DNA from: a phage
Strand: one strand, 5' to 3'
Sequence record: PZ338878.1
DNA: 64,000 nt
Shown here: positions 1-64,000 of the stretch, piece by piece
How the letters are laid out: each line of letters opens with the position of its first letter
Position numbering within the stretch: the stretch's first letter is position 1
Notes under the pieces: generated by a model
Seen by the model: the letters and a program-made list of their open reading frames with translations, nothing else
What the model was told of the DNA's origin: nothing
Database searches by the model: none
Position numbers and translations under genes: made by a program

Positions 1-1692
1 GAAGAAACTACCTGCTGCACCAGTCTCTGAGAACTCACGGTTCTTTAGAATGTAGCAATATGTGCGGTTACGTTCCATAGGATCTTCAGCTTGTTTATCA
101 CGCTCCAGCGCAATTGTGATACCAGCACCTTTAGCAAGGAAGCTACTACCCATTGCATCATCTTCTACAATATGTTCATTACTATTGTTAGAAGACTTTT
201 TAACGTGTGAAATTACAACAATGGTAATTGCGTACTCTTTCATAATGCGTTTGAGCCACGTCGCAAGTTCCTCTTGTTGTGACACGTCCATACCAGAAAG
301 CAAGTCAGAATAAGGGTCGATAACAAGAATGGTTACTCCGAAATAAATAATCATTTCCAGAACCTTCTCTTTAATCACATCTACGTTAGCTCCACGATCA
401 TCACAAACATAGAAACGTGGTGTTCCATCTTCTCGTTCGTAAAAATCACGAATCTTTTCTTCATTATCTTTTAAAATCTTTTCCTTCTCTTCTTTTGTTT
501 TACGGTGAAGAGGGATGTGCAAGAATGAAGACAGTAAGTTACGAGAATACTTCTTATACGTTGCCTCCAAAGATAAAATACCAAGAGTATGTTCTGGGTG
601 TGCAAGAATAATGTGCTTTGTAATCTCGTTAACCAACAGTGTTTTACCGATACTTGTTTTTGCAAGTATAACAGTAATTTCTTCTTCTACCAAGCCTCCA
701 CCTAACATATTAGAAGCAACACGCATGAATGGAGGAAGGGTGATCATTTTAGCTTCCAGGCATTCCAAGGCTGCTTCATACAGTACGTTAGAAGCATAAA
801 CACCAGCAGGTGTGTACAGTTTAGCTTTGAAAAAGCGATCAAGAAAGTGATCAATTTTTCCTTCTACTAGTGCCTGGTTAGGATCTTTAACATCCGTTAG
901 TTCCATCACGTAAACTTTATTACGTGGTAAGATTTTAACACATTTCTCAACTGCTGCACGTCCAGCTTCATCATTATCCATACACAGAACAATCTTTTTA
1001 AATTGATCTAAGAATTTATAACGATGTTGAAGCTGCTTATGCAGAGATGTTTCGCCACAAGTACCAGATACTACAGCAGGAACAGGGTATTTACCGCCCT
1101 TGTTATAGTCTTTTAGCATCTGTGTTGCAGCCAGCATATCGTGTTCACCACCAACGATTAGAATAGTACCGCTGTGGTTACGATATTTAAACTCACCAAA
1201 AAGATCACAATCCTTTCCTGTTTCACCAATAGGATGCGAAAAATCTTTTGGATCGATACGTTGTTTATACCCAGCAATATTGTAATCTTTAGTTGTAGGG
1301 TATAATGTTGAAATTACTTCGCCAGTAGCTTCATCGTACATATAGCGTACACCGAAAGGTTTAGAGATATCTTCACGAATACCGCGATAACCTTTTGGAT
1401 TAGTTCCAGTGCTGGCTTTTAGTTTATCATGTACTTCTGGATTAAACTCACTACCCAAGATATCCTCCTCTTCAATTTCTTCGCCGTGTGCATTTAACCA
1501 TTTTTGATCAGGGATAGTAAAGCCACAAGAAAAACAATGTGCGCCTCGATGGTCTTCATCGGCATCTAAGCCATATACCATCAAATTGTTTTGTGATCGA
1601 TCACGCCCTCCTTTCATACAACGAGGACACCCAGTATGTCCTTCTTGACTTAGATCAATGTTATACCCATATTTATTTACAACATAAGACAC
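1..1692 (-). CDS. Bifunctional DNA primase-helicase (T7 gp4-like), C-terminus beyond window edge
   Basis: Minus-strand frame open from GTG at 1692 (GGAG 6 nt upstream, in-frame stop just upstream) to position 1; N-terminal zinc ribbon GCPRC...CFSC, TOPRIM motif IVLCMDNDEAG (about 970-1000), Walker A GGGLVEEEITVILAKTSIGKT (about 640-700). Absent from ORF track because there is no stop inside the window. Confidence 0.75.
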   Translation of the reverse strand, partial: MSYVVNKYGYNIDLSQEGHTGCPRCMKGGRDRSQNNLMVYGLDADEDHRGAHCFSCGFTIPDQKWLNAHGEEIEEEDILGSEFNPEVHDKLKASTGTNPKGYRGIREDISKPFGVRYMYDEATGEVISTLYPTTKDYNIAGYKQRIDPKDFSHPIGETGKDCDLFGEFKYRNHSGTILIVGGEHDMLAATQMLKDYNKGGKYPVPAVVSGTCGETSLHKQLQHRYKFLDQFKKIVLCMDNDEAGRAAVEKCVKILPRNKVYVMELTDVKDPNQALVEGKIDHFLDRFFKAKLYTPAGVYASNVLYEAALECLEAKMITLPPFMRVASNMLGGGLVEEEITVILAKTSIGKTLLVNEITKHIILAHPEHTLGILSLEATYKKYSRNLLSSFLHIPLHRKTKEEKEKILKDNEEKIRDFYEREDGTPRFYVCDDRGANVDVIKEKVLEMIIYFGVTILVIDPYSDLLSGMDVSQQEELATWLKRIMKEYAITIVVISHVKKSSNNSNEHIVEDDAMGSSFLAKGAGITIALERDKQAEDPMERNRTYCYILKNREFSETGAAGSFF

Positions 1693-1704
1693 ATGATTCT
1701 CCTA

Positions 1705-1974
1705 CTAAAATGATTCGTTTGTCTCCATAATATATTGCATTTCCAAATCTTCCATATGTTTCTTAAATTGGTAAACAATTTCCGATGGGGAAATATCTAT
1801 ATCAAAAAGTTCTTTTGTACCAGAATAGAACCTAATACCATCAACAATAAGGCCACCATAATAATCCCAATCACTTTCTCGTGAGAAAGGATTAGGTTCT
1901 TCATAATAGTAATCTACTTCAACAATAATAGGTTCTTTATTATCTTGTTTATACTCAAAATCAAAAGTGTTCAT
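1705..1974 (-). CDS. hypothetical protein (89 aa, acidic)
   Basis: ORF track; tightly packed between neighbours; no recognisable motif. Confidence 0.45.
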   Translation of the reverse strand: MNTFDFEYKQDNKEPIIVEVDYYYEEPNPFSRESDWDYYGGLIVDGIRFYSGTKELFDIDISPSEIVYQFKKHMEDLEMQYIMETNESF

Positions 1975-2918
1975 TATAAATCCTCGATAAGCAGTCTGCG
2001 GGTTTCATTTAAATCATCAATATTGTAGTTATCTCTTACATACTTAGCAAGAGCCAATCCTTTCTCAATACAAACATCAGGAGATTCGATTAAGTATTCT
2101 ACAATATCTTTCCACTCTTTAACTGAATCAGCAAAGAAGATTAGATCTTTAAATTCTTCAGTATAGTAGTTCTCTCGTGGAGAACAAACGAGTGGCAAAC
2201 CTTTAGCACCAGCCTCAAGAATTTTTAAATTACTTTTGGCATTATTAAAATGATTATTTACTAACGGAGCTATGGAGATTTGATGACCATCGTATGCTTC
2301 CATATAACACTCATAAGGACGAATACCTTCATAAACACAATCTGGTTGAATATCTTCTTTAATTTGCAACCATTGAGCACTACTTAACTCTTCGTGATCT
2401 CTACGAAATCCACATAAAGTTAAATCTTTACCAAAAGTAGGAAGAATTGCTAAATCATGTTTATGGGTTTCACTTCCAGCCCAAACCAGTGGGCTTTTAG
2501 AATAACGATCTTTAGTAAGAACAAACTGTCCTTCATCAAAAGGTAGTCCGTTAGGCACAATATGTACATTATCATTGTATTGGCTTAATTCAACCTTTAA
2601 TGCTGGAGTTGTTGTAGTTACAAGATCGCTTCTTTCAAGGAACCATTTTAGGTCATCTCGGATTTGATTTTCAAATAATCCTTCCAGCATATGCCCTTCA
2701 GGAATAATTAAAGAATCATCCAAATCCATTACCAATTTAAACCCAAGCTGTTTAAGAGCCAGGAAACCTGGCTTTCCACGAGTTGGTACTCCATTGAATA
2801 CAAAAATATTATGCTTAGGATTAATAGTCAGTTTGCGTTTATATGGCAAAATGATTCTATGAAAGTCACATACACTATACCTTTCATGTCCACGTGTGTC
2901 AAGAATAATATTAGGCAT
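1974..2918 (-). CDS. glycosyltransferase, GT-B fold
   Basis: 314 aa; C-terminal NNAKSNLKILEAGAKGLPLVCS resembles the GT-B donor-binding loop (LEAMAxGxPVV; T4 alpha-glucosyltransferase LELGACGTIPVF); paralog of next gene. Confidence 0.5.
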   Translation of the reverse strand: MPNIILDTRGHERYSVCDFHRIILPYKRKLTINPKHNIFVFNGVPTRGKPGFLALKQLGFKLVMDLDDSLIIPEGHMLEGLFENQIRDDLKWFLERSDLVTTTTPALKVELSQYNDNVHIVPNGLPFDEGQFVLTKDRYSKSPLVWAGSETHKHDLAILPTFGKDLTLCGFRRDHEELSSAQWLQIKEDIQPDCVYEGIRPYECYMEAYDGHQISIAPLVNNHFNNAKSNLKILEAGAKGLPLVCSPRENYYTEEFKDLIFFADSVKEWKDIVEYLIESPDVCIEKGLALAKYVRDNYNIDDLNETRRLLIEDL

Positions 2919-2929
2919 ATGGCTCCTTG

Positions 2930-3904
2930 TTAAAGACTTTCAATAACTTGACGACGCAGTTCATTGGCATCTGCAAGATTATAATTAAGACGAACGTGCT
3001 CTGCAAGCATCATACCACGATCTTCTGTGTATCTAGGGTTCCTCATTAGCTTGACAACTTCATAATGCCAAGATGCTTTAGAGTCTGCATAAATAACAGC
3101 CTTTGCATCTACCGGATTGAAGTACGGCAGCACAGGAGAACAGATAATAGGAAGACCCTTTGCACCTGCTTCCAAAATCTTCAAATTGCTTTTACAGTTG
3201 TTGAAGTCATTATCTACCAGAGGAGCAATTGCAATACTGTGACCGTCATACACAGACATATACTCACCTAAATTTTTAATAGCTGGTTTATACTGTGCAT
3301 TTGGAATTTTACGTTTTACTTTAACCCACTCCGCAGTAGTTAGATACTGACTATTATTTCCAACAGGTGCAGAAGGATACACTTCATACCCTGCAATTGT
3401 CAATAGTGTATCATCAAATGTATTAGCTACAAGAGATAAATCAGGTTCATGGCTTGCTCCTCCAGCCCAAATAATAGGCGTGTCAGAATAACGGTCTTTT
3501 GTCAAAGTAAATTGACCTTCATCGTAAGGTAGTGCGTTTCTAATAACGACAACATTACGATTTAAATGACGAATTTTGTAAGCCAGATATTCTGTTGTTA
3601 CAGTAACAACATCTGCTAACTTAATCATCTCTACAATAGTCTTTGAGTGATTAGTAAACACGCCAGCCATATAATGTTCAGGATTAAGTGAATAAAAGTC
3701 ATCTAAATCAACAATAATCTTAACACCTTGTGCCTTCAGGCGTTTAACTTCGTCTGATCCACGAGAATACACTCTATTAAAAACTAAAACGTCTTTCTTA
3801 GGCTTAAACGTATTTCCCGCAAATGGCATTACAATACGATGGTAATCACAACCACTGCCTAACTTATTATCACACTTAAGTACAGGAGTATTAGGATTTA
3901 CCAT
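2930..3904 (-). CDS. glycosyltransferase, GT-B fold (paralog of 1974..2918)
   Basis: ORF track 2930..3943 trimmed in frame to ATG at 3904 (GAGGAGG upstream; N-terminus then aligns with the paralog: NTPVLKCDNKLGSGCDYHRIVMPF vs PNIILDTRGHERYSVCDFHRIILPY); shared C-terminal NNCKSNLKILEAGAKGLPIICS. Confidence 0.5.
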   Translation of the reverse strand: MVNPNTPVLKCDNKLGSGCDYHRIVMPFAGNTFKPKKDVLVFNRVYSRGSDEVKRLKAQGVKIIVDLDDFYSLNPEHYMAGVFTNHSKTIVEMIKLADVVTVTTEYLAYKIRHLNRNVVVIRNALPYDEGQFTLTKDRYSDTPIIWAGGASHEPDLSLVANTFDDTLLTIAGYEVYPSAPVGNNSQYLTTAEWVKVKRKIPNAQYKPAIKNLGEYMSVYDGHSIAIAPLVDNDFNNCKSNLKILEAGAKGLPIICSPVLPYFNPVDAKAVIYADSKASWHYEVVKLMRNPRYTEDRGMMLAEHVRLNYNLADANELRRQVIESL

Positions 3905-4577
3905 ATTTTTGAGCCTCCTCATAAGAGATAAAAGTTTTACCATTGCGAAGATCCTCCAGTGATTGTTTATATTGTTCCCAGTTTACACCAATCCCCTGTT
4001 CTTTCTCTTCTTTTGACAGATTCGCAAAAGGTAAAGGGTTGTCTCCAAACACATCATCAGGATGGATAAACGCCATAATTCGAATAGGACATGGTACGCC
4101 CTGAATACCTCGGTTCAAACCTGCCAGTGGAACGCGCTGAATCCACTCTGCATCTTCATATCCATAACCGTGGGTGTATGAGCGGAAATAGCCAGCTTTC
4201 TCAATAACTGCACGGGAATACATACCAAACTGGCACATACCTAGTTCCCAAATAACCACTTCACCTTCAATACCTTTTACTTTATCTTTAAAGTATTCAG
4301 GCATACCAAAGAAATCCCAGCCATTTTCCTTAGCCTGTTTTACAAAATATGTTTCCCAACCTGGCACAACCGGATAGCAATCATCATCAAAAATAAACCA
4401 GTAATCATACCCTTCATCATAAAACTTTTTCATCAGTTCATTACGGGCATATGCAACACCTTTTCGTTCCCGATCATACTGTACAACAAAAGTAGCATTA
4501 GGATCAGTCACAAGATAATCTTTAAGAGGACGCTTACCTACAGTAATAACACCAACACCAATTTTTGTATTTTCCAA
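3891..4577 (-). CDS. glycosyltransferase family 2-like (GT-A, DxD)
   Basis: 228 aa; GVAYARNELMKK followed by YWFIFDDDCYP matches the GT2 ARN plus DxD signature. Confidence 0.5.
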   Translation of the reverse strand: MENTKIGVGVITVGKRPLKDYLVTDPNATFVVQYDRERKGVAYARNELMKKFYDEGYDYWFIFDDDCYPVVPGWETYFVKQAKENGWDFFGMPEYFKDKVKGIEGEVVIWELGMCQFGMYSRAVIEKAGYFRSYTHGYGYEDAEWIQRVPLAGLNRGIQGVPCPIRIMAFIHPDDVFGDNPLPFANLSKEEKEQGIGVNWEQYKQSLEDLRNGKTFISYEEAQKYGKS

Positions 4578-4586
4578 AATAACTCC

Positions 4587-5150
4587 TTAAATAATTTTAT
4601 TCATGTCTTGACAATGTAAAAGGTGTGAAACAGCTTTTCTAGGATCATCGTTACCTAAACGGTATGTGTGAAATAAATATAACCCACGTAGTAAACCTAG
4701 CCTTTTATTGTTAGCGTGTAATGCTTTAGAGAAAATTATATCAAACTGTATTGATCTTTCCTCAAAAGGGATTTCATTCCACAGACTCTTACGAAAGAGA
4801 AGAAAGAATCCTGCTAAGATAGCATCTGTAGGTACTTCCTCTATTGAGTTTCCCCATTCTAGATGTGCTCTTTTTGCAATCTCAATGTGGTGTAATATAT
4901 TTGGATCTTCACTTCTTTCATTATTAAATAATTGATATGTTGATCCCAATCTATTACAAGATGCACCAAGAACATCAAAATCAGGATTTGAACGGACTAT
5001 TGATTCCAACCAAGCAGGTTGTTCTGGAAGAAGAAACATTGTATCAATGTCTCTTAGGCAAATCCAACTATCTTCTGGTAAGACACTTATTGTGTCATTG
5101 ATACCTTTTCCAATATCTCCAGAAAGATAGGGAGTTATGTGAAATATCAT
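4587..5150 (-). CDS. hypothetical protein, possibly nucleotide-sugar transferase-like
   Basis: 187 aa; SWICLRDIDTMF is a weak DxD-like stretch; call is tentative. Confidence 0.25.
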   Translation of the reverse strand: MIFHITPYLSGDIGKGINDTISVLPEDSWICLRDIDTMFLLPEQPAWLESIVRSNPDFDVLGASCNRLGSTYQLFNNERSEDPNILHHIEIAKRAHLEWGNSIEEVPTDAILAGFFLLFRKSLWNEIPFEERSIQFDIIFSKALHANNKRLGLLRGLYLFHTYRLGNDDPRKAVSHLLHCQDMNKII

Positions 5151-5207
5151 ACTCCCTCCGTATTATTACTTTAGCATTTTTAGACTAAAAAGTCCAAATG
5201 GTTTTAC

Positions 5208-5402
5208 CTATTGATTACGTTTTGCGAGTTCCATCTGGATAGCTAAACTGTGATCTCGTGCTTCCATATACTCTTTATATGTTTCATTAAGATGATCACG
5301 ACAAACATCACGCAGTTTAATCAGTTTATCTGTAGGGATACCACTAAGATCATCCCAAGACTTTACAACTTCACCAGTATCATTGATCCCAATGGTTTTC
5401 AT
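5208..5402 (-). CDS. hypothetical protein (64 aa)
   Basis: ORF track; no motif. Confidence 0.4.
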   Translation of the reverse strand: MKTIGINDTGEVVKSWDDLSGIPTDKLIKLRDVCRDHLNETYKEYMEARDHSLAIQMELAKRNQ

Positions 5403-5610
5403 CTACAACCTCCTTAATTGCTACAGCACAGTTTTTGCAGATACACTGCCCTTTACCTTTAGAAATCTGGATGTAAGGTTCATTTTCATTTTCGCCCTTA
5501 CGTGAGTCATATATTACAGAATTGAAGCACACAACGCAAATATTTTTTAAGATTGTATACTTATCAACTTTCTTTTTTGTTTTAAAGTTAACTTCAATAA
5601 CATCAGCCAT
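5380..5610 (-). CDS. hypothetical zinc-ribbon protein (76 aa)
   Basis: Two Cys pairs (CVVCF...CICKNC); track ORF 5380..5658 trimmed in frame to ATG at 5610 (MADVIEV), which abuts the upstream stop. Confidence 0.4.
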   Translation of the reverse strand: MADVIEVNFKTKKKVDKYTILKNICVVCFNSVIYDSRKGENENEPYIQISKGKGQCICKNCAVAIKEVVDENHWDQ

Positions 5611-5888
5611 CAGTGTAACACTCCCAGTATGTTGTTTTGTGACATAACCATAGAACATTCAACATTATCGTGACTACGTGAAAAACGTTCCCAAACATCT
5701 TCATCGACTCGTAAAGCTATACAAGGATAGACGTTATCATTGATCATTTCAATTGAATAAACATCCACATTGTCTTCGTCTTCGATGAACATCATTGCAA
5801 ACTGTTCTAAATGTTTCCTAATGTAATGTACATCCTCTTCTGTAAGACCAATAACAAGATAACTTGCAACGATAACGCCATCTTTCAT
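5610..5888 (-). CDS. hypothetical protein (92 aa)
   Basis: ORF track; no motif. Confidence 0.4.
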   Translation of the reverse strand: MKDGVIVASYLVIGLTEEDVHYIRKHLEQFAMMFIEDEDNVDVYSIEMINDNVYPCIALRVDEDVWERFSRSHDNVECSMVMSQNNILGVLH

Positions 5889-5898
5889 CTATATCTCC

Positions 5899-6408
5899 TT
5901 AGCGATAGAATTGATGTTCTTTGTAGCGGTACACTAGAACCATATCTTTTTCCCAGTGTGCTCTTATTGTAGATTTTTTAAAGTATAATGCTCCTTTTGT
6001 AATATCTAATGCAATTCGTAATTCTGGAAAATGGTTATCGAGATAAAGTAGACGTTCTGCTATAGCTTTAGCGTCTTTCCACTTATCGTGTTCCATAACG
6101 TTGAATGTCTTCGTGTAAGAGAATTGTCCTTTTTGAAACAAAACTTCTTTTATAGTATCAGGGAAATATGAATCTCTCGCCCTATTCAATACTACATTAC
6201 CAACAGCAGACATACCGCGCTTTCCTTGATTACGACTTTCTGCATAGATTGCACAAGCTAATAGATTTTCTTTACTATCACGCTTTGTACACTTGTGAAC
6301 TACTTTAGCAGTTTTTACGTTTGCAGCTTCGGCTTGCGCCACAACAGGTGTAAATGTAAAAGCAGTTAAGGATAGTAACGCAATTGCGACAAAGGTTTTT
6401 ATTGACAA
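5899..6408 (-). CDS. secreted cell-wall hydrolase, SleB/CwlJ-like; candidate endolysin
   Basis: 169 aa; signal-peptide-like N-terminus MSIKTFVAIALLSLTAFTFTPVVAQA; LACAIYAESRNQGKRGMSAVGNVVLNRA matches the SleB-type hydrolase motif. Confidence 0.55.
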   Translation of the reverse strand: MSIKTFVAIALLSLTAFTFTPVVAQAEAANVKTAKVVHKCTKRDSKENLLACAIYAESRNQGKRGMSAVGNVVLNRARDSYFPDTIKEVLFQKGQFSYTKTFNVMEHDKWKDAKAIAERLLYLDNHFPELRIALDITKGALYFKKSTIRAHWEKDMVLVYRYKEHQFYR

Positions 6409-6500
6409 ACTTGCCTCCTATTTTGTTAAACGAACTTTTATTGTAACACAGAAGAGGCTATTTTGCAAGTGGAGGGGGATAATCCCCCTCTTACACTCTG

Positions 6501-7103
6501 TTAGATATTGTAAACCTTTGTATGAGTTACTACACCATCTTCTACAAAATCAATACGTTCTTGATCCGTAACTAGTGCAGACAACACTTTAAATTTAATT
6601 TTTACACGTTCAAAAGCTGGTTGACCATCTTTAAGATAATTATGTTCAGTTGTCACTGTCTTGTTTACAAAATCAACTTTTGCTTTACCGTTCTCGCGTA
6701 AGTGGAATGTTTTTCCTGCTTTATACACAATTTCAACATTACCTTCGAGAGTAATTCCTTCAAAAAGTTCACCCTCTTCTTCATTTTCTTCACTTTTGAA
6801 CAGACGACGAAACTCTTCCATATCAAGATAAACAACATCTTCAGAATAACTATCAGTAAGATATGTCTTACCCTCCATTAACCCGAAATATTGCCAGATT
6901 GCCGAATAAACATCACTAGATGATCCAAGGGTTTCTCTGAGTTTAGTTCCACGGATTACTTCATAAACTTCAAAATTGAAACCAGACTGCAAAGCATCAA
7001 ACAGCACATCACTAACTTCTAAAGCATAATCTTCATTGTTGTCAATATCTACAAGAAAATTGCCGCTACGAATAAGTTTTTGACCTTCTAAAGTAATACT
7101 CAT
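6501..7103 (-). CDS. hypothetical protein (200 aa, acidic)
   Basis: ORF track; SD AAGAGGAG upstream; no motif. Confidence 0.45.
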   Translation of the reverse strand: MSITLEGQKLIRSGNFLVDIDNNEDYALEVSDVLFDALQSGFNFEVYEVIRGTKLRETLGSSSDVYSAIWQYFGLMEGKTYLTDSYSEDVVYLDMEEFRRLFKSEENEEEGELFEGITLEGNVEIVYKAGKTFHLRENGKAKVDFVNKTVTTEHNYLKDGQPAFERVKIKFKVLSALVTDQERIDFVEDGVVTHTKVYNI

Positions 7104-7120
7104 TGTTTTCTCCTCTTTTA

Positions 7121-7146
7121 TTTCAAATATGCGCCCCGAAGGGCGC
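7121..7146 (-). terminator. putative intrinsic terminator or attenuator after TerD gene
   Basis: GC hairpin gcgccc-cgaa-gggcgc followed on the minus strand by a U-rich stretch, then the SD of the next gene. Confidence 0.35.
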
Positions 7147-7167
7147 TATGATTTATTACTTGATGTA

Positions 7168-7764
7168 TTACTCGAACCAATCGTCGCCAGCGCCAAACGC
7201 TTTAACTACATCGTAAATGTCAAGCCCAGCTTTACCTACACCATATGCTTTCAGTTTCCATTCGCTATCTTCTCGCACCAGGGAGGCAACGTGGCAAATG
7301 GTGTTACCTGCAAGTTCTGGAGCCAAGAAGTCAAAGTCCAGCAGTTCAACATTACGTTCATCATCGAAGATTTTAAGGAAACCTTCGGTAGCGTGACCAA
7401 GGCGTTTCTTACCCGTTTCGTCATCAATAGTAATTACGAATGCAATTTCCTGTGCTTCAGCAGAGATATTATCCAGTGTAACATCAATCTGCTCCATCTG
7501 TCCTACACCATCACGAACATCTTCACCTGCAAAAGTAGAACGTTCAGGATCAAATTTCTGTGCGTAGCACACCAGGTGACGAGGAGACAACAGTTCCGGC
7601 AGACCAGATGCATTGTGTCGGCAAATCAGAGCACTAACATCCAGATCCAGTTTTTCGTTAGATTTCCAAGAGAATTCCAGACGAATGCGTTTCAGTGCTG
7701 GTGCGATCTTTTTCAGAGAAACTTTTTCGCTAGAACCTTTTTTCAGGGAAATTTTCTGAGTCAT
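7168..7764 (-). CDS. TerD-family protein
   Basis: 198 aa; DLDVSALICR, GEDVRDGVGQMEQIDVTL, ITIDDETGKK, LVREDSEWKLKAYGVG are canonical TerD-domain motifs; SD AAGGAG. Confidence 0.8.
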   Translation of the reverse strand: MTQKISLKKGSSEKVSLKKIAPALKRIRLEFSWKSNEKLDLDVSALICRHNASGLPELLSPRHLVCYAQKFDPERSTFAGEDVRDGVGQMEQIDVTLDNISAEAQEIAFVITIDDETGKKRLGHATEGFLKIFDDERNVELLDFDFLAPELAGNTICHVASLVREDSEWKLKAYGVGKAGLDIYDVVKAFGAGDDWFE

Positions 7765-7837
7765 AATTTATTATCTCCTTTGTTGTTAATTTACGTTGTC
7801 TATTTTACTAATCTTTTCTACAAAGTCAAGCGTTTTT

Positions 7838-8632
7838 TTACGCTTTTGCTCCGAATTTTTTAACCCACTCACCAAACTCTTCAGATAACAATTTATCGTA
7901 AAGTTCTTCATCAGACAAGGACAAATCTGCAATACCGATAAAATCAACATTATCGTACTCTTTTGCCAAGTCTTTCAGGAATTTAAAGTTTGCATTACCT
8001 ACACCAACCATAAACCAGTAAACAGGCGTATTGCGGTGTTTGTTCAGTAAGCTACGTACTGCTGAAGTATCCATGTTTTCCCCGTCAGTTTGGAAGAAAA
8101 TCATTGCAGGAGTACGATCAACTTGTGCATCAGTATCTACAACCTGTTCTACAACAGTACGTGTTACTTCTACAAGTTCTTTTTTACCAGTTAGTTTAGC
8201 AAGGAAACCCTTAGCTGGGACTTCTTCATACTCAACGACTTCGCGTGTAATATTTTTCATAGGTACACTACCGAAGTATGTATCATAGATCTCCTGCATT
8301 ACTGGAGCATAAGCAGTACCACCATTGATGCAAACATTAGACATGCAAGAGCCGACATAATCATCATACACATCAGCCGTTGCAGGAGGCAGTTCAAAAG
8401 AAGAACTATTGAAAGCCCACATGTCAATCTGTGCATTGTCATCAAACTTCATACCAAACGGCAGCAGTTTACCTACAAAATCACTAACAGTGCCATCACG
8501 ATACAGCTCACACATACTACCCGAAATATCTAAGGCGCTACCGACACGAAGAACAACATCGTTAATCTTTTTCTTACGCAGAGATACAGTAAGAGTTTCT
8601 TGACGTTTTTTAAGACTGATTTTATTGGACAT
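7838..8632 (-). CDS. von Willebrand factor A (vWA) domain protein, TerY/TerF-like
   Basis: 264 aa; MIDAS motif DISGSM, then GGT, FFQTDGE, MVGVG; N-terminus ISLKKRQETLTVSLRKK echoes the TerD N-terminus ISLKKGSSEKVSLKK. Confidence 0.6.
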   Translation of the reverse strand: MSNKISLKKRQETLTVSLRKKKINDVVLRVGSALDISGSMCELYRDGTVSDFVGKLLPFGMKFDDNAQIDMWAFNSSSFELPPATADVYDDYVGSCMSNVCINGGTAYAPVMQEIYDTYFGSVPMKNITREVVEYEEVPAKGFLAKLTGKKELVEVTRTVVEQVVDTDAQVDRTPAMIFFQTDGENMDTSAVRSLLNKHRNTPVYWFMVGVGNANFKFLKDLAKEYDNVDFIGIADLSLSDEELYDKLLSEEFGEWVKKFGAKA

Positions 8633-8633
8633 A

Positions 8634-8903
8634 TTATTTCTCCTTTCTGAGTGTAATGTTAGTAACTTCTAAATCCACTTCTACCATTTCTGTATCATAT
8701 GAAATACAGCTAAGTTGACCTCTTTGTGAACCGTTCAGACACATTGCTTGGTTTGTATTAACTTTAATAAACACTAAGTTTCTGAACGTATCTAAACCAG
8801 AATCTTGATACGCAACATAATATACGAATGTATCACCTGCGTCAAGTTCTCCAAAACATTTAGGTTCATCTGATTTATCGTCTTTGATATTAAATTTAAG
8901 CAC
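8634..8903 (-). CDS. hypothetical protein (89 aa)
   Basis: ORF track; no motif. Confidence 0.4.
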   Translation of the reverse strand: MLKFNIKDDKSDEPKCFGELDAGDTFVYYVAYQDSGLDTFRNLVFIKVNTNQAMCLNGSQRGQLSCISYDTEMVEVDLEVTNITLRKEK

Positions 8904-9459
8904 TGTCTTCTCCTTTACCTGCCCTCCAGCCTAAATAGAAAGCCTCTCTGGTGATCTTTTGCAACTCGTTTAAAGAGATAGTTACAACTAAATTATCTTC
9001 AATTTCTAGCTTTGAGTCTTCTTCTGTCTCAATGCAAGTATTATGCACTTTGTGGTAAGGATTGTCAACACGTTTAAATTTATTATTTTCAGTGCTGAAG
9101 AAGCAATCTGGATCTTCTTCTCCATCACCCCAACCCTGGTTAGGGTCTTCTTCAGATCTTTCTGTTGGGATCTCACCTGTAAAGTGCTCTTCTAATACCA
9201 TAGCGATACCATCTCCAAGATCGGAAGAGAACATCAAATTACAAACTTCTTCCCAAGGCATAGACCACTTAAATCTTTTACGATTACCATGTTTATCTTC
9301 TTCGTTAGAGAAAACACTACCATAGCTATCATAATTGCCATACATCTCTTCAACAACTTTACCACCTTTCAAAAGAAATAGGTAGCAAGGAGAACCATCG
9401 AAAGAGGTAGAAAGAGCAGCATTGCCAGACTCTTTGCACAAGAAACTAAAACACCCCAT
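8896..9459 (-). CDS. hypothetical protein (187 aa, acidic)
   Basis: ORF track; no motif. Confidence 0.4.
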   Translation of the reverse strand: MGCFSFLCKESGNAALSTSFDGSPCYLFLLKGGKVVEEMYGNYDSYGSVFSNEEDKHGNRKRFKWSMPWEEVCNLMFSSDLGDGIAMVLEEHFTGEIPTERSEEDPNQGWGDGEEDPDCFFSTENNKFKRVDNPYHKVHNTCIETEEDSKLEIEDNLVVTISLNELQKITREAFYLGWRAGKGEDSA

Positions 9460-9659
9460 TATACACCAGCCTTAAGATCAATTAAAGCCAAAGTTGTTTC
9501 AGAATGTGTTTGCTCGTCTACAGGTGCAGTCATATGATAATACAAAAAGTCTTCGGCATCATACCAATCTGATTCTTGACCTTGTTTCCAACCATCAATG
9601 AAAGCATCCTCCATAATGGTTTGTAATTCTTCACGAGTTAAGTGAATATCTTTATTCAT
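9459..9659 (-). CDS. hypothetical protein (66 aa)
   Basis: ORF track; no motif. Confidence 0.35.
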   Translation of the reverse strand: MNKDIHLTREELQTIMEDAFIDGWKQGQESDWYDAEDFLYYHMTAPVDEQTHSETTLALIDLKAGV

Positions 9660-9865
9660 TACACATTCTCCTCTTTTACCAATTCCATCGTTGAACTATC
9701 AAAACCATCTTTAGAAGAATAGGTATAGACAGAACGTAGTTCTCGCAGGACAGTAAATACATTAGGATCATCTAACCAAGCATCCTGGAGGAGAACATAA
9801 CGATCTTCATTGTCATACTGGACAGCAATCATAGAACCAGACAGTTTGTAAATTTTAATATTCAT
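9659..9865 (-). CDS. hypothetical protein (68 aa)
   Basis: Track ORF 9659..9892 trimmed in frame to ATG at 9865, preceded by AAGGAG. Confidence 0.4.
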   Translation of the reverse strand: MNIKIYKLSGSMIAVQYDNEDRYVLLQDAWLDDPNVFTVLRELRSVYTYSSKDGFDSSTMELVKEENV

Positions 9866-9878
9866 AATATATTTCTCC

Positions 9879-10982
9879 TTAAAGTAGACCACGTTTAACA
9901 GTTTGAATCATACCATCTTCAAGAGATTGCACTTCTTGAATGTAATCAATACGAGCAGCACGGGCTTCAGTGTTGATTCGGTTAGTTTCTTCCAACATTT
10001 TAACTAAGTTTTCTTGATCGCGACGTAATGTTTCAATATCCAATACTTGACGATTAGCAAGTTGCGTAGCTTCAATTTGGTTTTGTGCAGCCAGATCACT
10101 ACCCATTGCAATAGCAGCATTAAATTCATTCAGTACATTGTTCTGTGTATCGGCTGCTTTCTTCTGGCGTAGACTTTCAATATACATAGAAAAGTTTGCA
10201 GAGTAAGCAGGAATAACATTATTCACAATATTACGGGCTGATCGCATCAAACTTGCAGATACTTTCTGCATACTTTGTACACGTGGCCCCATCTGAACAC
10301 ACAGTAAACGCAAGGCTTTCAGGTCTGCAATACGAATTTCAAGCAGATCCATAGTATCACGAGTACGTTGACGCTCTTCTACTTCATTTTCAGGTAGTGT
10401 ATTAAGGCGAACTTCTTCTTTTTCATAAGTAGCTGTTAGAAGCTCTATATCCCTGTTTAAGCTAAGAGCATATTTTGCAATAGCCTCTTCTAAACGTTGC
10501 AGATATCGTAAAGAATCTTCTTCTTTTTTCAAGTCTGTTTGGAGTGTCTTTACCAAACCTTCAATACGATTATTGATGGTGTCAAATTCACCAAACAAAT
10601 CTTCTTTCATACCTAATACTTTCTTAACTAGTTTACCTAAGCCTTTAGATTGTTTAATAGAATTAGGATCAAGTTGCTTTGCTTGCTTAATAAGTGCAGT
10701 TAAACGCTCACTCATTTCATCTCCCTGAGATGAACGCTGGTGTTTAAGCACTTCCGCATTAAGGTTACGAAGAGTAAGTCCTGCATCAGCACCAACCTGT
10801 TCAATCTCTTCACGAGACATTGGAGGCAGCATTTGTACAGGTCGTGCAACAGCAGGGGCATATACAGGGCTTGCATCCATAGCAGTTGGAGCAAACAAAG
10901 ACTTACTTTTTTCTGTTGTTGCCGTGAATACACTCATTTCAGACGGTTTGCTTTTTACGGCACTGATAAAAGGACTGGACAT
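9879..10982 (-). CDS. TelA-like protein (toxic-anion-resistance / KlaA family)
   Basis: 367 aa; long helical coiled-coil body and N-terminal region resembling TelA; call rests on overall pattern rather than one motif; SD GGAGGA. Confidence 0.5.
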   Translation of the reverse strand: MSSPFISAVKSKPSEMSVFTATTEKSKSLFAPTAMDASPVYAPAVARPVQMLPPMSREEIEQVGADAGLTLRNLNAEVLKHQRSSQGDEMSERLTALIKQAKQLDPNSIKQSKGLGKLVKKVLGMKEDLFGEFDTINNRIEGLVKTLQTDLKKEEDSLRYLQRLEEAIAKYALSLNRDIELLTATYEKEEVRLNTLPENEVEERQRTRDTMDLLEIRIADLKALRLLCVQMGPRVQSMQKVSASLMRSARNIVNNVIPAYSANFSMYIESLRQKKAADTQNNVLNEFNAAIAMGSDLAAQNQIEATQLANRQVLDIETLRRDQENLVKMLEETNRINTEARAARIDYIQEVQSLEDGMIQTVKRGLL

Positions 10983-11050
10983 TCAATTTCCTCCATATTC
11001 TTTAGTAGATGGTGATACCTCTGTACCACCATCATAACACAAATTAAGTA

Positions 11051-11902
11051 TTAAACAAACATATCTAAATAATTTGTAGTAATAAATGCTCCATCTGCTT
11101 CCAGATTAACATAACCAGTAGCATTAGTGGTTAAGAAATCCAGATCGAAGGACTCTTTAACACCCCGTACCTCAACACGAGAGATATCGAATACAGGTAG
11201 TGTAACAGCCTCTTCGTGCAATACCGTACCTTTGTAGGTTGCCTTAATGATAAACTTGATATTACCCGTTCCCGCATCATACAAAACACTTTCAAAGCCT
11301 TTGAGAGTATACTTATCACCAGAGGTGAAGTGCAAAGTTGCTTTGTTTACAGTACGTTTTTTACGAGGAGTTCCTTTCACACGTTTATGATCACTACGTT
11401 TTTTGTATTTAGGAATGAATACAAACGATACACTCTCAAGAAAAGTATCAACATCAAGGATTTTAATATCCTCTGTTGCAGCAAATTTTGAAGTCGTTGC
11501 ATCAAAATGCTTTGCTCTGCGATCATACATAAAGATATCAAACCGATCTTCTAAATCAAACAAATTGTGTATCTTAATTTCAGAATGCTTGCACATTGCA
11601 GCAACCTTAAACTCTTCAAAACGTGGGTGTTCTACAAGCTCTTCAAGTTTTACACCAAAGACAGTATATTGTTTCGAAGTTTTTTCTGGCGTTGGCATTA
11701 CAGAAGCATAATCACCGATTGCGCTTTTAAAGCAAAATTGTTCTTGACCTGTATTTTTACCAACGAATTTACAGTATTCGTCATCGTGCATACTTTCTTT
11801 GGTAGTACCAACAAACTCAAAACCATCTTTATTCTTCTCAAGAATTTCTTGATTAAAGATCCAACCTTCCAGGCGATACACTTTACCAACTTCTAGTTTC
11901 AT
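11051..11902 (-). CDS. hypothetical protein (283 aa)
   Basis: ORF track; no motif. Confidence 0.4.
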   Translation of the reverse strand: MKLEVGKVYRLEGWIFNQEILEKNKDGFEFVGTTKESMHDDEYCKFVGKNTGQEQFCFKSAIGDYASVMPTPEKTSKQYTVFGVKLEELVEHPRFEEFKVAAMCKHSEIKIHNLFDLEDRFDIFMYDRRAKHFDATTSKFAATEDIKILDVDTFLESVSFVFIPKYKKRSDHKRVKGTPRKKRTVNKATLHFTSGDKYTLKGFESVLYDAGTGNIKFIIKATYKGTVLHEEAVTLPVFDISRVEVRGVKESFDLDFLTTNATGYVNLEADGAFITTNYLDMFV

Positions 11903-11937
11903 CTGTTTCTCCTTCTTATTTAATCTGTATTAAATTA

Positions 11938-12528
11938 TTAACGACGACGTGAGCTACTAAAACTACGTTTCGACGAAGAATAACTTTTCGAAGACTTACT
12001 ATAAGAGCTAATAGGGCTTGAGTAAGACTTACGAGCAGAGTAATCACTATTCACTTTTGTTGTTGATGGGCGTGAATACGTTTGTACACTTTGCTGCTTA
12101 ATTGTGTTTTGTTTAGTTGTTGTATATGTATTCCCTTGTTTATCATAAAAACTATGCTTTTGTGTTGTATATGATTTACTGTTAGTTGTAGGAGCAGCGT
12201 TGTTATTAATAATTGTTGTATTGCTACCGCCATCTCTATAACCACCACCGCCACTATTACCACTCAACATATGACCAAGAAGCATACCTGTAGCAAATTC
12301 ACCTACACCAGAAGAACCACTGCCGCCTCCTTGCACAACAACTGTTGAAGGCTGTGCAGGTGCTGCTTGAACAACTTGAGGTGCAGGTTGATTTACATAT
12401 TGTTCATCTACCATCTGATTTGGTGTCTGTTGGTAACGTTGGTTTTGTACATTTTCAGAATCATCACAACCTACCAGCAATGCACTACCTAAAACAACTG
12501 CAACAATAAAAGATTTAATGTTTTTCAT
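11938..12528 (-). CDS. lipoprotein with glycine zipper and low-complexity Ser/Tyr/Lys tail
   Basis: Trimmed in frame to ATG 12528 (MKNIKSF, AGAGGG upstream); lipobox LLVGC; GGGSGSSGVGEFATGMLLGHMLSG. Confidence 0.5.
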   Translation of the reverse strand: MKNIKSFIVAVVLGSALLVGCDDSENVQNQRYQQTPNQMVDEQYVNQPAPQVVQAAPAQPSTVVVQGGGSGSSGVGEFATGMLLGHMLSGNSGGGGYRDGGSNTTIINNNAAPTTNSKSYTTQKHSFYDKQGNTYTTTKQNTIKQQSVQTYSRPSTTKVNSDYSARKSYSSPISSYSKSSKSYSSSKRSFSSSRRR

Positions 12529-12721
12529 TTGTAACCCTCTCATTTAAAGTCTCGACACAATTTTTAAAATCTCTAGAGAAACAATACATCTGTTCTCCGT
12601 TCCTGTTGATAGTAATTGTATGGTTATCAACATATGTTGTCAAGATAAAAATCAAACAAAATAACCCTAAAGCAAAACAAATATTTTCAAACAGAATCCA
12701 AAGAACACGTAAAACCACCAT
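12515..12721 (-). CDS. small hydrophobic protein (68 aa)
   Basis: ORF track; predicted TM segment; weak. Confidence 0.3.
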   Translation of the reverse strand: MVVLRVLWILFENICFALGLFCLIFILTTYVDNHTITINRNGEQMYCFSRDFKNCVETLNERVTNEKH

Positions 12722-12730
12722 CAGATCACC

Positions 12731-12754
12731 TCAATAAAGCCCCCGAAGGGGCTT
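12731..12754 (-). terminator. putative intrinsic terminator after TerC gene
   Basis: GC hairpin aagcccc-cgaa-ggggctt followed by a short U-rich tract on the minus strand. Confidence 0.35.
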
Positions 12755-12760
12755 AATAAA

Positions 12761-13738
12761 TTAAGCAACAGACTGGTCTTCTTTTTCAGGGAAGATTAAA
12801 CTTGCAATAACACCCAGCCCCAGAGTACCTAACACAATATACATACTGATCGTCGGATCAATGTGTGCTGGCAGGAAACTCACTTTTGCGTGCAGAGTTT
12901 CTGCAAACGGGTGATACATCAGTTTTACACCCACAAATACCAGGACTACGATAACTGCTTTCTCCAGATGAACCAAATATTTCAGTGCAACACTAAGGAC
13001 AAAGAACAGAGCACGCAGACCTAAAATTGCACACAGCATTGAAGAAAATACAAGCAGAGGTTCTTGTGTCACTGCAATTACTGCTGGAACAGAGTCTACT
13101 GCAAAAATTACGTCAACCATTTCCATTACAAATACACAAACCAATGCAGGAGTTGCTACACGAACACCATTTTTGATTGTGAAGAACTTCTCACCATCCA
13201 TCTGATCAGATACAGGGAACAGCTTACGAACAATGCGAGTAGCCCAGTGCTTAGAGTAATCAACTTCTGCGTCATTATCTCCAGCAAATACCATTTTAGC
13301 TGCACAGAAAAGGATGACCGCACCGAAGAAGATATTAACATACCAACCCAAACTCAACAAGTAAGTGCCTACTGCTACAAACACACCTCGGAAGACAATC
13401 GCACCTGCAATACCCCAAAGTAGAATCTTGTGTTGCAAGTGTGTGCTTTTAATACCAAAACTTGCGAATACTGCCACAAATACTACTAAGTTATCTACAG
13501 AAAGAGATTTCTCCAACACATACCCACTCAAAAACAAGCTCGCAAAATCAGCACCGTGTTGGAAGTATACAAAACCATAGTAGGCTAACGATACCCCAAT
13601 CCAGAAAATTGACCAGCCAATTGCAGATTTAAATGAAATTTCTTTGTTTTCTCTGTGTCCAAAGAAATCAATACAAATCGACAAGACTAAAATACCCACT
13701 AAAACAACCACATCAATAATTGGGAAACCCAGTTGCAT
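12761..13738 (-). CDS. TerC-family integral membrane protein
   Basis: 325 aa, multi-pass hydrophobic; YVLEKSLSVDNLVVFVAVF is the TerC signature; SD AGAGGAG. Confidence 0.8.
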   Translation of the reverse strand: MQLGFPIIDVVVLVGILVLSICIDFFGHRENKEISFKSAIGWSIFWIGVSLAYYGFVYFQHGADFASLFLSGYVLEKSLSVDNLVVFVAVFASFGIKSTHLQHKILLWGIAGAIVFRGVFVAVGTYLLSLGWYVNIFFGAVILFCAAKMVFAGDNDAEVDYSKHWATRIVRKLFPVSDQMDGEKFFTIKNGVRVATPALVCVFVMEMVDVIFAVDSVPAVIAVTQEPLLVFSSMLCAILGLRALFFVLSVALKYLVHLEKAVIVVLVFVGVKLMYHPFAETLHAKVSFLPAHIDPTISMYIVLGTLGLGVIASLIFPEKEDQSVA

Positions 13739-13757
13739 TCTTTTCTCCTCTTTAATG

Positions 13758-13776
13758 CGGAGGACAATCCTCCGCT
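13758..13776 (-). promoter_or_regulatory. stem-loop in 5-prime UTR of TerC gene
   Basis: gcggagg-acaat-cctccgc perfect 7-bp stem, about 15 nt upstream of the TerC SD. Confidence 0.35.
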
Positions 13777-13815
13777 CTATGTCGTATACTATAAACTGTT
13801 TTTAAAGAAAGTCAA

Positions 13816-14064
13816 CTAGTTCAGTTCTGTAATTTTAAGTTTATCTTCTTTGTTAATGATAGGGAAAGCTACAGCATCACCTACATCATCAATAAAGCAA
13901 ACAGCAAGACCACCTTCCACTTTGCTAACCTGACCATTAAAGGCGTGATACGGGGCAGGAACAATATCTCCATCTTCAAGGAGAATAGCCTCATAAACCT
14001 TACCAATAGTACAATCACGAGTGTTTTTAAATTTTTCAAGCACTTCAACATTTACTTTACGCAT
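13816..14064 (-). CDS. hypothetical protein (82 aa)
   Basis: ORF track; no motif. Confidence 0.4.
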   Translation of the reverse strand: MRKVNVEVLEKFKNTRDCTIGKVYEAILLEDGDIVPAPYHAFNGQVSKVEGGLAVCFIDDVGDAVAFPIINKEDKLKITELN

Positions 14065-14078
14065 ATAAAGATCCTCTC

Positions 14079-14285
14079 TTATTTGTTAGATTGAAAGATA
14101 CCACGAAGTACCGCAAGAATGAACGTCACACAGACTACACTCCAAAACGTTACAGGAACATGATGCCAGTCTAAGCCGATAATGTCAATCATATAGTTGT
14201 ATGCTAAAAGCAGTAGCCAACTAGGGATTAACACAATCAAGAACACAACAATAAAACAACCTAATACTGCTAAAACACCTGCCAT
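14079..14285 (-). CDS. small membrane protein (68 aa)
   Basis: ORF track; two hydrophobic segments. Confidence 0.4.
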   Translation of the reverse strand: MAGVLAVLGCFIVVFLIVLIPSWLLLLAYNYMIDIIGLDWHHVPVTFWSVVCVTFILAVLRGIFQSNK

Positions 14286-14294
14286 ACTTTCTCC

Positions 14295-15011
14295 TTATTT
14301 CAGTTTGTAAACAATTACATTTAAACCTTTGTTCACTAGAGTTTCTTCGATCATAAGTTTTACAATATTCCAAGAACCTCCAGCCAAACCACAACCAAGC
14401 ATTGGTAAACCTACAATTTTACCGCCTGAAGATACAACATCGTCTCCCATACTATCTAACGCATTGTAGATAGCTTCATAATTCAGGTCACGCTTACCTT
14501 CCTCACGACGACTATAACCATATTGTCCATATAAATTATAAATTGTCAAATTGTTTTCTGTATACTTAGTAAACGTACCTAATTTTTTATAATCACCACG
14601 TTTAGTGGCACAATCTGCTTTAAACGCACCAGGCCACTTGCTTTTAATTTTTGGTGCAATACCACTACCCATAGTGCAAAAACAGTTACAGCAGTGTGCT
14701 ATAGCGTCTATATCGCCTCTCTCTGCTGCTGCTAAAAGATCACCGTATACCTCAATGATACCTGGTGGATAACTTGTTACAATTTCATCTTCCCAGTACA
14801 TTTGCTCTACACCACCGATCAGTGCAAAGTTTTGTGTGATGCGATCATCAATATAATTAAGACCTGAAACATACACAGCATATTCATCCTGTGCTGTAAT
14901 GCCTTGTACACGAATTCTTAAGACACCATCTTTATCTGTTGCTACACGCCCAAAATCTTTTTCTGTAATATTGGTGATAGGATCTCCGAAAGTCGTCACT
15001 TTATTAGACAT
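14295..15011 (-). CDS. macro-domain protein, TARG1/DarG-like (putative ADP-ribose hydrolase)
   Basis: Track TTG start replaced by in-frame ATG 15011 (AAGGGG upstream); AIAHCCNCFCTMGSGIAPKIKSKW and GLPMLGCGLAGGSWNIVKLMIEE parallel the TARG1 motifs as recalled (HC...C.MG.GIA and IGCGL...W..V); about 100-aa N-terminal extension of unknown function. Confidence 0.55.
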   Translation of the reverse strand: MSNKVTTFGDPITNITEKDFGRVATDKDGVLRIRVQGITAQDEYAVYVSGLNYIDDRITQNFALIGGVEQMYWEDEIVTSYPPGIIEVYGDLLAAAERGDIDAIAHCCNCFCTMGSGIAPKIKSKWPGAFKADCATKRGDYKKLGTFTKYTENNLTIYNLYGQYGYSRREEGKRDLNYEAIYNALDSMGDDVVSSGGKIVGLPMLGCGLAGGSWNIVKLMIEETLVNKGLNVIVYKLK

Positions 15012-15073
15012 AATAATCCCCTTTAACATTAGATTTGTTGATAATGTTGCTTTCAAAAAATTGACGCAGGAAA

Positions 15074-15862
15074 TCAAAGTTCTCTTTGTATTTTTTCAAT
15101 ATTATTGTAACCTTCTGCAAGGCAACCAAAGAACAGTTGTTCTACATAATACAAAGGAAGTTGTGAAAGTGCAATTTTAAAATCAACTTCGCTTTGACTC
15201 ATTAGATACTTAATAGGACGAACCAAACATTTAGCATCAGTTTCTTGCTTAATCATTTTAATAAAAGCTGCCAAGTTATTGATATAGTTGAAGTTAAGTG
15301 CAGCTTCGGTGTTGGCTTCTGTACCTTCATACTTTGCAAAGTACAGGAAAAACGTATCGTTTTCAACACCTTCTTTGTCTAAAATTTCAATAAGTTTTTC
15401 TTCGTGTGTTCCTGTAATATTAACATCATCAATGAAAATCAGAGTTTTATTACCCCAGAAATCACGATTGATAGAGAAAGTGTCACCATCGATCAAAGCC
15501 TTACGATCTTCTTTGCTAAGAAATCCATAATCATTGATATAACTCACTTTACGATGAACGATATCCCACTCTACTGCTTTACCTCCTTTGATAGAGATTA
15601 GGTAGTTGAGGTGATCTACAAAATGCTCAGATAACACTGTAGCTGCATTTTTCACATAGTTATATGGAGATGGAATAACAACAAAACTTTCATTTGCCAG
15701 TCGTTCTTCATACTTAGAAAAGAAACTTTCAGCCAAAATGCGCCCCATTCTTTTTGCTGCCTGGTTACTACCAAACTTTAGTTTGGAATAATCTGCAATA
15801 TTAAATTTTGCTTCCTTCAGGTTAGTAAAAGTATTAGCAAAATGTTGAATTTGATTACGCAT
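15074..15862 (-). CDS. phosphoribosyltransferase (type I PRTase) domain protein
   Basis: 262 aa; TLIFIDDVNITGTHEEKL is the PRPP-binding signature; SD AGAGGAA. Confidence 0.55.
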   Translation of the reverse strand: MRNQIQHFANTFTNLKEAKFNIADYSKLKFGSNQAAKRMGRILAESFFSKYEERLANESFVVIPSPYNYVKNAATVLSEHFVDHLNYLISIKGGKAVEWDIVHRKVSYINDYGFLSKEDRKALIDGDTFSINRDFWGNKTLIFIDDVNITGTHEEKLIEILDKEGVENDTFFLYFAKYEGTEANTEAALNFNYINNLAAFIKMIKQETDAKCLVRPIKYLMSQSEVDFKIALSQLPLYYVEQLFFGCLAEGYNNIEKIQREL

Positions 15863-16511
15863 TAATAAGTTCCTCTTTTTTAAGTTTAGCCAACAAGTCT
15901 TCTGGATTAATAATATGACAGAACTTCATCCCTATGTCAACAGCTTTTCCATCATAAATCAAACTATCTCCAACGTGTAAAATCTCCTCTGGTGCGAGAT
16001 CAAACGTTACCATTTCATCAAAAGAGAGTTTAAAAAACCTAGGATCTGGTTTACACAAGCAAAACTCATCAGAAAAATGCATAAAGTCAAATGGTAATTT
16101 TGTTAAGCCAGAATATACAGCTAAGAAACTACCTGGTACAAAATTAGTATTGCTCTTAATACTCAAAGAATAGATTGAACTCAGCTCTTCCAATTTCTTG
16201 CAAAGCTCAGGGTTCAATATTGGAGGATGTTTTATAAACATTGCTAAACAGTCTCTTTTTAACCCATCCACTTTATCAAGATCAATGTTCAAACGAGTAG
16301 AAAGTGTTTCCCAAGCATTCCTAGACGTTCCACAAATGCCTTTTTCTGCTTTTAAATCCAGGAGAGTTTTTACCTCTTTATATACGGTAGCTGCTTCTGC
16401 CTCAGAACAAGAGGCATACTCGGCAATAACCTTGTTGCGTTCTTCTGCATACAAAGGATTAGCAGTAATAAGAGTATTCCATACATCAAAAGAAATATGC
16501 TTAACAGTCAT
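15855..16511 (-). CDS. HAD-superfamily hydrolase (haloacid dehalogenase-like)
   Basis: Trimmed in frame to ATG 16511 (MTVKH, GGAGGA upstream); motif I ISFDVWNTL near the N-terminus, C-terminal GDSLIYDGKAVD. Confidence 0.5.
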   Translation of the reverse strand: MTVKHISFDVWNTLITANPLYAEERNKVIAEYASCSEAEAATVYKEVKTLLDLKAEKGICGTSRNAWETLSTRLNIDLDKVDGLKRDCLAMFIKHPPILNPELCKKLEELSSIYSLSIKSNTNFVPGSFLAVYSGLTKLPFDFMHFSDEFCLCKPDPRFFKLSFDEMVTFDLAPEEILHVGDSLIYDGKAVDIGMKFCHIINPEDLLAKLKKEELINA

Positions 16512-16513
16512 TT

Positions 16514-16669
16514 TTAATCCTCCGTCCAAAAGAATATCATCTGCTTAATTTTATTGATCTCTTGATGTAGTAACTTTCCAGCATGTGATTGATCTTTAAT
16601 ATTGACAGCAAGAATTTCAAGCTCCGTTAGTTTTTCCTGAATAGCTTTATATTCATCATCTGTAAGCAT
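16514..16669 (-). CDS. hypothetical small protein (51 aa)
   Basis: Manual translation MLTDDEYKAIQEKLTELEILAVNIKDQ...; AGGGGAAG upstream; its stop overlaps the SD of the HAD gene. Confidence 0.3.
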   Translation of the reverse strand: MLTDDEYKAIQEKLTELEILAVNIKDQSHAGKLLHQEINKIKQMIFFWTED

Positions 16670-16680
16670 TTTCTTCCCCT

Positions 16681-16872
16681 TTAGAATGGTAATCTTTGTA
16701 TGTCACTTATCCCCACACCCAGAAGTCTAGCAATATCCTTATCTAAAAGCAACTCTTTTTGTTCTAAAATGTTAATCAAATCTCCTAATACTTCTTTAAT
16801 GTCACGATCATTTTTAGCAACGTGACCACCTGCGGTATCAACTTTATCTTTAAAAACAAAATAATGATCCAT
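16681..16872 (-). CDS. hypothetical protein (63 aa), possible helix-turn-helix
   Basis: Trimmed to ATG 16872 (MDHYF, GGAGGG upstream); the first track ATG sits immediately after a terminator. Confidence 0.35.
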   Translation of the reverse strand: MDHYFVFKDKVDTAGGHVAKNDRDIKEVLGDLINILEQKELLLDKDIARLLGVGISDIQRLPF

Positions 16873-16884
16873 AATACCCTCCAT

Positions 16885-16909
16885 ATAAATAAAGGAGGCT
16901 TTCGCCTCC
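16885..16909 (-). terminator. intrinsic terminator after ATPase gene
   Basis: ggaggc-tttc-gcctcc hairpin followed by UUUAUUU on the minus strand. Confidence 0.55.
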
Positions 16910-16918
16910 TTTTATCAC

Positions 16919-18079
16919 TTAGTAAGAACGACCACCAAACACATACTCTGTGTAGTTTTTACGTTCTTTGTTTTTAATAACAACTTCAATGTTGTTACCT
17001 TTATCATCGGTGAACATAAAGTGATAACCGTCACCACCCATTGTACGAATGTGTTTTTCATCATACGTTAGCAAGATACGGTCTACACCCCAGTAGTAGT
17101 CACCTTCTTCATCTTTATCTTCTACGGTAACAATCCCTTCCATTTCAGGAAGATGCTCTTCTCCTGACTTATGATCTACAGCTACAACATAACGATTACC
17201 GCTAAACAAACCTTGTGCTGTCATACCGTCAATATCGGTATCTGACGAAACATCTGCTGTACGATCTACACCATTAACTTTCAGAAGTTTAACTTCTTTT
17301 GCAGCATAGCGGTGTTCAGTAATACTGATACCCATTAATGCAAGTGCATCAGAGAATTTGTCATTAGGATAACGGTTAAGTTCTTCTACTAATGATTGAA
17401 CAATATCAAAGTTCAAATCCACGGAGAGATTATAAAGCGTTTCAAAATCTGGTAAGAAGGCTTTGTTCTCCAGATTTTTAGCCAGATAATCATCCATAGT
17501 AGCTTTAGGTAGTTTCTTATAGCTAAAACTGTAGAAAATACGGCTAGGACGATTACGCAAAAATTCTGATACATAACCATCATTTTTAGTCAATACAAAC
17601 AGCTTGTCATAACCACCAACACCATCCAGCAGGGTAAGCAAACCATCTTGTGCATCTTTTTCAGCATACAGTTTATCAAATTCATCGATCATAATCATCA
17701 CAGGTTGTGTGATTTTAGACATAAAGTTGATAAAGCCTTCACCATTAAAAGCACTACCGATAGAAATAGTAGGAATACCCATTTCACGAAGAGCAGAAGA
17801 CAGCATTTTAGCTTGCAAAGTTTTACCGCTACCTTTCGTACCCTCAAGGAGAACACCTGTGTTTTTACCTTTGCGGCTAAGGAACGTCTTGATAATACGT
17901 TCTGATTTATCATCAGTATCACCGTATGTTACTGAAGGTACTTCCATATCATTTTTAGGATACAGGAAGAACTCACCACTTTGAGTAACACCTACACCAA
18001 AAGTTCCTGCTGGAATTTCTTCAATATCTGTACCAGACTTCTGACGCAGGAAGATTTGATTGCCGAATACTGTAAACAT
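16919..18079 (-). CDS. P-loop ATPase (AAA-like), paralog of 33096..34223
   Basis: 386 aa; Walker A GTKGSGKT, Walker B VMIMIDEFDK, LLTLLDG; roughly half the residues identical to the plus-strand paralog over the first 250 aa (by eye). Confidence 0.6.
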   Translation of the reverse strand: MFTVFGNQIFLRQKSGTDIEEIPAGTFGVGVTQSGEFFLYPKNDMEVPSVTYGDTDDKSERIIKTFLSRKGKNTGVLLEGTKGSGKTLQAKMLSSALREMGIPTISIGSAFNGEGFINFMSKITQPVMIMIDEFDKLYAEKDAQDGLLTLLDGVGGYDKLFVLTKNDGYVSEFLRNRPSRIFYSFSYKKLPKATMDDYLAKNLENKAFLPDFETLYNLSVDLNFDIVQSLVEELNRYPNDKFSDALALMGISITEHRYAAKEVKLLKVNGVDRTADVSSDTDIDGMTAQGLFSGNRYVVAVDHKSGEEHLPEMEGIVTVEDKDEEGDYYWGVDRILLTYDEKHIRTMGGDGYHFMFTDDKGNNIEVVIKNKERKNYTEYVFGGRSY

Positions 18080-18099
18080 AGTTTTCTCCTCTATTTAAT

Positions 18100-18570
18100 T
18101 TAGTCAGATTCCCAAATGTTGTCTTTCTTAACCCACATTCGTTGATTATCTGAACCTCTATAACGTTTCGTTGTTGGTTGATTCATATCATACTTACCAT
18201 CTATCACTATGTCAACCAGTTTTTTAATTTTTTCTGGAATTTCTTCAAAAAGATATCCTGTATATAAGACAATATCTTTTTTGTTTCCAAAACAATCTCT
18301 TACCTTCTCAAGAACATACTCTACAGTGTCAATGTTCTCTTTGTCAAGAGGTTCACCACCTAAAACTGTTAATCCTTTAATGAAAGGTCGAGATAAATCT
18401 TCCAAGATAAGATCTAATGTTTCAACAGTGAACTCTTGTCCGTAATTATACGACCAGGCTTTCTGGTTAAAGCAGCCACGGCAACCGTGGCTACAACCGC
18501 TCACCCACAAAGAGCATCTTACACCGTCACCGTTGAGCATGTCAACAGGTTCATATCCGGCGTAATTCAA
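18100..18570 (-). CDS. nrdG: anaerobic ribonucleotide reductase activating protein (radical SAM)
   Basis: 156 aa; CSHGCRGC is a CxxxCxxC cluster; 4-nt overlap with nrdD. Confidence 0.85.
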   Translation of the reverse strand: MNYAGYEPVDMLNGDGVRCSLWVSGCSHGCRGCFNQKAWSYNYGQEFTVETLDLILEDLSRPFIKGLTVLGGEPLDKENIDTVEYVLEKVRDCFGNKKDIVLYTGYLFEEIPEKIKKLVDIVIDGKYDMNQPTTKRYRGSDNQRMWVKKDNIWESD

Positions 18571-20366
18571 AAATGTTTCTCCCTTTCTAGTACCTCTTGC
18601 ATTTTACCTTTGTTATAAGGGCGAGAGTTAGGGGCAGAAAGGTATCCTGACACTCTTCTGATCACAGATATGGATTCTTCTTCATGATTACCGCAACTTG
18701 GACACTCGAAGCCTTTAGCCGTTGCTTTAAATTCACCATGAAAACCACATTTGAAACACTGATCTACAGGTTGGTTCACGCCAAAATAAGGAATTTTATT
18801 GTAGGCATAATCTACAAGAGTTTCCAGTGCTTGCAAGTTATTTTTAAGGTTTGGTGTTTCTACATAACCTATGTTCCCACCATTACTAATTTGTGCAAAA
18901 CCTTCCTCATAATCCCATTTTTGGAACGGGGTAGTGTGCATCCATACAGGTTGATGGAAAGAGTTTGTCAAGTAGTCACGATCAATAGAACCAGGATAGC
19001 GATCATTTAATGCTTTGGCAAATTTATAGCACAAGGATTCTGCTGGTGTTCCATACAAACTAAAAGCTAAACCAGAACGTTCTTTAAATGTGCAACAGAT
19101 ATCCTTCATATATTGAAGGATGTTTTTACCCATTGCTTTTGGATTGGTGTTATTTGGGTATAAAATCTCCATAGCTTCTGCTAAACCTACATAACCGATA
19201 CTAATAGAGGCATAGCCACCTTCAAATAGTTTACCAATCTCTTCATTAGCTTCTAATCGAGCTAAAGCCCCTTCCATAAACAATGTAGGGTTTTGAGATG
19301 CTTTGGTATGTCTAATACGGTTAACACGTAGCATATGTGCCTTATACGCCATCTCCATATGTTGTTCCAACAGTTCAGTAAATAAGATGCCCTTTTCACG
19401 GGACTCTGCTGCAATGATAGGTAAGTTTAAAGAAACTACGCCTAAGTTGAAACGACCATCATATTTTTCACCTTGCTCTGTTGCATAGTATGACAAGAAA
19501 CTACGGCAACCCATGCTTGTGACGCGACCATCTGAAGATCCTGTAACTTCTTTGTTTAAAGGTACAGAGATAAAATCAGGATAAATGCGTTCAGCACAAC
19601 ACTCCATTGCCAGTTGCTTCAAATCATAGTTTGGATCACCAGCTTTCATGTTAACACCATCTTCCAAGAAGAAGATAACTTTAGGAAACACAGGAGTTAC
19701 CCTATCTTTTCCTAATCCTTGTTTGTGCACCATTAGGTAGTTTTTAGTGATCATTCTACCAAAAGCAGAGGTATCCAAACCTAAACTAATTGTTATAAAA
19801 GGTGACTGACCATTTACACTCATTAGGGTGTTCACCTGGTAGATTAAAGTTTGCATTGCATCATAGACCTGTTTATCTACCATACGCATAGCAATATCAT
19901 AATCGCCAACATCGGCATATATTTTATTAAAACTTGCTTTAACGTATTGACTAAGCCCAGTATCAATATGTGCACAAGTTTGTCCACCATATTGGCTAGA
20001 AGCTACTGCTTGAATAATTTGAGTTAGAACAGTAGTTGCTACACCGATAGATTTTGGTTTTTCAATATGTGCATTACCAATACGGAAACCGTTCTCAAGC
20101 ATATCTTGGTAATTTACCAGGCAACAATTAGTTAAAGGTGAGAGTAAATAATCTAAATCGTGAATGTGACCATACCCGCTTTTATGCCATTCTGCTAGAT
20201 CTTCCGGTAAAATATGGGTCATTGCCATGTGCTTGCTCAGGATACCTGCTAGTAAGTCTCGGTGAGTATTAACAATCATTGCAGGTTTGTTTGCATTTTC
20301 ACGAGTAAATTCTTCGGATGTTTGTTCGAGGAATCCGATTACATCCTCATATAGTTTTTGGGTCAT
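18567..20366 (-). CDS. nrdD: anaerobic ribonucleoside-triphosphate reductase (class III)
   Basis: Trimmed in frame to ATG 20366 (GGAGGA upstream); C-terminal zinc ribbon CFKCG...CPSCG and glycyl-radical motif RVSGY. Confidence 0.85.
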   Translation of the reverse strand: MTQKLYEDVIGFLEQTSEEFTRENANKPAMIVNTHRDLLAGILSKHMAMTHILPEDLAEWHKSGYGHIHDLDYLLSPLTNCCLVNYQDMLENGFRIGNAHIEKPKSIGVATTVLTQIIQAVASSQYGGQTCAHIDTGLSQYVKASFNKIYADVGDYDIAMRMVDKQVYDAMQTLIYQVNTLMSVNGQSPFITISLGLDTSAFGRMITKNYLMVHKQGLGKDRVTPVFPKVIFFLEDGVNMKAGDPNYDLKQLAMECCAERIYPDFISVPLNKEVTGSSDGRVTSMGCRSFLSYYATEQGEKYDGRFNLGVVSLNLPIIAAESREKGILFTELLEQHMEMAYKAHMLRVNRIRHTKASQNPTLFMEGALARLEANEEIGKLFEGGYASISIGYVGLAEAMEILYPNNTNPKAMGKNILQYMKDICCTFKERSGLAFSLYGTPAESLCYKFAKALNDRYPGSIDRDYLTNSFHQPVWMHTTPFQKWDYEEGFAQISNGGNIGYVETPNLKNNLQALETLVDYAYNKIPYFGVNQPVDQCFKCGFHGEFKATAKGFECPSCGNHEEESISVIRRVSGYLSAPNSRPYNKGKMQEVLEREKHF

Positions 20367-20379
20367 TAATCCTCCGTGG

Positions 20380-20406
20380 AAAATAAAAGCCAGCATTAAG
20401 CTGGCT
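20380..20406 (-). terminator. intrinsic terminator upstream of nrdD
   Basis: agccagc-attaa-gctggct hairpin followed by UUUUAUUU on the minus strand. Confidence 0.55.
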
Positions 20407-20455
20407 TTAGGGTGGATCTTTATTTTAAATCTTTTTCGTAAGATTGTCCTTGATC

Positions 20456-21406
20456 TTAGTCAAGGTTTTTGGTAATACGTGTACAACCATCAGAAGTCAA
20501 ACCGTCAACTTGAGTTTCCCAAGTACCATGAATATTTCGGAACAATGTTGTTACACCTTTTGGTTCATTAATAATGATTGCCATAACAAGTTTAGGATCG
20601 ATAACAGACATAATCTTTTCCTCAATACCCTCTGTAATAACATTATTGCGCACAATATTAATTGCATCTTCTTGTACAGTAAGAACACTTACGTTCTTAA
20701 GAGTATATACCTGCTGTGTAGTGTAAATGATACGAACATAACTTACAGAACGAGTAGGCACAGGTTTACGCGGTCGGCGAAAACGTGGTTTTGGTGAAGA
20801 TTCAGTTTTACTTTCATCTTTTGAATAATACTCCTCAAACAGTTTAGTAAATGTTTTTACATCAACTACAAACCGATCTTTCCGATATGGAGAATTCTTA
20901 TGTGCACCATTAATACCACTGTTTTCATCGAAGAAAGTAATGTTTTCTTCAGTTGAATACATTAGATAATGATCTGCATTTTTCCAATGTGGTTGTGGAC
21001 AACGAGGATTACAAACTGAAAGCAGATAACTAATATCTTCTTCCGTGGCATCAGTATCCAGGAAACACGTATTATGCACAGTCAGTTGTACTTTTTCAGC
21101 CATATCTTTTTCTTTATCCTCATTAGCAAGATATTCAGTACGAATAATTTCCAGAAAACCTTCAGGTGTTACTTCCATAAATGTATATTCAGGATGAAGT
21201 TCCATATATTCAAATCCACAACCATCTAACTGCTGTAGAAAGTTAGGGTAGAAGAACAAATCATTAACACTGTGAATCAGATCATTGATTTCTGCTTCAG
21301 TTGTGTAGCCAAAACTCTTGTGAATTGCTTCGTTAAGAATATGCAGGATACCCATCTCTTCTGCTGCTTTTTTAACTTCCAGTTTATTAGCGTAAAATGC
21401 AATCAT
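20456..21406 (-). CDS. hypothetical protein (316 aa)
   Basis: ORF track; no motif. Confidence 0.45.
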   Translation of the reverse strand: MIAFYANKLEVKKAAEEMGILHILNEAIHKSFGYTTEAEINDLIHSVNDLFFYPNFLQQLDGCGFEYMELHPEYTFMEVTPEGFLEIIRTEYLANEDKEKDMAEKVQLTVHNTCFLDTDATEEDISYLLSVCNPRCPQPHWKNADHYLMYSTEENITFFDENSGINGAHKNSPYRKDRFVVDVKTFTKLFEEYYSKDESKTESSPKPRFRRPRKPVPTRSVSYVRIIYTTQQVYTLKNVSVLTVQEDAINIVRNNVITEGIEEKIMSVIDPKLVMAIIINEPKGVTTLFRNIHGTWETQVDGLTSDGCTRITKNLD

Positions 21407-21423
21407 TATGTTCTCCTTCTAAA

Positions 21424-21858
21424 TTAGTTTAAAATTTCTTTTGCAATGGTAGAAGCAAGTTTTCCATCATATTGATTCGGATACTCTGCTTTAAGGTGTT
21501 TCATCATATCTGGCATTTTCTTGCCTGTCAAGGCAAATTCTTCAGCAATAGCTCGAAGATCATCTTCAGATAGCATTTCTGGTAAATATTTTTCCAGAGT
21601 GGTGATATCACGCATAGCTCGCTCACACTTGCTAAGGGAAGCATTAACTTTCTTAAGTGAGTCTAGTTCCTCTTTAGCGTGTGCAATACCAATCTTAACA
21701 ATGTTAATCATAATATCGTCTTCTGATTTGTTTAGATTTGCCTTTTGAGTACGAGCAAGGTCAAACTCACCAATAATATTAGTTAACAAAGCAAAAGCAC
21801 CCTTATCGGTTGTACGTGCTAAGATACGATCTGCTTTCATTTGTGTCACAATAGACAT
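21424..21858 (-). CDS. GatB/YqeY-domain protein
   Basis: 144 aa; LEKYLPEMLSEDDLRAIAEEF...MPDMMKHLKAEYPNQYDGKLASTIAKEIL matches the YqeY C-terminal helices. Confidence 0.55.
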   Translation of the reverse strand: MSIVTQMKADRILARTTDKGAFALLTNIIGEFDLARTQKANLNKSEDDIMINIVKIGIAHAKEELDSLKKVNASLSKCERAMRDITTLEKYLPEMLSEDDLRAIAEEFALTGKKMPDMMKHLKAEYPNQYDGKLASTIAKEILN

Positions 21859-21870
21859 TCTATTCTCCTC

Positions 21871-22443
21871 TTATTTGCTAATGCTTTGAATTTTATTTAC
21901 AACACGGTTTATTGCCAGTGAAGCCCTAGGCTCTGCAATACCTGTTGCATAGATATAAGGATGACCTTTTGGAGACTCCCTCATACCGAATGAACCTAAT
22001 TCTAAACCATATTCATCCTCTACGTCAACCCCAATATTAGTGGGTACTAAATATGTTTTAACTCCATAATAAGTAGAGAAGAAACAGCGCATAGCGTTAG
22101 CATACTCTTCAATTGTAGCATCAGGGTAGAACTCAATCAACTCCAATTTCAAGAAAATATTAAAATGAGTATCATCTAAATTTTCTTCTGTACGGTAACA
22201 TGGTGTTAGTGCCATATACGGATTACCTGCTGCAAATTCAAAACCATCCTTCTCCATTTGCAGGAAAGATTGTTCTGCACTAGCTACATAGTATTTACCG
22301 TTAGGATGCCCTAATGGGCGATCCTCTTTATTTTCTGGTAATGTGTACGCCAGTATATCAGCATCCACGAGATATGGAACTTCTAACATTTGTGCAAATC
22401 GACCATAGTAATCAATAGCTTGAGCTATTACTGCAACATTCAT
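21871..22443 (-). CDS. hypothetical protein with class II aminoacyl-tRNA-synthetase-like motif 2 (tentative)
   Basis: 190 aa; CYRTEENLDDTHFNIFLKLELIEFY resembles class II motif 2; too short for a complete synthetase core. Confidence 0.25.
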   Translation of the reverse strand: MNVAVIAQAIDYYGRFAQMLEVPYLVDADILAYTLPENKEDRPLGHPNGKYYVASAEQSFLQMEKDGFEFAAGNPYMALTPCYRTEENLDDTHFNIFLKLELIEFYPDATIEEYANAMRCFFSTYYGVKTYLVPTNIGVDVEDEYGLELGSFGMRESPKGHPYIYATGIAEPRASLAINRVVNKIQSISK

Positions 22444-22691
22444 GATCGACCTCCGCTGCGGAATGCACGTTTAGTAATGTTTGACATAGTGATCAAATCT
22501 TGAAGCGTCATATCAGGAAAATGCTGTTCAAGAACACCTTCAACAGCGCCTACAATATCTGATAACTCAATAAGTTGCATCAGCTTGCAATCTTGATCAA
22601 TAGCATCTTGAAGTTCATAAAGCTCTTCTTGAATCTTAGCAACAGAACCATATTCCTCTTTACTAATCTCCTTCAAATGATACCCTGCCAC
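22440..22691 (-). CDS. MazG-like nucleotide pyrophosphohydrolase (small)
   Basis: 83 aa; IQEELYELQDAI and ELSDIVGAVEGVLEQ acidic helix pair. Confidence 0.45.
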   Translation of the reverse strand: MAGYHLKEISKEEYGSVAKIQEELYELQDAIDQDCKLMQLIELSDIVGAVEGVLEQHFPDMTLQDLITMSNITKRAFRSGGRS

Positions 22692-22701
22692 TTTAACCCC
22701 C

Positions 22702-25476
22702 TTAGTTTACCAGTTTATTTATGTCTGGTAAAAGATTTATTTCACCTAAAAAATCACCTTCACCTTCCTCTAGCCAACTCTCATATGCTTGTGCATGATT
22801 ATAGTTACCATCAAAAGAATCTGCAACAAATTTTTCTACAGTTTTTCGAGATGTGCCAGCGCCAAATACACCAAGTTTAATACCATTGATCGGTAAAGTA
22901 GGGCTTGTTGGTACTTTCTCTGTTGCAACACGGTTGATATCTATAATCTCTTGTACAGTTGTATTCCATTGTAAGCATTTAACACAACGGGTATGCGCTA
23001 CATACAGTAAGTTTCGCTCTGCCTCTTCTAGTCCTACCCATTCACCAGTCTTTTTATCATAGTTGGAAGGAAAATCATTAGCAACAATAACCTGATCCCA
23101 CTCCAAACCTTTAGACTTATGTGCTGTAGTCAGTGTGACTTTTGCTGTAGGAGAATTTCTATGCGTTCTAAGTGTATGTGCTATAGTGTTTGCCTTGCCA
23201 GAAACTACGATGTTTAACAAGCGTTTAGCATCTGGATCAGCCTCTGCACACTCAACAAATTCATTCCAGTCTGCGTAAGGTAATACAGTTTCATGTTTTA
23301 CTTTCTCAATATCCCCTCTCCGAAGAGCATTAACACTATCCACCATAGAGATAAAATCCCTGGTATCTACGTTAATAATAATTTCTTCCCCATCTGCAAT
23401 ACGATCCATTGCCTCCATAAGCAAGGTTAAATTCTTGCGAAAGATGATAGTGTAAGGTTTTGTATAGTCTACAACATCTGATTTGTAGCTACCTACTACA
23501 GTATCAAAGCCTTTACCAACCAAAGGATGACGCAAAGGTTCTTTATCACTTAAAATCATATTCGCAATGTTTGCCACTTTGGGGCCAAAACGGAAGCAAG
23601 CAGTTAATGGAAGCTCTGCCCCATACTTAGCTGTTTCAATCATCATATTAGAGCTACCTCTAAATTGATAAATGCAGTTGTGGCTAAGAATTTCATTGCC
23701 AAAAAAGTTAGCAGTATCTTCTACTTCAATATCATAATAGATACCCTCACTATCTACAATGTCCACAATCTCTTCTGCCGTTACAGTATCACCATCTTTT
23801 ACTAACACAGACATGCCTTTAAACAAACCCGCTGCCGGAATTAAATTATATTTGGGAGTGTTCACAGAGGACATGCATTCTTTTAAAGATGCAAACGGAA
23901 CTATTTCAAGGATCTTTTGTGCAAAACTCAATGCTTCACGATAAGAATTGAAATATTTACGTACACGGTAACGACCTTCCAATTTAGCAACACTTACGCT
24001 TACACCTGCTTCAATGAGTGAGGCATAGATTGGCATTTCACTTTCTGTCCACTCAAAGCTAACTTGTGTTCCTTTACAACCTTGTGCTCGCAAAGTCACT
24101 GTTAACATTTTTCTTGCATCTACTGCACAATTGATGCTGTGCCAATGTGGATAAGCAAAATGATAGTCTTTATCCTCTAAAAGTTTAAAACCATTTTGTC
24201 CGAATTGTTCAAAGATATTGTTGATCCTTTCTTGATTAATACCGCGTGAACTTGCTTCAAATACACAAGTAGGAATGCCATATTGTAAACTGTATGCCAT
24301 TTCTTTTTCCATAGCAGCTTCACGGTTTTCAACAATATCCAACACCCACAACTTCTGTGCTTTTTCAGAACGTGTACGTTGCCCCAGTTTAGAAAAACCT
24401 TCTTTATCATCGAATTTGTTAGTGATCCCTACTCGGAAACCTAAATCTTTTCTCCACATTAGGTATACCACCATCTGATCATCTTTCAGAACATAAGGTG
24501 AAGCCCAAATACGATGGTTATGTGTCATATCTAAAGTCTTACCTTTAGCAGTAATAATATTCCTACCTTTTGTACGTGTAGATAAAGTCTTATTTGTTAC
24601 TTTTCTAAATGTAACTTTACCGTTAGAATAAGACTCTACCTTATCACCGATTTGCAGGTCTTTCATTGTAACCTGACCATTTTCGGTATTAAGTACCGTG
24701 TTTTCTGACACACATTGGAATTCATCACCAACTACCACAATTTGTTTGGCAGATTTAGCATTCCGCAGAATAGACAAGAATGCAGGGTTAACATCCTGGA
24801 ATTCATCCCCAAAAATAATGTCATAACCAAGATCAGCACCAGACAATTCAAACAATTTTACATAGGTGTCATGCGTCATCAAAGTATCTGTGTTAGGATC
24901 AATGCGCTCTCGCCACAATTGTTTTGCATACTTAACTACTTCTGTAATTAGTTTGTGTTCGTTAATACCTTTTCTTTTAATATCTGCAAGATGTACACCA
25001 GGAAAATGTTTACGGCTGATAAAAGGATCATCCGAAAATTCAAACTTACCTACGGTTTGCTTGATCATTAAACCAATCATAGCACGAGTTAAAAGTGTTT
25101 TCCCTCGTTTATCAATAAGATTATTAATCTTAAATTTCTTTGCTATCTCACTACCTGTACCTGCAACGTTAACATACTGTCCTTCTGGTCGTGACAGTTT
25201 TGCACGTAAACGATGATCCAGGAATTGATAGCAAATGGAATGCAATGTACGGCATTCTACATTTGGTGGCATCTTACGCCGTGCTTCTTCTGCCATGCTT
25301 TTATTGAAAGCTAAGTAAAGAATGCGATCTTCTGTACTGTTAGCCAGCAAATAAAGTGTTGACGTTTTTCCTGATCCAGATTTAGCTTGGATAGTTAAAA
25401 ACCGATGATCTGGAAAAGCCTCCTTAATAGCTGTTTGCTCTTCTGTTGGAGTAAAACTCAACTCTTTCTTAGCCAT
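22702..25476 (-). CDS. UvrD/Rep-like superfamily 1 DNA helicase interrupted by an intein
   Basis: Trimmed in frame to ATG 25476 (GAGAGG upstream, abuts upstream stop); Walker A AKSGSGKT, motif II FGDEFQD, motif III split as VVVGDEFQ / intein / CIYQFRGS. Confidence 0.7.
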   Translation of the reverse strand: MAKKELSFTPTEEQTAIKEAFPDHRFLTIQAKSGSGKTSTLYLLANSTEDRILYLAFNKSMAEEARRKMPPNVECRTLHSICYQFLDHRLRAKLSRPEGQYVNVAGTGSEIAKKFKINNLIDKRGKTLLTRAMIGLMIKQTVGKFEFSDDPFISRKHFPGVHLADIKRKGINEHKLITEVVKYAKQLWRERIDPNTDTLMTHDTYVKLFELSGADLGYDIIFGDEFQDVNPAFLSILRNAKSAKQIVVVGDEFQCVSENTVLNTENGQVTMKDLQIGDKVESYSNGKVTFRKVTNKTLSTRTKGRNIITAKGKTLDMTHNHRIWASPYVLKDDQMVVYLMWRKDLGFRVGITNKFDDKEGFSKLGQRTRSEKAQKLWVLDIVENREAAMEKEMAYSLQYGIPTCVFEASSRGINQERINNIFEQFGQNGFKLLEDKDYHFAYPHWHSINCAVDARKMLTVTLRAQGCKGTQVSFEWTESEMPIYASLIEAGVSVSVAKLEGRYRVRKYFNSYREALSFAQKILEIVPFASLKECMSSVNTPKYNLIPAAGLFKGMSVLVKDGDTVTAEEIVDIVDSEGIYYDIEVEDTANFFGNEILSHNCIYQFRGSSNMMIETAKYGAELPLTACFRFGPKVANIANMILSDKEPLRHPLVGKGFDTVVGSYKSDVVDYTKPYTIIFRKNLTLLMEAMDRIADGEEIIINVDTRDFISMVDSVNALRRGDIEKVKHETVLPYADWNEFVECAEADPDAKRLLNIVVSGKANTIAHTLRTHRNSPTAKVTLTTAHKSKGLEWDQVIVANDFPSNYDKKTGEWVGLEEAERNLLYVAHTRCVKCLQWNTTVQEIIDINRVATEKVPTSPTLPINGIKLGVFGAGTSRKTVEKFVADSFDGNYNHAQAYESWLEEGEGDFLGEINLLPDINKLVN
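23677..24714 (-). mobile_element. intein (about 346 aa) inserted in helicase motif III
   Basis: Insert begins CVSENTVLNT (Cys1) and ends FFGNEILSHN followed by extein Cys; removal restores VGDEFQ-CIYQFRG; coordinates from residue counting, good to a few nt. Confidence 0.6.
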
Positions 25477-25477
25477 T

Positions 25478-25954
25478 TCAACCTCTCTTAATTTGTTTAA
25501 CAAGCATAGGAACAAAATCTCGTTTTAAAATTTGTTCAATAATATGATCAGGTAGCTGTTGGAAATTATAATTAAATGCTACTGTCTCACCTTTAGGTGT
25601 TTCTACCCGCACATATAGCATGTTACGAAGTTTATCCACTTGTGCTGTATATTCTAAACCACGTAATTGATGCATTGCAAACATCAAATCATCAGTTTCA
25701 GTTTGGAATCTATCCCTTGTTTGCATCAAGGATAAGGCAAAAGGTAGATTTTCCCTAAGAGCCACCTTCTTAGGCACTAATGAAGGGAAATACTCCCCAA
25801 TAACTTCCTGTGTAAGCTGAATACACTCTTTTTCAAGCTGGTTTTGTTCCTTGAGTTCACAAACACTTTTTTGTAAAGTGTTAACCTCTTTTTGCAAAGC
25901 TGCTAGTTGAGTATTTAACTTTCTTTTTTGATTACGACCAAAACGTTTAGACAT
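25478..25954 (-). CDS. hypothetical protein (158 aa)
   Basis: ORF track; no motif. Confidence 0.45.
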   Translation of the reverse strand: MSKRFGRNQKRKLNTQLAALQKEVNTLQKSVCELKEQNQLEKECIQLTQEVIGEYFPSLVPKKVALRENLPFALSLMQTRDRFQTETDDLMFAMHQLRGLEYTAQVDKLRNMLYVRVETPKGETVAFNYNFQQLPDHIIEQILKRDFVPMLVKQIKRG

Positions 25955-25962
25955 ATCTCCCC

Positions 25963-26478
25963 CTAGTAAAACCCCTTAACAATTTGTATTAACTCGGCAC
26001 AACGGTTGACCAACTTTTCATCGTACAATACACGTTGTGGCATATGTTGTATAATATACTCCATTTGCTCATGCCATGTCCACTTTTCTTTTTTGTCTGG
26101 GATAACATCACTAGCACGAGAATTATCTTTTAATGTTTGTATAATCCAATTGCTTGGAAAGTGCTCTCCACCTTTCTTAAATGGTTTATAGTGGCCTAGA
26201 GTGAATTGAGAATCCCCTGTTAGAGCACCCAATTTATTTAGATGGATAATCAAACTACGAAACACGTAGTATTCATAGATGTTATCCACCGTATAGCAAG
26301 CATAATATTTCAAGATGCCCTTATCTCGCGGATACTTACCAACATCCAGATTACACCAGTTGACATTTTCTGGATCATAGTTGTGTTCCTTAAGCCATAT
26401 TTCTCTTTCATCAAAGTCTGGGTATATTACCGCCCTGCTTACAGAGTCAACAAGTGGAGATTGAGCATCAAAAAACAT
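25963..26478 (-). CDS. hypothetical protein (171 aa)
   Basis: ORF track; no motif. Confidence 0.45.
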   Translation of the reverse strand: MFFDAQSPLVDSVSRAVIYPDFDEREIWLKEHNYDPENVNWCNLDVGKYPRDKGILKYYACYTVDNIYEYYVFRSLIIHLNKLGALTGDSQFTLGHYKPFKKGGEHFPSNWIIQTLKDNSRASDVIPDKKEKWTWHEQMEYIIQHMPQRVLYDEKLVNRCAELIQIVKGFY

Positions 26479-26499
26479 TATATTTTCCTTATTGGTTTA

Positions 26500-26865
26500 T
26501 TAAACGTTTTCTAAATCTTTTAAGGCATTACCCAACGTTAGAACAATAACATCGTTTGCTGCCTCTTCCCCATTGATATTGGTGAAATTTGGTGTGACAA
26601 AAGTAACCATATAAAACTCGTCCACCTGGAAGACAGCAATAACACCGTCCATCTTAACATCTTGACGAAAGGAAAAACCAATCATCTTCTCTTGCAAAGG
26701 CATATCCCCTTCCTTCATTACTGCCAGGGAGTTTTCAGGAATGTTATATTTATCTGCTCCGATGTAGATGTACGTAATGTTATCTTTATCGTGATGATAC
26801 AGGGTTGCTTTTTCCATATCTAAACCTGACAGATCAAATACGTTAATTTCTTGTGTAGTCTTCAT
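26500..26865 (-). CDS. hypothetical protein (121 aa)
   Basis: Trimmed in frame to ATG 26865 (MKTTQEIN, GGGAGGA upstream). Confidence 0.4.
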   Translation of the reverse strand: MKTTQEINVFDLSGLDMEKATLYHHDKDNITYIYIGADKYNIPENSLAVMKEGDMPLQEKMIGFSFRQDVKMDGVIAVFQVDEFYMVTFVTPNFTNINGEEAANDVIVLTLGNALKDLENV

Positions 26866-27229
26866 AAATATCCTCCCAAATCCAATAATCATCTGTGTAA
26901 GTAGGATGCCTTTTATCCCACTCTGTTCTAGCCCAAGCAACCGCTGCTACCAACACATCACCATGACAAGGTTGAGGTGAGCAGAAGCAAACTAAGTCTT
27001 TCCCTTCTAATTCTAACAAATCTTCAAGAGTGATTTTACCACAACGAATTTGTTCCCACAACCACTCTTTATATCTTTGTATAGTTGATCCTCGTGGTTC
27101 ATCATCCTTTAACTTAAAAGGATTTGCAAACTTTGAGGCTTTTAACCCCATATGAGGCATAGCTCTGCCAATGTACACTGCACCTTCAGGTATTACTTTA
27201 CCTAAATGGTAGAAATTTAATACTTTCAT
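26843..27229 (-). CDS. DUF4326-family protein
   Basis: Trimmed to ATG 27229 (MKVLNF); NPFKL, RYKEWLW, GKDLVCFCSPQPCHGDVL pattern typical of DUF4326. Confidence 0.5.
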   Translation of the reverse strand: MKVLNFYHLGKVIPEGAVYIGRAMPHMGLKASKFANPFKLKDDEPRGSTIQRYKEWLWEQIRCGKITLEDLLELEGKDLVCFCSPQPCHGDVLVAAVAWARTEWDKRHPTYTDDYWIWEDIYEDYTRN

Positions 27230-27230
27230 A

Positions 27231-27581
27231 TTAACCCAAACACATCTGTGCAATCAAGCCCTGTATAAATTTATTAGCTTCTTTACTGTCGTAATCAGTT
27301 TCTTCTGGATATCCATCTTCATCGTACACAACTGTACCTTCAATATACCCTGCCTCAATTAAGGCACGGATCATATCAAATTGCCAGCATGAGTTACCAA
27401 ATGGACGTTTACCATTAAAACACTCTTCTTCTCTCCATAACGTAGAGAGTAGTTGTCGGAAATATTCCCGTACAGTGACAGTACCAAGATCTGAATCCTC
27501 AAACATAACATCCAGGGCATCAGGATTGCTTTTCTCTACATAAGGAATATATTTAACACCATTAATAGTTACATCAAGCAT
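27231..27581 (-). CDS. hypothetical protein (116 aa)
   Basis: ORF track; no motif. Confidence 0.4.
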   Translation of the reverse strand: MLDVTINGVKYIPYVEKSNPDALDVMFEDSDLGTVTVREYFRQLLSTLWREEECFNGKRPFGNSCWQFDMIRALIEAGYIEGTVVYDEDGYPEETDYDSKEANKFIQGLIAQMCLG

Positions 27582-27944
27582 TTATTTCTCCTTATCATCA
27601 TATTCTAGGAACATATCTGCACGATATGCTTTACGCTCTTCAAACTTAGCAGGATCTACAACAATAAGCAATACAAGGTTAACATCTAAATACTTCTTAA
27701 CAAATAGAAATAAATCTTTTCCACAGTTAAAACCTACACCAGTATAGGCATCCCCATATTGATCTACTGATTTAATCTTCTTACTAACCGTACATTCTAT
27801 GCTATTCTTTTCTTCTTGGTATAAGGCTTTCCCACCCCAATATGTAAAGAATTTAGTACCGTCAGCACCAAGTTTAAAACCTTCTGTTGCATGTCCAGCA
27901 AATGAAAGTAAACATAACCAAGTGATCATCAGGTACTTTAGCAT
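27582..27944 (-). CDS. secreted or periplasmic protein (signal peptide)
   Basis: Trimmed in frame to ATG 27944; N-terminus MLKYLMITWLCLLSFAGHA. Confidence 0.4.
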   Translation of the reverse strand: MLKYLMITWLCLLSFAGHATEGFKLGADGTKFFTYWGGKALYQEEKNSIECTVSKKIKSVDQYGDAYTGVGFNCGKDLFLFVKKYLDVNLVLLIVVDPAKFEERKAYRADMFLEYDDKEK

Positions 27945-27945
27945 T

Positions 27946-28428
27946 TTAACCACCCAATTGCAAATGTTTAGAAAGAACAATATCCCACTGATCACCACAA
28001 CCGTTATCTATGCGGAACATAATGTACGTATCATCTTCTTCTACAACATATAACACCTCATAGGAATTACAACAGCCTTCCCAATTTTTAACAGCCTCTG
28101 GTGTATCATGTGTAAAAATTTCATTACCATCATACGACCAAAACAAAGGGGTGAGGTTTTCGAAGGTCAGTGAAGTAGGGTTCACTTCATCTTTAACTGC
28201 TTCCTCATACTCCTTATGCGTTTGTACTGCTTTAGTTAGTGTACTCATGTCTATCTCCTTTTCTCCTTCTTGACTATGGAGGATAGCGAACTCTCTAAAC
28301 TCCACTTCACGCCATGTTTTTAAGTAGTGCTTTATAATTTTATCAACATCTGCCTGTTCAACATTACTTTTCAAGCAATAGTAATCATGGTCTTCGCCCA
28401 TTCTACCCCATATGCTATACCTTGTCAT
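27946..28428 (-). CDS. hypothetical protein (160 aa)
   Basis: ORF track; no motif. Confidence 0.4.
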   Translation of the reverse strand: MTRYSIWGRMGEDHDYYCLKSNVEQADVDKIIKHYLKTWREVEFREFAILHSQEGEKEIDMSTLTKAVQTHKEYEEAVKDEVNPTSLTFENLTPLFWSYDGNEIFTHDTPEAVKNWEGCCNSYEVLYVVEEDDTYIMFRIDNGCGDQWDIVLSKHLQLGG

Positions 28429-28696
28429 CTGATTGATCCTTTACATTGCTCTTGGTATACACAGGAATAACATCGTCGTGATCTTTATTACTTTCATCTG
28501 TTAAAGCCCAAAACAACTTACCTGCTGGATGTTTAAAGATGTAGGCAATAGGTTCCTCTTCCTGTGCTTCTTTGCTACGGATACCATCCCGCCAGGCAAG
28601 CCAAGTGTAGATCATCACTTCTTGACGTTCTTCTTCGTTAGGCCACATATGTGGTGGGAAGGTTTTATCAAACCATTGCTTAAATTCTTCGGTCAT
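28415..28696 (-). CDS. hypothetical protein (93 aa)
   Basis: ORF track; SD GGAG. Confidence 0.4.
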   Translation of the reverse strand: MTEEFKQWFDKTFPPHMWPNEEERQEVMIYTWLAWRDGIRSKEAQEEEPIAYIFKHPAGKLFWALTDESNKDHDDVIPVYTKSNVKDQSDDKV

Positions 28697-28706
28697 AATC
28701 TACTCC

Positions 28707-28871
28707 TTAACGTACAAAGTTAACCTCTGCTTCTTTCAGCTTTGACACTTCTACATAACCACCATGATCATCTTTAATCCATTCTTTTCCTTTACGGATG
28801 ATAACAGGGTATGTAGAGTGAGTAAGTTTAGGTACAGATCTTTTTGTTTTAGTGATAGAAATGTTTTGCAT
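28707..28871 (-). CDS. hypothetical small protein (54 aa)
   Basis: Manual translation MQNISITKTKRSVPKLTHSTYPVIIRKGKEW...; GGAGAC upstream; below the track length cutoff. Confidence 0.3.
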   Translation of the reverse strand: MQNISITKTKRSVPKLTHSTYPVIIRKGKEWIKDDHGGYVEVSKLKEAEVNFVR

Positions 28872-28931
28872 AGTAGTCTCCTTAGTAAATTTTACATAGA
28901 GTCTAGATTATTTAGTAGATAGAGTCAATAA

Positions 28932-29198
28932 CTAATTACTGTTAGATCTGTATTCTGTCTTCCATTCACAATGGTAAACTTCAACAGGTTCTAACTTCCA
29001 GTGTTCAGGAACTAATTCAGGGCAATATCTACAAAAGAGAAATAGATAGATAATTAAGACAGGTATTAAATAGTAAAATGGTATACGATCATAACCATAC
29101 TTACGAGATAACATGTAGACATATAGATAGGGTATAACAATTAATCCTATAACTATAAGTAAGAAGAGAAGTATAAACCTTAGTGTAGTAACATCCAT
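28932..29198 (-). CDS. membrane protein (88 aa)
   Basis: ORF track; two hydrophobic helices. Confidence 0.4.
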   Translation of the reverse strand: MDVTTLRFILLFLLIVIGLIVIPYLYVYMLSRKYGYDRIPFYYLIPVLIIYLFLFCRYCPELVPEHWKLEPVEVYHCEWKTEYRSNSN

Positions 29199-29269
29199 AG
29201 TATTCTCCTATACAGTAATATACTCTGTTCCTGCCCCTCCATGAGTGGCAGGAACAATATCTATAGAGA

Positions 29270-29330
29270 ATACTAACTCGCTTCGCTCGTCACCTTTCAG
29301 GTTTAGGGTAGCATGTTTTTCTGAAAAAGT
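29270..29330 (+). repeat. copy A of a dispersed conserved element (core TTAGGGTAGCATGTTTTT)
   Basis: Identical 18-mer at 29303-29320 and 56465-56483, with similar flanks (ctcgcttcgctcg ... gaaaaagtcaa). Confidence 0.5.
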
Positions 29331-29362
29331 CAATACTCTCCACAAAACTTTACAAAATACTT

Positions 29363-29635
29363 TTACATAGGTACAACAGAGTCTGTTTTGAAGTCGTACA
29401 TATGATTTACACCTGTGATTTTTGACATAGAGATTGCACGTTTAACACCTGCAATTACCTGGTCTGTCTTCTTAATCTCTTCACGGAACTTACGTACAGT
29501 TAGAGAGAAGAAACGATGATCCATCCATTGACGGTTAACACGATCACGTTTGAAGTGACGGAAATCTTCAATCTGTCTGTTACGCAAACGGCGCAGTACA
29601 TATAATAATTCATAGTAAGGGTGTTTATTTTTCAT
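29363..29635 (-). CDS. hypothetical basic protein (90 aa)
   Basis: ORF track; no motif. Confidence 0.4.
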   Translation of the reverse strand: MKNKHPYYELLYVLRRLRNRQIEDFRHFKRDRVNRQWMDHRFFSLTVRKFREEIKKTDQVIAGVKRAISMSKITGVNHMYDFKTDSVVPM

Positions 29636-29638
29636 AAT

Positions 29639-30067
29639 TTATTCTCCAAATCGAAAATCGTCAATATCATCAAACCATACACAATGGCGAGTCCTTTCTT
29701 TTTCTGTTGCAGACATTGTTTCAACAGCTTTAGGACTAAGCACAACAGGAATGTAACGAACAGGTCGTTCATAATAGTAGCCATACTTTTCTGTATTAGC
29801 TGCCTCAAAGACTTTACGGCGTTCTTCAAGATCTTCTATGGTGAATCCTACCATATAACCATCATGTTTGCTACCCCATCCTTCCTCACTTTCAACAATC
29901 GGGATATAAAAGCCGTTACGCGTCCCTGACGCTGGTTTTTCTTGAGCCTGAAGGCAAGCCTCCCATCCTGCTTTAAAGACGTTATAGAGCGATTTACGCA
30001 CGTTATGAGTGCCGCTTTCGCTTGCTGGATAGATTTCATTAAACTTGTCTTGGATTTGTTGTGTCAT
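29639..30067 (-). CDS. hypothetical protein (142 aa)
   Basis: ORF track; AAGGGGCGGG upstream. Confidence 0.4.
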   Translation of the reverse strand: MTQQIQDKFNEIYPASESGTHNVRKSLYNVFKAGWEACLQAQEKPASGTRNGFYIPIVESEEGWGSKHDGYMVGFTIEDLEERRKVFEAANTEKYGYYYERPVRYIPVVLSPKAVETMSATEKERTRHCVWFDDIDDFRFGE

Positions 30068-30210
30068 ACCCGCCCCTTAGTGATTATTTGACCAGCTAAA
30101 CAAATAGCTTGTAGTACAATAAAGAAGTAGCCTAATTTTACACTACCCAATACCCAGAATGCAATGTTTGCAAACAAACAAAAAGCAATATTAAGTCTAA
30201 AGAATAACAT
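30064..30210 (-). CDS. small membrane protein (48 aa)
   Basis: Manual translation MLFFRLNIAFCLFANIAFWVLGSVKLGYFF...; stop overlaps the downstream ATG. Confidence 0.3.
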   Translation of the reverse strand: MLFFRLNIAFCLFANIAFWVLGSVKLGYFFIVLQAICLAGQIITKGRV

Positions 30211-30411
30211 TTAATCCCCTTCATATTTAGGTAAAGGCATATATGCCACAATAGGAGGGTAATCAAAGTGAAAATGATGGTTCACCACAATAATCTTACC
30301 AGACATACTTTTATGCACTTCACAATACCCTTTTCCACCATCTTCCATTACCACCACATACTCACCTAGTGGGATATCGTATGGATCTTCTACTTTTACC
30401 CATTCTGTCAT
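30211..30411 (-). CDS. hypothetical protein (66 aa)
   Basis: Trimmed in frame to ATG 30411 (MTEWVKV), preceded by GAGGAG. Confidence 0.4.
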   Translation of the reverse strand: MTEWVKVEDPYDIPLGEYVVVMEDGGKGYCEVHKSMSGKIIVVNHHFHFDYPPIVAYMPLPKYEGD

Positions 30412-30575
30412 TTTGTAAACTCCTCGTAGTAAGGTAAAGCCTTGATCAGTTGTTCTGAAGTGCCATTTTGCACCCACGTAACACCATTGTCAACAGAAAC
30501 ATACCCTTTTTTGTCAATAAATTTACGCAGACAGCCAGTGAACTTATTTTTGTAGATAACCATCTTTACTCCTTG

Positions 30576-30929
30576 TTACATCCACAGGTTATGAAAATAC
30601 TTAGCAAATAAAATGCGACCTTCTAAACGATCTTGCCGCTGTTTTTCATTAACTTCTTCTGGTGGAGTTGAGTCCTTAAAAGAAGACTCCATTTTTTCAA
30701 GAATTTCTAACCAGTGTTCTGCTGCTCGTTCTTCCATATAAGGTAGATAGTCACCTTTAGCGTGTGGGTACATCCGACGAAGTAACCCACTAGGAATTTT
30801 AACATTGTTTGTGGCTATCACTTTTGCACGATACGCAGAAAGTGCATTGTAGATCAGTTTACTTAGTGTCACATCCAGATCAAGAAGATCACTCTCTTCA
30901 AATTGAATTTCATCGTGTACAATTTTCAT
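30576..30929 (-). CDS. hypothetical protein (117 aa)
   Basis: ORF track; no motif. Confidence 0.4.
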   Translation of the reverse strand: MKIVHDEIQFEESDLLDLDVTLSKLIYNALSAYRAKVIATNNVKIPSGLLRRMYPHAKGDYLPYMEERAAEHWLEILEKMESSFKDSTPPEEVNEKQRQDRLEGRILFAKYFHNLWM

Positions 30930-31213
30930 CGTGCCTTCTCCCGATCTGCATCTAATTTCAACAAGAAAGCTGTATACTCTTCCGAACCTTGGTGTAAAAA
31001 CATGTGATAAGAGCTTACCAGTTTCTTCGTTGTCGTATAACGTTCCATTTCCCCAACAACACCTCCACCTAGTGTGTAGAGCACAATACCTTCAACTCCA
31101 ACATAGTTTACTACTTCAACCAAGTCTGTGTTATCCCAATAGTAGTTAGGTGACACAATAAGATCGCCCACTGCCAGTTTAATGTTTGCTACTTCGTCTT
31201 GTGAATAATACAT
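30926..31213 (-). CDS. hypothetical protein (95 aa)
   Basis: ORF track; no motif. Confidence 0.4.
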   Translation of the reverse strand: MYYSQDEVANIKLAVGDLIVSPNYYWDNTDLVEVVNYVGVEGIVLYTLGGGVVGEMERYTTTKKLVSSYHMFLHQGSEEYTAFLLKLDADREKAR

Positions 31214-31225
31214 TTGGTTCTCCTC

Positions 31226-31519
31226 TCACATTAAGACACGTTTTGTGTTGATGGGTGCATTATCAAACATGTTAAGAACATTATCAAGCAGTTTTACTAA
31301 TTCATTTGTAATTTGTTCCCTTGAACGGGAGGAAGTGAGCACTTTGCTTTCACCAACAATATGCATAACTTTTATAGGAGCGTCTAAAATGATGTTGTGC
31401 TGATGATCCTCTTCAAAAGAAGCCAACCATTTCTCATTGTTACCGTGCAAGGCTACAATCACACCAAAACCGTTAATTGTTTCAGAAATATTCTTAGTTG
31501 CTAAAGTAATGTTCATCAT
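31226..31519 (-). CDS. hypothetical protein (97 aa)
   Basis: ORF track; first gene of the leftward operon. Confidence 0.4.
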   Translation of the reverse strand: MMNITLATKNISETINGFGVIVALHGNNEKWLASFEEDHQHNIILDAPIKVMHIVGESKVLTSSRSREQITNELVKLLDNVLNMFDNAPINTKRVLM

Positions 31520-31575
31520 CTACCTCTTTTGTTACGATACACACAGAGTACCAGAAACTAATTTCAGATCAAGTA

Positions 31576-31603
31576 TTGACATACTGTTTTATTGTGCTAA
31601 TCT
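31576..31603 (+). promoter_or_regulatory. sigma70-like promoter for rightward operon
   Basis: TTGACA, about 16 nt spacer, TAATCT, about 30 nt before the SD of the gene at 31636; sits in the divergent intergenic region. Confidence 0.45.
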
Positions 31604-31635
31604 TAATGCATACACAAATGAGAGGAGATAAACGA

Positions 31636-32187
31636 ATGCAAAACACCGATCTGACTTGGGTAGAAGCCAAAGAAGCAATGTTAAAAGGCAAACGTGTTAA
31701 ACATAAATACTTTTGCGAAGGGGAATGGTTTGAAATGCGTAACCGATCCCTTGTAGACGAAAAAGGAAATAACATGGAACAATGGTTCAAAAATGAAATT
31801 TGGCAGGGAACAGGTTGGTCTATAGTTGAAGATCAGCCTAGCTCAAGCGCACTGTTTAGCCCTATTATGTATCGCGTCATCGGTGCTTTAGTTGTTGATC
31901 ACGGAATTGCAGTGGAAAAAGAATGCTGGGAAGAGGTATCTTTTTTCAACCTGGCTTCTTATGCAAAAAGCCATATGCACTTGTTTGAAGAAGGTGATGA
32001 ATTTGTTCTTCGTATGCGATATGGCAAAGAATTCAGATTACCACTTGATAATGATGTAGACACTGTTGTAAAATGGTTAGCAGAGCATTATGCTTACGAT
32101 GCAATTTGTGGTCGCAGCTTCGGCAACGAACGCTGGGACATGATTTGTGAAAAATATGATTTTGAGCCGGAATACGGAGTTTTATAA
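31636..32187 (+). CDS. hypothetical protein (183 aa)
   Basis: Trimmed in frame to ATG 31636 (MQNTDL, GAGAGGAG upstream). Confidence 0.45.
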   Translation: MQNTDLTWVEAKEAMLKGKRVKHKYFCEGEWFEMRNRSLVDEKGNNMEQWFKNEIWQGTGWSIVEDQPSSSALFSPIMYRVIGALVVDHGIAVEKECWEEVSFFNLASYAKSHMHLFEEGDEFVLRMRYGKEFRLPLDNDVDTVVKWLAEHYAYDAICGRSFGNERWDMICEKYDFEPEYGVL

Positions 32188-32438
32188 TGTTAAGTATCAA
32201 ACCTAAAATGATAACAGCAGATGAAGCAGACTTTATTTTCAAATGTGGACGTGTATGGAGAGAATTCACAAAAGGGAATGAAGTGGTTGTTGTTGTCGAA
32301 CACAAGATATCTATCCAGGATCTGTTTGGACAATATGTTGATGTTATTAAATTAGGTATTGACAAGGGTTTAGTTGAGGTGTTAACATTAGATCAAGTTG
32401 AAGCAGAGCACCTCGATAAAGTGGTGGTTGAATTTTAA
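32187..32438 (+). CDS. hypothetical protein (83 aa)
   Basis: ORF track; no motif. Confidence 0.4.
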   Translation: MLSIKPKMITADEADFIFKCGRVWREFTKGNEVVVVVEHKISIQDLFGQYVDVIKLGIDKGLVEVLTLDQVEAEHLDKVVVEF

Positions 32439-32458
32439 AATACAGACGGGAGAAAGGT

Positions 32459-32632
32459 ATGAGTTTCTTTGTTACAGTATTTATGGCTATCTGGATTGTA
32501 GTCTCACTCGTTCTTTTCCTGGTGGGTTGTCTGGAAGAGATTAAGAAAGCGGTTATTTGCGGTTTCTTTGGTTTTATTATCTCTCCTGCCTGGATGTGGT
32601 TCTTCATTATGATTGGTTTCCTTAAAAGGTAA
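32459..32632 (+). CDS. small membrane protein (57 aa)
   Basis: Manual translation MSFFVTVFMAIWIVVSLVLFLVGCLEE...; GGGAGAAAGG upstream. Confidence 0.35.
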   Translation: MSFFVTVFMAIWIVVSLVLFLVGCLEEIKKAVICGFFGFIISPAWMWFFIMIGFLKR

Positions 32633-32646
32633 GTGAGGAATAAAGA

Positions 32647-33084
32647 ATGAGTAAAACAAACGCAATCGCAGATAAAGCAACGGATGTACTTCTGAACATG
32701 GTTAACGTCACTATTCAAACAATGAGTGATGTTGTGGAGTTTGGAAAACAACAAATTCCAGAAGTAATCCATCAATTATTAGTGTGGAAAGCAGTATCCG
32801 CAGGTTTATGGCAACTTTTTAGTATTTGCTTTATGCTTATTACTTTTATTGCTGTGCGGAACATCGTAAAAGCAATTAAAGATAAAGAATGCCTGTGGTC
32901 ACGAGATCGTTATGGTGAAGTATCTGCTTTACCTATTGTTGGTCTTGTTGTCTGTGCTTTCTTTTTCTTTTTAGGGTTTGTTATTTTCTTTTCGAATTTT
33001 GATTGGCTAAAAATCATTATTGCACCAAAAGTGTATCTGATTGAATTTGCTGCTGATTTAATTCGTTCATCTCAACAAAAATAA
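32647..33084 (+). CDS. membrane protein (145 aa)
   Basis: ORF track; several hydrophobic segments. Confidence 0.45.
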   Translation: MSKTNAIADKATDVLLNMVNVTIQTMSDVVEFGKQQIPEVIHQLLVWKAVSAGLWQLFSICFMLITFIAVRNIVKAIKDKECLWSRDRYGEVSALPIVGLVVCAFFFFLGFVIFFSNFDWLKIIIAPKVYLIEFAADLIRSSQQK

Positions 33085-33095
33085 AAGGGGTTAAA

Positions 33096-34223
33096 ATGAA
33101 ATACACGATTTATGGTGATATTGTAAGTGTAAATAAAGATATGGGCGTGGAATCTAACTACCTTCCACCTGGATTCTATACTGTTAGTCGTGATCCCCTT
33201 GGCAATTACTTTTTAAGCCGTGGTAATCTAACAGGTGTACCGGATGTTCTGTATGGTGAAACAGAAAAACGAGCAAATCACGTTATTCGTACATTCCATC
33301 GCCGTAGTGCACAAGGTAAAAACACAGGCTTGCTTCTGACAGGAACTAAGGGCAGTGGTAAAACTATGTTAGCCAAACTCATTAGTCGTGACCTTGTAGA
33401 AGAAGGTATTCCAACTATTATGGTTACTCAAGCCTACAGCGATGCTAATTTCATTGAACTTATTAGCAAGATCACCGACAAAGCAGTGATTATTTTTGAC
33501 GAGTTTGATAAAGTGTATGAGAAGAAACAAGATCAAGAAGCACTTCTCACTTTGTTAGATGGTACTGGCAGTGGTAATAAACTGTTTATTCTGACTAAAA
33601 ACAGTGGTTTTATCTCTGAATTCTTTTTAAATCGTCCTAGTCGTGTGTTTTATAATTTTAATTATGATAAAATCTCACTAGAAACTATGATTGACTACTT
33701 AGATAAAAACCTGGATAACAAAGCACACTTTGATAATTTCCAAAGACTTTGGGATGTAAGTTTAGAGTTGTCCTTTGATGTGATCCAAGGTATAGTAGAA
33801 GAACTTAATTTCTACCCTGATTTATCCTTTAAAGAATGCATCTCTATGATGGGCGTTTCTTTAGGTGGTGGTAATAAATGGGATATCAGCAGCGTTGTTA
33901 TTAATGGAAAACTTCAGAAAGTTAGCTGGGTATCTAGTTGGCATAACTTCACACCTGCAATCTTTTTAGGTGGTTCGTGCACACTAGACGTGTACTTGTC
34001 ATCTCCAAGTGATGCAGACTCTAAAGAAGCCCTTGCTAATAGCTCTTACGTGGTTTTTGATGATGAAGGAGATGCTCGAATTCCATTGAATGCGACAAAA
34101 ATGAAAGCAGATCTTATTACAGGCGGTAAAATCGTTGTGTTTAGTGACGATCCAGAAGATTCTTTCCGTATTGTTCTGGAACCAACTATCACCAATGGTG
34201 CAACTTTGGCAAGTGTGTTTTAA
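33096..34223 (+). CDS. P-loop ATPase (AAA-like), paralog of 16919..18079
   Basis: 375 aa; Walker A GTKGSGKT, Walker B VIIFDEFDK, LLTLLDG. Confidence 0.6.
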   Translation: MKYTIYGDIVSVNKDMGVESNYLPPGFYTVSRDPLGNYFLSRGNLTGVPDVLYGETEKRANHVIRTFHRRSAQGKNTGLLLTGTKGSGKTMLAKLISRDLVEEGIPTIMVTQAYSDANFIELISKITDKAVIIFDEFDKVYEKKQDQEALLTLLDGTGSGNKLFILTKNSGFISEFFLNRPSRVFYNFNYDKISLETMIDYLDKNLDNKAHFDNFQRLWDVSLELSFDVIQGIVEELNFYPDLSFKECISMMGVSLGGGNKWDISSVVINGKLQKVSWVSSWHNFTPAIFLGGSCTLDVYLSSPSDADSKEALANSSYVVFDDEGDARIPLNATKMKADLITGGKIVVFSDDPEDSFRIVLEPTITNGATLASVF

Positions 34224-34240
34224 GTAAGCTAGCAAATAAA

Positions 34241-34264
34241 AACCCGCTCCGGCGGGTTTTCTTG
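34241..34264 (+). terminator. intrinsic terminator
   Basis: acccgc-tccg-gcgggt hairpin followed by TTTTCTTG; near-identical copy at 60040-60066. Confidence 0.65.
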
Positions 34265-34297
34265 TATTGATGCCAGATTTAATAAGAGGAGTAATAG

Positions 34298-35695
34298 ATG
34301 ACAGCACCAAAATCATGGGAACAATATAAAGAAGAATTAACACCCCTTGCTAAAAATCACAATATTCAAATCCTGGGTTATGTTGGGGAATGGAAAGGGA
34401 GCAAGACTAAACTTAAACTATCTTGCCCTGATCATGGAGAGTGGGAAAGTACCGTAATCACTAACTTTAAAACTAGAGGCGGTAAATGTTGCCCCGATTG
34501 CAATGGTCATAGAAAAGTAACAGAAGAAAAGGAATGTATTTCCCTTGTTGATGTTGCTAAAGAAAGAGGGTTTACTTTTATAGGTCTTGCCGAGGAGTGG
34601 CGAGGTGTACGAACAAAAATTCGCATAATTTGCCCTAAACATGGAGAGTGGAACACCACAAATATTATTAGTTTTAGGAATGGACATGGTTGTCCGACAT
34701 GTGCAAGTAATAAGCCGTTAACATGGGAAACAGAATTACCGATCTTGGAAGAGATAGCACAGAAGAAGGGGTATCAAGTGTTAGGGTACGTTGGAGAATG
34801 GAAAAGAAATAAAACAAAACTTGATTTGTTGTGTCATTGTGGTTATAAATGGGATACTACAAGTATTAACAGTTTTAAACGTGGTAGTGGTTGTCCTTTA
34901 TGTGGGTATAAGAATACAGGTAAGTCACAAACAATATCCGACGATCAACATATTGCAGATTTCTTTTCTACTGGTGTCTTCCCTGAAGGCACTATCTTCA
35001 CTAACACAGGAGCACGGGGGAAAGGATGTGGGCATATTATCTGGATGGTTGAATGTCCTGTTTGCTCTCATGATGAATATGTTCAAGCAGGTGTTTGCAA
35101 TGGTAAATTTTACTCTAAAGGATATAACCTTAAACGAGGACACATGCCGTGTCGTTGTGGAAACTATCATTATACAGAAGACCAGATCACCTACAAAGTG
35201 AGAAAGGAAGTAGAGAGTAAAGGGTATATTTGGGTAGGATGGATCAGTAAACCTAGTGCAAAAGGCAAGTTTAAATATTGGTGCAATAAACACGGGGAAC
35301 AAATTGGAAATGCTGATAGTTTGATACATAGGGGAGCTGGGTGTCCACAGTGTGCTGGTCATAGTCAACAGCAATTATATATTAATATTGTTAAAGATAA
35401 TGATATTATAGTTGCTCTTAAGTTTGGTATAGCTAAAGATAGCGATAGACGATTAAACCGTCAAAATAACCATAATATGTTTTTTATGGAGCGTATTTGT
35501 TTATATGATTTTAGCACAGTGAAACAATGTAAGGCTGCTGAAAGAGCTATAAAGAAAAAATTAAAAACTGGTATTTTAACGGAAAGAGAGTTGAAAGACG
35601 GTTATACAGAAACAGTAAGTGTTTCTGATTTGGAAAATCTTCAAAAAATTATTACACAATATGGTGGCAAGTTAGTATACAGTAAGGAGGTGTAA
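34298..35695 (+). CDS. multi-zinc-ribbon protein with C-terminal GIY-YIG/T5orf172-like region (putative nuclease-like)
   Basis: 465 aa; at least four tandem modules of the form GEW...CP.HGEW..T.I..F..G.GCP.C; C-terminal LYINIVKDNDIIVALKFGIAKDSDRRLNRQNNH. Confidence 0.4.
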   Translation: MTAPKSWEQYKEELTPLAKNHNIQILGYVGEWKGSKTKLKLSCPDHGEWESTVITNFKTRGGKCCPDCNGHRKVTEEKECISLVDVAKERGFTFIGLAEEWRGVRTKIRIICPKHGEWNTTNIISFRNGHGCPTCASNKPLTWETELPILEEIAQKKGYQVLGYVGEWKRNKTKLDLLCHCGYKWDTTSINSFKRGSGCPLCGYKNTGKSQTISDDQHIADFFSTGVFPEGTIFTNTGARGKGCGHIIWMVECPVCSHDEYVQAGVCNGKFYSKGYNLKRGHMPCRCGNYHYTEDQITYKVRKEVESKGYIWVGWISKPSAKGKFKYWCNKHGEQIGNADSLIHRGAGCPQCAGHSQQQLYINIVKDNDIIVALKFGIAKDSDRRLNRQNNHNMFFMERICLYDFSTVKQCKAAERAIKKKLKTGILTERELKDGYTETVSVSDLENLQKIITQYGGKLVYSKEV

Positions 35696-36247
35696 ATGCG
35701 GATTACTGATAAGTATGTGTTCTTCTTCTCGGCAAAAGATGAATTTAGCAACTGGTATCTATCATCTTTTATTGAACCTTTAGCTCCCAAGTATAATAAT
35801 TCTATTACAAGTTCTGTTGAATTTACTTGTGTGGAACAATATATGATGTGGAGAAAAGCATGTTTGTTTTATGATTACAACATTGCATCTTCTATTTTAA
35901 CCGGAGATCTAAGATATACAGGAGAAAAAGAACAGGCATATTATAAGCGACTAGGTAGATTAGTTAAAGATTACGATGAAGCTACTTGGACTTCTTTACG
36001 GGAGAAGATTGTCAAGCGTGGTTTGTATCTTAAATACACACAAAATGAAGATCTCAAAAATAAACTTATCGCTTACGCAGATAAGGAGTTCGTAGAGGCA
36101 AGCCCTTATGATTCTATTTATGGTATCAAAATGGGGATGTGGGATCGTGATGTTGAAAACAAGGATCGTTGGAAAGGACAAAATCTTTTAGGAAAATGGC
36201 ATACAGACCTTGCTGTTTATCTAAAAACACAATCTGATATTTCCTGA
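35696..36247 (+). CDS. NADAR (YbiA-like) domain protein
   Basis: 183 aa; FFFSAKDEFSNWYLSSF, EQYMMWRKA, VEASPYDSIYGIKMG, WKGQNLLGKW follow the NADAR/YbiA motif order. Confidence 0.7.
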   Translation: MRITDKYVFFFSAKDEFSNWYLSSFIEPLAPKYNNSITSSVEFTCVEQYMMWRKACLFYDYNIASSILTGDLRYTGEKEQAYYKRLGRLVKDYDEATWTSLREKIVKRGLYLKYTQNEDLKNKLIAYADKEFVEASPYDSIYGIKMGMWDRDVENKDRWKGQNLLGKWHTDLAVYLKTQSDIS

Positions 36248-36465
36248 TATTTTGAAAATTTTTATTTTTATAAAAAGGGGTGTGGGTTTCATGTACGGAA
36301 ATCCACCCTCTGAATAATATATCCAGAGTAAATATTATTCTGTACTCTGTTAATAAAGTATTTAATTTGTTTGTTGGACTATGGTATCTGATCTTTAAAA
36401 GACATACTATCTCTTAACTACTACTTATAACAGAACAGTAAAATCATTTTTATAAAAAGGACAAA

Positions 36466-36665
36466 ATTATTTAAAGTTTTTACAGATTTTTGGCTACAAA
36501 TTTTGAAAATGAAAAGTTCAAGTTTGGTCAAAATTATTTAAAGTTTTTGTATGTATTTCTATCCAGATTTTGAAAATGAAAACTTCAATTTTTTAAAAAT
36601 TCCCCAGTTTATTTAAAGTTTTTTTGCCTTTTTCCGTAGAAAAATCAAAAATGAAAAGTTCAATT
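36466..36665 (+). repeat. three tandem direct repeats of about 67-73 bp
   Basis: Each unit has ATTATTTAAAGTTTTT ... TTTGAAAATGAAAAGTTCAA; units start near 36466, 36533 and 36605. Confidence 0.7.
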
Positions 36666-36686
36666 TCGTGTTTTTATAGGTGTGTT

Positions 36687-36799
36687 AATGAGAATCATTT
36701 TCGTTTGTAAATGAGAATCATTATCATTTAACTATGTAAGTGATAATCATTCTCAGTAAGAGAATGAGAATCATTAGCAAATGAGAATTTTTCTCATTT
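36687..36799 (+). promoter_or_regulatory. cluster of five Fur-box-like palindromes (AATGAGAATCATT core)
   Basis: Copies at 36687-36699, 36710-36722, about 36741-36755 (GTGATAATCATTCTC), 36763-36775, and AATGAGAAtttTTCTCATT at 36779-36799. Confidence 0.5.
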
Positions 36800-37039
36800 A
36801 CAGAATAACGCGCAGGGGCGGTGTTTGTCTCGCGCTCCCGTGTCCCCTCGCCATACAATAAGAATAGCATAACCAACAACAAAAGCAAGCGATTATTTTT
36901 ATCTTTACATTTCTTTACAAATTTATTTTAGACGAGCTACCGGCGATCAACCTTCCAACCAGGGCCGCCTGGTATGTTAGCCCCGCCTTTACGCCGTGGG
37001 GGTGGCGTTTCCTCTTCTGTATGTAAAACAGTATAAGCC

Positions 37040-37085
37040 CGATCCCTGGGCTTGTCAATATTATTTTTTGTTTTCTTGCCAGGAT
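37040..37085 (+). terminator. possible bidirectional terminator-like hairpin
   Basis: aagccc-gatccct-gggctt followed by a T-rich run; lies just past the stop of the minus-strand ORF 37061..37327. Confidence 0.3.
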
Positions 37086-37327
37086 AGGACACCTAACCAA
37101 AAATACATGTCGCCCCGCGCCCCTGGCGGGATCTTGCTTTCCCCGCCGCCACTGCAAGCCCATAAATAACCGTCAGCGAACGGATCAAAGTGATCTATCT
37201 CTTCCACCTTATGATCGCCCAGGTTGAGAACGGTTTCAACCTTTAAGCCCGTTGCGCTTGCTACCTGGTGCACCGTGCCGCCTTGCCAGCCCAATGATTG
37301 CATGAGATGTAAAGGAGTATTTGTCAT
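37061..37327 (-). CDS. hypothetical protein (88 aa) in GC-rich island
   Basis: ORF track; SD GAAAGGG; GC-rich codons (CTG, GGC, CAG) unlike the rest of the window. Confidence 0.35.
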   Translation of the reverse strand: MTNTPLHLMQSLGWQGGTVHQVASATGLKVETVLNLGDHKVEEIDHFDPFADGYLWACSGGGESKIPPGARGDMYFWLGVLSWQENKK

Positions 37328-37438
37328 GGTATCGCCCTTTCTTTGATGTGCGCCCTGGTTGGCGCGGTAGAAAGATAATAGCCGTTTCTTTTATAGATAG
37401 CAAGCAAAAAAGAAATGAAAAAAAGATTAAAAAAACGG

Positions 37439-37499
37439 TTGACGTTCCTCACCTGGTAGCGTAGTATTCATCTTGTCGAGGGGCGGCAATAGTGCCGCT
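37439..37499 (+). promoter_or_regulatory. sigma70-like promoter + 5-prime UTR stem-loop (variant)
   Basis: TTGACG, 17 nt, TAGTAT, then hairpin gcggca-at-ag-tgccgc at about 37482-37499, then SD and ATG at 37523. Confidence 0.5.
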
Positions 37500-37522
37500 C
37501 ATAACAGAAGAGAGAAATAATC

Positions 37523-37795
37523 ATGGCATCATATAGCGCATCAATGATCGTAATGGGTATCACTGGTAAACCTATGCGCGGTGGCGGATCTTTCGCTAAC
37601 ATCAACATTGACGGGCGTTTATCCCTGGACGCAGCGATCACAGTGGCACGGGAAACATTTAAAAAAGAATGTAATTTCAATAAACAAGATTATCTCGGTT
37701 TTGCTATTGAAAAAACCGCGCGCTTTGTGGATTATAAAAGCCCGAAAATGATCGACACTACACTAAAAGCGCAAGATGTAGCGTTTTTGCTTTAA
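37523..37795 (+). CDS. hypothetical protein (90 aa)
   Basis: ORF track; promoter and hairpin upstream. Confidence 0.5.
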   Translation: MASYSASMIVMGITGKPMRGGGSFANINIDGRLSLDAAITVARETFKKECNFNKQDYLGFAIEKTARFVDYKSPKMIDTTLKAQDVAFLL

Positions 37796-37798
37796 GGT

Positions 37799-37860
37799 TT
37801 GACACTGAAAAATAATTGGGTAATATATACGACATAAGGCGGGGAAATGGTTTCCCCGCC
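37799..37860 (+). promoter_or_regulatory. sigma70-like promoter + conserved 5-prime UTR stem-loop
   Basis: TTGACA, 17 nt, AATATA, then GGCGGGGAAA-tgg-TTTCCCCGCC (10-bp stem) at 37838-37860. Confidence 0.6.
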
Positions 37861-37882
37861 AAATCAAAGAAAGGGTAATGCA

Positions 37883-38245
37883 ATGAGCAAGCAAATCAAT
37901 ACTATCATGTTTAATCTGGTATCTTTCCGCGATGACGTGAAAAATCTTTCGCGTGATGCAGTGGATGCACGGATCGAAAGCTATCGCACACAGATCGCAA
38001 CGTTACCGCTGAAACGTGATCAACATGCCGCTAATATGATGCTTGATGCTATGATTAAAAAGATGATTCAATGTGATCTTACCCTGGCTTATGAATATGC
38101 TGGCGATCTCTTTGTAACATACAGCAAGCCCGTACCAGGCATGAGCACCACGGAAGAATTGCATGCCTTAAATCTGCGACAAGATGCATGGGATAACATG
38201 CGCCGTGTTATGGTATGGGTAGAAAGCGGTAAAATTTACGAATAA
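37883..38245 (+). CDS. hypothetical protein (120 aa)
   Basis: Trimmed in frame to ATG 37883 (MSKQIN); the track start lies inside the hairpin loop. Confidence 0.5.
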   Translation: MSKQINTIMFNLVSFRDDVKNLSRDAVDARIESYRTQIATLPLKRDQHAANMMLDAMIKKMIQCDLTLAYEYAGDLFVTYSKPVPGMSTTEELHALNLRQDAWDNMRRVMVWVESGKIYE

Positions 38246-38251
38246 AAACGG

Positions 38252-38305
38252 TTGACATTGCACTAAAACCTGATAAGCTATCTTAAAGCGGGAATTGTTC
38301 CCGCT
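38252..38305 (+). promoter_or_regulatory. sigma70-like promoter + 5-prime UTR stem-loop
   Basis: TTGACA, 16 nt, TAAGCT, then agcggga-attgt-tcccgct at 38287-38305. Confidence 0.55.
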
Positions 38306-38323
38306 TATATAGGATAAAACTTT

Positions 38324-38470
38324 ATGAAACAATATGTAATGAGTATTCATACCAAAAACGGCGCTACTGTTACGACTCCGGCACGGTTTGCACTTGTAAA
38401 CCGTTGCAAGAGACTAAAACGAGAGCTAAAAAATAACCGTGCAACGGGCTTTAAACGCTGGGGAGGATAA
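38324..38470 (+). CDS. small basic protein (48 aa)
   Basis: Manual translation MKQYVMSIHTKNGATVTTPARFALVNRCKRLKRELKNNR... Confidence 0.35.
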   Translation: MKQYVMSIHTKNGATVTTPARFALVNRCKRLKRELKNNRATGFKRWGG

Positions 38471-38472
38471 TC

Positions 38473-38733
38473 TTGTTTTTTCTAAAAGTTTTTGATAATG
38501 TGATCGCTTTTGAACATGCTACAACGTTCGACCTGGCGAGATACGCTATCAGGTTTAAAGATAATGTTTATCCCCGTGCTGGCGGCGGTTACACTATTTT
38601 TAATCATCGCAACGCGCAACTGACTGATGTAACTAATCCAGATCCTGGAGTGTATCGGATAGGCTGGCTACCGTCAAAAGACGCTGCAAGCATGTTTAAG
38701 GTATGTAAACTACTAACAGAAGAGGCGAACTAA
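38473..38733 (+). CDS. hypothetical protein (86 aa), TTG start
   Basis: ORF track; GGGAGGA 5 nt upstream of the TTG. Confidence 0.4.
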   Translation: MFFLKVFDNVIAFEHATTFDLARYAIRFKDNVYPRAGGGYTIFNHRNAQLTDVTNPDPGVYRIGWLPSKDAASMFKVCKLLTEEAN

Positions 38734-38734
38734 C

Positions 38735-39289
38735 ATGGGGCGTGAATATGTGATCCAGTCCTGGGTAAAGCATGATGTAAATGATCCGCGCATAATACCA
38801 GATGACATGATCGATCACATGGTAGGGTATAGCGGGGAGCAGATAGGAAATCGAGCGGCAAAGAGCAACGGCAACACCAGGACGCGATCCGTTCGCCCTG
38901 GATGGCTGGCGAATGGTAACGCTGACATTGCAAGCGCCGCAGATCCAAGCGATGACGCTAAAAATAATCCCTTATACAACATTGATCCGGCTTTTAAGGT
39001 ATTGGAAGAGTATCCCGCTAAATTAGCCGCACTAGATAAGGCATACGAAGAAAAGCGCATGGCCTGGACTGTATACAACACCGCTAAAATGGTGCTAGAT
39101 GCAAAACTAATTAAAGCCCAGGAGAAGATCAATAAACTTGTTACCATAGCGCAAGAGGAAGACCAGGGCGACCAGGAGGAAGAGGAAGAAATCATGCCTA
39201 CTCTGGAAGAGGAAGAGATCCAGCCATACATGCCGACGGAAGAGGAAAAAAGACAAGCCTTAAAAAATTATGAAAATTGCATTGTGTAA
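38735..39289 (+). CDS. hypothetical protein (184 aa) with acidic Glu-rich tail
   Basis: ORF track; SD AGAAGAGG. Confidence 0.5.
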   Translation: MGREYVIQSWVKHDVNDPRIIPDDMIDHMVGYSGEQIGNRAAKSNGNTRTRSVRPGWLANGNADIASAADPSDDAKNNPLYNIDPAFKVLEEYPAKLAALDKAYEEKRMAWTVYNTAKMVLDAKLIKAQEKINKLVTIAQEEDQGDQEEEEEIMPTLEEEEIQPYMPTEEEKRQALKNYENCIV

Positions 39290-39292
39290 GGG

Positions 39293-39321
39293 TTGACATA
39301 TGCAAACAAGCCCCGTAATAT
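39293..39321 (+). promoter_or_regulatory. sigma70-like promoter
   Basis: TTGACA, 17 nt, TAATAT. Confidence 0.45.
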
Positions 39322-39369
39322 GTACCACATAGAGCGGGGCAACTTCTCAAAGGTGAAATAAAAAATCAG

Positions 39370-39397
39370 TTGACACCTGAAATCAGTAAGCTATAAT
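39370..39397 (+). promoter_or_regulatory. sigma70-like promoter (near-consensus)
   Basis: TTGACA, 16 nt, TATAAT, upstream of the ATG at 39435. Confidence 0.6.
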
Positions 39398-39434
39398 GCT
39401 TATATAGATTGAAACATTACTAAGGAATAAAAGC

Positions 39435-39614
39435 ATGGCTATTATTGCAAAAACTGAGATCGTAGGTTTAGATTCTATCCTCCTGGCATATGAGGAAGCT
39501 ATAGAAATGTATGTGGTTTCCTATGGTGATTATATCCGTGAATATAATTCTATTGATCTAGCTTTTGAATGCTATATTCGCCAGGTAAATAAAGCATACG
39601 ATGATTATCGTTAA
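39435..39614 (+). CDS. hypothetical protein (59 aa)
   Basis: Manual translation MAIIAKTEIVGLDSILLAYEEAIEMYVVSYGDYIREYNS...; SD AAGGAA. Confidence 0.4.
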   Translation: MAIIAKTEIVGLDSILLAYEEAIEMYVVSYGDYIREYNSIDLAFECYIRQVNKAYDDYR

Positions 39615-39633
39615 AAGTTTTAGTCTTGTGCTA

Positions 39634-39663
39634 TTGACAACGAACGATAGTACAAGCATAATA
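39634..39663 (+). promoter_or_regulatory. sigma70-like promoter
   Basis: TTGACA, 17 nt, CATAAT; no GC hairpin downstream. Confidence 0.45.
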
Positions 39664-39709
39664 ACTTTTATCGGGAACACTCCTAACTAATCAAAAGAGA
39701 TTAAAGATT

Positions 39710-40075
39710 ATGGCTAAAAATATCAATGTTTCTGCTTATGCTACCCTGGCTAACACTGCTAAAATTGAACTATCCAGCATTGAAGCGGTACATATTAGCG
39801 CCCGTCGCTGGTTTCAAAAGTCTTATGGTAATACTTATTTCTCTTTGATCGTTGACGTTGAGATCGGCGGTAAACTGATTGAAGTCGTTAACGTTCCGTT
39901 TCAATATGGTTATGGTGATCATTTTGATACCGTTGCCCTGGAAGAGTTTAGCAAGGTTATCAACCTGGAAGGTAAAGAGTTTTCAAATTATGCCTACCTT
40001 TCCCGTTTTTGCCGTGATAATGGGATCGCTGTATACAGTCATGCAAGCGATGTTAAACGCAAAAAAGATTTATAA
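39710..40075 (+). CDS. hypothetical protein (121 aa)
   Basis: ORF track. Confidence 0.5.
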   Translation: MAKNINVSAYATLANTAKIELSSIEAVHISARRWFQKSYGNTYFSLIVDVEIGGKLIEVVNVPFQYGYGDHFDTVALEEFSKVINLEGKEFSNYAYLSRFCRDNGIAVYSHASDVKRKKDL

Positions 40076-40080
40076 AAGTA

Positions 40081-40142
40081 TTGACAGCACGAATAAAAAG
40101 AGTAAAATGTTTCATATCAGGACGGGGGAATGGTTCCCCGCC
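40081..40142 (+). promoter_or_regulatory. sigma70-like promoter + 5-prime UTR stem-loop
   Basis: TTGACA, 16 nt, TAAAAT, then gacgggggaa-tgg-ttccccgcc at 40121-40142. Confidence 0.55.
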
Positions 40143-40161
40143 TATAACTAGGTATAATAAA

Positions 40162-40392
40162 ATGGCTAATATGTATATGACCGAAGTTAAAACCGTAAAA
40201 GATACTACTACCAATAAAACTACTTACTTACAGCGGATCTGCGGTGTATGGCAACGTATTAGTAAAGCAAAGTATTATAAATTAACATCATATGCTAATC
40301 GTTCGGATTCATTCCGTACTGAAATAAAAGGTAATAAAGTACACCAATACGGCACTTATTATTATTATAGCCTAGACGCGATTGCAATCTAA
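40162..40392 (+). CDS. hypothetical protein (76 aa)
   Basis: Trimmed in frame to ATG 40162 (MANMYMTEVK); the track start lies upstream of the promoter -10. Confidence 0.45.
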   Translation: MANMYMTEVKTVKDTTTNKTTYLQRICGVWQRISKAKYYKLTSYANRSDSFRTEIKGNKVHQYGTYYYYSLDAIAI

Positions 40393-40411
40393 GCATATTT
40401 TTAAAAAGCAC

Positions 40412-40470
40412 TTGCAAACTAGGTTTAAAGGCGTATAATGTTTTGCATAGAGAGCGGGAATAGTTCCCGC
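40412..40470 (+). promoter_or_regulatory. sigma70-like promoter + 5-prime UTR stem-loop
   Basis: TTGCAA, 16 nt, TATAAT, then gcgggaa-tag-ttcccgc at 40454-40470. Confidence 0.6.
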
Positions 40471-40494
40471 CTCACTGAAAAAGAGATTAACATC

Positions 40495-40734
40495 ATGGCT
40501 AAATCTAAAATGTACAACGGTCACAAAAACAAAACTCATTGGAATGTAAGCCTTTGGATTAATAACGATCCAGGTTTTTATAATATGGCAAAAGAATTTA
40601 TAGCCGTGAACAACAATAAAGATAACGCCGCGCGTGAAATGATGGCACTACTTAACGAAATGGGCCAAAATACTACGCCAGATGGCTATAAATTCAGTAA
40701 AACCAGTATCCGCGCCGCTATGGTAGGAATGTAA
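40495..40734 (+). CDS. hypothetical protein (79 aa)
   Basis: Trimmed in frame to ATG 40495 (MAKSKMYNG). Confidence 0.45.
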   Translation: MAKSKMYNGHKNKTHWNVSLWINNDPGFYNMAKEFIAVNNNKDNAAREMMALLNEMGQNTTPDGYKFSKTSIRAAMVGM

Positions 40735-40743
40735 TAAAAACAG

Positions 40744-40803
40744 TTGACAACGTTTTTTAATCTGATAAGATGTATCACATAGGGCGGGAAATGGTTTCCC
40801 GCC
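40744..40803 (+). promoter_or_regulatory. sigma70-like promoter + conserved 5-prime UTR stem-loop
   Basis: TTGACA, 16 nt, TAAGAT, then GGCGGGAAA-tgg-TTTCCCGCC at 40783-40803. Confidence 0.6.
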
Positions 40804-40825
40804 AAATCAAAGAAAGGTTAACATT

Positions 40826-41053
40826 ATGGCTATCGTTATTGTTCGCGTATCCGGAACGGTTGGAATCTCCCAGGTAGTAGCAGTTATCACAGAAAAGAAA
40901 GGGGATGATCTTCACTCCTCCTTGAATAGCTGGGCGGTCGCTAACTTTGGGCAATGGTCGAGCGTTGAGTACATCGAATCCTACCAGGTGCCAACGATTA
41001 GCCTAACCGATCTAAATGTTGATCGCTTGTTGTGCCTGGATCAATTAAACTAA
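40826..41053 (+). CDS. hypothetical protein (75 aa)
   Basis: ORF track; UTR between hairpin and ATG nearly identical to that of the gene at 37883. Confidence 0.45.
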   Translation: MAIVIVRVSGTVGISQVVAVITEKKGDDLHSSLNSWAVANFGQWSSVEYIESYQVPTISLTDLNVDRLLCLDQLN

Positions 41054-41061
41054 AAATAATA

Positions 41062-41119
41062 TTGACAAGATAACTAAAATCAGTAAAATGTAATGCATAG
41101 GGCGGCAATAGTGCCGCCC
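41062..41119 (+). promoter_or_regulatory. sigma70-like promoter + 5-prime UTR stem-loop
   Basis: TTGACA, 16 nt, TAAAAT, then gggcggca-atag-tgccgccc at 41100-41119. Confidence 0.6.
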
Positions 41120-41140
41120 CTAGTGAGAGAGATTATCAAA

Positions 41141-41356
41141 ATGGCTAATATCCGCACACTGTTAAAAAATGCAAGTCAAGTTTTATTTTCAGATGACGAG
41201 TATTTCAACAAAGACATTACAGGCGTGAAAAATTTAAAAGACGTGAAGGATGTTATCGGTATCCGTGGATCTTTACGTAAAGGTGACATATACGGTAACA
41301 AGGTGCAATATAAATTGTCAAAAGATTATGATTTTACTTTGACAATTATTTCATAA
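41141..41356 (+). CDS. hypothetical protein (71 aa)
   Basis: Trimmed in frame to ATG 41141 (MANIRTLL). Confidence 0.45.
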   Translation: MANIRTLLKNASQVLFSDDEYFNKDITGVKNLKDVKDVIGIRGSLRKGDIYGNKVQYKLSKDYDFTLTIIS

Positions 41357-41362
41357 AACTAC

Positions 41363-41423
41363 TTGCAAACCTGGTAAAATAAAGTAAACTATATTCATTA
41401 AGGCGGTGGAATAGCCCACCGCC
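41363..41423 (+). promoter_or_regulatory. sigma70-like promoter + 5-prime UTR stem-loop
   Basis: TTGCAA, 16 nt, TAAACT, then ggcggtgg-aatag-cccaccgcc at 41402-41423. Confidence 0.55.
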
Positions 41424-41446
41424 TAACAAAGAGAAGAGGAAACATC

Positions 41447-41617
41447 ATGATCACTTTCGCCACCCGTGAAGCCGCTCGCAACGTTGCACGTAAAGTTAAC
41501 GCCGCCAACCTGGGCGCTACGCTTAAAGCCCCGGTAAAAGATGAATCAGGAAAATGGATCTTTCCTGGTCTGCGTCACGCTGATAAGCTGGGAACATTAA
41601 CGTTAAAAAACAAATAA
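41447..41617 (+). CDS. hypothetical protein (56 aa)
   Basis: Manual translation MITFATREAARNVARKVNAANLGATLKAPVKDESGKW...; SD AGAGGAAA. Confidence 0.4.
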   Translation: MITFATREAARNVARKVNAANLGATLKAPVKDESGKWIFPGLRHADKLGTLTLKNK

Positions 41618-41623
41618 TATCCG

Positions 41624-41682
41624 TTGACAGTAGCATCATTTATAAGTAAAGTAACAACAACGGCGGGAAATGGTTTCCCGCC
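41624..41682 (+). promoter_or_regulatory. sigma70-like promoter + conserved 5-prime UTR stem-loop
   Basis: TTGACA, 17 nt, TAAAGT, then GGCGGGAAA-tgg-TTTCCCGCC at 41662-41682. Confidence 0.55.
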
Positions 41683-41702
41683 ATCAATAAAGAGATAAGA
41701 TT

Positions 41703-42062
41703 ATGAAATCAGTAAAAGCAATTAAAACTTACATTGTGTCGGCTATTTCTTTTGATGGTACTACAACCGAAAAAGAAAAGATCACCGAACTGATGCGCCG
41801 TTTTAACTCTGAATACTGGTATCCCGATAATCAAAAACGTTACAATCATAACATGACCAAGGCGATAGCCTCATGGTTACAAGGTTTACCGTCAGAAGTC
41901 AATATTGCTTTTGATTATAATGAGATCGATCACTTGTTAATTGAATGGAAGTGCATAAAAGAAACAAGCAAAGAAACAACCGTTACCCGTGAGCGGGAAA
42001 ATTATTGGTTATATATTGCAAGCATGATCGTAATCCTGGCAAAACAGCATAACGTGGCGTAA
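41703..42062 (+). CDS. hypothetical protein (119 aa)
   Basis: ORF track. Confidence 0.5.
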   Translation: MKSVKAIKTYIVSAISFDGTTTEKEKITELMRRFNSEYWYPDNQKRYNHNMTKAIASWLQGLPSEVNIAFDYNEIDHLLIEWKCIKETSKETTVTRERENYWLYIASMIVILAKQHNVA

Positions 42063-42076
42063 TTAAGAGGAAAAAC

Positions 42077-42214
42077 ATGAACGCATCACAGCAGATCGAA
42101 AAATTCAACCGCAGCAAGGCGCGTAAAAATTGGAACGAAGAGATCACCAAAAAAGGCGATAAGCGGAACAAAACAAAAAGAGATCGCAGTACAAAAAGAC
42201 ACTGGAACGAATAA
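42077..42214 (+). CDS. small basic protein (45 aa)
   Basis: Manual translation MNASQQIEKFNRSKARKNWNEEITKKGDKRNKTKRDR...; SD AAGAGGAAAAA. Confidence 0.35.
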   Translation: MNASQQIEKFNRSKARKNWNEEITKKGDKRNKTKRDRSTKRHWNE

Positions 42215-42218
42215 CAAA

Positions 42219-42243
42219 AAGGGCGCAATAAGCGCCCTTTTAG
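42219..42243 (+). terminator. intrinsic terminator
   Basis: agggcgc-aataa-gcgccct hairpin followed by TTTTA. Confidence 0.55.
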
Positions 42244-42332
42244 CTTATATAGAGGCTTGTTACCCATAGGCAATGGTAACGCCAGGGCAAGCCTATAAAT
42301 CAACGTTAGACAGCTTTACAGGAGCTTTAAAA

Positions 42333-42515
42333 ATGAAATTAAACGAAATAAGCAAGGCACTAGCCCAGGGTCAAAGGTTATGCGCCCGATATCGTGATCA
42401 ATATGGCTTCATGACTAGCGGCGTGATCCTGGGGATTGAAGGTAATAAAATTTTTATTGACACGTTGAAAAACGTTGTATATAGTGACAATATAATCTCA
42501 ATAAAACATATATGA
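42333..42515 (+). CDS. hypothetical protein (60 aa)
   Basis: Trimmed in frame to ATG 42333 (MKLNEISK, AGGAG upstream). Confidence 0.4.
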   Translation: MKLNEISKALAQGQRLCARYRDQYGFMTSGVILGIEGNKIFIDTLKNVVYSDNIISIKHI

Positions 42516-42523
42516 GGCAAGAA

Positions 42524-42925
42524 ATGAAAAAATTATTGATCGCTGGTTTAATCTCTTTTGGCATGGTTGGAACATCTAGCGCGGCGATATCCTCCACAGT
42601 AGCAGAATTAAGCGCCGTTGATGCAATGGAAAACGTCATGATCATTAATAACGCGATCCCCGATGAAATCATGGAGGATTCTCACATGATCGCTTATGGT
42701 GCTGTTACACAATTAACGGCAAAAATAGATAAATCTATTGTTAATGGCTTAAATGAAGATGTACCATGTGAAATTATTACCAGTGTGCTAACGACTCAAA
42801 ATTTTACGCCGTGGCTAAAAAGTATTCAAAAGGTACACAGCACCGCCGCAGATCGTAGCAATGAAAAACTAGTGTCAGCACTTGCAACGTATACCCTAGC
42901 AAAATGCACCGAAATAAAAGATTGA
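42524..42925 (+). CDS. secreted protein (signal peptide)
   Basis: Trimmed in frame to ATG 42524 (MKKLLIAGLISFGMVGTSSAA; GAGG 6 nt upstream). Confidence 0.45.
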   Translation: MKKLLIAGLISFGMVGTSSAAISSTVAELSAVDAMENVMIINNAIPDEIMEDSHMIAYGAVTQLTAKIDKSIVNGLNEDVPCEIITSVLTTQNFTPWLKSIQKVHSTAADRSNEKLVSALATYTLAKCTEIKD

Positions 42926-42972
42926 CAACATAGAAAGCACGTTATAAGATACACACAACAAAGGAGAACTAC

Positions 42973-43275
42973 ATGAACGGCATAGCTAAAACGTTTTTTC
43001 TTTTTTCTGGTGTAAATGATCCATCAATAAAAGTCGATAGCGTAAAAGAAAACAATACTATCACCGCTAAATTGTTTCAAGATGAAACAAATAACGTGCT
43101 AATCATTAATCTTAAAGAAATAACGAAAGGTTATTATACTATTGCTTACCATGCGATCTATCATGCTGGTACTAGCGAGGAAGTGCAAACAAGCAACAAC
43201 GAAAGCGCGGCGCTACCTGGTGATCTGGTGCTGGGCGTTATCAGTTTAATTGTCAATGATTTTTTTAAGGAGTAA
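42973..43275 (+). CDS. hypothetical protein (100 aa)
   Basis: ORF track; SD AAGGAG. Confidence 0.45.
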   Translation: MNGIAKTFFLFSGVNDPSIKVDSVKENNTITAKLFQDETNNVLIINLKEITKGYYTIAYHAIYHAGTSEEVQTSNNESAALPGDLVLGVISLIVNDFFKE

Positions 43276-43279
43276 AACC

Positions 43280-43375
43280 ATGCCCTATTTACATTTATTT
43301 TTCGGGATCTTATTGTCAGGATCTTTTTTCTTCTGTATACTTGTTTCTATTGTAAACCACGTTTTAAGACATTAA
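43280..43375 (+). CDS. small hydrophobic peptide (31 aa)
   Basis: Manual translation MPYLHLFFGILLSGSFFFCILVSIVNHVLRH; AAGGAG upstream. Confidence 0.25.
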   Translation: MPYLHLFFGILLSGSFFFCILVSIVNHVLRH

Positions 43376-43384
43376 GGAAACAGC

Positions 43385-43504
43385 ATGAAAATTATTCCCG
43401 TACAGTATAGCGTAATAAATCCAGCATATGAGGAAGGAAGGAAAACAAGCATGGCTTTATGTTGTATTACTACTATAGCCATGTTATTATATATTGTGTT
43501 TTAA
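43385..43504 (+). CDS. small membrane peptide (39 aa)
   Basis: Manual translation MKIIPVQYSVINPAYEEGRKTSMALCCITTIAMLLYIVF; AAGGAAA upstream. Confidence 0.25.
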   Translation: MKIIPVQYSVINPAYEEGRKTSMALCCITTIAMLLYIVF

Positions 43505-43533
43505 TAGGTTTTATAGTTGTACGCTTTAAAGGC

Positions 43534-43561
43534 TTTACAATTTTTTGTTATGCTTTAAAAT
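43534..43561 (+). promoter_or_regulatory. sigma70-like promoter
   Basis: TTTACA, about 16 nt, TAAAAT, upstream of the gene at 43605. Confidence 0.4.
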
Positions 43562-43604
43562 ATATCTTGAAAACGGCAAAGGCCGCAAACAAAAGGGTAA
43601 AATT

Positions 43605-43928
43605 ATGAAATCTGTGATCGGTGTTTATTTGGATAACTCTGATTTTTTCTATCATCGTGCGCGTTTCCTTGATGCGATTGAAATGATAGAATCAGGCTTT
43701 AAAGAGTATCGCCTTGCACATGATGACCTGGAAGCATTACAGGGTAATAGTGTTTTTACATTGCAAGCTAAAGCACTATGCAAAAGCCGGATCGACATTG
43801 CAAGCAAAAAGATAGAACGCGGCATGTCCTGGTTGCGCACCGCAGAAATCAACATGGGGCAATGGTACGGCGAAAACTTAGAAAATAAACTCACTTTTGT
43901 AAATGTAGAAAATATTAAAGATTATTGA
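43605..43928 (+). CDS. hypothetical protein (107 aa)
   Basis: Trimmed in frame to ATG 43605 (MKSVIGVY). Confidence 0.45.
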   Translation: MKSVIGVYLDNSDFFYHRARFLDAIEMIESGFKEYRLAHDDLEALQGNSVFTLQAKALCKSRIDIASKKIERGMSWLRTAEINMGQWYGENLENKLTFVNVENIKDY

Positions 43929-43990
43929 TTGACAGCACACCTGATAAGTAATATATTGTATCTCATAGAGCGGGGAAATGGTTTCCCCGC
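43929..43990 (+). promoter_or_regulatory. sigma70-like promoter + conserved 5-prime UTR stem-loop
   Basis: TTGACA, 17 nt, TATATT, then GCGGGGAAA-tgg-TTTCCCCGC at 43970-43990. Confidence 0.6.
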
Positions 43991-44010
43991 CTTAACAGAA
44001 GAGATAAGAT

Positions 44011-44295
44011 ATGAAAATCACAAAAGCACTTTTCAACTATGCAGCACGTCGCGGATTATGCTTATCCGTTGAAAATTTAGGAAAAGAAGATTTTTTGTGC
44101 TTTTGGGAGCTTGAGAATGATAATGAGTGGATCTTCTCTTATTCTATCTGCAAAGATCAAAACGGTTGCTTGTTAACCTGGCGCGGTAATATCTATTTGC
44201 CGGAAGAAATAAAACAAGAATTACCAGGCACGATCATGACTGAGAAACAGCTTAAGGAAGTGATCAATTTTGTAGGGCAAAACATTAAAAAATAA
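44011..44295 (+). CDS. hypothetical protein (94 aa)
   Basis: ORF track. Confidence 0.45.
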   Translation: MKITKALFNYAARRGLCLSVENLGKEDFLCFWELENDNEWIFSYSICKDQNGCLLTWRGNIYLPEEIKQELPGTIMTEKQLKEVINFVGQNIKK

Positions 44296-44296
44296 T

Positions 44297-44357
44297 TTGA
44301 CAGTAGGCAAACAACGTAGTAAAGTTTATCACATAGGGCGGGAAATGGTTTCCCGCT
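44297..44357 (+). promoter_or_regulatory. sigma70-like promoter + conserved 5-prime UTR stem-loop
   Basis: TTGACA, 17 nt, TAAAGT, then GGGCGGGAAA-tgg-TTTCCCGC at about 44336-44357. Confidence 0.55.
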
Positions 44358-44379
44358 CACAGCAGAAGAGAAACAAATC

Positions 44380-44550
44380 ATGATCCCGACTATGTTTTAC
44401 GTATCGCGCAAAGGTCACAATATTTTTTGGTCTGAAGATTTAAATGAAGCCATGACGTTTGCCCGTGATCGTGTTGCTATCGGTGGCGTTAATATTACCG
44501 TAACCGATGAAAACGGCATTGAATACTATAACGGCGACGATGAAGAGTAA
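44380..44550 (+). CDS. hypothetical protein (56 aa)
   Basis: Manual translation MIPTMFYVSRKGHNIFWSEDLNEAMTFARDRVAIGG... Confidence 0.4.
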   Translation: MIPTMFYVSRKGHNIFWSEDLNEAMTFARDRVAIGGVNITVTDENGIEYYNGDDEE

Positions 44551-44557
44551 TTAATAA

Positions 44558-44579
44558 GGCGGGGGGAGTATTCCCCGCC
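44558..44579 (+). promoter_or_regulatory. 5-prime UTR stem-loop (variant) without obvious promoter
   Basis: ggcgggg-ggagtat-tccccgcc directly after the preceding stop and before the gene at 44609. Confidence 0.45.
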
Positions 44580-44608
44580 ATCAATTCACAACTAAAAGAG
44601 AAATCATC

Positions 44609-44803
44609 ATGGCGCTTAAAAAACTAACAAGCAATACTCGTTGGGATGAAATTGACGGGGAAGTATACATTTTCGCCCGTAAACCAGGTGATCAAAAATG
44701 GTCAAAGGCTTTTACTTGTCACCCTGCAACAATAGATCTAATAAAAAGTAAAGGTTTACGTGAAGCAGTAGCGAGAAGTTTACTGATCCCTTGTAAAAAA
44801 TAG
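44609..44803 (+). CDS. hypothetical protein (64 aa)
   Basis: ORF track. Confidence 0.45.
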   Translation: MALKKLTSNTRWDEIDGEVYIFARKPGDQKWSKAFTCHPATIDLIKSKGLREAVARSLLIPCKK

Positions 44804-44804
44804 T

Positions 44805-44864
44805 TTGACAATATGCGGTTATCTGGTAATATATACCACGTAGGGCGGGAAATGGTTTCCCGCC
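44805..44864 (+). promoter_or_regulatory. sigma70-like promoter + conserved 5-prime UTR stem-loop
   Basis: TTGACA, 16 nt, TAATAT, then GGCGGGAAA-tgg-TTTCCCGCC at 44844-44864. Confidence 0.6.
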
Positions 44865-44882
44865 AGAATAGAGAGAACTAAA

Positions 44883-44987
44883 ATGATTATTCTTACCATG
44901 ATGTGCGCGGCGGTTATTATTCCTTTGATAACGCTTATTGTTTCTGAGATCGATGATCTTCTCTTTGAAAGAAGTTTAAAAAAGTGA
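44883..44987 (+). CDS. small membrane peptide (34 aa)
   Basis: Manual translation MIILTMMCAAVIIPLITLIVSEIDDLLFERSLKK. Confidence 0.3.
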   Translation: MIILTMMCAAVIIPLITLIVSEIDDLLFERSLKK

Positions 44988-45049
44988 TTGACAACGGCTA
45001 ATAAGCTGATAATATGTATCACATAGGGCGGGGCAATAAGGCAACGCCC
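44988..45049 (+). promoter_or_regulatory. sigma70-like promoter + 5-prime UTR stem-loop (variant)
   Basis: TTGACA, 16 nt, TAATAT, then gggcg-gggcaataaggcaa-cgccc at 45026-45049. Confidence 0.5.
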
Positions 45050-45067
45050 ACTAATGAGGGTAGCATC

Positions 45068-45172
45068 ATGTTAGAGAAAATTTTCACGGTTGTAATAGTG
45101 GGCCTGGCGTTATCGGTTGGAGTGATTGCAACTATGGCTAACATGATTCTATCTTCCCACGGTATCGGCTAA
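45068..45172 (+). CDS. small membrane peptide (34 aa)
   Basis: Manual translation MLEKIFTVVIVGLALSVGVIATMANMILSSHGIG. Confidence 0.3.
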   Translation: MLEKIFTVVIVGLALSVGVIATMANMILSSHGIG

Positions 45173-45173
45173 G

Positions 45174-45398
45174 GTGAAACAAGTGATCACGAATAAGACA
45201 GGTAAAACAGAATTTTTACGTAACTTGCAGATCGGCAAGCCTGAGATCTGGTATTGCACTAAAACACCACGTGACGAAATGAAAGATTTTACCGCTACTT
45301 TACAACGTGTTAAAATATCTATCACACAGAAAAAAGCCTTGATAGTTGCAGAAAACGAGATCCCGCAAACTATTATCATTGTTGAGCGTACAGCATGA
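45174..45398 (+). CDS. hypothetical protein (74 aa), GTG start
   Basis: ORF track; alternative GTG at 45183 has AAGGTGA upstream. Confidence 0.35.
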   Translation: MKQVITNKTGKTEFLRNLQIGKPEIWYCTKTPRDEMKDFTATLQRVKISITQKKALIVAENEIPQTIIIVERTA

Positions 45399-45781
45399 AA
45401 ACAGAAAACATTAACGAAATGATCAACGGCTATAAAGAAGCCTTTATTTTTGCCGAACCAGCGACGGATCACAATGGGGAATATATTGAGAATCTAGACG
45501 ATTATGATTTTTCTTCTAGCGCCCTGGAACGTATTACCAGCGATGTGACCGCCTTTTGTAGTGCCAATGTTGCCGCTATCTCTGAGGCAATGAGCGACGG
45601 CGCTACAGCAAACCAGATCGGGAATGATTTACATTTCACCCGCAACGGGCACGGCGTAGGCTTTTGGGATCGCCCTGAAATATACACCACTAACACGGCG
45701 AACCGCCTAACAAATGCCGCTAAATTAATGCCATCGGTGCATGCTTACATTGGTGAAGATAATTTGATTTATATTGAATAA
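45395..45781 (+). CDS. hypothetical protein (128 aa)
   Basis: ORF track; ATGA overlap with upstream gene. Confidence 0.45.
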   Translation: MKTENINEMINGYKEAFIFAEPATDHNGEYIENLDDYDFSSSALERITSDVTAFCSANVAAISEAMSDGATANQIGNDLHFTRNGHGVGFWDRPEIYTTNTANRLTNAAKLMPSVHAYIGEDNLIYIE

Positions 45782-45787
45782 AAAGTA

Positions 45788-45846
45788 TTGACACCGATCC
45801 CCAATATGGTATTATTTACCACGTAGGCGGGAAATGGTTTCCCGCC
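45788..45846 (+). promoter_or_regulatory. sigma70-like promoter + conserved 5-prime UTR stem-loop
   Basis: TTGACA, 17 nt, ATTATT, then GGCGGGAAA-tgg-TTTCCCGCC at 45826-45846. Confidence 0.6.
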
Positions 45847-45869
45847 AGGTAATCAAAAAGGTAAATACT

Positions 45870-46259
45870 ATGCGCAACCTGGTTTCTGTTTCTAACGTTG
45901 AAAAATTCCAATCCTTGCAGGGTATCGTTAACAACGTAGCGCCTTTTTTAGTCAATGGCTTGATTGCAAAGATGAAGAATAAGCATCATGCGGCATGGTC
46001 TGCTTACTGCTTTGATAATGATGAAAAAGCGGCTGAAATGATGTTAGATATGCTGTTAGACAGTGTTGAATCATCTTTACCGGAAAACATCGCAGAAGAG
46101 ATCACCTATCGTTATAATATGGCGATCACTTACCAGGAGGTTGCGCAATTTAATATGATGGACGATGACGAACAACAGGATCAAGAAATGTTTTGGGAGT
46201 ATGCTGATCGTCAATCGGCTTTTGATGAAAAATTAGCGATGTATTATAACGAATATTAA
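45870..46259 (+). CDS. hypothetical acidic protein (129 aa)
   Basis: Trimmed in frame to ATG 45870 (MRNLVSV); the track start lies inside the hairpin. Confidence 0.5.
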   Translation: MRNLVSVSNVEKFQSLQGIVNNVAPFLVNGLIAKMKNKHHAAWSAYCFDNDEKAAEMMLDMLLDSVESSLPENIAEEITYRYNMAITYQEVAQFNMMDDDEQQDQEMFWEYADRQSAFDEKLAMYYNEY

Positions 46260-46273
46260 TACACGGTAAAAGA

Positions 46274-46300
46274 AAGGGGCGCACTAAGCGCCCTTTTTTG
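46274..46300 (+). terminator. intrinsic terminator
   Basis: gggcgc-actaa-gcgccc hairpin followed by TTTTTTG. Confidence 0.65.
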
Positions 46301-46644
46301 TATTCTTTTTTCACGATGGAAACAACACGTAAAGAATAGGCGTAAAGGTGGCGTAAAACCAGCTAAAACCGATTGTAACCGTTTAAACAAGGTAGGGATG
46401 ATTAATCACCTTACCAGGATGAAAAAGCCGTTATAAAGCTATTTAGAGCGTTTAAAGCACACAGGAAATAATTTGCTTTTTATCTTGCCTTTTATTCTGC
46501 TTTTGATTATTATTATGGAACGGGCGGCACCTGGGGACAGGGGAAGATAATCACCGGACGACCCCGCTATATATTGATAGCTAATAACTATCAAACAACA
46601 AAACATCAAAGGAATAAACTATCAAATCTTTACAATTCTACCTA

Positions 46645-46673
46645 TTGACCGATAAATCATAACAGTTTAATAT
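46645..46673 (+). promoter_or_regulatory. sigma70-like promoter
   Basis: TTGACC, 17 nt, TAATAT, upstream of the gene at 46722. Confidence 0.45.
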
Positions 46674-46721
46674 TGTTTTTAGAGGGTAGAACATACCCAA
46701 AACGAAAACAGGAAAAAGAAG

Positions 46722-46958
46722 ATGAAAGAAGTCATGATCCTCAAAAAATCACCTATTTTACGTGGTGGCTTTATCGCTTACTCTGATGATCTGTTAATTG
46801 CAACGGTTGCAAAAATACTAAAATCAGAAGAGGATAGTAAAAACGGCGTTTATCGTATCTGTTTCACCCGTGGAAAATTACAAGGCAAGATCGCTTATGC
46901 TTTTGATTTACAAGATGTAAATGATAAAATCTGCGCTGTTATTGATTATGCAAAATAA
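46722..46958 (+). CDS. hypothetical protein (78 aa)
   Basis: ORF track. Confidence 0.45.
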   Translation: MKEVMILKKSPILRGGFIAYSDDLLIATVAKILKSEEDSKNGVYRICFTRGKLQGKIAYAFDLQDVNDKICAVIDYAK

Positions 46959-46970
46959 TTAACTTTCTTA

Positions 46971-46999
46971 TTGACACCGGATCACGCTTACATTATTAT
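46971..46999 (+). promoter_or_regulatory. sigma70-like promoter
   Basis: TTGACA, 17 nt, TATTAT; no GC hairpin downstream. Confidence 0.5.
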
Positions 47000-47045
47000 T
47001 TATCACGTAGGGCAAATCATTTTAAACGGTAAACGAGGAAACACC

Positions 47046-47429
47046 ATGAGCAATATCATCAACCTGGCGGCTACTGTAAACGGCAAAGACTTTAACGGCG
47101 CTGTAGACCGTGATCCTATGTGGTGCTTATCAGTGTTCAAAGGTGACTTGGTTGAAGTTAGAACAACCGAAGGTTATAGCGACGATTATAAATGCGAGAT
47201 CCATTTACATAACTGGTACACGGGTAAAACTTATGCGCTGAATCACGCGTTTATCGGGAAAATTGAATATCGCGAAATGATCGACGAAGAAACGGGGCAA
47301 GATTTTAGCGATTATGTTTATATTCGTTCCGAAACATTAGCCGAACGGTTGATCGAGAAAATGAAAGCAAAAAATAAAATTAATTTAGCTCATTGGCTTG
47401 ATATAACAAACGATCCAGCTTATAAGTAA
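47046..47429 (+). CDS. hypothetical protein (127 aa)
   Basis: Trimmed in frame to ATG 47046 (MSNIINLAA, GAGGAA upstream); the track start overlaps the promoter. Confidence 0.5.
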   Translation: MSNIINLAATVNGKDFNGAVDRDPMWCLSVFKGDLVEVRTTEGYSDDYKCEIHLHNWYTGKTYALNHAFIGKIEYREMIDEETGQDFSDYVYIRSETLAERLIEKMKAKNKINLAHWLDITNDPAYK

Positions 47430-47443
47430 ATAACATTTCACAC

Positions 47444-47472
47444 CAGGGCGCACAAAGCGCCCTTTCTTTTTA
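47444..47472 (+). terminator. intrinsic terminator ending the small-gene array
   Basis: agggcgc-acaaa-gcgccct hairpin followed by TTCTTTTT. Confidence 0.65.
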
Positions 47473-47676
47473 CCTAAATAAAGATGATAGCTTTTACCTA
47501 TCAAAAACGTTCACCGAAAAAAGTGAATAGATCGCGGTATCGAGCTAATCAAGGAGCAGATGAACAACCATACCATGAAGATCATAAGGCGTTTACAACG
47601 TGTTTTAGACCGCTTATTTTTAATTTCTCCATGTAACTATCTGGCAAAAACAGCCTTTTTCTTGTCTTTCCTCTTA

Positions 47677-47751
47677 AATGATAATCATTCTTATTTATAG
47701 CTGATTATTTATGCAATAAACTGCATAATGCAATAATGATAATCATTCTTA
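47677..47751 (+). promoter_or_regulatory. two copies of the palindrome AATGATAATCATT (Fur-box-like core) with identical flanks
   Basis: AATGATAATCATTCTTA at 47677-47693 and 47735-47751. Confidence 0.5.
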
Positions 47752-48110
47752 ACTTATGACCATCTAACCTATAAAATAATAAGCTATCTAACTAAATTAA
47801 AACTAATTATCTCACCTTTATTTATAATTTACTGTTATTATCTCATTGATAACCTTATATTAAACAACAATAACTAATATAAATCATTACTAAGCTAAAT
47901 ATAATCTATCTAACCTTTAAAACTATAACTATAATCTATCGAATTGTTGCACAAAGTAACTATTAAATTGTTAGTAACATTACTAAATAATTAATATCCT
48001 ATCTATTTATGATCTAATCTTTACCTTACTATCTATTACCTAAATAATCATTTCATACCGTAATAATTTCATATAATAATTATAACAAGAAATATAATTA
48101 GCAAGCGTAT

Positions 48111-48290
48111 CATTAGCAGCCTATGCCGGACACATAGGCGGCTAATAATAACGCAACTACACACCTCACATAATAACTATCACCGATAGTTATTATCTGT
48201 GCTTATGTAGCTTGCAACAATTGCAAGCGCAACAATATACATGGTATATTGTATTCCCTTACATTGTTGCGGTGCGTTATTATTAGCTAA
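48111..48290 (+). repeat. nested inverted repeats / palindromes in AT-rich non-coding region
   Basis: Perfect 15-bp arms GCTAATAATAACGCA (48141-48155) and TGCGTTATTATTAGC (48273-48287); palindromes ttagcagcctatg...cataggcggctaa, ataactatc-acc-gatagttat, cttgcaa-caa-ttgcaag. Confidence 0.6.
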
Positions 48291-48662
48291 TGTTTGGAAC
48301 ATTGGCTATAATATAAGCTACCCAATAATAAGTTATGCAATAATAAACATAGTGAATAATTACCCTGATGATCATAATGCGCCACCTTCCAGGGGCGCTA
48401 TGTGAACACAAAGAAATCTTTCTTGTCAAGAAAAATATTACCATTATTGCGCAAAATTATTTATATATGAATAGACGGTTTTTCATACTATTGCCCCCCC
48501 CAAATTATGCCCCTTTTGTTGGGTACAACTATCCCTATTTGTTGCAATGTATACCTTATTTGTTGAGCATAGTTATAGCCTATTTGTTGAGCCTACTTTC
48601 TTAAAAGCGCAATAAATTAGAATTATCTTGATTTTTAGGGCGTTTTATAGTATAGAAAATAT

Positions 48663-48681
48663 GCAAATGATAATCATTATC
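48663..48681 (+). promoter_or_regulatory. Fur-box-like site (17 of 19 matches to GATAATGATAATCATTATC as recalled)
   Basis: gcAAATGATAATCATTATC read directly; further degenerate copies at about 48848-48878. Confidence 0.5.
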
Positions 48682-48933
48682 AGCTATCTTCCACGGGTAG
48701 CACTATTTCACGCAGGATCATTTCATTTGGCAAGGTGTATATAGATGTTTAGAAATGCCAAGCCATTGATTTGCTTAGAATTTATCTGTTTTGTTGGGAA
48801 TAGTGCCTTTATTGTCCAGAAAATAATCAAAAGTCTTATAAGTCATTGAATGATAATGCAAATGATAATAATTCTCATTGATATTTGAGGGGGACGGTCG
48901 GCAGAAATCGGGGGGCGCTGAAAATCGCGTTAA

Positions 48934-49000
48934 NNNNNNNNNNNNNNNNNNNNNNNNNNNNNNNNNNNNNNNNNNNNNNNNNNNNNNNNNNNNNNNNNNN
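48934..49000. other. 67-nt run of N (assembly gap or masked sequence)
   Basis: Literal n characters; flanks are GC-rich (gggggacggtcggcag / agggggtgtgtcg) unlike the surrounding AT-rich DNA. Confidence 0.95.
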
Positions 49001-49318
49001 AGGGGGTGTGTCGAAATAAATCGGGTATACCGGAAAATTTTTGTGGCATAGATATTTATTTGTCTATATTATGTACAAAGGGGTGTGTTAAAAATAATAG
49101 GTATATATAGAATAATTGATAGGGAAATCCTATACTAAATCCTTCATTAATGATGTTTCTATGTGGCTGTCCTTGTAACAGATGAAAAGACGCTGTATGA
49201 TGTGTGAAAGACAGAATCAAAGATGCAAATAATACTTGCATTGAATAGAAATGTCTGTACACTGTGTTCCATATAATATGCAATACCGCGCATAACAAAC
49301 TACTAATGAGAGGTGTAA

Positions 49319-49777
49319 ATGAAAACTGTATCTTTGTATCTTGCTAACACGGAGCGTGTACATAATCTGGTAAAAGAATGCGGTGTGAGTGTTCAATTTA
49401 ACACAGGAAAGCCTTCCGTGGTGACAGGCAGCGAGATGTGTGTTATTGATTTCATCAATGAATATTTTCGTGGAAAACCTATCGCTCGGCACTTCATTCA
49501 AGAAATGCGAGATGTAGAGCAGGATTATGAATTCTACCCAGAAATTTGTGAACGTTATGAAACAATTCTTAGTTCTGTAGAAGATCCAGATACTAGTGAA
49601 ACAGGTGCTTCCCACTTACTGTGGATGTTGAGTGAAATTCAGGATGGGTGTAATGGTATGTCTGAAACCAAACGCCATCGTTGGTTAGGCTATATTCAGG
49701 GTGTTATGGTTATGAAAAACCTTATTACAGTGAACGATGAACGTAATGCTACACGCCCCGTCTTTAATGGAGCATAA
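49319..49777 (+). CDS. hypothetical protein (152 aa)
   Basis: ORF track; SD GAGAGGTG. Confidence 0.45.
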   Translation: MKTVSLYLANTERVHNLVKECGVSVQFNTGKPSVVTGSEMCVIDFINEYFRGKPIARHFIQEMRDVEQDYEFYPEICERYETILSSVEDPDTSETGASHLLWMLSEIQDGCNGMSETKRHRWLGYIQGVMVMKNLITVNDERNATRPVFNGA

Positions 49778-49778
49778 C

Positions 49779-49994
49779 ATGAAAAGCATTAGGGTGTGTA
49801 TTGAAAATAATTGTGGCTATCTGGGGTTGACACACGTCACTTTCCCTCTTATATTAGATGCCGATATAGCTTACAGCGGAGTTGCTTATGTGTCATTCAA
49901 GACAATGAGCCAAGTACCTGGCTGGAATTGGGAAGTGGTTGATGTTGTTGAAGGAGAAGATTATGTTTTCCTTCCACACGAATATACTGTTTAA
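49779..49994 (+). CDS. hypothetical protein (71 aa)
   Basis: Trimmed in frame to ATG 49779 (MKSIRV, GGAG upstream). Confidence 0.4.
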   Translation: MKSIRVCIENNCGYLGLTHVTFPLILDADIAYSGVAYVSFKTMSQVPGWNWEVVDVVEGEDYVFLPHEYTV

Positions 49995-50008
49995 AAGAGG
50001 AAAAGAAT

Positions 50009-50185
50009 ATGGATAAACAAACTACTGTGTACTTAGTAACAAAGAATACCCCAGGCTGGAGCCAATGCAGCACTGTTCCTTACAAGATCTGTGCAACACT
50101 CGAACTAGCACAACGTGCAGAAGCAGAAGTGAATGCCATGCAATACAGCTATGGTGAGATCATTCCTTTTACTCTTGAACAATAA
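50009..50185 (+). CDS. hypothetical protein (58 aa)
   Basis: Manual translation MDKQTTVYLVTKNTPGWSQCSTVPYKICATLELAQRAE... Confidence 0.35.
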   Translation: MDKQTTVYLVTKNTPGWSQCSTVPYKICATLELAQRAEAEVNAMQYSYGEIIPFTLEQ

Positions 50186-50196
50186 GGAGTTGTGTA

Positions 50197-50649
50197 ATGT
50201 TTGAAATTGGTAAAGTGTATCGTTTTAAAAACGCATCTTATATCCGTAAGTTTGGTAATGTGTCTGAGTGCAATAGCAAGATTGCTTTTTTCTTAGGTGA
50301 TTCCTGTTTTCGTGTATTAGATGTGGATGACTGGTATGGTGTCACTTCTTTGCAATCCTTAGCAGGAGAACAAGAAATTATCACTCAAAACGAAGGCGAT
50401 TTTCGTCAGTGTTACACATTGCTTGCAAAAAGTGAGTTTGAATACTTTGTAGAAGTAGTAGAGGAAGCACCAAAAAGTAAACATGAAGAGAAATACCTGC
50501 TCGTAGTGGACGGAGTTCCAATCATGGAAACCATCTACCGTGAGGAAGTTGAAAAAGAGGCAAAACGTTACAAGCTGGATCGTACACAGAGTGTAGTTGA
50601 AGTATATTCTCTTATTGGTGTTGCAGATATTCATGTAAACATTGTATAA
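50197..50649 (+). CDS. hypothetical protein (150 aa)
   Basis: ORF track; SD AAGGAG. Confidence 0.45.
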   Translation: MFEIGKVYRFKNASYIRKFGNVSECNSKIAFFLGDSCFRVLDVDDWYGVTSLQSLAGEQEIITQNEGDFRQCYTLLAKSEFEYFVEVVEEAPKSKHEEKYLLVVDGVPIMETIYREEVEKEAKRYKLDRTQSVVEVYSLIGVADIHVNIV

Positions 50650-50650
50650 T

Positions 50651-50863
50651 ATGTGTAATGATAGATACATTCTTCGTGTATCTGATAAGTCTCCAATGTT
50701 TGACTGGCGGGGCTGGTGGCTACTGGCTCCGATGCAAGGTCTGACAGACGTGGAAAAGGAGGCTTATGTGTATACAAAAGAAGAGATAGAAGATAGCCTT
50801 TATTTGACAGATAACATTAAGAATGGTATCTTTGAGTGTAAATTGAAAGGAGAGGAAGAATGA
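50651..50863 (+). CDS. hypothetical protein (about 70 aa)
   Basis: Track ORF begins with TTG at 50642; first ATG at 50651; no clear SD. Confidence 0.3.
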   Translation: MCNDRYILRVSDKSPMFDWRGWWLLAPMQGLTDVEKEAYVYTKEEIEDSLYLTDNIKNGIFECKLKGEEE

Positions 50864-51159
50864 CTGTTACAGAAAAACTGCGCTGTATTGCAAAGCAAAG
50901 TGGAGAAGGCTTGTGGTTTCCTATTGATGAAGTTATTCAGGATTGTTATGATCAGGCAAAAACTGGCAAATACTCCAAGGCATTTAAACCATCTGTTTTC
51001 GGTTTGGATGACTATCCGACAAATGAACAAGCAAGGAAACGCCAAGTGGATTTGATTGATCTTGCTATGGAAGCACTGCGAGAGCGTGGACTTAGTAAGG
51101 TGTATGCTTTAAACACCAAAGAGGGTTTTGTAGATTCAGTGATCGTAGACTGGCATTAA
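50860..51159 (+). CDS. hypothetical protein (99 aa)
   Basis: ORF track; SD AAAGGAGAGG. Confidence 0.45.
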   Translation: MTVTEKLRCIAKQSGEGLWFPIDEVIQDCYDQAKTGKYSKAFKPSVFGLDDYPTNEQARKRQVDLIDLAMEALRERGLSKVYALNTKEGFVDSVIVDWH

Positions 51160-51168
51160 GGATAGATC

Positions 51169-51537
51169 ATGCAAGAGAATAATAAAGTGTGTAACATGAA
51201 AAGCAGCCCCTATTTGCTACAATTTTATGAGTGGTGGTTAGAACAAGAAGATACAAACTTTAGCAAAAAGCATTATGGTCTTTGCACGTGTCTCGTAGAC
51301 TTCTTATACAATATTGCTTGGATAAAAGACGTTGAGAATGTAGCAAACCTTCAAGCCTCTGTACGAGAGGAAATGAAGGAACAGTTTAAGAAAGCGGGTT
51401 TGAACCATTTACACCCATTTAATACAGATTTCTCACACTACTTTACGGAAACAGAGTTAGGCATTGCACACCTTAACAAAGAACGTGTACAATGGGTGAT
51501 TGATCGTATTCGTGATATGGAGGAATACAATGGTTAA
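51169..51537 (+). CDS. hypothetical protein (122 aa), paralog of 52447..53031
   Basis: Shares LLQFYEWW, LHPFN, HLNKERVQWV with the 52447 product (LLQFYVYY, LHPFN, HLNEKRIEWV). Confidence 0.45.
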   Translation: MQENNKVCNMKSSPYLLQFYEWWLEQEDTNFSKKHYGLCTCLVDFLYNIAWIKDVENVANLQASVREEMKEQFKKAGLNHLHPFNTDFSHYFTETELGIAHLNKERVQWVIDRIRDMEEYNG

Positions 51538-51739
51538 GTTTAAAACTTTCTGTGCAATCTCTGTTTGTCTTATTCTTGCATACGTGTTATTCTCTGGTAT
51601 CATTCGTTTAGGTGAGTATATGGCAAGAGAAGCTCGTGAAAGTGAAGCTAAAAAAGAACAGTGTATTGTGTTCAAGCATCAAAGAGATACTGAAAAATTT
51701 CTTGAACAGGATTGTGGGCGCTATGTGAATTATAATTAG
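51530..51739 (+). CDS. small membrane-anchored protein (69 aa), paralog of 55887..56111
   Basis: Trimmed to ATG 51530 (MVKFKTF, GGAGGAA upstream); shared C.I.KH...E.FL...C..YV.Y pattern. Confidence 0.4.
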   Translation: MVKFKTFCAISVCLILAYVLFSGIIRLGEYMAREARESEAKKEQCIVFKHQRDTEKFLEQDCGRYVNYN

Positions 51740-51748
51740 GAGGGAAGT

Positions 51749-51997
51749 ATGTTAGATATTTTTACCTTTGATCGTGTTGGTACACCGATTACCGAAGAAG
51801 AACGTACCAAAATTGAACAAGAATTGGATGCTTTACGTGCGTCTCTTACAGACACAGCCTCACTACAACGTGAAGCTGCACATCTCACAGAGATCACTGG
51901 TATTCAGTGGAGCACGGAGTGGGTTGTAATTACAATTGAAGCGGATATTTGGGGACATGAAGAGACGCTACGTACCGGAGTAGTAACGGTTTGGTGA
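51749..51997 (+). CDS. hypothetical protein (82 aa)
   Basis: ORF track; SD AGGAGGGA. Confidence 0.4.
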   Translation: MLDIFTFDRVGTPITEEERTKIEQELDALRASLTDTASLQREAAHLTEITGIQWSTEWVVITIEADIWGHEETLRTGVVTVW

Positions 51998-52043
51998 TAG
52001 ATGTTATTCTTTTGTGTTTCTTGATATATAAATAGGAGGGTTT

Positions 52044-52268
52044 ATGGTAAAACGTCTGGAATGGGATGCGTGTACTGCTCACGCTTGTCACTGTGATATT
52101 GTGGAAGATCCTAATGGAGAAATGGTGTATTATGAAGATTACGAAGCATTGCACAATGCTGTGATTGCTTTGCTGGATGATATTAGCTCACGCTACCCAG
52201 GACAACAATTCACGTGTCCACATATTCAACTGTTAGCCAAACTTACGGAGTATCCAAGTGTTCCATAA
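52044..52268 (+). CDS. hypothetical protein (74 aa), paralog of 56772..57035
   Basis: ORF track; shared CDIV.DP.G...Y.DY N-terminal pattern. Confidence 0.4.
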   Translation: MVKRLEWDACTAHACHCDIVEDPNGEMVYYEDYEALHNAVIALLDDISSRYPGQQFTCPHIQLLAKLTEYPSVP

Positions 52269-52269
52269 T

Positions 52270-52437
52270 ATGGGCGTCCCTGAACAACTACTCTTTATTG
52301 TAGGATTAGTAGGCTTATTGGCGGCTGGAGCTAAAGCCGCTTCTCACACGCATCACATAATGTTAAGATTTCTATTCCTGCTCCCTTCTATCCTCGTACT
52401 ACTAGTCATACTGATCGATAACATTTTTCACAATTAA
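52270..52437 (+). CDS. small membrane protein (55 aa)
   Basis: Manual translation MGVPEQLLFIVGLVGLLAAGAKAASHTHH...; no SD, so only translational coupling would support it. Confidence 0.25.
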   Translation: MGVPEQLLFIVGLVGLLAAGAKAASHTHHIMLRFLFLLPSILVLLVILIDNIFHN

Positions 52438-52446
52438 GGAGAGGTC

Positions 52447-53031
52447 ATGAGTAAAATTATACCAAGCAGTTATGAATTATTGCAGTTTTATGTATATTAT
52501 ATAGACTGGGTTACTAGATCGAATGTTAAAGACAATGCGATGTTTAGTAAAAGCATCTGTTTAACAGAAAGTATCTTCCGTTATTGGCACACAGGCAGAA
52601 AGTGTACACACAGTGAAGCTATGCGCATTGTAGGTGAATACCTGGAGCAATTGCAAAAAGCAGAACTTCCTGTCCTTCACCCATTCAACGAATCTAAAGA
52701 AGAATTAGAACAAGAGTGCAGGGAAGGTAAGTGCCATTTGAATGAAAAACGTATTGAATGGGTAAGGCAACGTTTAGCCGATGCAGGAAAGCCTCCTAGT
52801 AACTCTGACTACACGTGGTACGATGTAGAGGGTTTAGTTCAGGGTTTTGAGGCTTGTGCTATAGATAATACCAATTTTGCCAAAGTTTTATGTGAGGCTT
52901 ATGATCTGGCAGATAAAATCCGAAAGCAAGGATGGAAACAAGAGCACAAAGAATCATATGAACGTCTTGACAAGATTTTCAAACAGATCTATTCTAACCA
53001 CAAAGAGATGTTCCAAATGGAGGATGTGTAA
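52447..53031 (+). CDS. hypothetical protein (194 aa), paralog of 51169..51537
   Basis: ORF track; SD AAGGAGAGG. Confidence 0.45.
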   Translation: MSKIIPSSYELLQFYVYYIDWVTRSNVKDNAMFSKSICLTESIFRYWHTGRKCTHSEAMRIVGEYLEQLQKAELPVLHPFNESKEELEQECREGKCHLNEKRIEWVRQRLADAGKPPSNSDYTWYDVEGLVQGFEACAIDNTNFAKVLCEAYDLADKIRKQGWKQEHKESYERLDKIFKQIYSNHKEMFQMEDV

Positions 53032-53086
53032 TGAAAGAGATTATGTTTTATTGAATTGCTAAAACACGTTAAATAAGGAGAGTGAT

Positions 53087-53491
53087 ATGTGGTCTGTTAA
53101 AATCAAATATAATGCTCAGTATTATGGTGGAAAACCTTACGAAGTTGTTATTTGTGATTGTATCTCTGAAGAAGTTGCACAGCTTTGTGGCGCTGGTGTT
53201 AGTGAAGCTATGAACAAAATGCATAATTCTACTGTGCGTTTCCTGGATCGGGATATTCCAGAAGATGTAAATGACTATGGTTACGAAGTTATTTACAGTG
53301 AAGGTAAGAAGCTCTCTATTGAAGATGCACTTAAAGCACTACCTGCTATGTGCAACCCGACACCAGAAGCAGTTAAAGAGATTTTACCAGAATCCAACCC
53401 CGATGAATATGCTTCTATGGTTGCTTCAGATATGTGGAATCTCTGTCGAGAAACTATGATTAAAAATCTTGTGGAAATGGCACATGAGTAA
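53087..53491 (+). CDS. hypothetical protein (134 aa)
   Basis: ORF track; SD AAGGAGAG. Confidence 0.45.
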   Translation: MWSVKIKYNAQYYGGKPYEVVICDCISEEVAQLCGAGVSEAMNKMHNSTVRFLDRDIPEDVNDYGYEVIYSEGKKLSIEDALKALPAMCNPTPEAVKEILPESNPDEYASMVASDMWNLCRETMIKNLVEMAHE

Positions 53492-53702
53492 AACGCACTT
53501 TATACATCCGTTTGATCCAAAGAACAAGGCGGTTATACACCGCCGTTGGACTGAAACGCGCATTACAAAATGTCCTGTGCCAGCAGCACAGGAATATAAC
53601 AAAACATATAAAGCAGAATTTGTGGAGTACACCTTTGTGAATAACAAAGGGAAGGAGGTTTATGTTCCAGAATACTGCCTTTGGATAAAATGGGAGGAAT
53701 AA
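53484..53702 (+). CDS. hypothetical protein (72 aa)
   Basis: Trimmed in frame to ATG 53484 (MSKTHF); the track start is TTG. Confidence 0.35.
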   Translation: MSKTHFIHPFDPKNKAVIHRRWTETRITKCPVPAAQEYNKTYKAEFVEYTFVNNKGKEVYVPEYCLWIKWEE

Positions 53703-53869
53703 TGCAAACATTTTTTATCGACAAGTTCAACAAAAATATGAACACGTGGATGGCAACATTCACTATGCAATTTGCGTCATTTAAAGAGGCTCAAGAATGG
53801 TGCGATCAACACAAGGATTTTGATTTTTACTATCAAATTAATACAAATCTTTCTCCAAAGGATAAATAA
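53702..53869 (+). CDS. hypothetical protein (55 aa)
   Basis: Trimmed in frame to ATG 53702 (MQTFFIDKF, GGGAGGAA upstream). Confidence 0.35.
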   Translation: MQTFFIDKFNKNMNTWMATFTMQFASFKEAQEWCDQHKDFDFYYQINTNLSPKDK

Positions 53870-53870
53870 T

Positions 53871-54215
53871 ATGTTGGCTGATATTGAAATCCTTATGTAC
53901 CGACAAGGTATGATCAAAATGTGGCTGGATTCTTTTAGCAACATATACTGCACAGTGCGATCAGCAGAGGAGCGTAAAACGCTTATTTTATCTGCTATTG
54001 TTGATAAACAACGTTTCTTCAAAGAAGTTTTGCAAACAGGCTTCTCCGATGCAGGAGTAGAGATTGCAACTCTTAGTCTTGGGGTGCTGTCTTACTTGGA
54101 GTCCGTTGTTTTATATGTCTTCTCTTTAGAAGAAGACTTGCAATTTGAAGCATTAAAACTTATCTTAGATGCTGCAATTGACATAGAACAAAATCGAATT
54201 GATTCTTTTGAATAA
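53871..54215 (+). CDS. hypothetical protein (114 aa)
   Basis: Trimmed in frame to ATG 53871 (MLADIEIL) directly after the upstream stop. Confidence 0.4.
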   Translation: MLADIEILMYRQGMIKMWLDSFSNIYCTVRSAEERKTLILSAIVDKQRFFKEVLQTGFSDAGVEIATLSLGVLSYLESVVLYVFSLEEDLQFEALKLILDAAIDIEQNRIDSFE

Positions 54216-54231
54216 AAATAAGGAGAAAACT

Positions 54232-54690
54232 ATGCAAGAGGTTAAACATTATCCACATGGTCGTAGTTTTGTAGCTGTATGGCATGTTCCTGCTCGTAAT
54301 GAACTATTTTGTGCATCTTTTCATTACAAAGATGGACAATATTTCACCTATGACGAGACGATGGATGATTTTATCCCAGAGTGCGATCATGGGTATACAC
54401 CAATGTTCTTTAAACGTATGAAAGCTCGTTTCTTCGTTACAGATGTTGATGGTGAACCTACTTGGCACATCGAAGAAGATTGGCAAGATTCTGTAGATAT
54501 TAAAGAAGCCCCAGAATGGGCTACACTGCTGGTACACGTCAAAACCCCTACCCTTGACGTTATGGCGTGGGTTAATCATGATGATACCCATTTCCAATAC
54601 ATAAATAGTAGCACAGAAATTTCTGGCGAGATTATTGGTCGTTGGAAGCCTACGAATCAGGTTGCTATTGTCGGGTATAAGACTGTATAA
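54232..54690 (+). CDS. hypothetical protein (152 aa)
   Basis: Trimmed in frame to ATG 54232 (MQEVKHY, AAGGAGAAAA upstream). Confidence 0.45.
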   Translation: MQEVKHYPHGRSFVAVWHVPARNELFCASFHYKDGQYFTYDETMDDFIPECDHGYTPMFFKRMKARFFVTDVDGEPTWHIEEDWQDSVDIKEAPEWATLLVHVKTPTLDVMAWVNHDDTHFQYINSSTEISGEIIGRWKPTNQVAIVGYKTV

Positions 54691-54691
54691 T

Positions 54692-54886
54692 ATGAAAAAT
54701 AGCGTAGATTGGGATGATTTATCCGATTTTGAAAAATGGTTCTTAGGCAGTGGTTGTTATGCAGATGGGGATCTCGAAAGAGATCCTTCTGGAAACTACA
54801 TTATGCCATTAACCCAAGGTTTTTATGAGTGCTGGTGCGCAGCACAAAACAACGTACTGAATAAGGAGACAACACAATGCAATTAA
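54692..54886 (+). CDS. hypothetical protein (64 aa)
   Basis: Trimmed in frame to ATG 54692 (MKNSVDWDD). Confidence 0.4.
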   Translation: MKNSVDWDDLSDFEKWFLGSGCYADGDLERDPSGNYIMPLTQGFYECWCAAQNNVLNKETTQCN

Positions 54887-55116
54887 ACATCGGACAACCA
54901 ATTTTTGATGAAGATACTGGTCAATATGCAGTGATTGTTGCTCGTATGAGTGGTGATGACTTTATTGTTTCAGAACTACTCGGATCAGATCCGCAACTGC
55001 GCGTAGTTTGTGACCTATATCTTCGAGACGAAAGTGATCGCATTGCACTGAAAGAAGATGGTATGCTCTACTACACCTGGACTAGAGATCCTGGGGTAAC
55101 GGAGGTAGAGGTATAA
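54877..55116 (+). CDS. hypothetical protein (79 aa)
   Basis: ORF track; SD AAGGAGAC. Confidence 0.4.
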   Translation: MQLNIGQPIFDEDTGQYAVIVARMSGDDFIVSELLGSDPQLRVVCDLYLRDESDRIALKEDGMLYYTWTRDPGVTEVEV

Positions 55117-55415
55117 TGGTAAGGAACAGGGGTTTACATAAAAGAAGACACCTTACTTACTGGCATCGTAAAGTACATGAACCTGTATCAAAGAAAGAAT
55201 GGCAATACCTGCCTTATGGAAAGGAGCGAAGAAAGTATTTGTTAGCTCATTTAAGGGTACATGGTTCGCTTCCTGTTAACAGTAAGTGGCAATTGCAAAC
55301 AGCTTATGACGAAGATATGAAATATTTGTTAAAGAGAGGTATTATTTGCCTTGTTAAGATAGGGCGATGGAAATCTCGTCAATCTTATATCGTACTTAAA
55401 CAGGAGAAACGATGA
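55116..55415 (+). CDS. hypothetical basic protein (99 aa)
   Basis: ORF track; SD GGAGG. Confidence 0.4.
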   Translation: MVRNRGLHKRRHLTYWHRKVHEPVSKKEWQYLPYGKERRKYLLAHLRVHGSLPVNSKWQLQTAYDEDMKYLLKRGIICLVKIGRWKSRQSYIVLKQEKR

Positions 55416-55663
55416 ATATCAAAGATGTTGTAGCCTACGTAGAAGATGAAGTTAAAAACCATACAAGTTTACTGAAAGTAATGGTTGTGGTTAAAAATGG
55501 TGTTGGACAAGTAAACGTACAACATGTCTTATCTGACACTGTATATAATGTGTTTGAATGTAAAGAAACACCTCATGGAGTACGTGTGGTTTATATTGAT
55601 AACAATTTCAAAGAATGTGTGAGACATACTTTAGAAAATGAACTAAGGATCACAATCCTATGA
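55412..55663 (+). CDS. hypothetical protein (83 aa)
   Basis: ORF track; SD CAGGAGAAA. Confidence 0.4.
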   Translation: MNIKDVVAYVEDEVKNHTSLLKVMVVVKNGVGQVNVQHVLSDTVYNVFECKETPHGVRVVYIDNNFKECVRHTLENELRITIL

Positions 55664-55833
55664 GTTATTATGTTGTACCTTATGCCAATAAGTGGAGAGT
55701 AAGAGAAACTTGTTTTCTATTCTCCTGGTGGGCTACATTCGGAGATGGTTGTGGAAATGATACAGGAAAGCCTGTAGAGTATGACACAAAAGAAGAATGT
55801 GAACAGTGGATAAAATTAACACAAAGATGTTGA
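55660..55833 (+). CDS. hypothetical protein (57 aa)
   Basis: Manual translation MSYYVVPYANKWRVRETCFLFSWWATFGDGCGND...; ATGA overlap with upstream stop. Confidence 0.3.
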   Translation: MSYYVVPYANKWRVRETCFLFSWWATFGDGCGNDTGKPVEYDTKEECEQWIKLTQRC

Positions 55834-55886
55834 CACGATCTTAACTTCTTGTTAGTATCAATGTGTACTAACGATAAGGAGGGTTC

Positions 55887-56111
55887 ATGAAGTTTGTAAA
55901 CAAGTTGCAACAATTTTTGTTATCAACAGCAATCTTTTTGCTTTTGTTAATTGGTATTCTGTATGGTGCAGCTAACTTATACAAGCTACACAACAATGTA
56001 GAACATAATATAGAGAAGTGCACCATTCTAAAACACAATAAACAAGCAGAAGATTTCTTAAAGAATAAGTGTTACAATTACGTTGATTATGAGGAGACAA
56101 ACAATGATTAA
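55887..56111 (+). CDS. small membrane-anchored protein (74 aa), paralog of 51530..51739
   Basis: ORF track; SD AAGGAGGG. Confidence 0.4.
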   Translation: MKFVNKLQQFLLSTAIFLLLLIGILYGAANLYKLHNNVEHNIEKCTILKHNKQAEDFLKNKCYNYVDYEETNND

Positions 56112-56346
56112 AGAATTAGGCATGCGAGTATACAGTGAGTGGACTCCAAGCAATGGCCCAGGAATTGTTGCAGCTAAGTGTATCAATGGTCGTATTGAGT
56201 ACCTGGAAGGTTATGAAGATAATGAAGAGTTAGTAGATTATGCTAAATCTTTTATTGAAGATGATACAGACTTTATTGTATTATATGATACAGGAGAGTT
56301 AGAGTATGGATATGATGGAGATGGGGATATCTTTGAACTTCAATAA
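56104..56346 (+). CDS. hypothetical protein (80 aa)
   Basis: Trimmed in frame to ATG 56104 (MIKELGMRVY, GAGGAG upstream). Confidence 0.4.
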   Translation: MIKELGMRVYSEWTPSNGPGIVAAKCINGRIEYLEGYEDNEELVDYAKSFIEDDTDFIVLYDTGELEYGYDGDGDIFELQ

Positions 56347-56439
56347 GAGTAGTAAGTAAGATATAAAGAGTATATAGTTAGTTATAGAGTTAGTAACATT
56401 ACATATACTCTTTCCATGTATAACATGGAATATTCTCTA

Positions 56440-56495
56440 CCTCGCTATCGCTCGGTATATAAGATTAGGGTAGCATGTTTTTTACGAAAAGTAAA
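56440..56495 (+). repeat. copy B of dispersed conserved element (core TTAGGGTAGCATGTTTTT)
   Basis: Identical 18-mer to 29303-29320, with similar upstream ctcgctatcgctcgg. Confidence 0.5.
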
Positions 56496-56553
56496 ACTGT
56501 TTGTACCGATTGATAGCAGGTTTTTAATAGATTTCATCTATGAGGAGTAGAAA

Positions 56554-56772
56554 GTGTACAAATTATATAAAGCAAAAGATAAGTTTACGGGTAATACATC
56601 TGGTTTCTATGTAACACCTCGTGGTGTTGCTGTGTTCGATTGGATCTCTGGTACTCCAGATCGTGAAATGATCTCTCTTGTAAAACTGTCGGAACAAGAG
56701 TACACTTACGGTGACATTACAACATTCTATTCTCGTGCAGAAAATCCAAAACTGATCGCGGAGTGGGAATAA
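56554..56772 (+). CDS. hypothetical protein (72 aa), GTG start
   Basis: ORF track; GAGGAG 7 nt upstream of the GTG. Confidence 0.4.
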   Translation: MYKLYKAKDKFTGNTSGFYVTPRGVAVFDWISGTPDREMISLVKLSEQEYTYGDITTFYSRAENPKLIAEWE

Positions 56773-57035
56773 TGGTTACACGATATGGCTTAGAGGTGTA
56801 CAGCCAAGGTGCTGCTGGTCAATGTGATATTGTACCAGATCCAGAAGGGGATTATGTTCTTCTTGCTGATTACAATAAGCTAGAAGAAAGACTTCTGGCT
56901 GTGTATGCTAAAGAGAACAAAACAATCTGCCCTTATTGCAGTGGAATGGGTTGGGTGGTTGCAGATGTTGGACAAATGTACGAATGTGTGCCTTGTAAAA
57001 CCACAGGATTTATTGAAAAGGATACTGACAAATGA
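56772..57035 (+). CDS. hypothetical protein (87 aa), paralog of 52044..52268
   Basis: Trimmed in frame to ATG 56772 (MVTRYGLEVY); Cys-rich C-terminus CPYCSG...CVPCKT. Confidence 0.4.
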   Translation: MVTRYGLEVYSQGAAGQCDIVPDPEGDYVLLADYNKLEERLLAVYAKENKTICPYCSGMGWVVADVGQMYECVPCKTTGFIEKDTDK

Positions 57036-57280
57036 CTGTAGCAGATAAAATGAGAGAACTAGCAGAAAACGCAGAACTTAACAAAGCAAAGGATAGTCTA
57101 CAAAGTATCTACTCGTATATTGAGAGAGCAGCTAAAGATGGAGACAGAGAAGTTGCTATATACACGCTTTATCCAACTTTTGTAAAAGTTAACTTGGATG
57201 CTGAAGGTTTTTCAACTTTTATTGATACAGAAACATCTCATTACGACGAAAACTTTACTCGAATAGTTATTCGATGGTAA
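57032..57280 (+). CDS. hypothetical protein (82 aa)
   Basis: ORF track. Confidence 0.4.
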   Translation: MTVADKMRELAENAELNKAKDSLQSIYSYIERAAKDGDREVAIYTLYPTFVKVNLDAEGFSTFIDTETSHYDENFTRIVIRW

Positions 57281-57385
57281 ATTTCTGATATTTATGCGCC
57301 CTGGCTACCTGGGCGTAATAAATTCAGCTTATATTTGATCCGCGCCTTCGGCGCTTAGGCAAAGCCACGCCACACAGGAGGGTTT

Positions 57386-57796
57386 ATGTTCAAATGGTTA
57401 AAAGGGTTTCTAACATCTTTGGCAGAACCTAAGCAAGATGTTATTAAAAGCTCTATCACAGGAAAACCGCTTGTTATAGTTACAGGCGGCTTTGGTCATG
57501 GGTTTTCTCTTAAACAAACAGATATAGGTTTACAGGGGTGTCTGATTAGCTTTAGAATCACTCAATTAGGAGATAATAGACAAACAATATTAGATCTTTT
57601 CAATGGGGAGTTTGATGATTATTTATCTAAGAGTGATAAAGAACGTCTGATCGAGCATATAAAACACCGCTATGAGCGTGGTGGTTACTATTTAGAGACA
57701 AAACGTAATTCACAAGGTGATCTTGACATAGTTAGCATAGCGTGGGATAATGAATTTAAAACTAAACTTGGTAAACTTCTGGAGGAGTTATGGTAA
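57386..57796 (+). CDS. hypothetical protein (136 aa)
   Basis: ORF track; SD AGGAGGG. Confidence 0.45.
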   Translation: MFKWLKGFLTSLAEPKQDVIKSSITGKPLVIVTGGFGHGFSLKQTDIGLQGCLISFRITQLGDNRQTILDLFNGEFDDYLSKSDKERLIEHIKHRYERGGYYLETKRNSQGDLDIVSIAWDNEFKTKLGKLLEELW

Positions 57797-57972
57797 ATAT
57801 TAAAACAGGTGATATTGTACGTCTTGCCAGCGAAGAAATGTTAATGACTGTAATGGTATCTACTTACGATACTTGCGAAGTGGTGTGGTTTGATGTTAAT
57901 GAGCAACTACAGAAAGCTACATTTGATAAACGTATGCTTCGTAAAGTTGAAGAAGTGAAGGAGGAAGAATAA
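57790..57972 (+). CDS. hypothetical protein (60 aa)
   Basis: ORF track; SD GGAGGAG. Confidence 0.4.
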   Translation: MVNIKTGDIVRLASEEMLMTVMVSTYDTCEVVWFDVNEQLQKATFDKRMLRKVEEVKEEE

Positions 57973-57973
57973 T

Positions 57974-58186
57974 ATGGGAATGTTGCTTCGTGTTTTTGTG
58001 TTTCTTATGTTCTGGATTATCGTTGGTAACGGTATTGTATTTTTGATTTTTCCTGAAGTGATGACAGGTAATGAAAATAAGGCAGTGCCTTACATTATGC
58101 TTATCGGTTACGGTATTGGTACACTTGGACTACTGTTTGCTGATTGGTTAATCAATACTTTGTTCTCTAAGTACAGGAACAACTAA
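57974..58186 (+). CDS. small membrane protein (70 aa)
   Basis: ORF track; hydrophobic; SD GGAGGAAGAA. Confidence 0.4.
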   Translation: MGMLLRVFVFLMFWIIVGNGIVFLIFPEVMTGNENKAVPYIMLIGYGIGTLGLLFADWLINTLFSKYRNN

Positions 58187-58187
58187 T

Positions 58188-58460
58188 ATGTCGGAAAACT
58201 TACCTAATGTTTTCTTTTGTTTTGTAGATTGTGTTACACAAGAAATTATAGTTGACGAAGAAGGTATGTTTACTTATTTTGCATCTGAAGAAGAGGCAAA
58301 ACTATCAGCTATGAAATGTATAAGCCAAATGTCAGTACCTGCTGTCAACAGGTTCGGTATTGCCCAGGTGTATAAAACAGTAACAGAGTTTACACCAGAT
58401 CGAAAACTAACTTTTCTTAACGTTCACTTTGTTTGTAAGTTTAGTGAACTACGACATTAA
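58188..58460 (+). CDS. hypothetical protein (90 aa)
   Basis: ORF track. Confidence 0.4.
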   Translation: MSENLPNVFFCFVDCVTQEIIVDEEGMFTYFASEEEAKLSAMKCISQMSVPAVNRFGIAQVYKTVTEFTPDRKLTFLNVHFVCKFSELRH

Positions 58461-58474
58461 AAGCAGGAGTAAAA

Positions 58475-59074
58475 ATGAAAGAATATTGGAGTGGTGAGAA
58501 GGGCTTGCTAAAGCCAGGGATGCTTTTGCGAGTAAAGAACATGTTGATCACACAAGATTACATAATGCCTAATCCTGGAGCATTAGTAGAATTCCTTACT
58601 GCGCGAGATCAACCTGGGGTTGGTGAAATGTGGATTGTAACGTGGATATCTCTCGATAGTAAATTGCGCGTTGCTCCTATTGACCCAAAACACTTGGAAT
58701 CTCCTTACGCCAGCGTTGATTCTCGGATCATAGATTTGGCTAGAGTTTATAAGGCTAGGACTGGTGTAGAATTAGATGTAGAAATTTTAAATCAATGTAT
58801 TGACTTCTTACCTGAAAAAGTGCATAATGCACAACAAGAAGATAGCGGTTTAGAAGTTATTCTTCTGAATGATGGGATGTTCTCTGGTCTGGCATCTGTA
58901 GATTTTCCAATAACATTAAGATTGTTACCTGGGGAATACGTACTGGATGAAGATACTATTGCTATATCCTCTAAAATTTTAGAACTCATTCCAGGTGCAA
59001 GGTGTGTTGGTGATACATCTTCCTTGCTGTTTACTCTGAATGAAGAAGCCATTATAGTTAAAAAGGAGAAGTAA
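58475..59074 (+). CDS. hypothetical protein (199 aa)
   Basis: ORF track; SD CAGGAG. Confidence 0.45.
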   Translation: MKEYWSGEKGLLKPGMLLRVKNMLITQDYIMPNPGALVEFLTARDQPGVGEMWIVTWISLDSKLRVAPIDPKHLESPYASVDSRIIDLARVYKARTGVELDVEILNQCIDFLPEKVHNAQQEDSGLEVILLNDGMFSGLASVDFPITLRLLPGEYVLDEDTIAISSKILELIPGARCVGDTSSLLFTLNEEAIIVKKEK

Positions 59075-59180
59075 ATGATGACGTTTATTGTTGGTGTTGT
59101 TGTTGGTTATTTTGGTCACAAGTATCAAGATGTTATCATCGCTAAAGTTGACGAAGTAATCGAAAAATTTAAACACTAAT
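59075..59180 (+). CDS. small membrane peptide (34 aa)
   Basis: Manual translation MMTFIVGVVVGYFGHKYQDVIIAKVDEVIEKFKH; AAGGAGAAG upstream. Confidence 0.25.
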
Positions 59181-59230
59181 TTTCTAAAAGGCTGTACTAT
59201 TGTGCAGCCTATCTTTCAAAGGAGAGTAAA

Positions 59231-59404
59231 ATGTTCAAAGATACCAATTATAAATGTGTACATTGTGGTAAATCTTTTGGTGATCACCAAGCTAAGACGT
59301 TCAATTGTCCACGAAAAGGGCGAGGTAGCTTTAAAGGTTTTAATCCATCCCACGTTTATTCTCCCAACTACGAGAAACCAGAAGAAGAAAAATTTGTAAT
59401 CTGA
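59231..59404 (+). CDS. small zinc-ribbon protein (57 aa)
   Basis: Manual translation MFKDTNYKCVHCGKSFGDHQAKTFNCPRKGRGSF...; SD AAAGGAGAG. Confidence 0.35.
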   Translation: MFKDTNYKCVHCGKSFGDHQAKTFNCPRKGRGSFKGFNPSHVYSPNYEKPEEEKFVI

Positions 59405-59413
59405 GGAGGCAAT

Positions 59414-59701
59414 ATGGAACTAGTACAAGAAGTTTATGAAAAACTAAAAGAAGAGAATCTTGATTGGCCTGAACATGCTCTTATTGTCGTCAAAGATACT
59501 AATGGTGAAATAAAATTCTCAAGTGTAAGTGAAGATGATGTTGTTTTAAGTCCTACAGGATATTATATGAGAGGTGTTACGTGTCTATTCAACACCAAAG
59601 TGTATCCTGAAGTTAAACTTAGTTGCGGTGAACCTGATCATCCAGAAATCGTTACACGTAATGAATATGAAAATTATTATTTTGCTCGTGAAAGCAAATA
59701 A
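59414..59701 (+). CDS. hypothetical protein (95 aa)
   Basis: ORF track; SD GAGGAGG. Confidence 0.4.
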   Translation: MELVQEVYEKLKEENLDWPEHALIVVKDTNGEIKFSSVSEDDVVLSPTGYYMRGVTCLFNTKVYPEVKLSCGEPDHPEIVTRNEYENYYFARESK

Positions 59702-59709
59702 GGAAAACT

Positions 59710-60033
59710 ATGCAAAAAATAAACACCGGTTCTCGTCCTAAACAGAAGCAAACAAAAGCAAGGGTATCTTATGTTGATAACTCTTGTTATAATTTCAAAA
59801 ATGTTAAAGAAGTTATCATTGACGAAAAAGAAGGTTTGATTCACATTTCATCTGAACGTTTGAAAGGTAGTGTTACTATTCGTGAGAATGTATCTGTACC
59901 TATGAAAGTCGTGGCTACACTCTGTGTTGATAAACCAGATGTTGTTAACTACTATGTGTTCCGTGATAACTGTATTGCATTACATAATAAGATTTTTAAA
60001 TCTTCGCACGTTAAAACAAAACACATTGTATAA
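59710..60033 (+). CDS. hypothetical protein (107 aa)
   Basis: ORF track; SD AAGGAAAA. Confidence 0.4.
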   Translation: MQKINTGSRPKQKQTKARVSYVDNSCYNFKNVKEVIIDEKEGLIHISSERLKGSVTIRENVSVPMKVVATLCVDKPDVVNYYVFRDNCIALHNKIFKSSHVKTKHIV

Positions 60034-60039
60034 CACATA

Positions 60040-60066
60040 AACCCGCTTCGGCGGGTTTTCTTGTAT
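60040..60066 (+). terminator. intrinsic terminator (duplicate of 34241-34264)
   Basis: acccgc-ttcg-gcgggt hairpin followed by TTTTCTTG. Confidence 0.65.
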
Positions 60067-60118
60067 ATACGCTCTTTATCTGTTATAAACACTTTTACCA
60101 TAAACAATAGGAGGTATT

Positions 60119-60340
60119 ATGTCTGTAGTTGTAGAAGGTAGTATTGGTTTCTTAGTAGATAACCCTCACCCTTTCGTGGTTAAGGTTCATATTCAAGAAA
60201 AGGTAAGCAACAATACGTGGCTGTGCTTGTTAGATAGTAAGATACACTCTTATACAGAGGTTTATCTTCACACTTGGCAAATTGGTACAATAACAGCAGA
60301 GGATGAATTGATAATTGAACTATATGAACGAGATCTATAG
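60119..60340 (+). CDS. hypothetical protein (73 aa)
   Basis: ORF track; SD AGGAGGT. Confidence 0.4.
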   Translation: MSVVVEGSIGFLVDNPHPFVVKVHIQEKVSNNTWLCLLDSKIHSYTEVYLHTWQIGTITAEDELIIELYERDL

Positions 60341-60415
60341 ATGACTTTACTAGAGAGTATTGTAGTGTTAATCATCTTTATCATTATTGTCATAGGATAT
60401 TTTACAGAAGACTAA
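60341..60415 (+). CDS. micro-ORF, hydrophobic peptide (24 aa)
   Basis: Manual translation MTLLESIVVLIIFIIIVIGYFTED; start abuts the upstream stop. Confidence 0.2.
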   Translation: MTLLESIVVLIIFIIIVIGYFTED

Positions 60416-60420
60416 AATAA

Positions 60421-60455
60421 AGCCCCTAGAATCGCTTCTAGGGGCTTTTGTTTGC
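60421..60455 (+). terminator. intrinsic terminator at end of rightward operon
   Basis: gcccctag-aatcgctt-ctaggggc hairpin followed by TTTTGTTT. Confidence 0.6.
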
Positions 60456-60515
60456 ATTAGGTAGGGAAACGTATTACTAAAATAAAAAGTGCGTTAGAAT
60501 GCGTTACAGGAGGTT

Positions 60516-60773
60516 TTAGGAATGCATAAAATCTTCTTCAGGGCAGGTTGAGAGATAAGAGATGCACGTTGGGACAACAACAACATTGTCTTTAAGGTTT
60601 TCAACCAAGCCTTTTGTAATCCCAGCCACTGCCCCGTTAATATCTGCTTGACGGATACCAAAGCCTTGTTGTGCGGATAGGTAACAAAATCCCTCGCCTT
60701 TCTGTTGATTGTTATTGAAGTAATAAACGTAGTGCATCATAAAATGGTCTTTAACGATTTGTTCTGTGGTCAT
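60516..60773 (-). CDS. hypothetical protein (85 aa)
   Basis: ORF track; SD AGGAG. Confidence 0.4.
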   Translation of the reverse strand: MTTEQIVKDHFMMHYVYYFNNNQQKGEGFCYLSAQQGFGIRQADINGAVAGITKGLVENLKDNVVVVPTCISYLSTCPEEDFMHS

Positions 60774-60782
60774 AATATTCTC

Positions 60783-60809
60783 CTATAAGAAAAGGGGCTT
60801 TCGCCCCCT
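60783..60809 (-). terminator. putative intrinsic terminator after Sir2 gene
   Basis: aagggggc-gaaa-gcccctt hairpin followed by a weak U-run on the minus strand. Confidence 0.4.
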
Positions 60810-60817
60810 TGGTTAAG

Positions 60818-61630
60818 TTATTTAGTCAAATGATCTTCTATCATTTTTATGAAAGCAGGATTGCTAAAAGCATCTGCGGCTTTTTCTCGATAAACAAAGA
60901 CTCCTCTATCTTCGTAAAGAAGAGTTTCTTCGTAATTAATTCCTGGGTTAACAACAATCATTTTTGTACCCATATTAAGTGCAGGGAATAATTCCCAATT
61001 AAAATTGATAACTTGGTTTGAACATCCTACTACAACAACCAAATCTTGCATGGTCAAAGTATCAAACAAGTGAGCCATATCTGCATACAAAGGTGCAGCC
61101 TCACCAAAAAATACAACATTAGGCTTCACCCAGTTATAATCATCTATGTTTATGCTGTTGTAACCAATATCTACCAGTGTTTTGTAATCTCCAGGATGCA
61201 TACGGTAAACTACTTCAGGAAGATATCCGTGCACGTGAATAACCGAATCTCTGTCTACACCTGCTCGCTCTAGTAGATCATCAACGTTTGTTGTCAAGTT
61301 TACTACTTGGTTAGGATATTCCTTAAACCACTTTGCTATTTGAATATGTGCAGCATTAGGTTGTACATCTTTAAGCTCAACACGTCTTTTGTTATAAAAT
61401 TCGTGTGTTTTGGCATACAAATCCATACCGTTTTCGTCTACACCACCAACCACTGGAAGATCTGGAGATGTTCTCACACGATAACCTGCTTGGAAAGCTC
61501 CAATATTGCAGACCTCTTCTAAATCATATTCTTCCCATAAAGCACGACCACTATCTGTGTCTGTTCGGAATGTTCGAATCCCACTGTCTGCACTTAAACC
61601 AGCTCCACTAACAAAAATTACTCTTCGCAT
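60818..61630 (-). CDS. Sir2-family protein (sirtuin-like; NAD-dependent deacylase, ADP-ribosyltransferase or NADase)
   Basis: 270 aa; GAGLSADSGIRTFR, TTNVDDL, catalytic VIHVHGYL, VVVGCS; lacks the CxxC zinc-ribbon pairs of canonical sirtuins; SD GAGGA. Confidence 0.75.
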   Translation of the reverse strand: MRRVIFVSGAGLSADSGIRTFRTDTDSGRALWEEYDLEEVCNIGAFQAGYRVRTSPDLPVVGGVDENGMDLYAKTHEFYNKRRVELKDVQPNAAHIQIAKWFKEYPNQVVNLTTNVDDLLERAGVDRDSVIHVHGYLPEVVYRMHPGDYKTLVDIGYNSINIDDYNWVKPNVVFFGEAAPLYADMAHLFDTLTMQDLVVVVGCSNQVINFNWELFPALNMGTKMIVVNPGINYEETLLYEDRGVFVYREKAADAFSNPAFIKMIEDHLTK

Positions 61631-62172
61631 TCAATATCCTCTTCGTAATCATCATACCAAGAAGATGCGTCGTAACGCTCTTCCTCTTCGAAATCCCAAT
61701 TAATTTCTACTCCAAAATCTAAAAACAATTTAACAATGTTTTCTGTAGAATAGTATTTATCATAAGCGTTAGCTAGTTCCCAATACTTATCACTCAATTT
61801 TTTATAATTAGGATCATTGTAATCATGAGCTACTTTATCACCATAATCATACATCTCTTCTTCAGCTTTAAGCATAGCTTCTGGTGTAAGAAGATTAGGG
61901 AACGGACGATTTCTTTCTTTTAACTTAGAAGCAATCCAGTTTGCAACATTCGCCACTTCACCATCTCGATTATCACCTAAACAACTTGCATAATCTCCAT
62001 CTTCGTAAGTGCCTAAATCCCCACTGACTTCATGTACAATAGATGAATACGATCCACACGTTTCACAATCTGAAAAAGTGTCTACTGTTGTAATATCAAT
62101 AGATAAAACTGGTAAAGCCATAGCTTCTTTCACACAAGCCTCCTCATATAATAACATATCATCAAAACCCAT
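61618..62172 (-). CDS. hypothetical acidic protein (184 aa)
   Basis: Track TTG start trimmed in frame to ATG 62172 (MGFDDMLLY, GGAGGA upstream). Confidence 0.4.
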   Translation of the reverse strand: MGFDDMLLYEEACVKEAMALPVLSIDITTVDTFSDCETCGSYSSIVHEVSGDLGTYEDGDYASCLGDNRDGEVANVANWIASKLKERNRPFPNLLTPEAMLKAEEEMYDYGDKVAHDYNDPNYKKLSDKYWELANAYDKYYSTENIVKLFLDFGVEINWDFEEEERYDASSWYDDYEEDIECEE

Positions 62173-62183
62173 ATATCCTCCAG

Positions 62184-62209
62184 ACAAATAAAGCCCCTGG
62201 TTGGGGCTT
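62184..62209 (-). terminator. intrinsic terminator
   Basis: aagcccc-tggtt-ggggctt hairpin followed by UAUUUGU on the minus strand. Confidence 0.5.
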
Positions 62210-62226
62210 TGGTTAAGTTTTACAGA

Positions 62227-62838
62227 TTATACCAGACTTTTAAGGTAGTTGTCAAGTGCTTCTTGATCACCTTGACAAACATAGCAACGGAAGTCTTGAG
62301 CAGAAGGTTCTTTGTCCTCTTCCCAATCCCAATAGACAGTACCTTTATAGCGTGAACCTGGAAACTCGAAGTATGCTACGTGGGTAATATGGTGTGGGCC
62401 ACCCCAAAACTCTGTAAAAGTAAATTGAGGATACGCTGCTTTAACTGTATTTTCAAACCAAGTTTTACGATCTAATGCTTCGTTTATAAAATAAGCATGG
62501 CGTTCCATTTCATCCCAATCTTTCCAAACGCATTTTTCATCCAGAGAAAAAACAAAATTCTCACTGTTAAAATCGTCTGTATCTGATTCCAAAATATCAT
62601 AATCATGTGCGCTAGGTATCCACCATCCAGCTTCTAATAGTGCTTTCGCAGGTACAAAACCTTTTTCAGCGTATTGATCAAATTCTTTTACTCTACGTAC
62701 AGTGCAGTATTCATCTTCACCACCAATGTCCAGCATACAAGCGCCTTTGCGTCTTGCTGCAAGACCATGTGTATCAAAAACTACAACACTACCTTCACCA
62801 TCTTCACGATCTACTTGATATGCCACTTTTTGAGTCAT
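62227..62838 (-). CDS. hypothetical protein (203 aa)
   Basis: ORF track. Confidence 0.45.
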   Translation of the reverse strand: MTQKVAYQVDREDGEGSVVVFDTHGLAARRKGACMLDIGGEDEYCTVRRVKEFDQYAEKGFVPAKALLEAGWWIPSAHDYDILESDTDDFNSENFVFSLDEKCVWKDWDEMERHAYFINEALDRKTWFENTVKAAYPQFTFTEFWGGPHHITHVAYFEFPGSRYKGTVYWDWEEDKEPSAQDFRCYVCQGDQEALDNYLKSLV

Positions 62839-62839
62839 A

Positions 62840-62962
62840 TTACCCCCAATGTATATGGGAAATTAACCAAAAGATAAATTCCCAAAAACACCAACCAAGA
62901 AAAGTTAATGGAATTATAAAAGCTATCAGAGCAGTCTTCCAGCCTTTCCACAATGTTTCCAT
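62840..62962 (-). CDS. small membrane protein (40 aa)
   Basis: Manual translation METLWKGWKTALIAFIIPLTFLGWCFWEFIFWLISHIHWG; start overlaps the methyltransferase stop. Confidence 0.3.
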   Translation of the reverse strand: METLWKGWKTALIAFIIPLTFLGWCFWEFIFWLISHIHWG

Positions 62963-63951
62963 CATTCCTCCATACACTTAAGAATATGTGCAATGACAGG
63001 TATAGTCCAACCATTACCTAACATCTTATATGCTTGTGTGTTACTACTCACTTTAAAGTAATCATCTGGAACACCTTGTAAGCGGCAACACTCTTTAACC
63101 GTTAACTTTCTATAATGCACACCTTCACTCAATTTTTCAAAGGCATCCAGATATCTTCCAGGTGGAATGTAAGCTAATAGTACGTCTTTCGGCACAGTCG
63201 TGAGGCAACGAGTTTTTTCACTGTCCTGAACTTCCAAGCAATGTACCAAACGATCAGTTTTAGATGTACTACGTTTGCCATTTTCATTAATTCTACGCCC
63301 ATATATTGCTGCTGGATAAAAAACCAGTTGTCTGCGACTCTTTTCAAAATACTGTTCTATATTACCACCTTTGGCATAATTTGCATCTATGCAATACGCC
63401 TTGTCCCTGTCTACAATACTATCATCTTCAATAATATCTTGCAACACTTCATTGGTAATATCCCAAGGCTTTATTTCCCAATTGCACCAGTATAAACGTT
63501 GTCTATTCTGTGCCGTGAAATCTGCGGAGTTAATGAATACGGGATCAACACCTAAGTAACTTGTGATCACGTTTTCCCACTCTACCTTCATCTTAACGTT
63601 TTCAAGCATGAACTTAACATTAGGGTTAAACTTTTTAATATGTTCAAGAATTTCAACATATTCAAAGAACAGTTTAGATCGCGGATCTTGAAAGTTCAAA
63701 CCCTTACCAGAAGAAGAGAAGCCTTGGCACGGGCTACCACCTAACAAAAGATCAATTTCTCCCCACGGGATATCCCATTCTCTCCATTTTGTAACATCCC
63801 CTAATTGAATAATGTCTGGAAAATTGGCTTGGCTTTCAGCTATGGCAAATTTGTCCAATTCTGAGGCATAATATTTATCTACTTCAATACCTGCACTTTT
63901 TAGTGCAAGCATTCCTCCTGACATACCATCAAAAAGACTTAAAACTTTCAT
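62962..63951 (-). CDS. DNA (cytosine-5)-methyltransferase
   Basis: 329 aa; motif I LSLFDGMSGG, motif IV GGSPCQGFS, ENV, AQNRQRLYW, MLGNGW; SD AAGGAG. Confidence 0.85.
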   Translation of the reverse strand: MKVLSLFDGMSGGMLALKSAGIEVDKYYASELDKFAIAESQANFPDIIQLGDVTKWREWDIPWGEIDLLLGGSPCQGFSSSGKGLNFQDPRSKLFFEYVEILEHIKKFNPNVKFMLENVKMKVEWENVITSYLGVDPVFINSADFTAQNRQRLYWCNWEIKPWDITNEVLQDIIEDDSIVDRDKAYCIDANYAKGGNIEQYFEKSRRQLVFYPAAIYGRRINENGKRSTSKTDRLVHCLEVQDSEKTRCLTTVPKDVLLAYIPPGRYLDAFEKLSEGVHYRKLTVKECCRLQGVPDDYFKVSSNTQAYKMLGNGWTIPVIAHILKCMEE

Positions 63952-64000
63952 TATTGCTTCTTCTCCTTAACACTAGCTGGTAATTCTGCCTTAAGGCAGA
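63951..64000 (-). CDS. C-terminal fragment of an upstream minus-strand gene (partial)
   Basis: Open frame ...CLKAELPASVKEKKQ ending in TAA that overlaps the methyltransferase ATG; N-terminus beyond window. Confidence 0.3.
   Translation of the reverse strand, partial: CLKAELPASVKEKKQ

Follow-up and report, generated by a model that had tools for sequence, protein, structure and literature searches.

Two classical-clade AAA ATPases of one phage-specific family in a phi92-like Escherichia coli phage

Introduction

A phage genome segment of 64,000 nucleotides (sequence record PZ338878.1; hereafter, the window) encodes two similar P-loop ATPases on opposite strands, denoted here copy A and copy B, and this locus raises the questions of how the two proteins are related to each other and to other phage ATPases, and what a phage might gain from carrying both. 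The window comes from a phi92-like Justusliebigvirus of E. coli, in which copy A is the orthologue of phi92 gp190 and copy B is the orthologue of phi92 gp221. Both gp190 and gp221 already carry the label "ATPase" in public records, and both genes were known as ATPases before, in dozens of phi92-like genomes; the finding is ordinary for this window, given that it is not uncommon for one genome to carry two family members. Some record labels go further, namely, "putative ATPase or Zn metalloprotease" in phi92 and "FtsH-like protease" in JohannJBalmer. We found no study in the literature dealing with the protein family to which these ATPases belong (PHROG 2376) or with the pair formed by copies A and B.

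Here, we describe the domain architecture, family and clade assignment, genomic context and likely origin of the two ATPases, and weigh the functions that have been or could be proposed for them.

Results

Gene models and domain map

Open reading frames for both copies are present exactly where the preliminary description had placed them (Table 1), each preceded by a Shine-Dalgarno sequence (GAGGAG for copy A and AAGGGG for copy B), and no third copy was detected in the window by tblastn. Although a "hypothetical tRNA" is annotated antisense within phi92 gp190, searches with ARAGORN and Rfam found none in the window. The two proteins share one architecture, that is, an N-terminal beta-barrel, a single AAA module, a C-terminal domain rich in beta structure and a disordered tail with an aromatic residue at its end. 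The AlphaFold model of copy A has a pLDDT of 84.7, and in the model of copy B the tail residues 368-375 fall below 50. When the isolated N- and C-terminal domains of both proteins were compared with Pfam at an e-value of up to 10, nothing credible was found.

Table 1. Features of the two ATPase genes and their surroundings in the window
Feature	Description	Coordinates	Strand	Basis
Copy A	386 aa; N-domain, classical AAA module, C-terminal beta domain, aromatic tail	16919..18079	-	ORF, translation, PHROG 2376
Copy A, N-terminal domain	five-stranded beta domain, aa 1-55	17915..18079	-	AlphaFold strands E2-5, E8-11, E17-19, E26-31, E37-41
Copy A, AAA module	alpha/beta subdomain and four-helix lid, aa 56-253	17321..17914	-	family-invariant motifs
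Copy A, Walker A	GTKGSGKT, aa 80-87	17819-17842	-	
Copy A, Walker B and sensor 1	DEFD, aa 132-135; N166		-	
Copy A, second region of homology	NRPSR, aa 176-180	17540-17554	-	
Copy A, C-terminal domain	beta-rich domain and tail ...YTEYVFGGRSY, aa 254-386	16922..17320	-	hhalign
Hairpin after copy A	terminator-like, 7 nt past stop; 9-bp stem with 5 G-C pairs, then T-run	16891..16912	-	
NrdG	directly upstream of copy A	18100-18570	-	annotation
NrdD	upstream of copy A	18567-20396	-	annotation
Upstream hairpin	of the NrdD-NrdG-copy A unit	20386-20408		
gp217, gp218, gp219 and gp220 orthologues	two small soluble and two membrane proteins	31636..33084	+	ORFs; operon ending with copy B
Copy B	375 aa; architecture as copy A; syntenic copy kept across Stephanstirmvirinae	33096..34223	+	
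Copy B, N-terminal domain	five-stranded beta domain, aa 1-55	33096..33260	+	AlphaFold strands E3-6, E9-12, E18-20, E27-32, E38-43
Copy B, AAA module	alpha/beta subdomain and lid, aa 56-256	33261..33863	+	invariant columns, p97 alignment
Copy B, Walker A	aa 83-90	33342-33365	+	
Copy B, Walker B and sensor 1	D135 and E136; N169		+	
Copy B, second region of homology	NRPSR, aa 179-183	33630-33644	+	
Copy B, C-terminal domain	beta-rich domain and tail ...ATLASVF, aa 257-375	33864..34220	+	AlphaFold, hhalign
Hairpin after copy B	terminator-like, 16 nt past stop; 9-bp stem with 5 G-C pairs, then T-run	34239..34260	+	

Copies A and B are homologous over their entire length

Copies A and B are true homologues that belong to one ATPase family. 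In a BLASTP comparison, 119 of 254 aligned residues are identical (47%), with 70% positives, 2 gaps and an e-value of 1e-81, in agreement with the earlier estimate, made by eye, that about half of the residues are shared over the first 250 amino acids. All the motifs that had been listed (GTKGSGKT, IPTI, DEFDK, LLTLLDG and NRPSR.FY.F.Y) were found. The similarity extends well beyond the Walker motifs, with 28% identity in the N-terminal domain, 56% in the alpha/beta subdomain of the AAA module and 45% in the helical lid; the motor is thus conserved between the two copies, and the peripheral domains are the most diverged.

The preliminary description further held that the last 120 to 150 residues had diverged and that the two proteins carry different C-terminal domains. 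The divergence is real, at 19% identity, but the domains are not unrelated: in profile-profile comparison, the C-terminal 120-135 residues of A and B align end to end (hhalign, e-value 5e-5), and each also matches the corresponding region of an intermediate group of phage proteins with 94-96% probability (e-value 5e-9 and 96% for copy A). Because, in addition, the order of secondary structure elements is identical in the two AlphaFold models and the PHROG 2376 profile covers both proteins in full, the C-terminal regions of A and B are one domain that has strongly diverged. In copy A, it is the part of the protein that evolves fastest, with a mean identity of 44% within the A clade.

A widespread phage family with a classical-clade AAA module

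Residues 1-376 of copy A align with positions 2-359 of the 363-position PHROG 2376 profile (e-value 2e-104), and residues 1-367 of copy B with positions 1-357 (7e-108). The family is phage-specific, comprises approximately 3,300 clusters at 50% identity (e-value <= 1e-10), and is represented in Stephanstirmvirinae, Herelleviridae, jumbo phages, crAss-like phages and others. The three-domain architecture of A and B is common to phi92 gp190 and gp221, phAPEC8 gp252, Bcp1 gp221, ORF215 of EF24C, gp94 of Staphylococcus phage 6ec and the ATPases of crAss-like phages. Almost all phages have one copy, and two were observed only in Justusliebigvirus and its Klebsiella-infecting relatives.

Searches with the single proteins against PDB sequences gave only weak AAA matches, and it was the family profile that proved informative: its 60 best PDB matches are classical-clade AAA proteins without exception. 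Both proteins exceed the cut-off of the Pfam AAA family PF00004 (29.4 bits for copy A and 38.9 bits for copy B, against 21.2), and the best Foldseek matches of copy A in the PDB are BCS1, Rpt, NVL and FtsH. The placement that had been proposed as a check, by HMM and structure prediction, thus shows that the AAA modules of A and B belong to the classical clade, that of p97/Cdc48, NVL, BCS1, FtsH and the proteasomal ATPases, within which p97 D2, NVL and BCS1 are closest; neither the profile nor the fold puts them nearest to clamp loaders, initiators or HCLR proteins. NCBIfam and libraries of defence and counter-defence proteins yielded nothing significant for either protein.

The Walker A motif GTKGSGKT and the Walker B motif (I/F)DEFD are invariant in sets of 89 and 61 homologues; in the set of 89, G78, G83, G86, G88, K89, D135, E136, K139, N169, R180 and R183 (copy B numbering) do not vary. 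The second region of homology, LTKN ... NRPSR, contains the sensor-1 asparagine followed by two arginines, and in the family-profile search, where the alignment runs from Walker A, NRPSR aligns with "RPGR" of p97 D2. With Walker A, Walker B, the sensor-1 asparagine and both arginines retained, A and B should bind and hydrolyse ATP. At the putative position of pore loop 1, an aromatic residue that is 100% conserved in each clade lies under W551 of p97, in the context F-N-G in copy A and Y-S-D in copy B; the glycine is kept in copy A and most other family members but not in copy B. As a side observation, the S-R-V/I of NRPSR(V/I)F looks similar to the SRC motif, but its context aligns with the classical second region of homology.

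Copy B is ancestral and copy A is not a recent duplicate

Copy B occupies the same genomic position as the single copy known throughout Stephanstirmvirinae, of which it is the orthologue, and shares 64.5% identity with its phAPEC8 orthologue, compared with only 47% with copy A; copy B is the ancestral gene. Copy A, an indel of a single gene, sits in a variable slot flanked by gp194-like and gp189-like genes in Justusliebigvirus and its Klebsiella-infecting relatives, and among the listed phage records it occurs solely in genomes that also have copy B. Its closest relatives are the apparently single-copy proteins of another phage group, with genomes of about 154 kb. The two genes had been called duplicates; however, in 100 bootstrap replicates, A never pairs with B (0/100) and groups with the single-copy proteins of these other phages, the intermediate group, in 91. 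With nearest kin that are apparently single-copy proteins of a different group, copy A is either an ancient paralogue or a gene gained by lateral transfer, and not the product of a recent duplication.

Gene neighbourhoods

Copy A does not head its leftward block, as had been thought, but is the last gene of an NrdD-NrdG-copy A unit that closes with a terminator-like hairpin.

Copy B ends an operon with the gp217-gp220 orthologues, whose synteny is limited to Stephanstirmvirinae. By BLASTP, these proteins match those encoded ahead of the ATPase gene in phAPEC8 and Citrobacter phage Tr1, and show no similarity to those encoded upstream of it in Bcp1, crAss cr7_1, Aeromonas 4_4572 and the intermediate-group contig. 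A gene of 120-160 codons precedes the ATPase in many phages and was considered as a conserved partner; this candidate was rejected, given that these genes are unrelated outside Stephanstirmvirinae. Downstream, copy B does precede a zinc-ribbon gene, as described earlier, but that gene lies past the terminator-like hairpin and, with its CapR repeats and T5orf172 domain, looks like an insert of the homing-endonuclease type. For the same reasons, it was rejected as a partner nuclease, a role suggested by the "exonuclease" that follows the crAss homologue.

Discussion

The best explanation of these findings, to which we assign a probability of about 0.6, is that A and B are two ring-forming, ATP-driven protein remodellers that differ in partner or substrate specificity. 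Remodelling is a reasonable guess because of the placement of both proteins in the classical AAA clade, and the combination of a conserved motor with a diverged periphery, as far as sequence comparison goes, is the pattern expected from two specificities of one kind of remodeller, so that the earlier suggestion to this effect is supported in part. Each protein would form a ring of six subunits or, as in BCS1, seven; the conserved arginines would complete the ATP site of the neighbouring subunit, and the aromatic residue in the loop aligned with p97 pore loop 1 could grip the protein substrate. Choice of the substrate or docking partner may lie with the two fast-evolving terminal domains and the tail, and both remodellers would probably be expressed from non-structural (early or middle) operons.

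Among known systems, the best profile and fold matches of A and B are the classical-clade ATPases with a single AAA module and accessory domains at the ends. BCS1, Rpt/PAN/Mpa, Msp1/ATAD1, spastin/Vps4 and p97 D2 share with them the Walker A and B motifs, the "LLxxLDG" helix, the sensor-1 asparagine, the second region of homology and its two arginines (RPGR in place of NRPSR), the four-helix lid and an aromatic residue at the putative pore-loop-1 position. Placed before the motor, the N-terminal beta-barrel is reminiscent of the OB ring of PAN, Mpa and Rpt, and the Foldseek alignments with Rpt and Mpa reach past the AAA module (282-390 columns), which is weak evidence. As genome-mates with a conserved motor and a diverged periphery, A and B resemble Pex1/Pex6, Yta10/Yta12, FtsH/FtsHi and archaeal PAN-A/PAN-B; as a difference from those paralogous pairs, their genes are found on opposite strands, each in a unit of its own, and A is nearer to the proteins of another phage lineage than to B.

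Several other explanations were weighed against that of two remodellers. An unlikely one is that these proteins are accessory ATPases of DNA replication, similar to clamp loaders, Hda or DnaC-like loaders, with an aromatic tail that binds the clamp or the polymerase or resembles that of SSB. Weak matches to PHROG families of clamp loaders and DnaC-like loaders (1e-8 to 1e-5) and to NCBIfam Hda, PRK08116 and IstB (4e-7 to 5e-4) point in this direction, but their scores come nowhere near the curated cut-offs (29.8 bits against 194.8 for Hda and 19.9 against 200 for IstB) and involve only the generic P-loop region; the clamp loader family PHROG 168 itself reaches only 1e-8 and 4e-5, with the matches confined to the AAA core. 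Some relatives are labelled "DNA replication protein" in some sources, and family members lie in a replication/recombination module of crAss cr7_1 (primase ... ATPase-exonuclease) and in a module of Staphylococcus phage 6ec that consists of helicase, RNase H, RecJ, ATPase and resolvase, whereas the gene lies outside any replication module in Stephanstirmvirinae, Bcp1, EF24C and Cronobacter phage 009. The clamp-binding motif is QL[SD]LF, which the B-clade tails NLSLLY and SFSKLF loosely resemble. Against a loader stand, besides the uniformly classical PDB matches, the AlphaFold models, in which beta2 and alpha2 are not separated by the helical insertion specific to initiators (in copy B, beta2 at 107-110 is followed by a short loop and alpha2 at 117-125), and in which neither protein has a helical collar after the lid, the C-terminal domain being beta-rich. 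We consider it slightly less likely still that A and B co-assemble in one mixed ring, as in Pex1/Pex6, Yta10/Yta12 and Rpt1-6, forming one machine from two kinds of subunit. This would fit the constant company of A with B in the listed phage records, their joint presence on metagenome contigs (those of 154881 and 151530 nt appear in both match lists) and the identity of the inter-subunit elements, namely, both arginines and sensor 1; however, Phapecoctavirus, Citrobacter phage Tr1 and nearly all other phages make do with copy B alone, single-copy status also seems to hold for the closest relatives of copy A, and the two genes are 15 kb apart in separate hairpin-terminated units.

That one or both proteins are counter-defence or host-takeover factors dismantling a host complex, either by TRIP13-like disassembly of a HORMA-type CBASS sensor or by tail-mediated delivery to a host peptidase, seems improbable. 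A functional tie of copy A to the presumably co-transcribed anaerobic ribonucleotide reductase NrdDG is more improbable still: copy A starts only 20 nt after NrdG within a unit bracketed by two hairpins, and in Enterococcus phage EF24C the family member lies four small genes upstream of the nrd genes, but Klebsiella phage phi1_175008 has copy A in its usual slot without NrdD or NrdG, and in phAPEC8, NrdDG is followed directly by a gp189-like gene, without copy A. Because each occurs without the other, the adjacency does not appear to be functional, and this candidate was rejected. The FtsH-like Zn metalloprotease of several GenBank records is almost certainly wrong. Apart from those labels, it could draw on the AAA module of FtsH, which is of the same clade and appears among the structural matches; but A and B possess neither an HExxH motif nor a Pfam match to Peptidase_M41 or another protease, even with the isolated C-terminal domains at the permissive threshold, their N-terminus is a soluble beta domain without transmembrane helices in place of the membrane anchor of FtsH, and the beta-rich C-terminal domain is unlike the helical M41 protease, so that the label is refuted at the sequence level.

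PHROG 2376 as a whole has thousands of clusters, a fixed three-domain architecture and a conserved docking-type tail. It is conceivable, as a long shot, that the family consists of widespread, unrecognised phage unfoldases that dock by the aromatic tail on a host machine (for example, the HslV or ClpP peptidase, or a replisome component), by which host or defence proteins would be destroyed or remodelled, and that Justusliebigvirus gained copy A, with retuned N- and C-terminal domains and an extended tail, for a second target. With their two diverged copies, phi92 and the BASEL phages Bas62 (JohannJBalmer) and PaulScherrer form a tractable system in which a function could be assigned to the family as a whole. 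For public annotation, gp190 contains no tRNA, gp190 and gp221 are not FtsH-like proteases, and the latter label should be removed from the records that carry it.

Two classical-clade AAA ATPases in one phage genome

The window encodes two homologous AAA ATPases, copy A (the orthologue of phi92 gp190) and copy B (the orthologue of gp221), both found where the preliminary description had placed them; a search of the whole stretch revealed no third copy. Our main reading, to which we assign a probability of roughly 60%, is that both are intact members of the classical AAA clade, predicted to act as ring remodellers with two specificities. In the pairwise alignment called for by that description, A and B share 47% of their residues across 254 aa (70% positives, two gaps; BLASTP, E 1e-81). 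The AAA alpha/beta subdomain is the most alike (56% identity), ahead of the lid (45%), the N-terminal 55 aa (28%) and the C-terminal domain (19%); thus, the likeness extends well beyond the generic Walker motifs.

Features of the window discussed in the text (locus coordinates in phi92, L001; phAPEC8, L009; Klebsiella phage phi1_175008, L013)
Feature	Window coordinates	Strand	Remarks
Copy A	16919-18079	-	ORF, 386 aa, Shine-Dalgarno present
C-terminal tail of copy A	16922-16960	-	aromatic-ending tail
Copy B	33096-34223	+	ORF, 375 aa, Shine-Dalgarno present
C-terminal tail of copy B	34197-34220	+	aromatic-ending tail
Gene after copy B	34298-35695	+	five CapR-homology repeats (treble-clef zinc ribbons) and T5orf172 domain; PHROG 681 'endonuclease'
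Slot between gp194-like and gp189-like genes	16884-20456		L009 16795-19381; L013 2962-5392
NrdD	18567-20396	-	one uninterrupted 609-aa ORF; phi92 NrdD, L001 5568-7646
phi92 'hypothetical tRNA', equivalent position	about 17350-17440	+	L001 4352-4439
UvrD/Rep helicase ORF	22702-25515	-	937 aa
ADP-ribose/nucleotide-chemistry genes	14295-16529	-	
ADP-ribose/nucleotide-chemistry genes	35696-36247	+	

In Pfam, both copies score above threshold for the generic AAA family only, and neither has a match near the cut-offs in NCBIfam or PADLOC. The clade assignment that had been left to profile and structure searches comes from a profile of 89 family members compared with all PDB sequences: the 60 best matches are exclusively classical-clade AAA proteins (p97/Cdc48 D2 at 2e-13, VAT, NVL, AFG2, Rix7 and BCS1), aligned from Walker A through the 'RPGR' of the second region of homology. 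The models of A and B contain neither an initiator-type helical insertion nor a clamp-loader collar. Invariant across the family are GxxGSGK(T), DEF(D/E)K, Q..LLTLLDG, the sensor-1 Asn and N-R-P-x-R; because both copies retain these motifs, both look catalytically competent and able to provide arginine fingers to the neighbouring subunit. The loop aligned to p97 pore loop 1 carries an aromatic residue that is 100% conserved within each clade, although the motif is not canonical, reading F-N-G in A and Y-S-D in B where p97 has W-F-G. That the two are homologous, classical AAA proteins and both active can be held with great confidence.

A large and obscure family

Window positions 16000-36500 are 97-98% identical (megablast) to phi92-like Escherichia phages, such as JohannJBalmer and phi92, which belong to Justusliebigvirus, subfamily Stephanstirmvirinae. 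In the phi92 RefSeq record, gp190 and gp221 are both labelled 'ATPase; predicted AAA domain fold; putative ATPase or Zn metalloprotease', and in JohannJBalmer one copy is a 'hypothetical protein' and the other an 'FtsH-like protease'. The pair is ordinary: both AAA ATPase genes are known and annotated, and the phage family to which they belong is uncharacterised. What interest there is comes mostly from the size and obscurity of that family rather than from the pair itself. An exhaustive phmmer search of 1.84 billion cluster representatives with copy B retrieved 3295 proteins at E<=1e-10 (1083 at E<=1e-30), nearly all 340-410 aa long and aligned from the N-domain through the lid, and many named members are covered over their full length in BFVD (380-430 columns). 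Members occur in Stephanstirmvirinae; jumbo phages of Serratia, Yersinia, Erwinia, Cronobacter and Pectobacterium; Aeromonas Lahexavirus; Salmonella 7-11-like, Acinetobacter and Proteus phages; the Lactococcus 949 group; Lactobacillus and Brochothrix phages; Herelleviridae (Bcp1, EF24C); Staphylococcus phage 6ec; Agrobacterium phage Atu_ph07; and crAss-like phages. A literature search found no study of this phage-specific family (PHROG 2376).

Two GenBank records, MG065645.1 and MG065639.1 ('Campylobacter phage A145/A150', stated host Campylobacter jejuni), encode A and B proteins 98-100% identical in amino acid sequence to those of the window in genomes of the same size; they look like phi92-like coliphages of doubtful host assignment. 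The phi92 RefSeq record also places a 'hypothetical tRNA' antisense inside gp190; neither ARAGORN nor Rfam detected an RNA gene between window positions 16500 and 18500, which makes this feature a probable annotation artefact.

One diverged C-terminal domain

BLASTP detects no similarity between the C-terminal regions of A and B, for which different domains had been proposed. Nevertheless, the PHROG 2376 profile covers both proteins end to end, and the two fall in one transitive cluster when the C-terminal parts of 200 homologues are clustered. When clade-specific C-domain alignments were compared with hhalign, 98 columns of A and B could be aligned (E 5e-5, 67% probability), and both matched an intermediate group of 368-aa homologues (A at 96%, B at 94% probability). 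The AlphaFold2 models (pLDDT 84.7 for A and 88.9 for B) share the order long strand, short helix, strand, four strands, terminal helix. Profiles, clustering and models together point to a single domain that has diverged, in place of the two distinct ones.

The extreme C-terminal tail is disordered in the models, yet its pattern is conserved among the homologues and ends in an aromatic residue. Most family members end in [YFW]-x-[YFW]-x-x-A-F, the B clade in (S/N)L(A/S)SVF or SFSKLF, and the intermediate group in SLFRAW; in the A clade, Y-x-D-Y-A-F is followed by 3-6 residues, the last usually Tyr. Such a conserved, aromatic-ending tail resembles a docking peptide and is a putative one here.

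Origin of the two copies

Justusliebigvirus and Klebsiella phage phi1_175008 were the only phages found to have two family genes per genome; two metagenomic contigs (151,530 and 154,881 bp) are shared by the A-type and B-type lists. The single copy of phAPEC8 (Phapecoctavirus) is 64.5% identical to B over its full length and lies in the same operon, after gp217 and gp218 orthologues, and that of Citrobacter phage Tr1 follows gp218, gp219 and gp220 orthologues. A neighbour-joining tree of 248 core columns joins the A clade to the intermediate group, not to B: in 100 bootstrap replicates, support is 100 for A, 99 for B, 100 for the intermediate group, 91 for A with the intermediate group, 11 for all three and 0 for A with B. 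One protein of the intermediate group, P0025, is encoded on a contig of 154 kb in a different gene neighbourhood and is inferred to be single-copy, solely because no contig of matching length occurs among the B-type matches. Tree, bootstraps and locus comparison thus argue against a recent duplication and indicate that A is an ancient paralogue or a lateral acquisition.

Within Stephanstirmvirinae, the slot bounded by the gp194-like and gp189-like genes is a hotspot where genes come and go: it holds NrdD, NrdG and A in Justusliebigvirus, NrdD and NrdG alone in phAPEC8, and A alone in the Klebsiella phage. NrdD is uninterrupted in JohannJBalmer as well as in the window. The phi92 annotation joins it from two pieces ('spliced variant') around an insertion of about 250 bp, which may be an intron.

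Proposed function and alternatives

The motor is conserved in both copies, and the N-domain, C-domain and tail evolve fast, which fits the earlier idea of a remodelling-type ATPase with diverged specificity domains, if not its separate C-terminal domains or simple duplication. Judging from properties of the clade, each copy would assemble into an ATP-driven ring and use the central pore to remodel or unfold a protein substrate, with the peripheral domains and tail setting the substrate or docking partner, so that the phage would possess two specificities. That A and B are protein remodellers with distinct targets is, on its own, a tentative proposal, at slightly under even odds.

A role as replication accessories is unlikely, even if family members adjoin primase and exonuclease genes in crAss cr7_1 and RecJ, RNase H and resolvase genes in Staphylococcus phage 6ec. 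Elsewhere the neighbours are RtcB ligase (Cronobacter phage 009), tRNAs and nrd genes (EF24C) or unknown proteins (Bcp1, Aeromonas phage 4_4572), and no family-wide partner emerged among the phage neighbourhoods compared. Two further ideas are compatible with ring remodelling by both copies: a mixed A/B ring, which we consider somewhat less probable than the replication role, and counter-defence, which is less probable again.

Functional coupling of A to NrdDG would fit its start 20 nt after NrdG and is nonetheless very improbable. In phAPEC8, where A is missing, the small gp189-like gene comes straight after NrdG and is itself followed by hydrolase and PRTase genes; in the Klebsiella phage, which lacks NrdDG at this locus, A is flanked by the gp194-like and gp189-like genes. 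A is therefore a one-gene indel at a variable locus, independent of NrdDG. Least credible is the FtsH-like protease: Pfam and the sequences show no HExxH, protease domain or membrane anchor in either copy, leaving the Zn metalloprotease and FtsH-like protease labels unsupported.

Transcription units and neighbouring genes

Each unit is located in a non-structural region with many small ORFs and genes of nucleotide metabolism. Conservation of the genes that precede the ATPase does not extend beyond Stephanstirmvirinae. A G+C-rich hairpin of 9 bp, followed by a T-run, lies 7 nt past A, a second hairpin just upstream of NrdD, and one similar to the first downstream of B, the last gene of gp217-gp218-gp219-gp220-B; the hairpins of the A and B units are consensus matches, not proof. 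Promoter-like sites were no commoner than in shuffled sequence. The gene after B, past the terminator-like hairpin, is probably a mobile gene of the homing-endonuclease type; its ORF spans 465 aa here versus 390-396 aa annotated in JohannJBalmer and phi92, reflecting either a start further downstream or an extra repeat in this phage.

A NADAR gene comes next, two genes after B, and a HAD hydrolase, a ComF-like PRTase_3 phosphoribosyltransferase and a macro-domain protein are encoded downstream of A; together they make up a cluster of genes for ADP-ribose and nucleotide chemistry. According to the phi92 and phAPEC8 annotations, a membrane protein described as TerC-like or as a tellurium-resistance protein adjoins the group downstream of A. 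The UvrD/Rep helicase ORF is annotated in JohannJBalmer as a precursor that contains an intein of about 347 aa, and phAPEC8 encodes a 530-aa UvrD without an intein.

Follow-up and report, generated by a model that had tools for sequence, protein, structure and literature searches.

The NADAR gene and its gene cluster

The window, a 64,000-nucleotide stretch of phage DNA (PZ338878.1), belongs to a Justusliebigvirus coliphage (Stephanstirmvirinae). It carries a gene for a NADAR-domain protein, which closes a cluster of seven co-directional genes on the plus strand (31636–36247) and thus stands at the end of the putative operon, as the preliminary description had placed it. The cluster diverges from a long block of replication and nucleotide-metabolism genes on the minus strand. 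The start codon of the NADAR gene is abutted by the TAA stop codon of the upstream gene (35693–35695). Over 5 kb around the gene, the identity is 97.6% to Escherichia phage alia and 94–95% to many further Justusliebigvirus genomes, including that of PaulScherrer, which is phage Bas60 of the BASEL collection. A tRNA scan of the whole window found none.

Table 1. Positions of the features discussed. The ribosome-binding site was read, and the promoter inferred, from the sequence.
Feature	Position	Strand	Remarks
Macro-domain protein	14295–15011 (alternative starts 15029, 15077)	−	Pfam Macro, 30.9 bits vs 22
Candidate sigma-70 promoter (TTGACA, 16 nt, TGcTAATCT)	31574–31601	+	Divergent intergenic region
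Terminator-like hairpin AAAACCCGCTCCGGCGGGTTTT	34239–34260	+	From terminator scan; between AAA ATPase and CapR genes
CapR/T5orf172 protein, 465 aa	34298–35695	+	Annotated 'endonuclease'; directly upstream of NADAR gene
Ribosome-binding site GGAGG	35686–35690	+	5 nt before NADAR ATG
NADAR-domain gene, 183 aa	35696–36247	+	ATG-to-TGA reading frame; orthologue of AdfN(Bas60)/bas60_0111/phi92 gp223
GC-rich hairpin	36276–36310	+	29 nt after NADAR stop; end of gene cluster
Three direct repeats, ~70 nt each	36446–36666		In very AT-rich DNA
Non-coding core, ~125 nt	36902–37027		In GC-rich segment after palindrome array

The NADAR protein scores 126.8 bits (E = 1.3e-36) with the Pfam family NADAR (PF08719, DUF1768), for which the gathering score is 35.1. 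The match covers profile positions 9–154 of 163, and the domain begins near residue 6 of the 183-residue protein. The protein also matches PHROG 1017, which is labelled 'unknown function' (E = 5.8e-50), and the PADLOC candidate-defence model PDC-M42C (118.6 bits). Among 5.8 billion proteins, 532 homologues were found, and PF08719 is present in every one of the matches listed. Tblastn searches located the family in 719 phage records, the hosts of which include Staphylococcus, Listeria, Bacillus, and Enterococcus; each related phage genome contains a single NADAR copy among the matches listed. Two minus-strand reading frames that overlap the gene (35641–35790 and 35996–36181) are without support and were rejected. 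The reading frame is confirmed as a real gene and a member of the NADAR superfamily.

In public records, the gene is called 'hypothetical' in phages alia, phi92 (gp223), and Paula, while the PaulScherrer orthologue bas60_0111 (QXV83846.1) is annotated as 'putative YbiA-like N-glycosidase'. Most public records of the family carry labels that range from 'hypothetical protein' and 'YbiA-like N-glycosidase' to 'GTP cyclohydrolase II', and could be renamed.

The neighbours of the NADAR gene encode the CapR/T5orf172 protein, an AAA ATPase, and small hypothetical proteins, and no ADP-ribosyltransferase (ART) domain was found among them. The CapR protein contains Pfam CapR zinc ribbons in five stretches (161 bits) and a C-terminal T5orf172 domain (21.4 bits), and matches the endonuclease family PHROG 681 (E = 2e-92). 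The order ATPase, CapR, NADAR is kept in the Phapecoctavirus Ro121lw, in which the CapR and NADAR proteins are 35% and 56% identical to those of the window and two small genes are inserted between them. Klebsiella phage FBKp34 lacks this order. The simple reading of the CapR/T5orf172 gene as a recent homing endonuclease with NADAR as its cargo was rejected, because a CapR copy of 35% identity occupies the same place in another genus, where two extra genes separate it from NADAR.

The candidate promoter of the cluster has a -10 hexamer that fell under the threshold of the promoter scan. In phage Paula, the hairpin between the ATPase and CapR genes carries the annotation of a bidirectional terminator; it may split the 'operon' into its first five genes and its last two, CapR and NADAR. 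The hairpin behind the NADAR gene is stable (-22.1 kcal/mol for positions 36245–36330, z = -2.57, equalled by none of 200 shuffled sequences). It was not detected by the terminator scan, and is not a canonical intrinsic terminator, since it lacks a U-run. Early expression of the cluster is plausible. Near-consensus TTGACA promoters in a dense array, as is typical of early regions, begin only after the NADAR gene and span 37.4–47.5 kb. A literature search for transcriptome or timing data on Stephanstirmvirinae found none. As a possible sign of a replication origin around 36–37 kb, GC skew was rejected; the skew minimum lies near 31.5 kb, where it coincides with the switch in gene orientation, and is therefore uninformative about an origin.

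On the 3′ side of the NADAR gene lies a 1.3-kb gene-poor stretch that is more unusual than the gene. The three direct repeats are followed by a packed array of palindromes that fits the 7-1-7 model of the Fur box. The sequence TGAKAATNATTMTCA, with at most one mismatch, occurs eight times in the window, compared with 0.23 occurrences expected, and all eight sites are confined to the stretch after the NADAR gene and another gene-poor stretch, at 47.4–49.2 kb. For this phage group, a literature search on Fur boxes returned nothing relevant; its one match concerned sitABCD in lambdoid prophages.

The non-coding core located behind the palindrome array has 84–86% BLAST identity to sequences from other phage genera. 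When ten Stephanstirmvirinae and Vequintavirinae phages, which infect Proteus, Salmonella, Cronobacter, Pectobacterium, Klebsiella, and Acinetobacter, are aligned, the core shows long invariant runs; across the same set, the NADAR protein falls to ~40–45% identity. In eight of the ten phages, a Fur-like palindrome is positioned a short distance from one side of the core; in two of these eight, only the distal part of the palindrome is within the aligned slice, and the slices of the remaining two phages begin past it. The other side of the core is marked by a minus-strand promoter (TTGACA or TTGCAA, about 17 nt, TATAnT) with a variable GC-rich spacer. The core is unannotated in the inspected records except that of Klebsiella phage K54_rec4, in which a short 'hypothetical protein' reading frame runs across it. 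An Rfam scan of positions 30000–40000 gave no family for the core, its only match being a chance microRNA hit (E = 0.044) far under the gathering score. RNAalifold found zero and two compensatory pairs on the two strands of the core, which is too invariant for covariation analysis, and the z-scores of its single-sequence folds range from -0.25 to -2.47. The GC-rich patch at 36801–37520 was considered as captured host DNA and rejected; blastn against 5,426 complete E. coli genomes gave no match. Together, the conserved core and the Fur-box-like arrays are the least expected feature of the NADAR neighbourhood.

Fold and ADP-ribose-contact residues

The AlphaFold2 model of the NADAR protein, calculated from a 50-sequence alignment, has a pLDDT of 96.2 and a pTM of 0.91. 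In a Foldseek search of the PDB, the model matched two structures significantly, 8BAU, a crystal structure of a Phytophthora NADAR in complex with ADP-ribose (TM 0.78, E = 3e-9), and E. coli YbiA (PDB: 2B3W; TM 0.64), and no other PDB structure reached E < 2. The relationship to 8BAU is also detectable from the single sequence by phmmer (E = 4e-12). A profile of the 50-sequence clade matched 8BAU with E = 2e-34 (122 bits) and YbiA with E = 3.6e-16 (62.7 bits), and had no match at E ≤ 0.01 to 8BAT, the DarT1-linked NADAR of G. lovleyi. The protein had been described as 'NADAR (YbiA-like)'; the assignment to NADAR stands, whereas the narrow YbiA type does not agree with these scores.

In 8BAU, ADP-ribose is contacted by E43, K50, K75, G78, R79, V81, Y84, D86, W89, R93, E125, D130, and W133 (Schuller 2023). 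The contacts were carried over through the phmmer alignment; the index in the PDB chain exceeds the residue number by two, as verified on E125, D130, and W133. They correspond to E47, K54, K84, G87, R88, V90, Y93, E95, W98, R102, E134, D139, and Y142 of the window NADAR. Eleven of the 13 residues are identical to those of 8BAU, and the other two are conservative replacements (D86 to E95 and W133 to Y142). The 50-sequence alignment shows no variation at E47, K54, K84, G87, W98, E134, and D139, which bears out the NADAR motif order claimed in the preliminary description. The signature of the superfamily, a Glu/Lys pair seven residues apart (E47/K54) together with the acidic E134, is present in all 50 aligned homologues. 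Residue E134 is the 'YbiA-type' glutamate, and the position two upstream is occupied by F132, with F, L, I, or M across the clade.

Mutational data are available for the NADAR of E. coli C7, in which the substitution of E88, K95, or D171 abolishes efficient hydrolysis, rescue from the toxicity of DarT1, or both, and K115 is required for DarT1 rescue (PMC11543638). The equivalents of 8BAU E43, K50, and E125 were mutated in the same protein (PMC11543638). The residues for ligand contact and catalysis are kept in the window NADAR, and seven of them are invariant in its clade, which indicates selection on catalysis.

Probable reversal of DarT1 guanine ADP-ribosylation

The window NADAR is identical to bas60_0111 at 180 of 183 positions (98%), and the two proteins have equal lengths. 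The three differences (N62/S, A96/D, and R158/C) occupy those columns that vary most in the family alignment. Over the inspected 70 kb of the PaulScherrer genome, bas60_0111 is the sole gene annotated as NADAR-type. The 98% full-length identity and the conserved gene order identify the window gene, at the level of sequence, as the orthologue of AdfN(Bas60). This name was given to a NADAR that is encoded by Bas60, Bas61, and Bas62, was found with DELTA-BLAST, and is unlike T4 gp30.3, according to Johannesman, Carlson & LeRoux (bioRxiv 2024; Nat Commun 2025, PMC11825919). The same authors describe that AdfN(Bas60), expressed from a plasmid, neutralises DarT1 toxicity in uninfected E. coli and brings phages RB69, T5, and Bas25 back to full titre on DarTG1 hosts (PMC11825919). 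DarTG2 defence is unaffected by AdfN(Bas60), and the tests described in the accessible text used ectopic expression only (PMC11825919).

The published tree groups AdfN(Bas60) with NADARs that are neither of the YbiA nor of the DarG1 type (PMC11825919). Our comparisons agree with this placement, since the clade is nearer to 8BAU than to YbiA and misses 8BAT, and since both gp30.3 and the bacterial copies are distant. The closest bacterial copies, from genome searches, are 35–43% identical and come from Myxococcota, Clostridia, Paenibacillus, and Bacteroidota. A bacterial donor of the gene was sought, and no enterobacterial copy is present among the best 80 bacterial genome hits. At the one Archangium locus inspected, no transferase gene adjoins the NADAR copy.

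The bond that DarT1 forms in DNA between the C1″ of ADP-ribose and the N2 of guanine is hydrolysed by NADARs (PMC11543638). All four NADAR subtypes tested in vitro were active in guanine-ADP-ribose hydrolysis (Cihlova 2024). Although active in vitro, YbiA and T4 gp30.3 gave no rescue from DarT1 toxicity, and the NADAR fold alone thus does not guarantee activity in vivo. The near-identity to AdfN(Bas60), which was tested against DarT1, supports the earlier proposal that the window protein strips ADP-ribose from guanine and counters DarT toxins. The proposal was correct but already published for an orthologue of 98% identity, on which the experiments suggested along with it, DarT rescue above all, have largely been carried out. 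The functional call from the raw sequence was correct, though the biology, the reversal of DarT1 guanine ADP-ribosylation by a phage NADAR, was already in print.

A non-catalytic role, in which the protein would bind and inhibit a defence protein, or bind ADP-ribose, has a parallel in another phage NADAR, which is reported to act in this manner against Retron-Eco1. That protein is said to be T5 U56. The conservation of the catalysis and ligand residues, seven of them invariant in the clade, argues against such a role, as does the ability of the orthologue to rescue phages specifically from the DNA-modifying DarTG1 and not from DarTG2. We consider a purely non-catalytic function extremely improbable.

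The protein could also be a housekeeping N-glycosidase of the YbiA type that acts on reactive intermediates of the riboflavin pathway. This role of YbiA goes back to Frelin 2015, as cited in later papers. The NADAR protein passes the cut-off of the model TIGR02464, 'riboflavin biosynthesis intermediates N-glycosidase' (110 bits vs 73.7); however, this is a domain-level model that captures non-YbiA NADARs as well. Residue E134 is of the YbiA type, and the annotations of relatives imply the same role. Against this, the clade profile scores nearly twice as many bits with 8BAU as with YbiA, the published tree sets AdfN(Bas60) outside the YbiA group, and the ~70 kb of orthologous PaulScherrer annotation that were inspected contain no rib genes. 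Furthermore, DarT1 is neutralised by the orthologue and not by E. coli YbiA. The phenotype of the orthologue, the missing rib genes, and the distance to YbiA make a riboflavin-related function very unlikely.

The window gene most probably encodes a stand-alone NADAR ADP-ribosylglycohydrolase that resembles an orphan antitoxin, is the Justusliebigvirus form of AdfN, and reverses the guanine ADP-ribosylation caused by DarT1. Its position as a lone gene in a lytic phage, with no adjoining ADP-ribosyltransferase gene, is consistent with an orphan antitoxin. Upon infection of a DarTG1 host, single-stranded phage DNA would be modified by DarT1, which would link ADP-ribose to guanines through their N2 amino group and block replication of the phage. 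The NADAR protein would then bind the ADP-ribose moiety and hydrolyse the N-glycosidic bond between ribose and guanine, which would release ADP-ribose, restore guanine, and enable replication to continue. Based on homology to 8BAU and the E. coli C7 mutants, residues K54, R88, W98, and R102 may hold the pyrophosphate (diphosphate), whereas Y93 may stack on the adenine, and E47 and E134 may flank the distal ribose. The window allele would be expected to behave like AdfN(Bas60), and the gene may be needed in its own phage, which would use it to clear ADP-ribose from its replicating DNA.

The natural substrate of the enzyme may be broader than, or different from, DNA modified by DarT1, and the reversal of DarT1 modification would then be one facet of a clean-up enzyme. 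Candidate substrates are ADP-ribosylated guanosine in RNA, ADP-ribosylated cytidine, the products of YarT-, pierisin-, or ScARP-like or secreted ART toxins, and soluble ADP-ribose derivatives from NAD-consuming defences. T4 gp30.3, YbiA, and other NADARs reverse guanosine ADP-ribosylation on RNA (PMC11833690), and cytidine ADP-ribosylation is reversed by some NADARs, the YbiA type included (PMC12945103). The occurrence of the family in the 719 phage records, over diverse hosts, fits a broader substrate. In large phage-like contigs, NADAR homologues adjoin an NMNAT-like gene or are located near a NAMPT-like gene, and this proximity to NAD salvage fits soluble ADP-ribose derivatives; however, no NAD-salvage genes lie beside NADAR in the window phage. 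In addition, the effect of the orthologue against DarTG1 is direct and strong. A broader or different natural substrate is therefore improbable, but it is compatible with DarT1 reversal and would add to it.

A second potential ADP-ribose hydrolase, the macro-domain protein, is encoded 21 kb from the NADAR gene, to which it is not linked. The strand of the gene was unstated in the preliminary description, and the coordinates translate on the minus strand only. The macro gene lies next to genes for a ComF-like phosphoribosyltransferase and for a protein that is HAD-like according to the PaulScherrer annotation. The Macro domain comprises residues ~85–237 and is preceded by an extension of ~84 residues without a family match. 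The best solved relatives in the PDB are SCO6735 (PDB: 5e3b; E = 5e-15) and human TARG1 (E = 4e-10). The DarG models of PADLOC and NCBIfam match the protein in their macro part (49 bits), and it is 30% identical to T4 Tk.4 (E = 1e-17). Taken together, these matches substantiate its description as TARG1-like. SCO6735 is reported to cleave thymidine-linked ADP-ribose on DNA (PMC9411070), and Tk.4 is AdfM, an anti-DarTG2 factor, assayed in M9 at 30 °C, that acts alongside AdfN (2025 preprint). The macro protein is a candidate thymine-ADP-ribose hydrolase. The idea that NADAR and the macro protein form a complementary pair has a direct precedent in AdfN and AdfM of T4. The NADAR protein could be one arm of a wider kit for the de-ADP-ribosylation of nucleic acids, together with the macro protein and possibly the CapR/T5orf172 protein, with RNA guanosine or cytidine that was ADP-ribosylated by toxins other than DarT1 among the substrates. 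This suggestion draws on family-level biochemistry and gene content, and we regard it as rather unlikely.

Comparison with known NADARs

AdfN of phage T4, gp30.3, is likewise a stand-alone phage NADAR, for which the same reaction and the same target defence, DarTG1, are proposed. Nevertheless, a BLASTP comparison of the window NADAR with gp30.3 detected no similarity (E = 2.1), and the hhalign match is weak (probability 11.6%), with E134 opposite His123 of gp30.3. NADARs of the T4 type have a histidine at this position, whereas the window NADAR has a glutamate. In uninfected cells, AdfN(Bas60) neutralises DarT1 and AdfN(T4) does not.

The NADARs linked to DarG1 and DarT1, such as those of E. 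coli C7 and 8BAT, belong to the same superfamily, and E88, K95, and K115 of the C7 protein correspond to E47, K54, and K84 of the window NADAR. The DarT1-linked proteins are 229–234 residues long and have an N-terminal extension, whereas the window NADAR has 183 residues and no extension. The catalytic acid D171 of C7, positioned two residues before the family glutamate, is replaced by F132. The flanking genes of the window NADAR contain no DarT or ART gene, and the arrangement of a DarG1 operon is thus not found there.

E. coli YbiA has the same fold and the same conserved glutamate as the window NADAR but is more distant from it than 8BAU, and the links of YbiA to LexA control and riboflavin operons are absent from the context of the window gene. 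The stand-alone NADAR of Phytophthora nicotianae, 8BAU, is the best solved match by both sequence and fold, with 28% identity. It is a eukaryotic protein, in comparison with which the window NADAR has an insertion at residues ~26–40 and a different loop after residue 147.

The closest known system is AdfN(Bas60). The locus in the window differs from that of Bas60 in a CapR gene that is 6 nt shorter and in the substitutions N62S, A96D, and R158C in the NADAR protein. Both genes belong to the same genus, occupy the same place after the AAA ATPase and CapR-repeat genes, and are followed by the same gene-poor stretch.

Surroundings of the NADAR gene

The NADAR gene is the last of seven co-directional genes, and its start codon directly abuts the stop codon of the CapR/T5orf172 gene. 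The product of the latter gene contains five CapR zinc-ribbon repeats, followed by a T5orf172 domain at the C-terminus, and both PHROGs and RefSeq list it as 'endonuclease'. In Phapecoctavirus, the same locus encodes a 35%-identical copy of the protein. The NADAR gene is immediately followed by three direct repeats, spaced 67–75 nt apart in DNA with a GC content of 25%. Each repeat contains ATTATTTAAAGTTTTT and TTTTGAAAATGAAAAGTTCAA, and the repeats look like iterons; the record of the related phage alia labels them only 'repeat_region'.

Homologues of the NADAR protein (E≤1e-5) were found in 719 phage records, mostly of large myoviruses of Staphylococcus, Escherichia, Listeria, Enterococcus, and Bacillus. 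The family is named inconsistently among public phage records, including as 'hypothetical protein', 'putative YbiA-like N-glycosidase', 'GTP cyclohydrolase II', 'YbiA-like protein', and 'NADAR family protein'.

Positions of the features described in this part
Feature	Coordinates	Strand	Details
Macro-domain protein and neighbourhood	14295–15862	minus	
CapR/T5orf172 protein	34298–35695		465 aa
Three direct repeats	36446–36666		
Fur-box-like palindromes, first cluster	36684–36800		
TGAKAATNATTMTCA sites, first cluster	36712, 36741, 36765, 36782		≤1 mismatch
Wider element around the core	about 36800–37060		
Conserved non-coding core	36902–37027		
Bidirectional hairpin	37035–37053		
Predicted promoter beside the core	TTGACA 37058–37053, 17 nt, TATACT ending 37030	minus	11/12 to consensus
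Small ORF	37061–37327	minus	88 aa
Small-gene region	37400–47500	plus	
Fur-box-like palindromes, second cluster	47676–48880		
TGAKAATNATTMTCA sites, second cluster	47679, 47737, 48668, 48863		≤1 mismatch
Run of 67 N	48934–49000		masked or unassembled

Fur-box-like palindromes and a conserved non-coding core

Fur-box-like palindromes are grouped into two clusters, both located in gene-poor DNA; the second gene-poor stretch also includes the run of 67 N. Six sites match the Fur 19-mer consensus with at most three mismatches, against 0.04 expected, and eight match the 7-1-7 motif TGAKAATNATTMTCA with at most one mismatch, against 0.23 expected in the window. The sites are retained in the related phages PaulScherrer and alia, and Phapecoctavirus Ro121lw likewise has Fur-like boxes. 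A literature search found no report of Fur sites in this phage group. The palindromes may serve as operators for Fur, act as a Fur decoy, or bind another dimeric regulator.

An unannotated non-coding core of extreme conservation is flanked by a Fur-like palindrome on one side and a conserved minus-strand promoter on the other. Its invariant runs include CTACCGGCGAT and GTTAGCCCCGC. In BLAST comparisons, the core is 84–86% identical in Vequintavirinae of Proteus, Klebsiella, Cronobacter, and Pectobacterium, and a longer stretch of the region is 71–77% identical in those of Salmonella, E. coli 4MG, and Acinetobacter, although the proteins of the same phages are only about 40–60% identical. Searches of Rfam and of E. 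coli genomes gave no match to the core, which may represent a small RNA or a DNA element of origin type.

The 88-aa ORF ends at the hairpin that overlaps the minus-strand promoter, and is positioned in a patch with 51% GC, compared to 37% for the whole window. In the records of PaulScherrer, alia, and phi92 (gp224), its product is called hypothetical, and it has no match in NCBIfam. A small minus-strand ORF is present at the equivalent position in Ro121lw, Mydo, PVP-SE1, and 4MG.

Small-gene region

A long series of small genes starts only past the NADAR cluster. Each gene is preceded by a predicted near-consensus sigma-70 promoter, and the region contains about 18 plus-strand promoter-like sites matching at least 10 of 12 positions, most of them with an exact TTGACA. 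Just 3' of the predicted promoters are several GC-rich hairpins. The layout looks like that of an early region transcribed by the host polymerase.

Macro-domain protein and NAD- or ADP-ribose-related genes

Immediately upstream of the macro-domain gene lie a gene for a ComF-like phosphoribosyltransferase (PRTase_3, 133 bits) and a gene that is annotated in PaulScherrer as HAD-like. A sirtuin-family gene is annotated further along in PaulScherrer (bas60_0185). The genome therefore has several NAD- or ADP-ribose-related genes. The macro-domain protein begins with an N-terminal extension of about 84 residues that has no family match. The macro domain itself is matched by models of DarG, the DarT-linked antitoxin, and is 30% identical to T4 Tk.4 (AdfM), the anti-DarTG2 factor.

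Follow-up and report, generated by a model that had tools for sequence, protein, structure and literature searches.

Predicted Fur boxes form a conserved array at the late/early gene border of a phi92-like coliphage

INTRODUCTION

Fur boxes are textbook elements of bacterial promoters, and single phage cargo genes regulated by Fur are known. The E. coli operators at fepA-fes, fepB-entC, fepD-entS, fecI, cirA, fiu and ryhB share a 19-bp palindrome with a 7-1-7 core, and the aerobactin iucA promoter is a multi-box Fur operator. Multicopy Fur boxes titrate Fur in E. coli, which is the principle of the FURTA assay; Fur itself is present in thousands of copies per cell. Phage genomes also carry sites for other host regulators, such as Pho boxes in cyanophages and LexA boxes in temperate phages. 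In 1987, Calderwood and Mekalanos reportedly described a Fur box at the stx1 promoter of Shiga-toxin prophages. In host Fur clusters, overlapping sites are offset by 6 bp (Chen et al. 2007, PMC2189734). A further relevant system is Repeat Region 3 of phage T5, for which the papers that we consulted describe repeats, palindromes and DnaA boxes and do not name Fur (Davison 2020, 10.1101/866236; 10.64898/2026.04.02.716235; PMC10644984).

Here we analyse an array of palindromes in a 64,000-nt stretch of phage DNA (record PZ338878.1; the window). The array resembles the E. coli Fur operators in its 19-bp palindrome with a 7-1-7 core, and it resembles the host Fur clusters in its 6-bp-shifted overlap; the host and phage matrices are interchangeable in both directions. 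In contrast to the host operators, which have one or two overlapping boxes, it consists of five separate strong boxes at 17-29 bp spacing, lies on the genome of a virulent phage away from any convincing -35/-10, and prefers GAGAAT. As at stx1, a host Fur site would be present on phage DNA, where it makes a phage function iron-responsive in the stx1 case; however, stx1 has a single box over one cargo-gene promoter of a temperate phage, whereas here an array lies in non-coding control DNA of virulent phages. The likeness to the Pho and LexA cases is that a phage would read host physiology via the host's transcription factor, but those sites serve other regulators and are promoter-associated, while the present arrays lie in non-coding DNA and in a terminal repeat. 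With T5 Repeat Region 3 the locus shares a repeat array of the AAATGAGAATCATT type, long non-coding DNA, a distance of ~8% from the genome end (predicted in our phage) and the border of the first-expressed genes. Only T5 has paired DnaA boxes (IRD'/IRC') and nine DRD repeats next to its array, which lies inside a 10-kb terminal repeat, whereas the repeat here is predicted to be ~330 bp. We found no description of conserved multi-box Fur arrays in the control regions or terminal repeat of virulent phages, and an earlier description may exist elsewhere; likewise we found none of the T5 palindromes as Fur boxes in a literature that we covered incompletely.

MATERIALS AND METHODS

The Fur matrix was palindromic and 19 bp long, and was built from the best site of each of 11 E. 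coli K-12 MG1655 promoters (fepA-fes, fepD-entS, fepB-entC, fhuA, fecI, cirA, fiu, tonB, exbB, ryhB and fur); the phage's own base composition served as the scoring background. A reverse matrix was built from 22 phage sites. The consensus forms tested were the 19-bp GATAATGATAATCATTATC and the 7-1-7 TGATAATnATTATCA. IMG/VR was scanned for two AATGA(G/T)AATCATT units 4-30 bp apart, with the reversed motif as a control.

RESULTS

Between 36200 and 37400 the window shares 96-98% identity with many Justusliebigvirus coliphages (phi92-like, Stephanstirmvirinae) whose genomes are ~147 kb long; judged by its sequence, the source phage is a phi92-like Justusliebigvirus. The array lies in a gap that in annotated relatives measures ~0.8-1.3 kb and is without a credible gene. 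The features of the gap and its borders are:

35696-36247, rightward: gene for a YbiA-like/NADAR protein, the last gene of the operon left of the gap
36446-36666: three AT-rich tandem repeats of 67-75 bp each (repeat family D1), directly left of the array
36684-36801: the five palindromes
36802-37025, minus strand: conserved non-coding island, with its most conserved core at ~36905-37020
37030-37058, minus strand: sigma-70 promoter P_L, TTGACA-17-TATACT, 11/12 matches, predicted start ~37023
37061-37327, leftward: small ORF of 88 aa, right of the gap and adjoining the island
37439-37467: early-gene promoter TTGACG-17-TAGTAT, ~640 bp from the boxes
from 37523, rightward: first gene of the small early-gene array, right of the leftward ORF

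Judged by sequence, the order of the module at the late/early gene border is thus AT-rich repeats, Fur array, conserved island and leftward sigma-70 promoter. The original prediction had placed five closely spaced palindromes between tandem repeats and a GC-rich island. The GC profile agrees: GC is 0.21-0.25 in the tandem repeats and changes from 0.21-0.27 in the AT-rich DNA to 0.48-0.56 in the island. All five palindromes are present, with the form TGA(G/T)AAT-n-ATT(A/C)TCA, and both their coordinates and their description were correct. The perfect palindrome that had been singled out is indeed there, as the inverted repeat AATGAGAA-TTT-TTCTCATT at 36780-36798. Repeats at the corresponding position in other lineages are lineage-specific and iteron-like; phiTE and KB57, for example, carry GGGTCTCGATCG / GGGTTCTCGATCG units. 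No Pfam domain was found in the small ORFs neighbouring the array, and no protein-coding target was found to its left.

Scored with the host-derived matrix, the palindromes correspond to the following predicted Fur boxes:

36684-36702: box S1, GTTAATGAGAATCATTTTC, with the 7-1-7 core TGAGAATCATTTTCG at 36689-36703; 16.8 bits
36707-36731: box S2, GTAAATGAGAATCATTATC, with its 6-bp-shifted partner GAGAATCATTATCATTTAA; 16.8 and 11.1 bits
36736-36754: box S3, GTAAGTGATAATCATTCTC, with the core TGATAATCATTCTCA at 36741-36755; 14.8 bits
36760-36778: box S4, GAGAATGAGAATCATTAGC, with the core TGAGAATCATTAGCA at 36765-36779; 18.7 bits, the strongest of the cluster
36777-36801: box S5, weak and adjacent to the island, with the core TGAGAATTTTTCTCA at 36782-36796; 10.3 and 9.1 bits

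Two of the cores, that of S2 (TGAGAATCATTATCA, 36712-36726) and that of S3, have 0 mismatches to TGAKAATNATTMTCA; by direct reading, S2 also matches the 19-bp consensus at 16 of 19 positions. A partner shifted by 6 bp is present at all five sites and scores 7.4-11.1 bits (9.3 bits for S1, at 36690, and 8.4 bits for S3). S4 is identical in phages alia and EmilieFrey. S5 contains the perfect palindrome, yet it is the weakest Fur match of the five because its centre is TTT and not ATCAT. Its homologues are the strong proximal boxes TTGAATGATAATCATTCTCATTTGC of the Vequintavirinae and GTAAATGATAATCATTCTC of Phapecoctavirus.

Such a cluster is not expected from base composition. The pattern TGAKAATNATTMTCA with up to 2 mismatches matched 13 times in the window compared with 2.5 expected, and none of 100 shuffles reached 13. 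Within 120 bp the host-derived matrix found 6 sites that reach 10 bits, 4 of which reach 14 bits. When the local AT-rich gap was shuffled 5000 times with dinucleotides preserved, only 0.16% of the shuffles reached 14.8 bits even once, and the mean number of matches of at least 10 bits was 0.07, compared with the 6 observed. In the whole window, 7 sites reached at least 14.8 bits (0.11 expected). Thus, in the matrix scan against shuffled AT-rich DNA, which had been set beforehand as the test that could refute the Fur assignment, the sites lay clearly above the shuffles.

The sites are equivalent to the host's own Fur boxes. Host sites left out of the matrix scored 8.4-14.6 bits, compared with 18.7, 16.8, 16.8, 14.8 and 10.3 bits in the array, and E. 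coli DNA outside the 11 promoters (52 kb) contained only 1 match of at least 12 bits. The resemblance to Fur boxes is therefore stronger than had been claimed, as a matrix made from host sites only ranks the phage sites above those of the host. They are also denser: 4 sites reach 14 bits within 120 bp of the array, and none of the 11 host promoters has more than 2 in that length. In the reverse direction, 18 of the 25 top matches of the phage-site matrix in 54.8 kb of E. coli DNA fell in Fur promoters, which account for 4.5% of this DNA, a test that is partly circular because the phage sites had been chosen with the host matrix; a 19th match lay beside the fur promoter, just beyond the fur window used. 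The phage sites favour GAGAAT over the host consensus GATAAT; GAGAAT is present also in genuine host operators (ryhB and fecI), and the ryhB operator contains AATGAGAATGATTAT. When the cluster was searched by blastn in 5,426 E. coli genomes, no match was significant, and therefore the array is not a captured host promoter. We found no convincing -35/-10 overlapping the boxes in this lineage. Taken on their sequence, these boxes strongly indicate that the array binds Fur, and we consider such binding probable.

Fur boxes were present at the equivalent position in every rV5/phAPEC8/phi92 subgroup that we examined: in Phapecoctavirus (ESCO13, Schickermooser and nepoznato), in Justusliebigvirus and in four Vequintavirinae lineages, whose box-carrying members infect Escherichia, Serratia, Salmonella, Pectobacterium and Klebsiella. 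The hosts of the box-carrying relatives are all Enterobacterales. Homologous IMG/VR contigs had Fur boxes in 15 of 16 cases. The number of boxes per relative ranges from one to five or more, and the upstream boxes cannot be aligned between subfamilies, while the proximal box adjoins the conserved island at a fixed distance in all box-carrying lineages. Boxes thus turn over and yet are retained, which indicates selection for the motif. The relative without boxes, L094 (like Raoultella phage Ro1), has also had the left half of its island replaced; it retains P_L and the core, after which come a ribosome-binding site and an ATG. According to ARAGORN, neither the window nor any of 22 related loci contains a tRNA or tmRNA. 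In Klebsiella phage K45PH128C2 the homologous boxes carry annotations as tRNA-Met and tRNA-Ile, both of which are artefacts of annotation.

The island is conserved far beyond its coding flanks. Identity is ~85% over 36902-37027, down to the Vequintavirinae, and extends to Klebsiella, Cronobacter and Pectobacterium phages. An alignment of 24 sequences contains invariant runs of 15-20 nt together with 1-nt and other non-triplet indels; these indels rule out a reading frame, and the island is therefore non-coding. With Rfam, on both strands and at E up to 1, no family was found for the island, and spurious miRNA-hairpin matches occurred over the palindromes only. Folded as a single sequence, the island was no better than its shuffles on either strand (z-scores -0.2 and +0.7). 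The consensus energy was -14 kcal/mol on the + strand and -18 kcal/mol on the - strand, with few compensatory pairs, and because of these weak energies and few pairs we do not claim a structured RNA.

All 24 relatives have a homologue of P_L; it matches at 9-12 of 12 positions, has a spacer of 17-18 bp and keeps a constant distance to the core. Its forms combine TTGACA, TTGACG or TTGCAA with TATACT, CATAAT, TATATT or TATAGT, and the spacers have at least 8 different sequences among the 24 relatives. Since the promoter is kept in all of them, the island is most likely transcribed leftward from ~37023 toward the array. This predicted transcript would run through the island into the array, which lies at about +225 to +340 of the predicted start, and then into the AT-rich repeats. 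A second leftward promoter within the island was found in Vequintavirinae and not in this lineage.

Further boxes lie to the right of the early genes and near the predicted genome end:

47674-47692 and 47732-47750: Fur boxes just past the last early gene; 11.3 and 16.0 bits
48599-48932: equivalent of the terminal repeat, aligning to positions 10-329 of the Schickermooser direct terminal repeat (DTR) with 62% identity and both boxes in register
48663-48681: Fur box in the terminal-repeat equivalent; 20.2 bits
48852-48876: Fur boxes in the terminal-repeat equivalent; 11.8 and 16.4 bits

Both boxes at 47.7 kb contain TGATAATCATTCTTA, and Schickermooser has a homologue of the 47.7-kb box with 14.9 bits. 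The physical ends of Schickermooser were determined by Korf et al. 2019 (PMC6563267), and its 329-bp DTR carries Fur boxes at 72 and 251-275. By homology to this repeat, the early block of our phage would therefore be the right-terminal 12 kb of the genome, flanked by Fur boxes. The array would then lie ~12.2 kb (~8% of the genome) from the right end, and the terminal repeat would be ~330 bp long; both values are predictions from the alignment with Schickermooser.

Blastn links the cluster directly to T5-like phages. In T5, DRC1-4 and palindromes E-J (9468-9666) score 13.5-17.3 bits and form 6-bp-shifted pairs, and the T5-like phages VAH1 and EC104 have Fur-scoring arrays as in T5. The T5 array is located 7.9% from the left end (9.5 of 121.7 kb), in the non-coding region held to be the injection stop signal, and a further strong double site lies 228-252 bp from the end. 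The features found only in T5 were sought here as well. DnaA boxes (TTWTNCACA) occur 14 times in the window compared with 11.2 expected, with none in 36248-37520 or 47640-49300, and the T5 DRD repeats are absent.

The paired motif was found in at least 120 stretches of IMG/VR, compared with 2 for the reversed-motif control. Among the matches listed, 119 loci belong to at least 42 DNA families with GC of 0.18-0.63. The listed arrays lie in intergenic gaps, often at divergent junctions; in at least 3 families the gene immediately downstream encodes a terminase. No protein cluster was shared by more than 8 of the 42 listed families, and none was common with the window; the lack of a common neighbouring protein across the listed families argues for a host factor and not for a phage-encoded binder. 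Listed arrays were found less than 500 nt from locus ends in 36 cases compared with 17.5 expected (control, 13 compared with 11.7), an excess that may partly come from assembly breaks at repeats.

DISCUSSION

How might such an array act? The reading that we put forward, tentatively, is that it is a dense set of sites for host Fur that serves as an iron-dependent barrier or operator for leftward non-coding transcription from ~37023. We chose it because the array, the island and the promoter form one conserved module. In its favour are the conservation of P_L across divergent spacers, the lack of a protein-coding target to the left, and L094, in which boxes and left island half are missing while P_L and the core persist. 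The 6-bp-shifted partners would let two Fur dimers occupy opposite faces of the helix, and as each of the five boxes has such a partner, iron-loaded Fur should coat ~120 bp of phage DNA. In this state the leftward transcript would be stopped or shortened, whereas under iron starvation, with apo-Fur, it would read through the array into the AT-rich repeats. Events at the late/early border would thereby be tied to the iron status of the host. The sequence establishes the motif with its significance, its match to host Fur boxes and its conservation, along with that of the promoter; the binding of Fur and its effect on leftward transcription are what we infer. Several observations speak against a barrier. 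The array lies ~225 nt past the predicted start, which is an unusual place for a Fur operator, and no well-documented example of Fur repressing as a roadblock is known to us. In addition, the island has no significant fold, and the boxes at 47.7 kb and in the terminal repeat are not beside P_L. Direct control of the early-gene promoter fits the geometry poorly, as this promoter is ~640 bp off, beyond the island and the leftward ORF. T5 and many unrelated contigs have arrays without the island, which, like the boxes away from P_L, argues that the recruitment of Fur has a wider role than the control of a single transcript. Two serious rivals, a sink for Fur and an architectural element, account at least as well as a barrier does for the similarity to T5, for boxes within the terminal repeat and for how widely arrays occur.

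As an architectural element, a nucleoprotein complex of Fur on the array would serve genome entry, end protection, a replication origin or packaging; candidates are a T5-like pause or checkpoint during entry, protection of the ends, and a host-factor site at an origin with iterons and AT-rich DNA. We regard this as unlikely. The repeats of the T5 injection-stop region, like those of VAH1 and EC104, score as Fur boxes (13.5-17.3 bits in T5). In T5 and, measured from the predicted right end, here too, the array borders the first-expressed genes on their inner side, ~8% into the genome, and both groups have strong boxes ~70-275 bp from their ends (228-252 in T5; 72 and 251-275 in the Schickermooser DTR). 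Next to the array lie iterons that differ between lineages and DNA of 21-25% GC; the listed IMG/VR arrays are about twice as frequent as expected near locus ends and lie upstream of terminase in at least 3 families. However, the enrichment at locus ends may reflect assembly breaks at repeats, DnaA boxes are at chance level in the window and missing from the two gaps, DRD repeats are absent, no change in GC skew marks an origin, and no initiator gene lies beside the array. The predicted terminal repeat is ~330 bp and not 10 kb, with ends placed by homology, and rV5 has been described as circularly permuted (PMC3606486). A more specific form, in which the arrays are a delivery device shared by the T5-like Demerecviridae and the rV5/phi92/phAPEC8 phages and Fur is the host factor of the T5 stop signal, seems to us quite improbable. 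If it were true, Fur near the termini and ~8% inward would mark or enforce the border of the DNA segment used first, and phi92-like phages would have a staged entry like that of T5. The sink, in contrast, asks only that the arrays bind Fur: hundreds of replicated genome copies would deplete the Fur pool and derepress the iron-starvation regulon, with iron uptake, RyhB and NrdEF derepressed to the advantage of the phage. The position of the boxes relative to genes would then be irrelevant, which would explain boxes in non-coding DNA. Unusually dense and strong boxes without promoter overlap, numbering at least 10 strong ones per genome and found in three distinct stretches of non-coding DNA, the known titration of Fur by multicopy boxes in E. 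coli and the arrays in varied contexts in many unrelated viral contigs all agree with it. On the other hand, a sink does not predict the fixed spot of the proximal box or its loss in L094, where the left half of the island has gone as well, and titration would be substantial only late in infection, when derepression in the host may help little; on balance we hold it to be unlikely.

Two further explanations give the boxes a different ligand or a different target. The sites could be operators for a phage-encoded DNA-binding protein whose specificity resembles that of Fur by chance. Their preference for GAGAAT over GATAAT points in this direction, as do the early genes, many of which are small uncharacterised ORFs that match nothing in Pfam, the 88-aa leftward ORF among them. 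But GAGAAT occurs in the ryhB and fecI host operators, a tblastn search of the window gave no homologue of Fur (best E = 1.7), and one binder would have to serve T5-like as well as rV5-like phages. In addition, at least 42 unrelated DNA families (GC 0.18-0.63) have this 13-mer pair without a common neighbouring protein, which weakens this explanation to the point where we think it very improbable. Alternatively, the boxes could be the operator of a rightward Fur-repressed promoter, TTGAAT-N18-CAGAAT, with the island as a RyhB-like small RNA. We initially favoured this arrangement: several Vequintavirinae have the proximal box exactly between TTGAAT and CAGAAT, with GAAT invariant, and on the + strand a hairpin with a nearby T-run follows the island. 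It was dropped as weak and inconsistent when set against the oppositely directed P_L, which is kept in 24 of 24 relatives. The rightward promoter has only 7-9 of 12 matches and differs from one lineage to another, the CTGAAT and CGGAAT forms have another base for the -11 A, and the T-run is 8-12 nt away from the hairpin. In this phage the -35 is lost (GCAAAT) and the best + strand candidate has 7 of 12 matches. When the locus was compared with what characterises a RyhB-like sRNA, the conserved promoter was on the opposite strand and far from the boxes, and the island had neither an Rfam family nor a significant fold. We therefore consider the rightward promoter very unlikely.

The spread of such arrays over the rV5/phi92 group, T5 and many other viral contigs suggests that virulent phages make use of Fur in a way that has yet to be described. 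If Fur binds, a large group of therapeutically used Enterobacterales phages would sense or manipulate the iron status of their hosts, and because iron is limiting in infected tissue, such sensing bears on phage therapy. The T5 injection-stop repeats, unexplained since the 1980s, would gain a concrete candidate ligand. In the same case, the arrays, which occur in at least 42 unrelated families of viral DNA, would point to a general phage strategy. Among the matches listed, the paired motif also occurs in bacterial genomes, from Pelagibacter to Paenibacillus, which is consistent with the wide conservation of the Fur box.

Conserved non-coding island with a leftward promoter beside the Fur array

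The array of five predicted boxes for Fur, the host iron-sensing repressor, has the following neighbours:

34298-35695: 465-aa protein with repeated CapR-homology domains and a T5orf172 domain, second-last gene before the gap
35696-36247: NADAR/YbiA-like protein of 183 aa, last gene before the gap
36446-36666: AT-rich tandem repeats, three units of 67-75 bp, left of the array
36802-37058: non-coding island including a leftward sigma-70 promoter, conserved throughout the rV5/phi92/phAPEC8 group
37035-37053: GC-rich hairpin AAGCCCAGGGATCGGGCTT, spacer of the conserved leftward promoter

Comparison across the group revealed invariant runs within the island (e.g. GTTAGCCCCGCCTTT), and the sigma-70 promoter that points leftward here was kept in all 24 of the 24 relatives. 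The island matched no Rfam family, showed no significant fold and contained no conserved ORF. We consider it a candidate for a novel non-coding RNA or a leader. Its core is followed by AAGGAGG-N7-ATG in contig L094, which resembles Raoultella phage Ro1. The hairpin in the promoter spacer differs in sequence in each lineage while its GC-rich and palindromic character is retained; it also resembles both the terminator for ORF 37061-37327, which runs leftward, and a + strand terminator.

Each unit of the tandem repeats to the left of the array contains ATTATTTAAAGTTTTT and TTTTGAAAATGAAAAGTTCAA. At the same place the related phages phiTE and KB57 carry GGGTCTCGATCG / GGGTTCTCGATCG repeats instead (L021 1080-1260 and L022 1095-1260). 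The repeats are lineage-specific and iteron-like.

In the record of Klebsiella phage K45PH128C2, an annotated tRNA-Met and tRNA-Ile (L231, 462-615) cover the predicted Fur boxes together with the beginning of the island. Because ARAGORN detected no tRNA in the homologous loci, this annotation is probably an artefact that arose from the palindromes.

Second non-coding region and genome ends

Another large non-coding region was found further to the right:

47640-49300: second large non-coding region, with predicted Fur boxes at 47674, 47732, 48663 and 48852/48858
48520-48592: short repeat (C)TATTTGTTG(A/C), present three times at a spacing of ~23-25 bp, a short distance left of the putative terminal repeat
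48935-49000: run of 66 N, beginning 2 nt beyond the inferred terminal repeat

Positions 48599-48932 correspond by homology to the direct terminal repeat (329 bp) of Schickermooser, a related phage whose physical ends have been determined, and the physical genome ends probably lie within 47640-49300. The three short repeats could be bound by a protein, e.g. terminase or an initiator. In phage Antha, the closest relative, the counterpart of the 66-N stretch is GCACCTCTCGCAAGCGAGCAGTATTTTGCGGCAAGTTATTGATATTATTGACTTTACGCTTATGAAA, in which we saw nothing remarkable.

Fur-box arrays in T5-like phages and other viral DNA

In T5 (L014, AY587007), direct repeats C1-4 and palindromes E-J (9468-9666) scored 13.5-17.3 bits as Fur boxes; they sit in the candidate injection-stop region. 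Another strong double Fur site is predicted inside dmp, 228-252 bp from the left end. Two T5-like loci were compared alongside:

L003, 2100-2640: T5-like array locus
L004, 2510-2680: T5-like array locus

T5-like phage VAH1 has an additional palindrome, AAATGAGAATGATTCTCATTT, upstream of DnaA boxes.

Pairs or arrays of AATGA(G/T)AATCATT occurred in at least 120 viral stretches in IMG/VR, from which we retrieved 119 loci (L110-L228) representing 42 DNA families with a GC content of 0.18-0.63. Among the matches listed, the arrays lay near locus ends at ~2x the expected frequency, and some (L183, L128 and L191) were located directly upstream of terminase genes.
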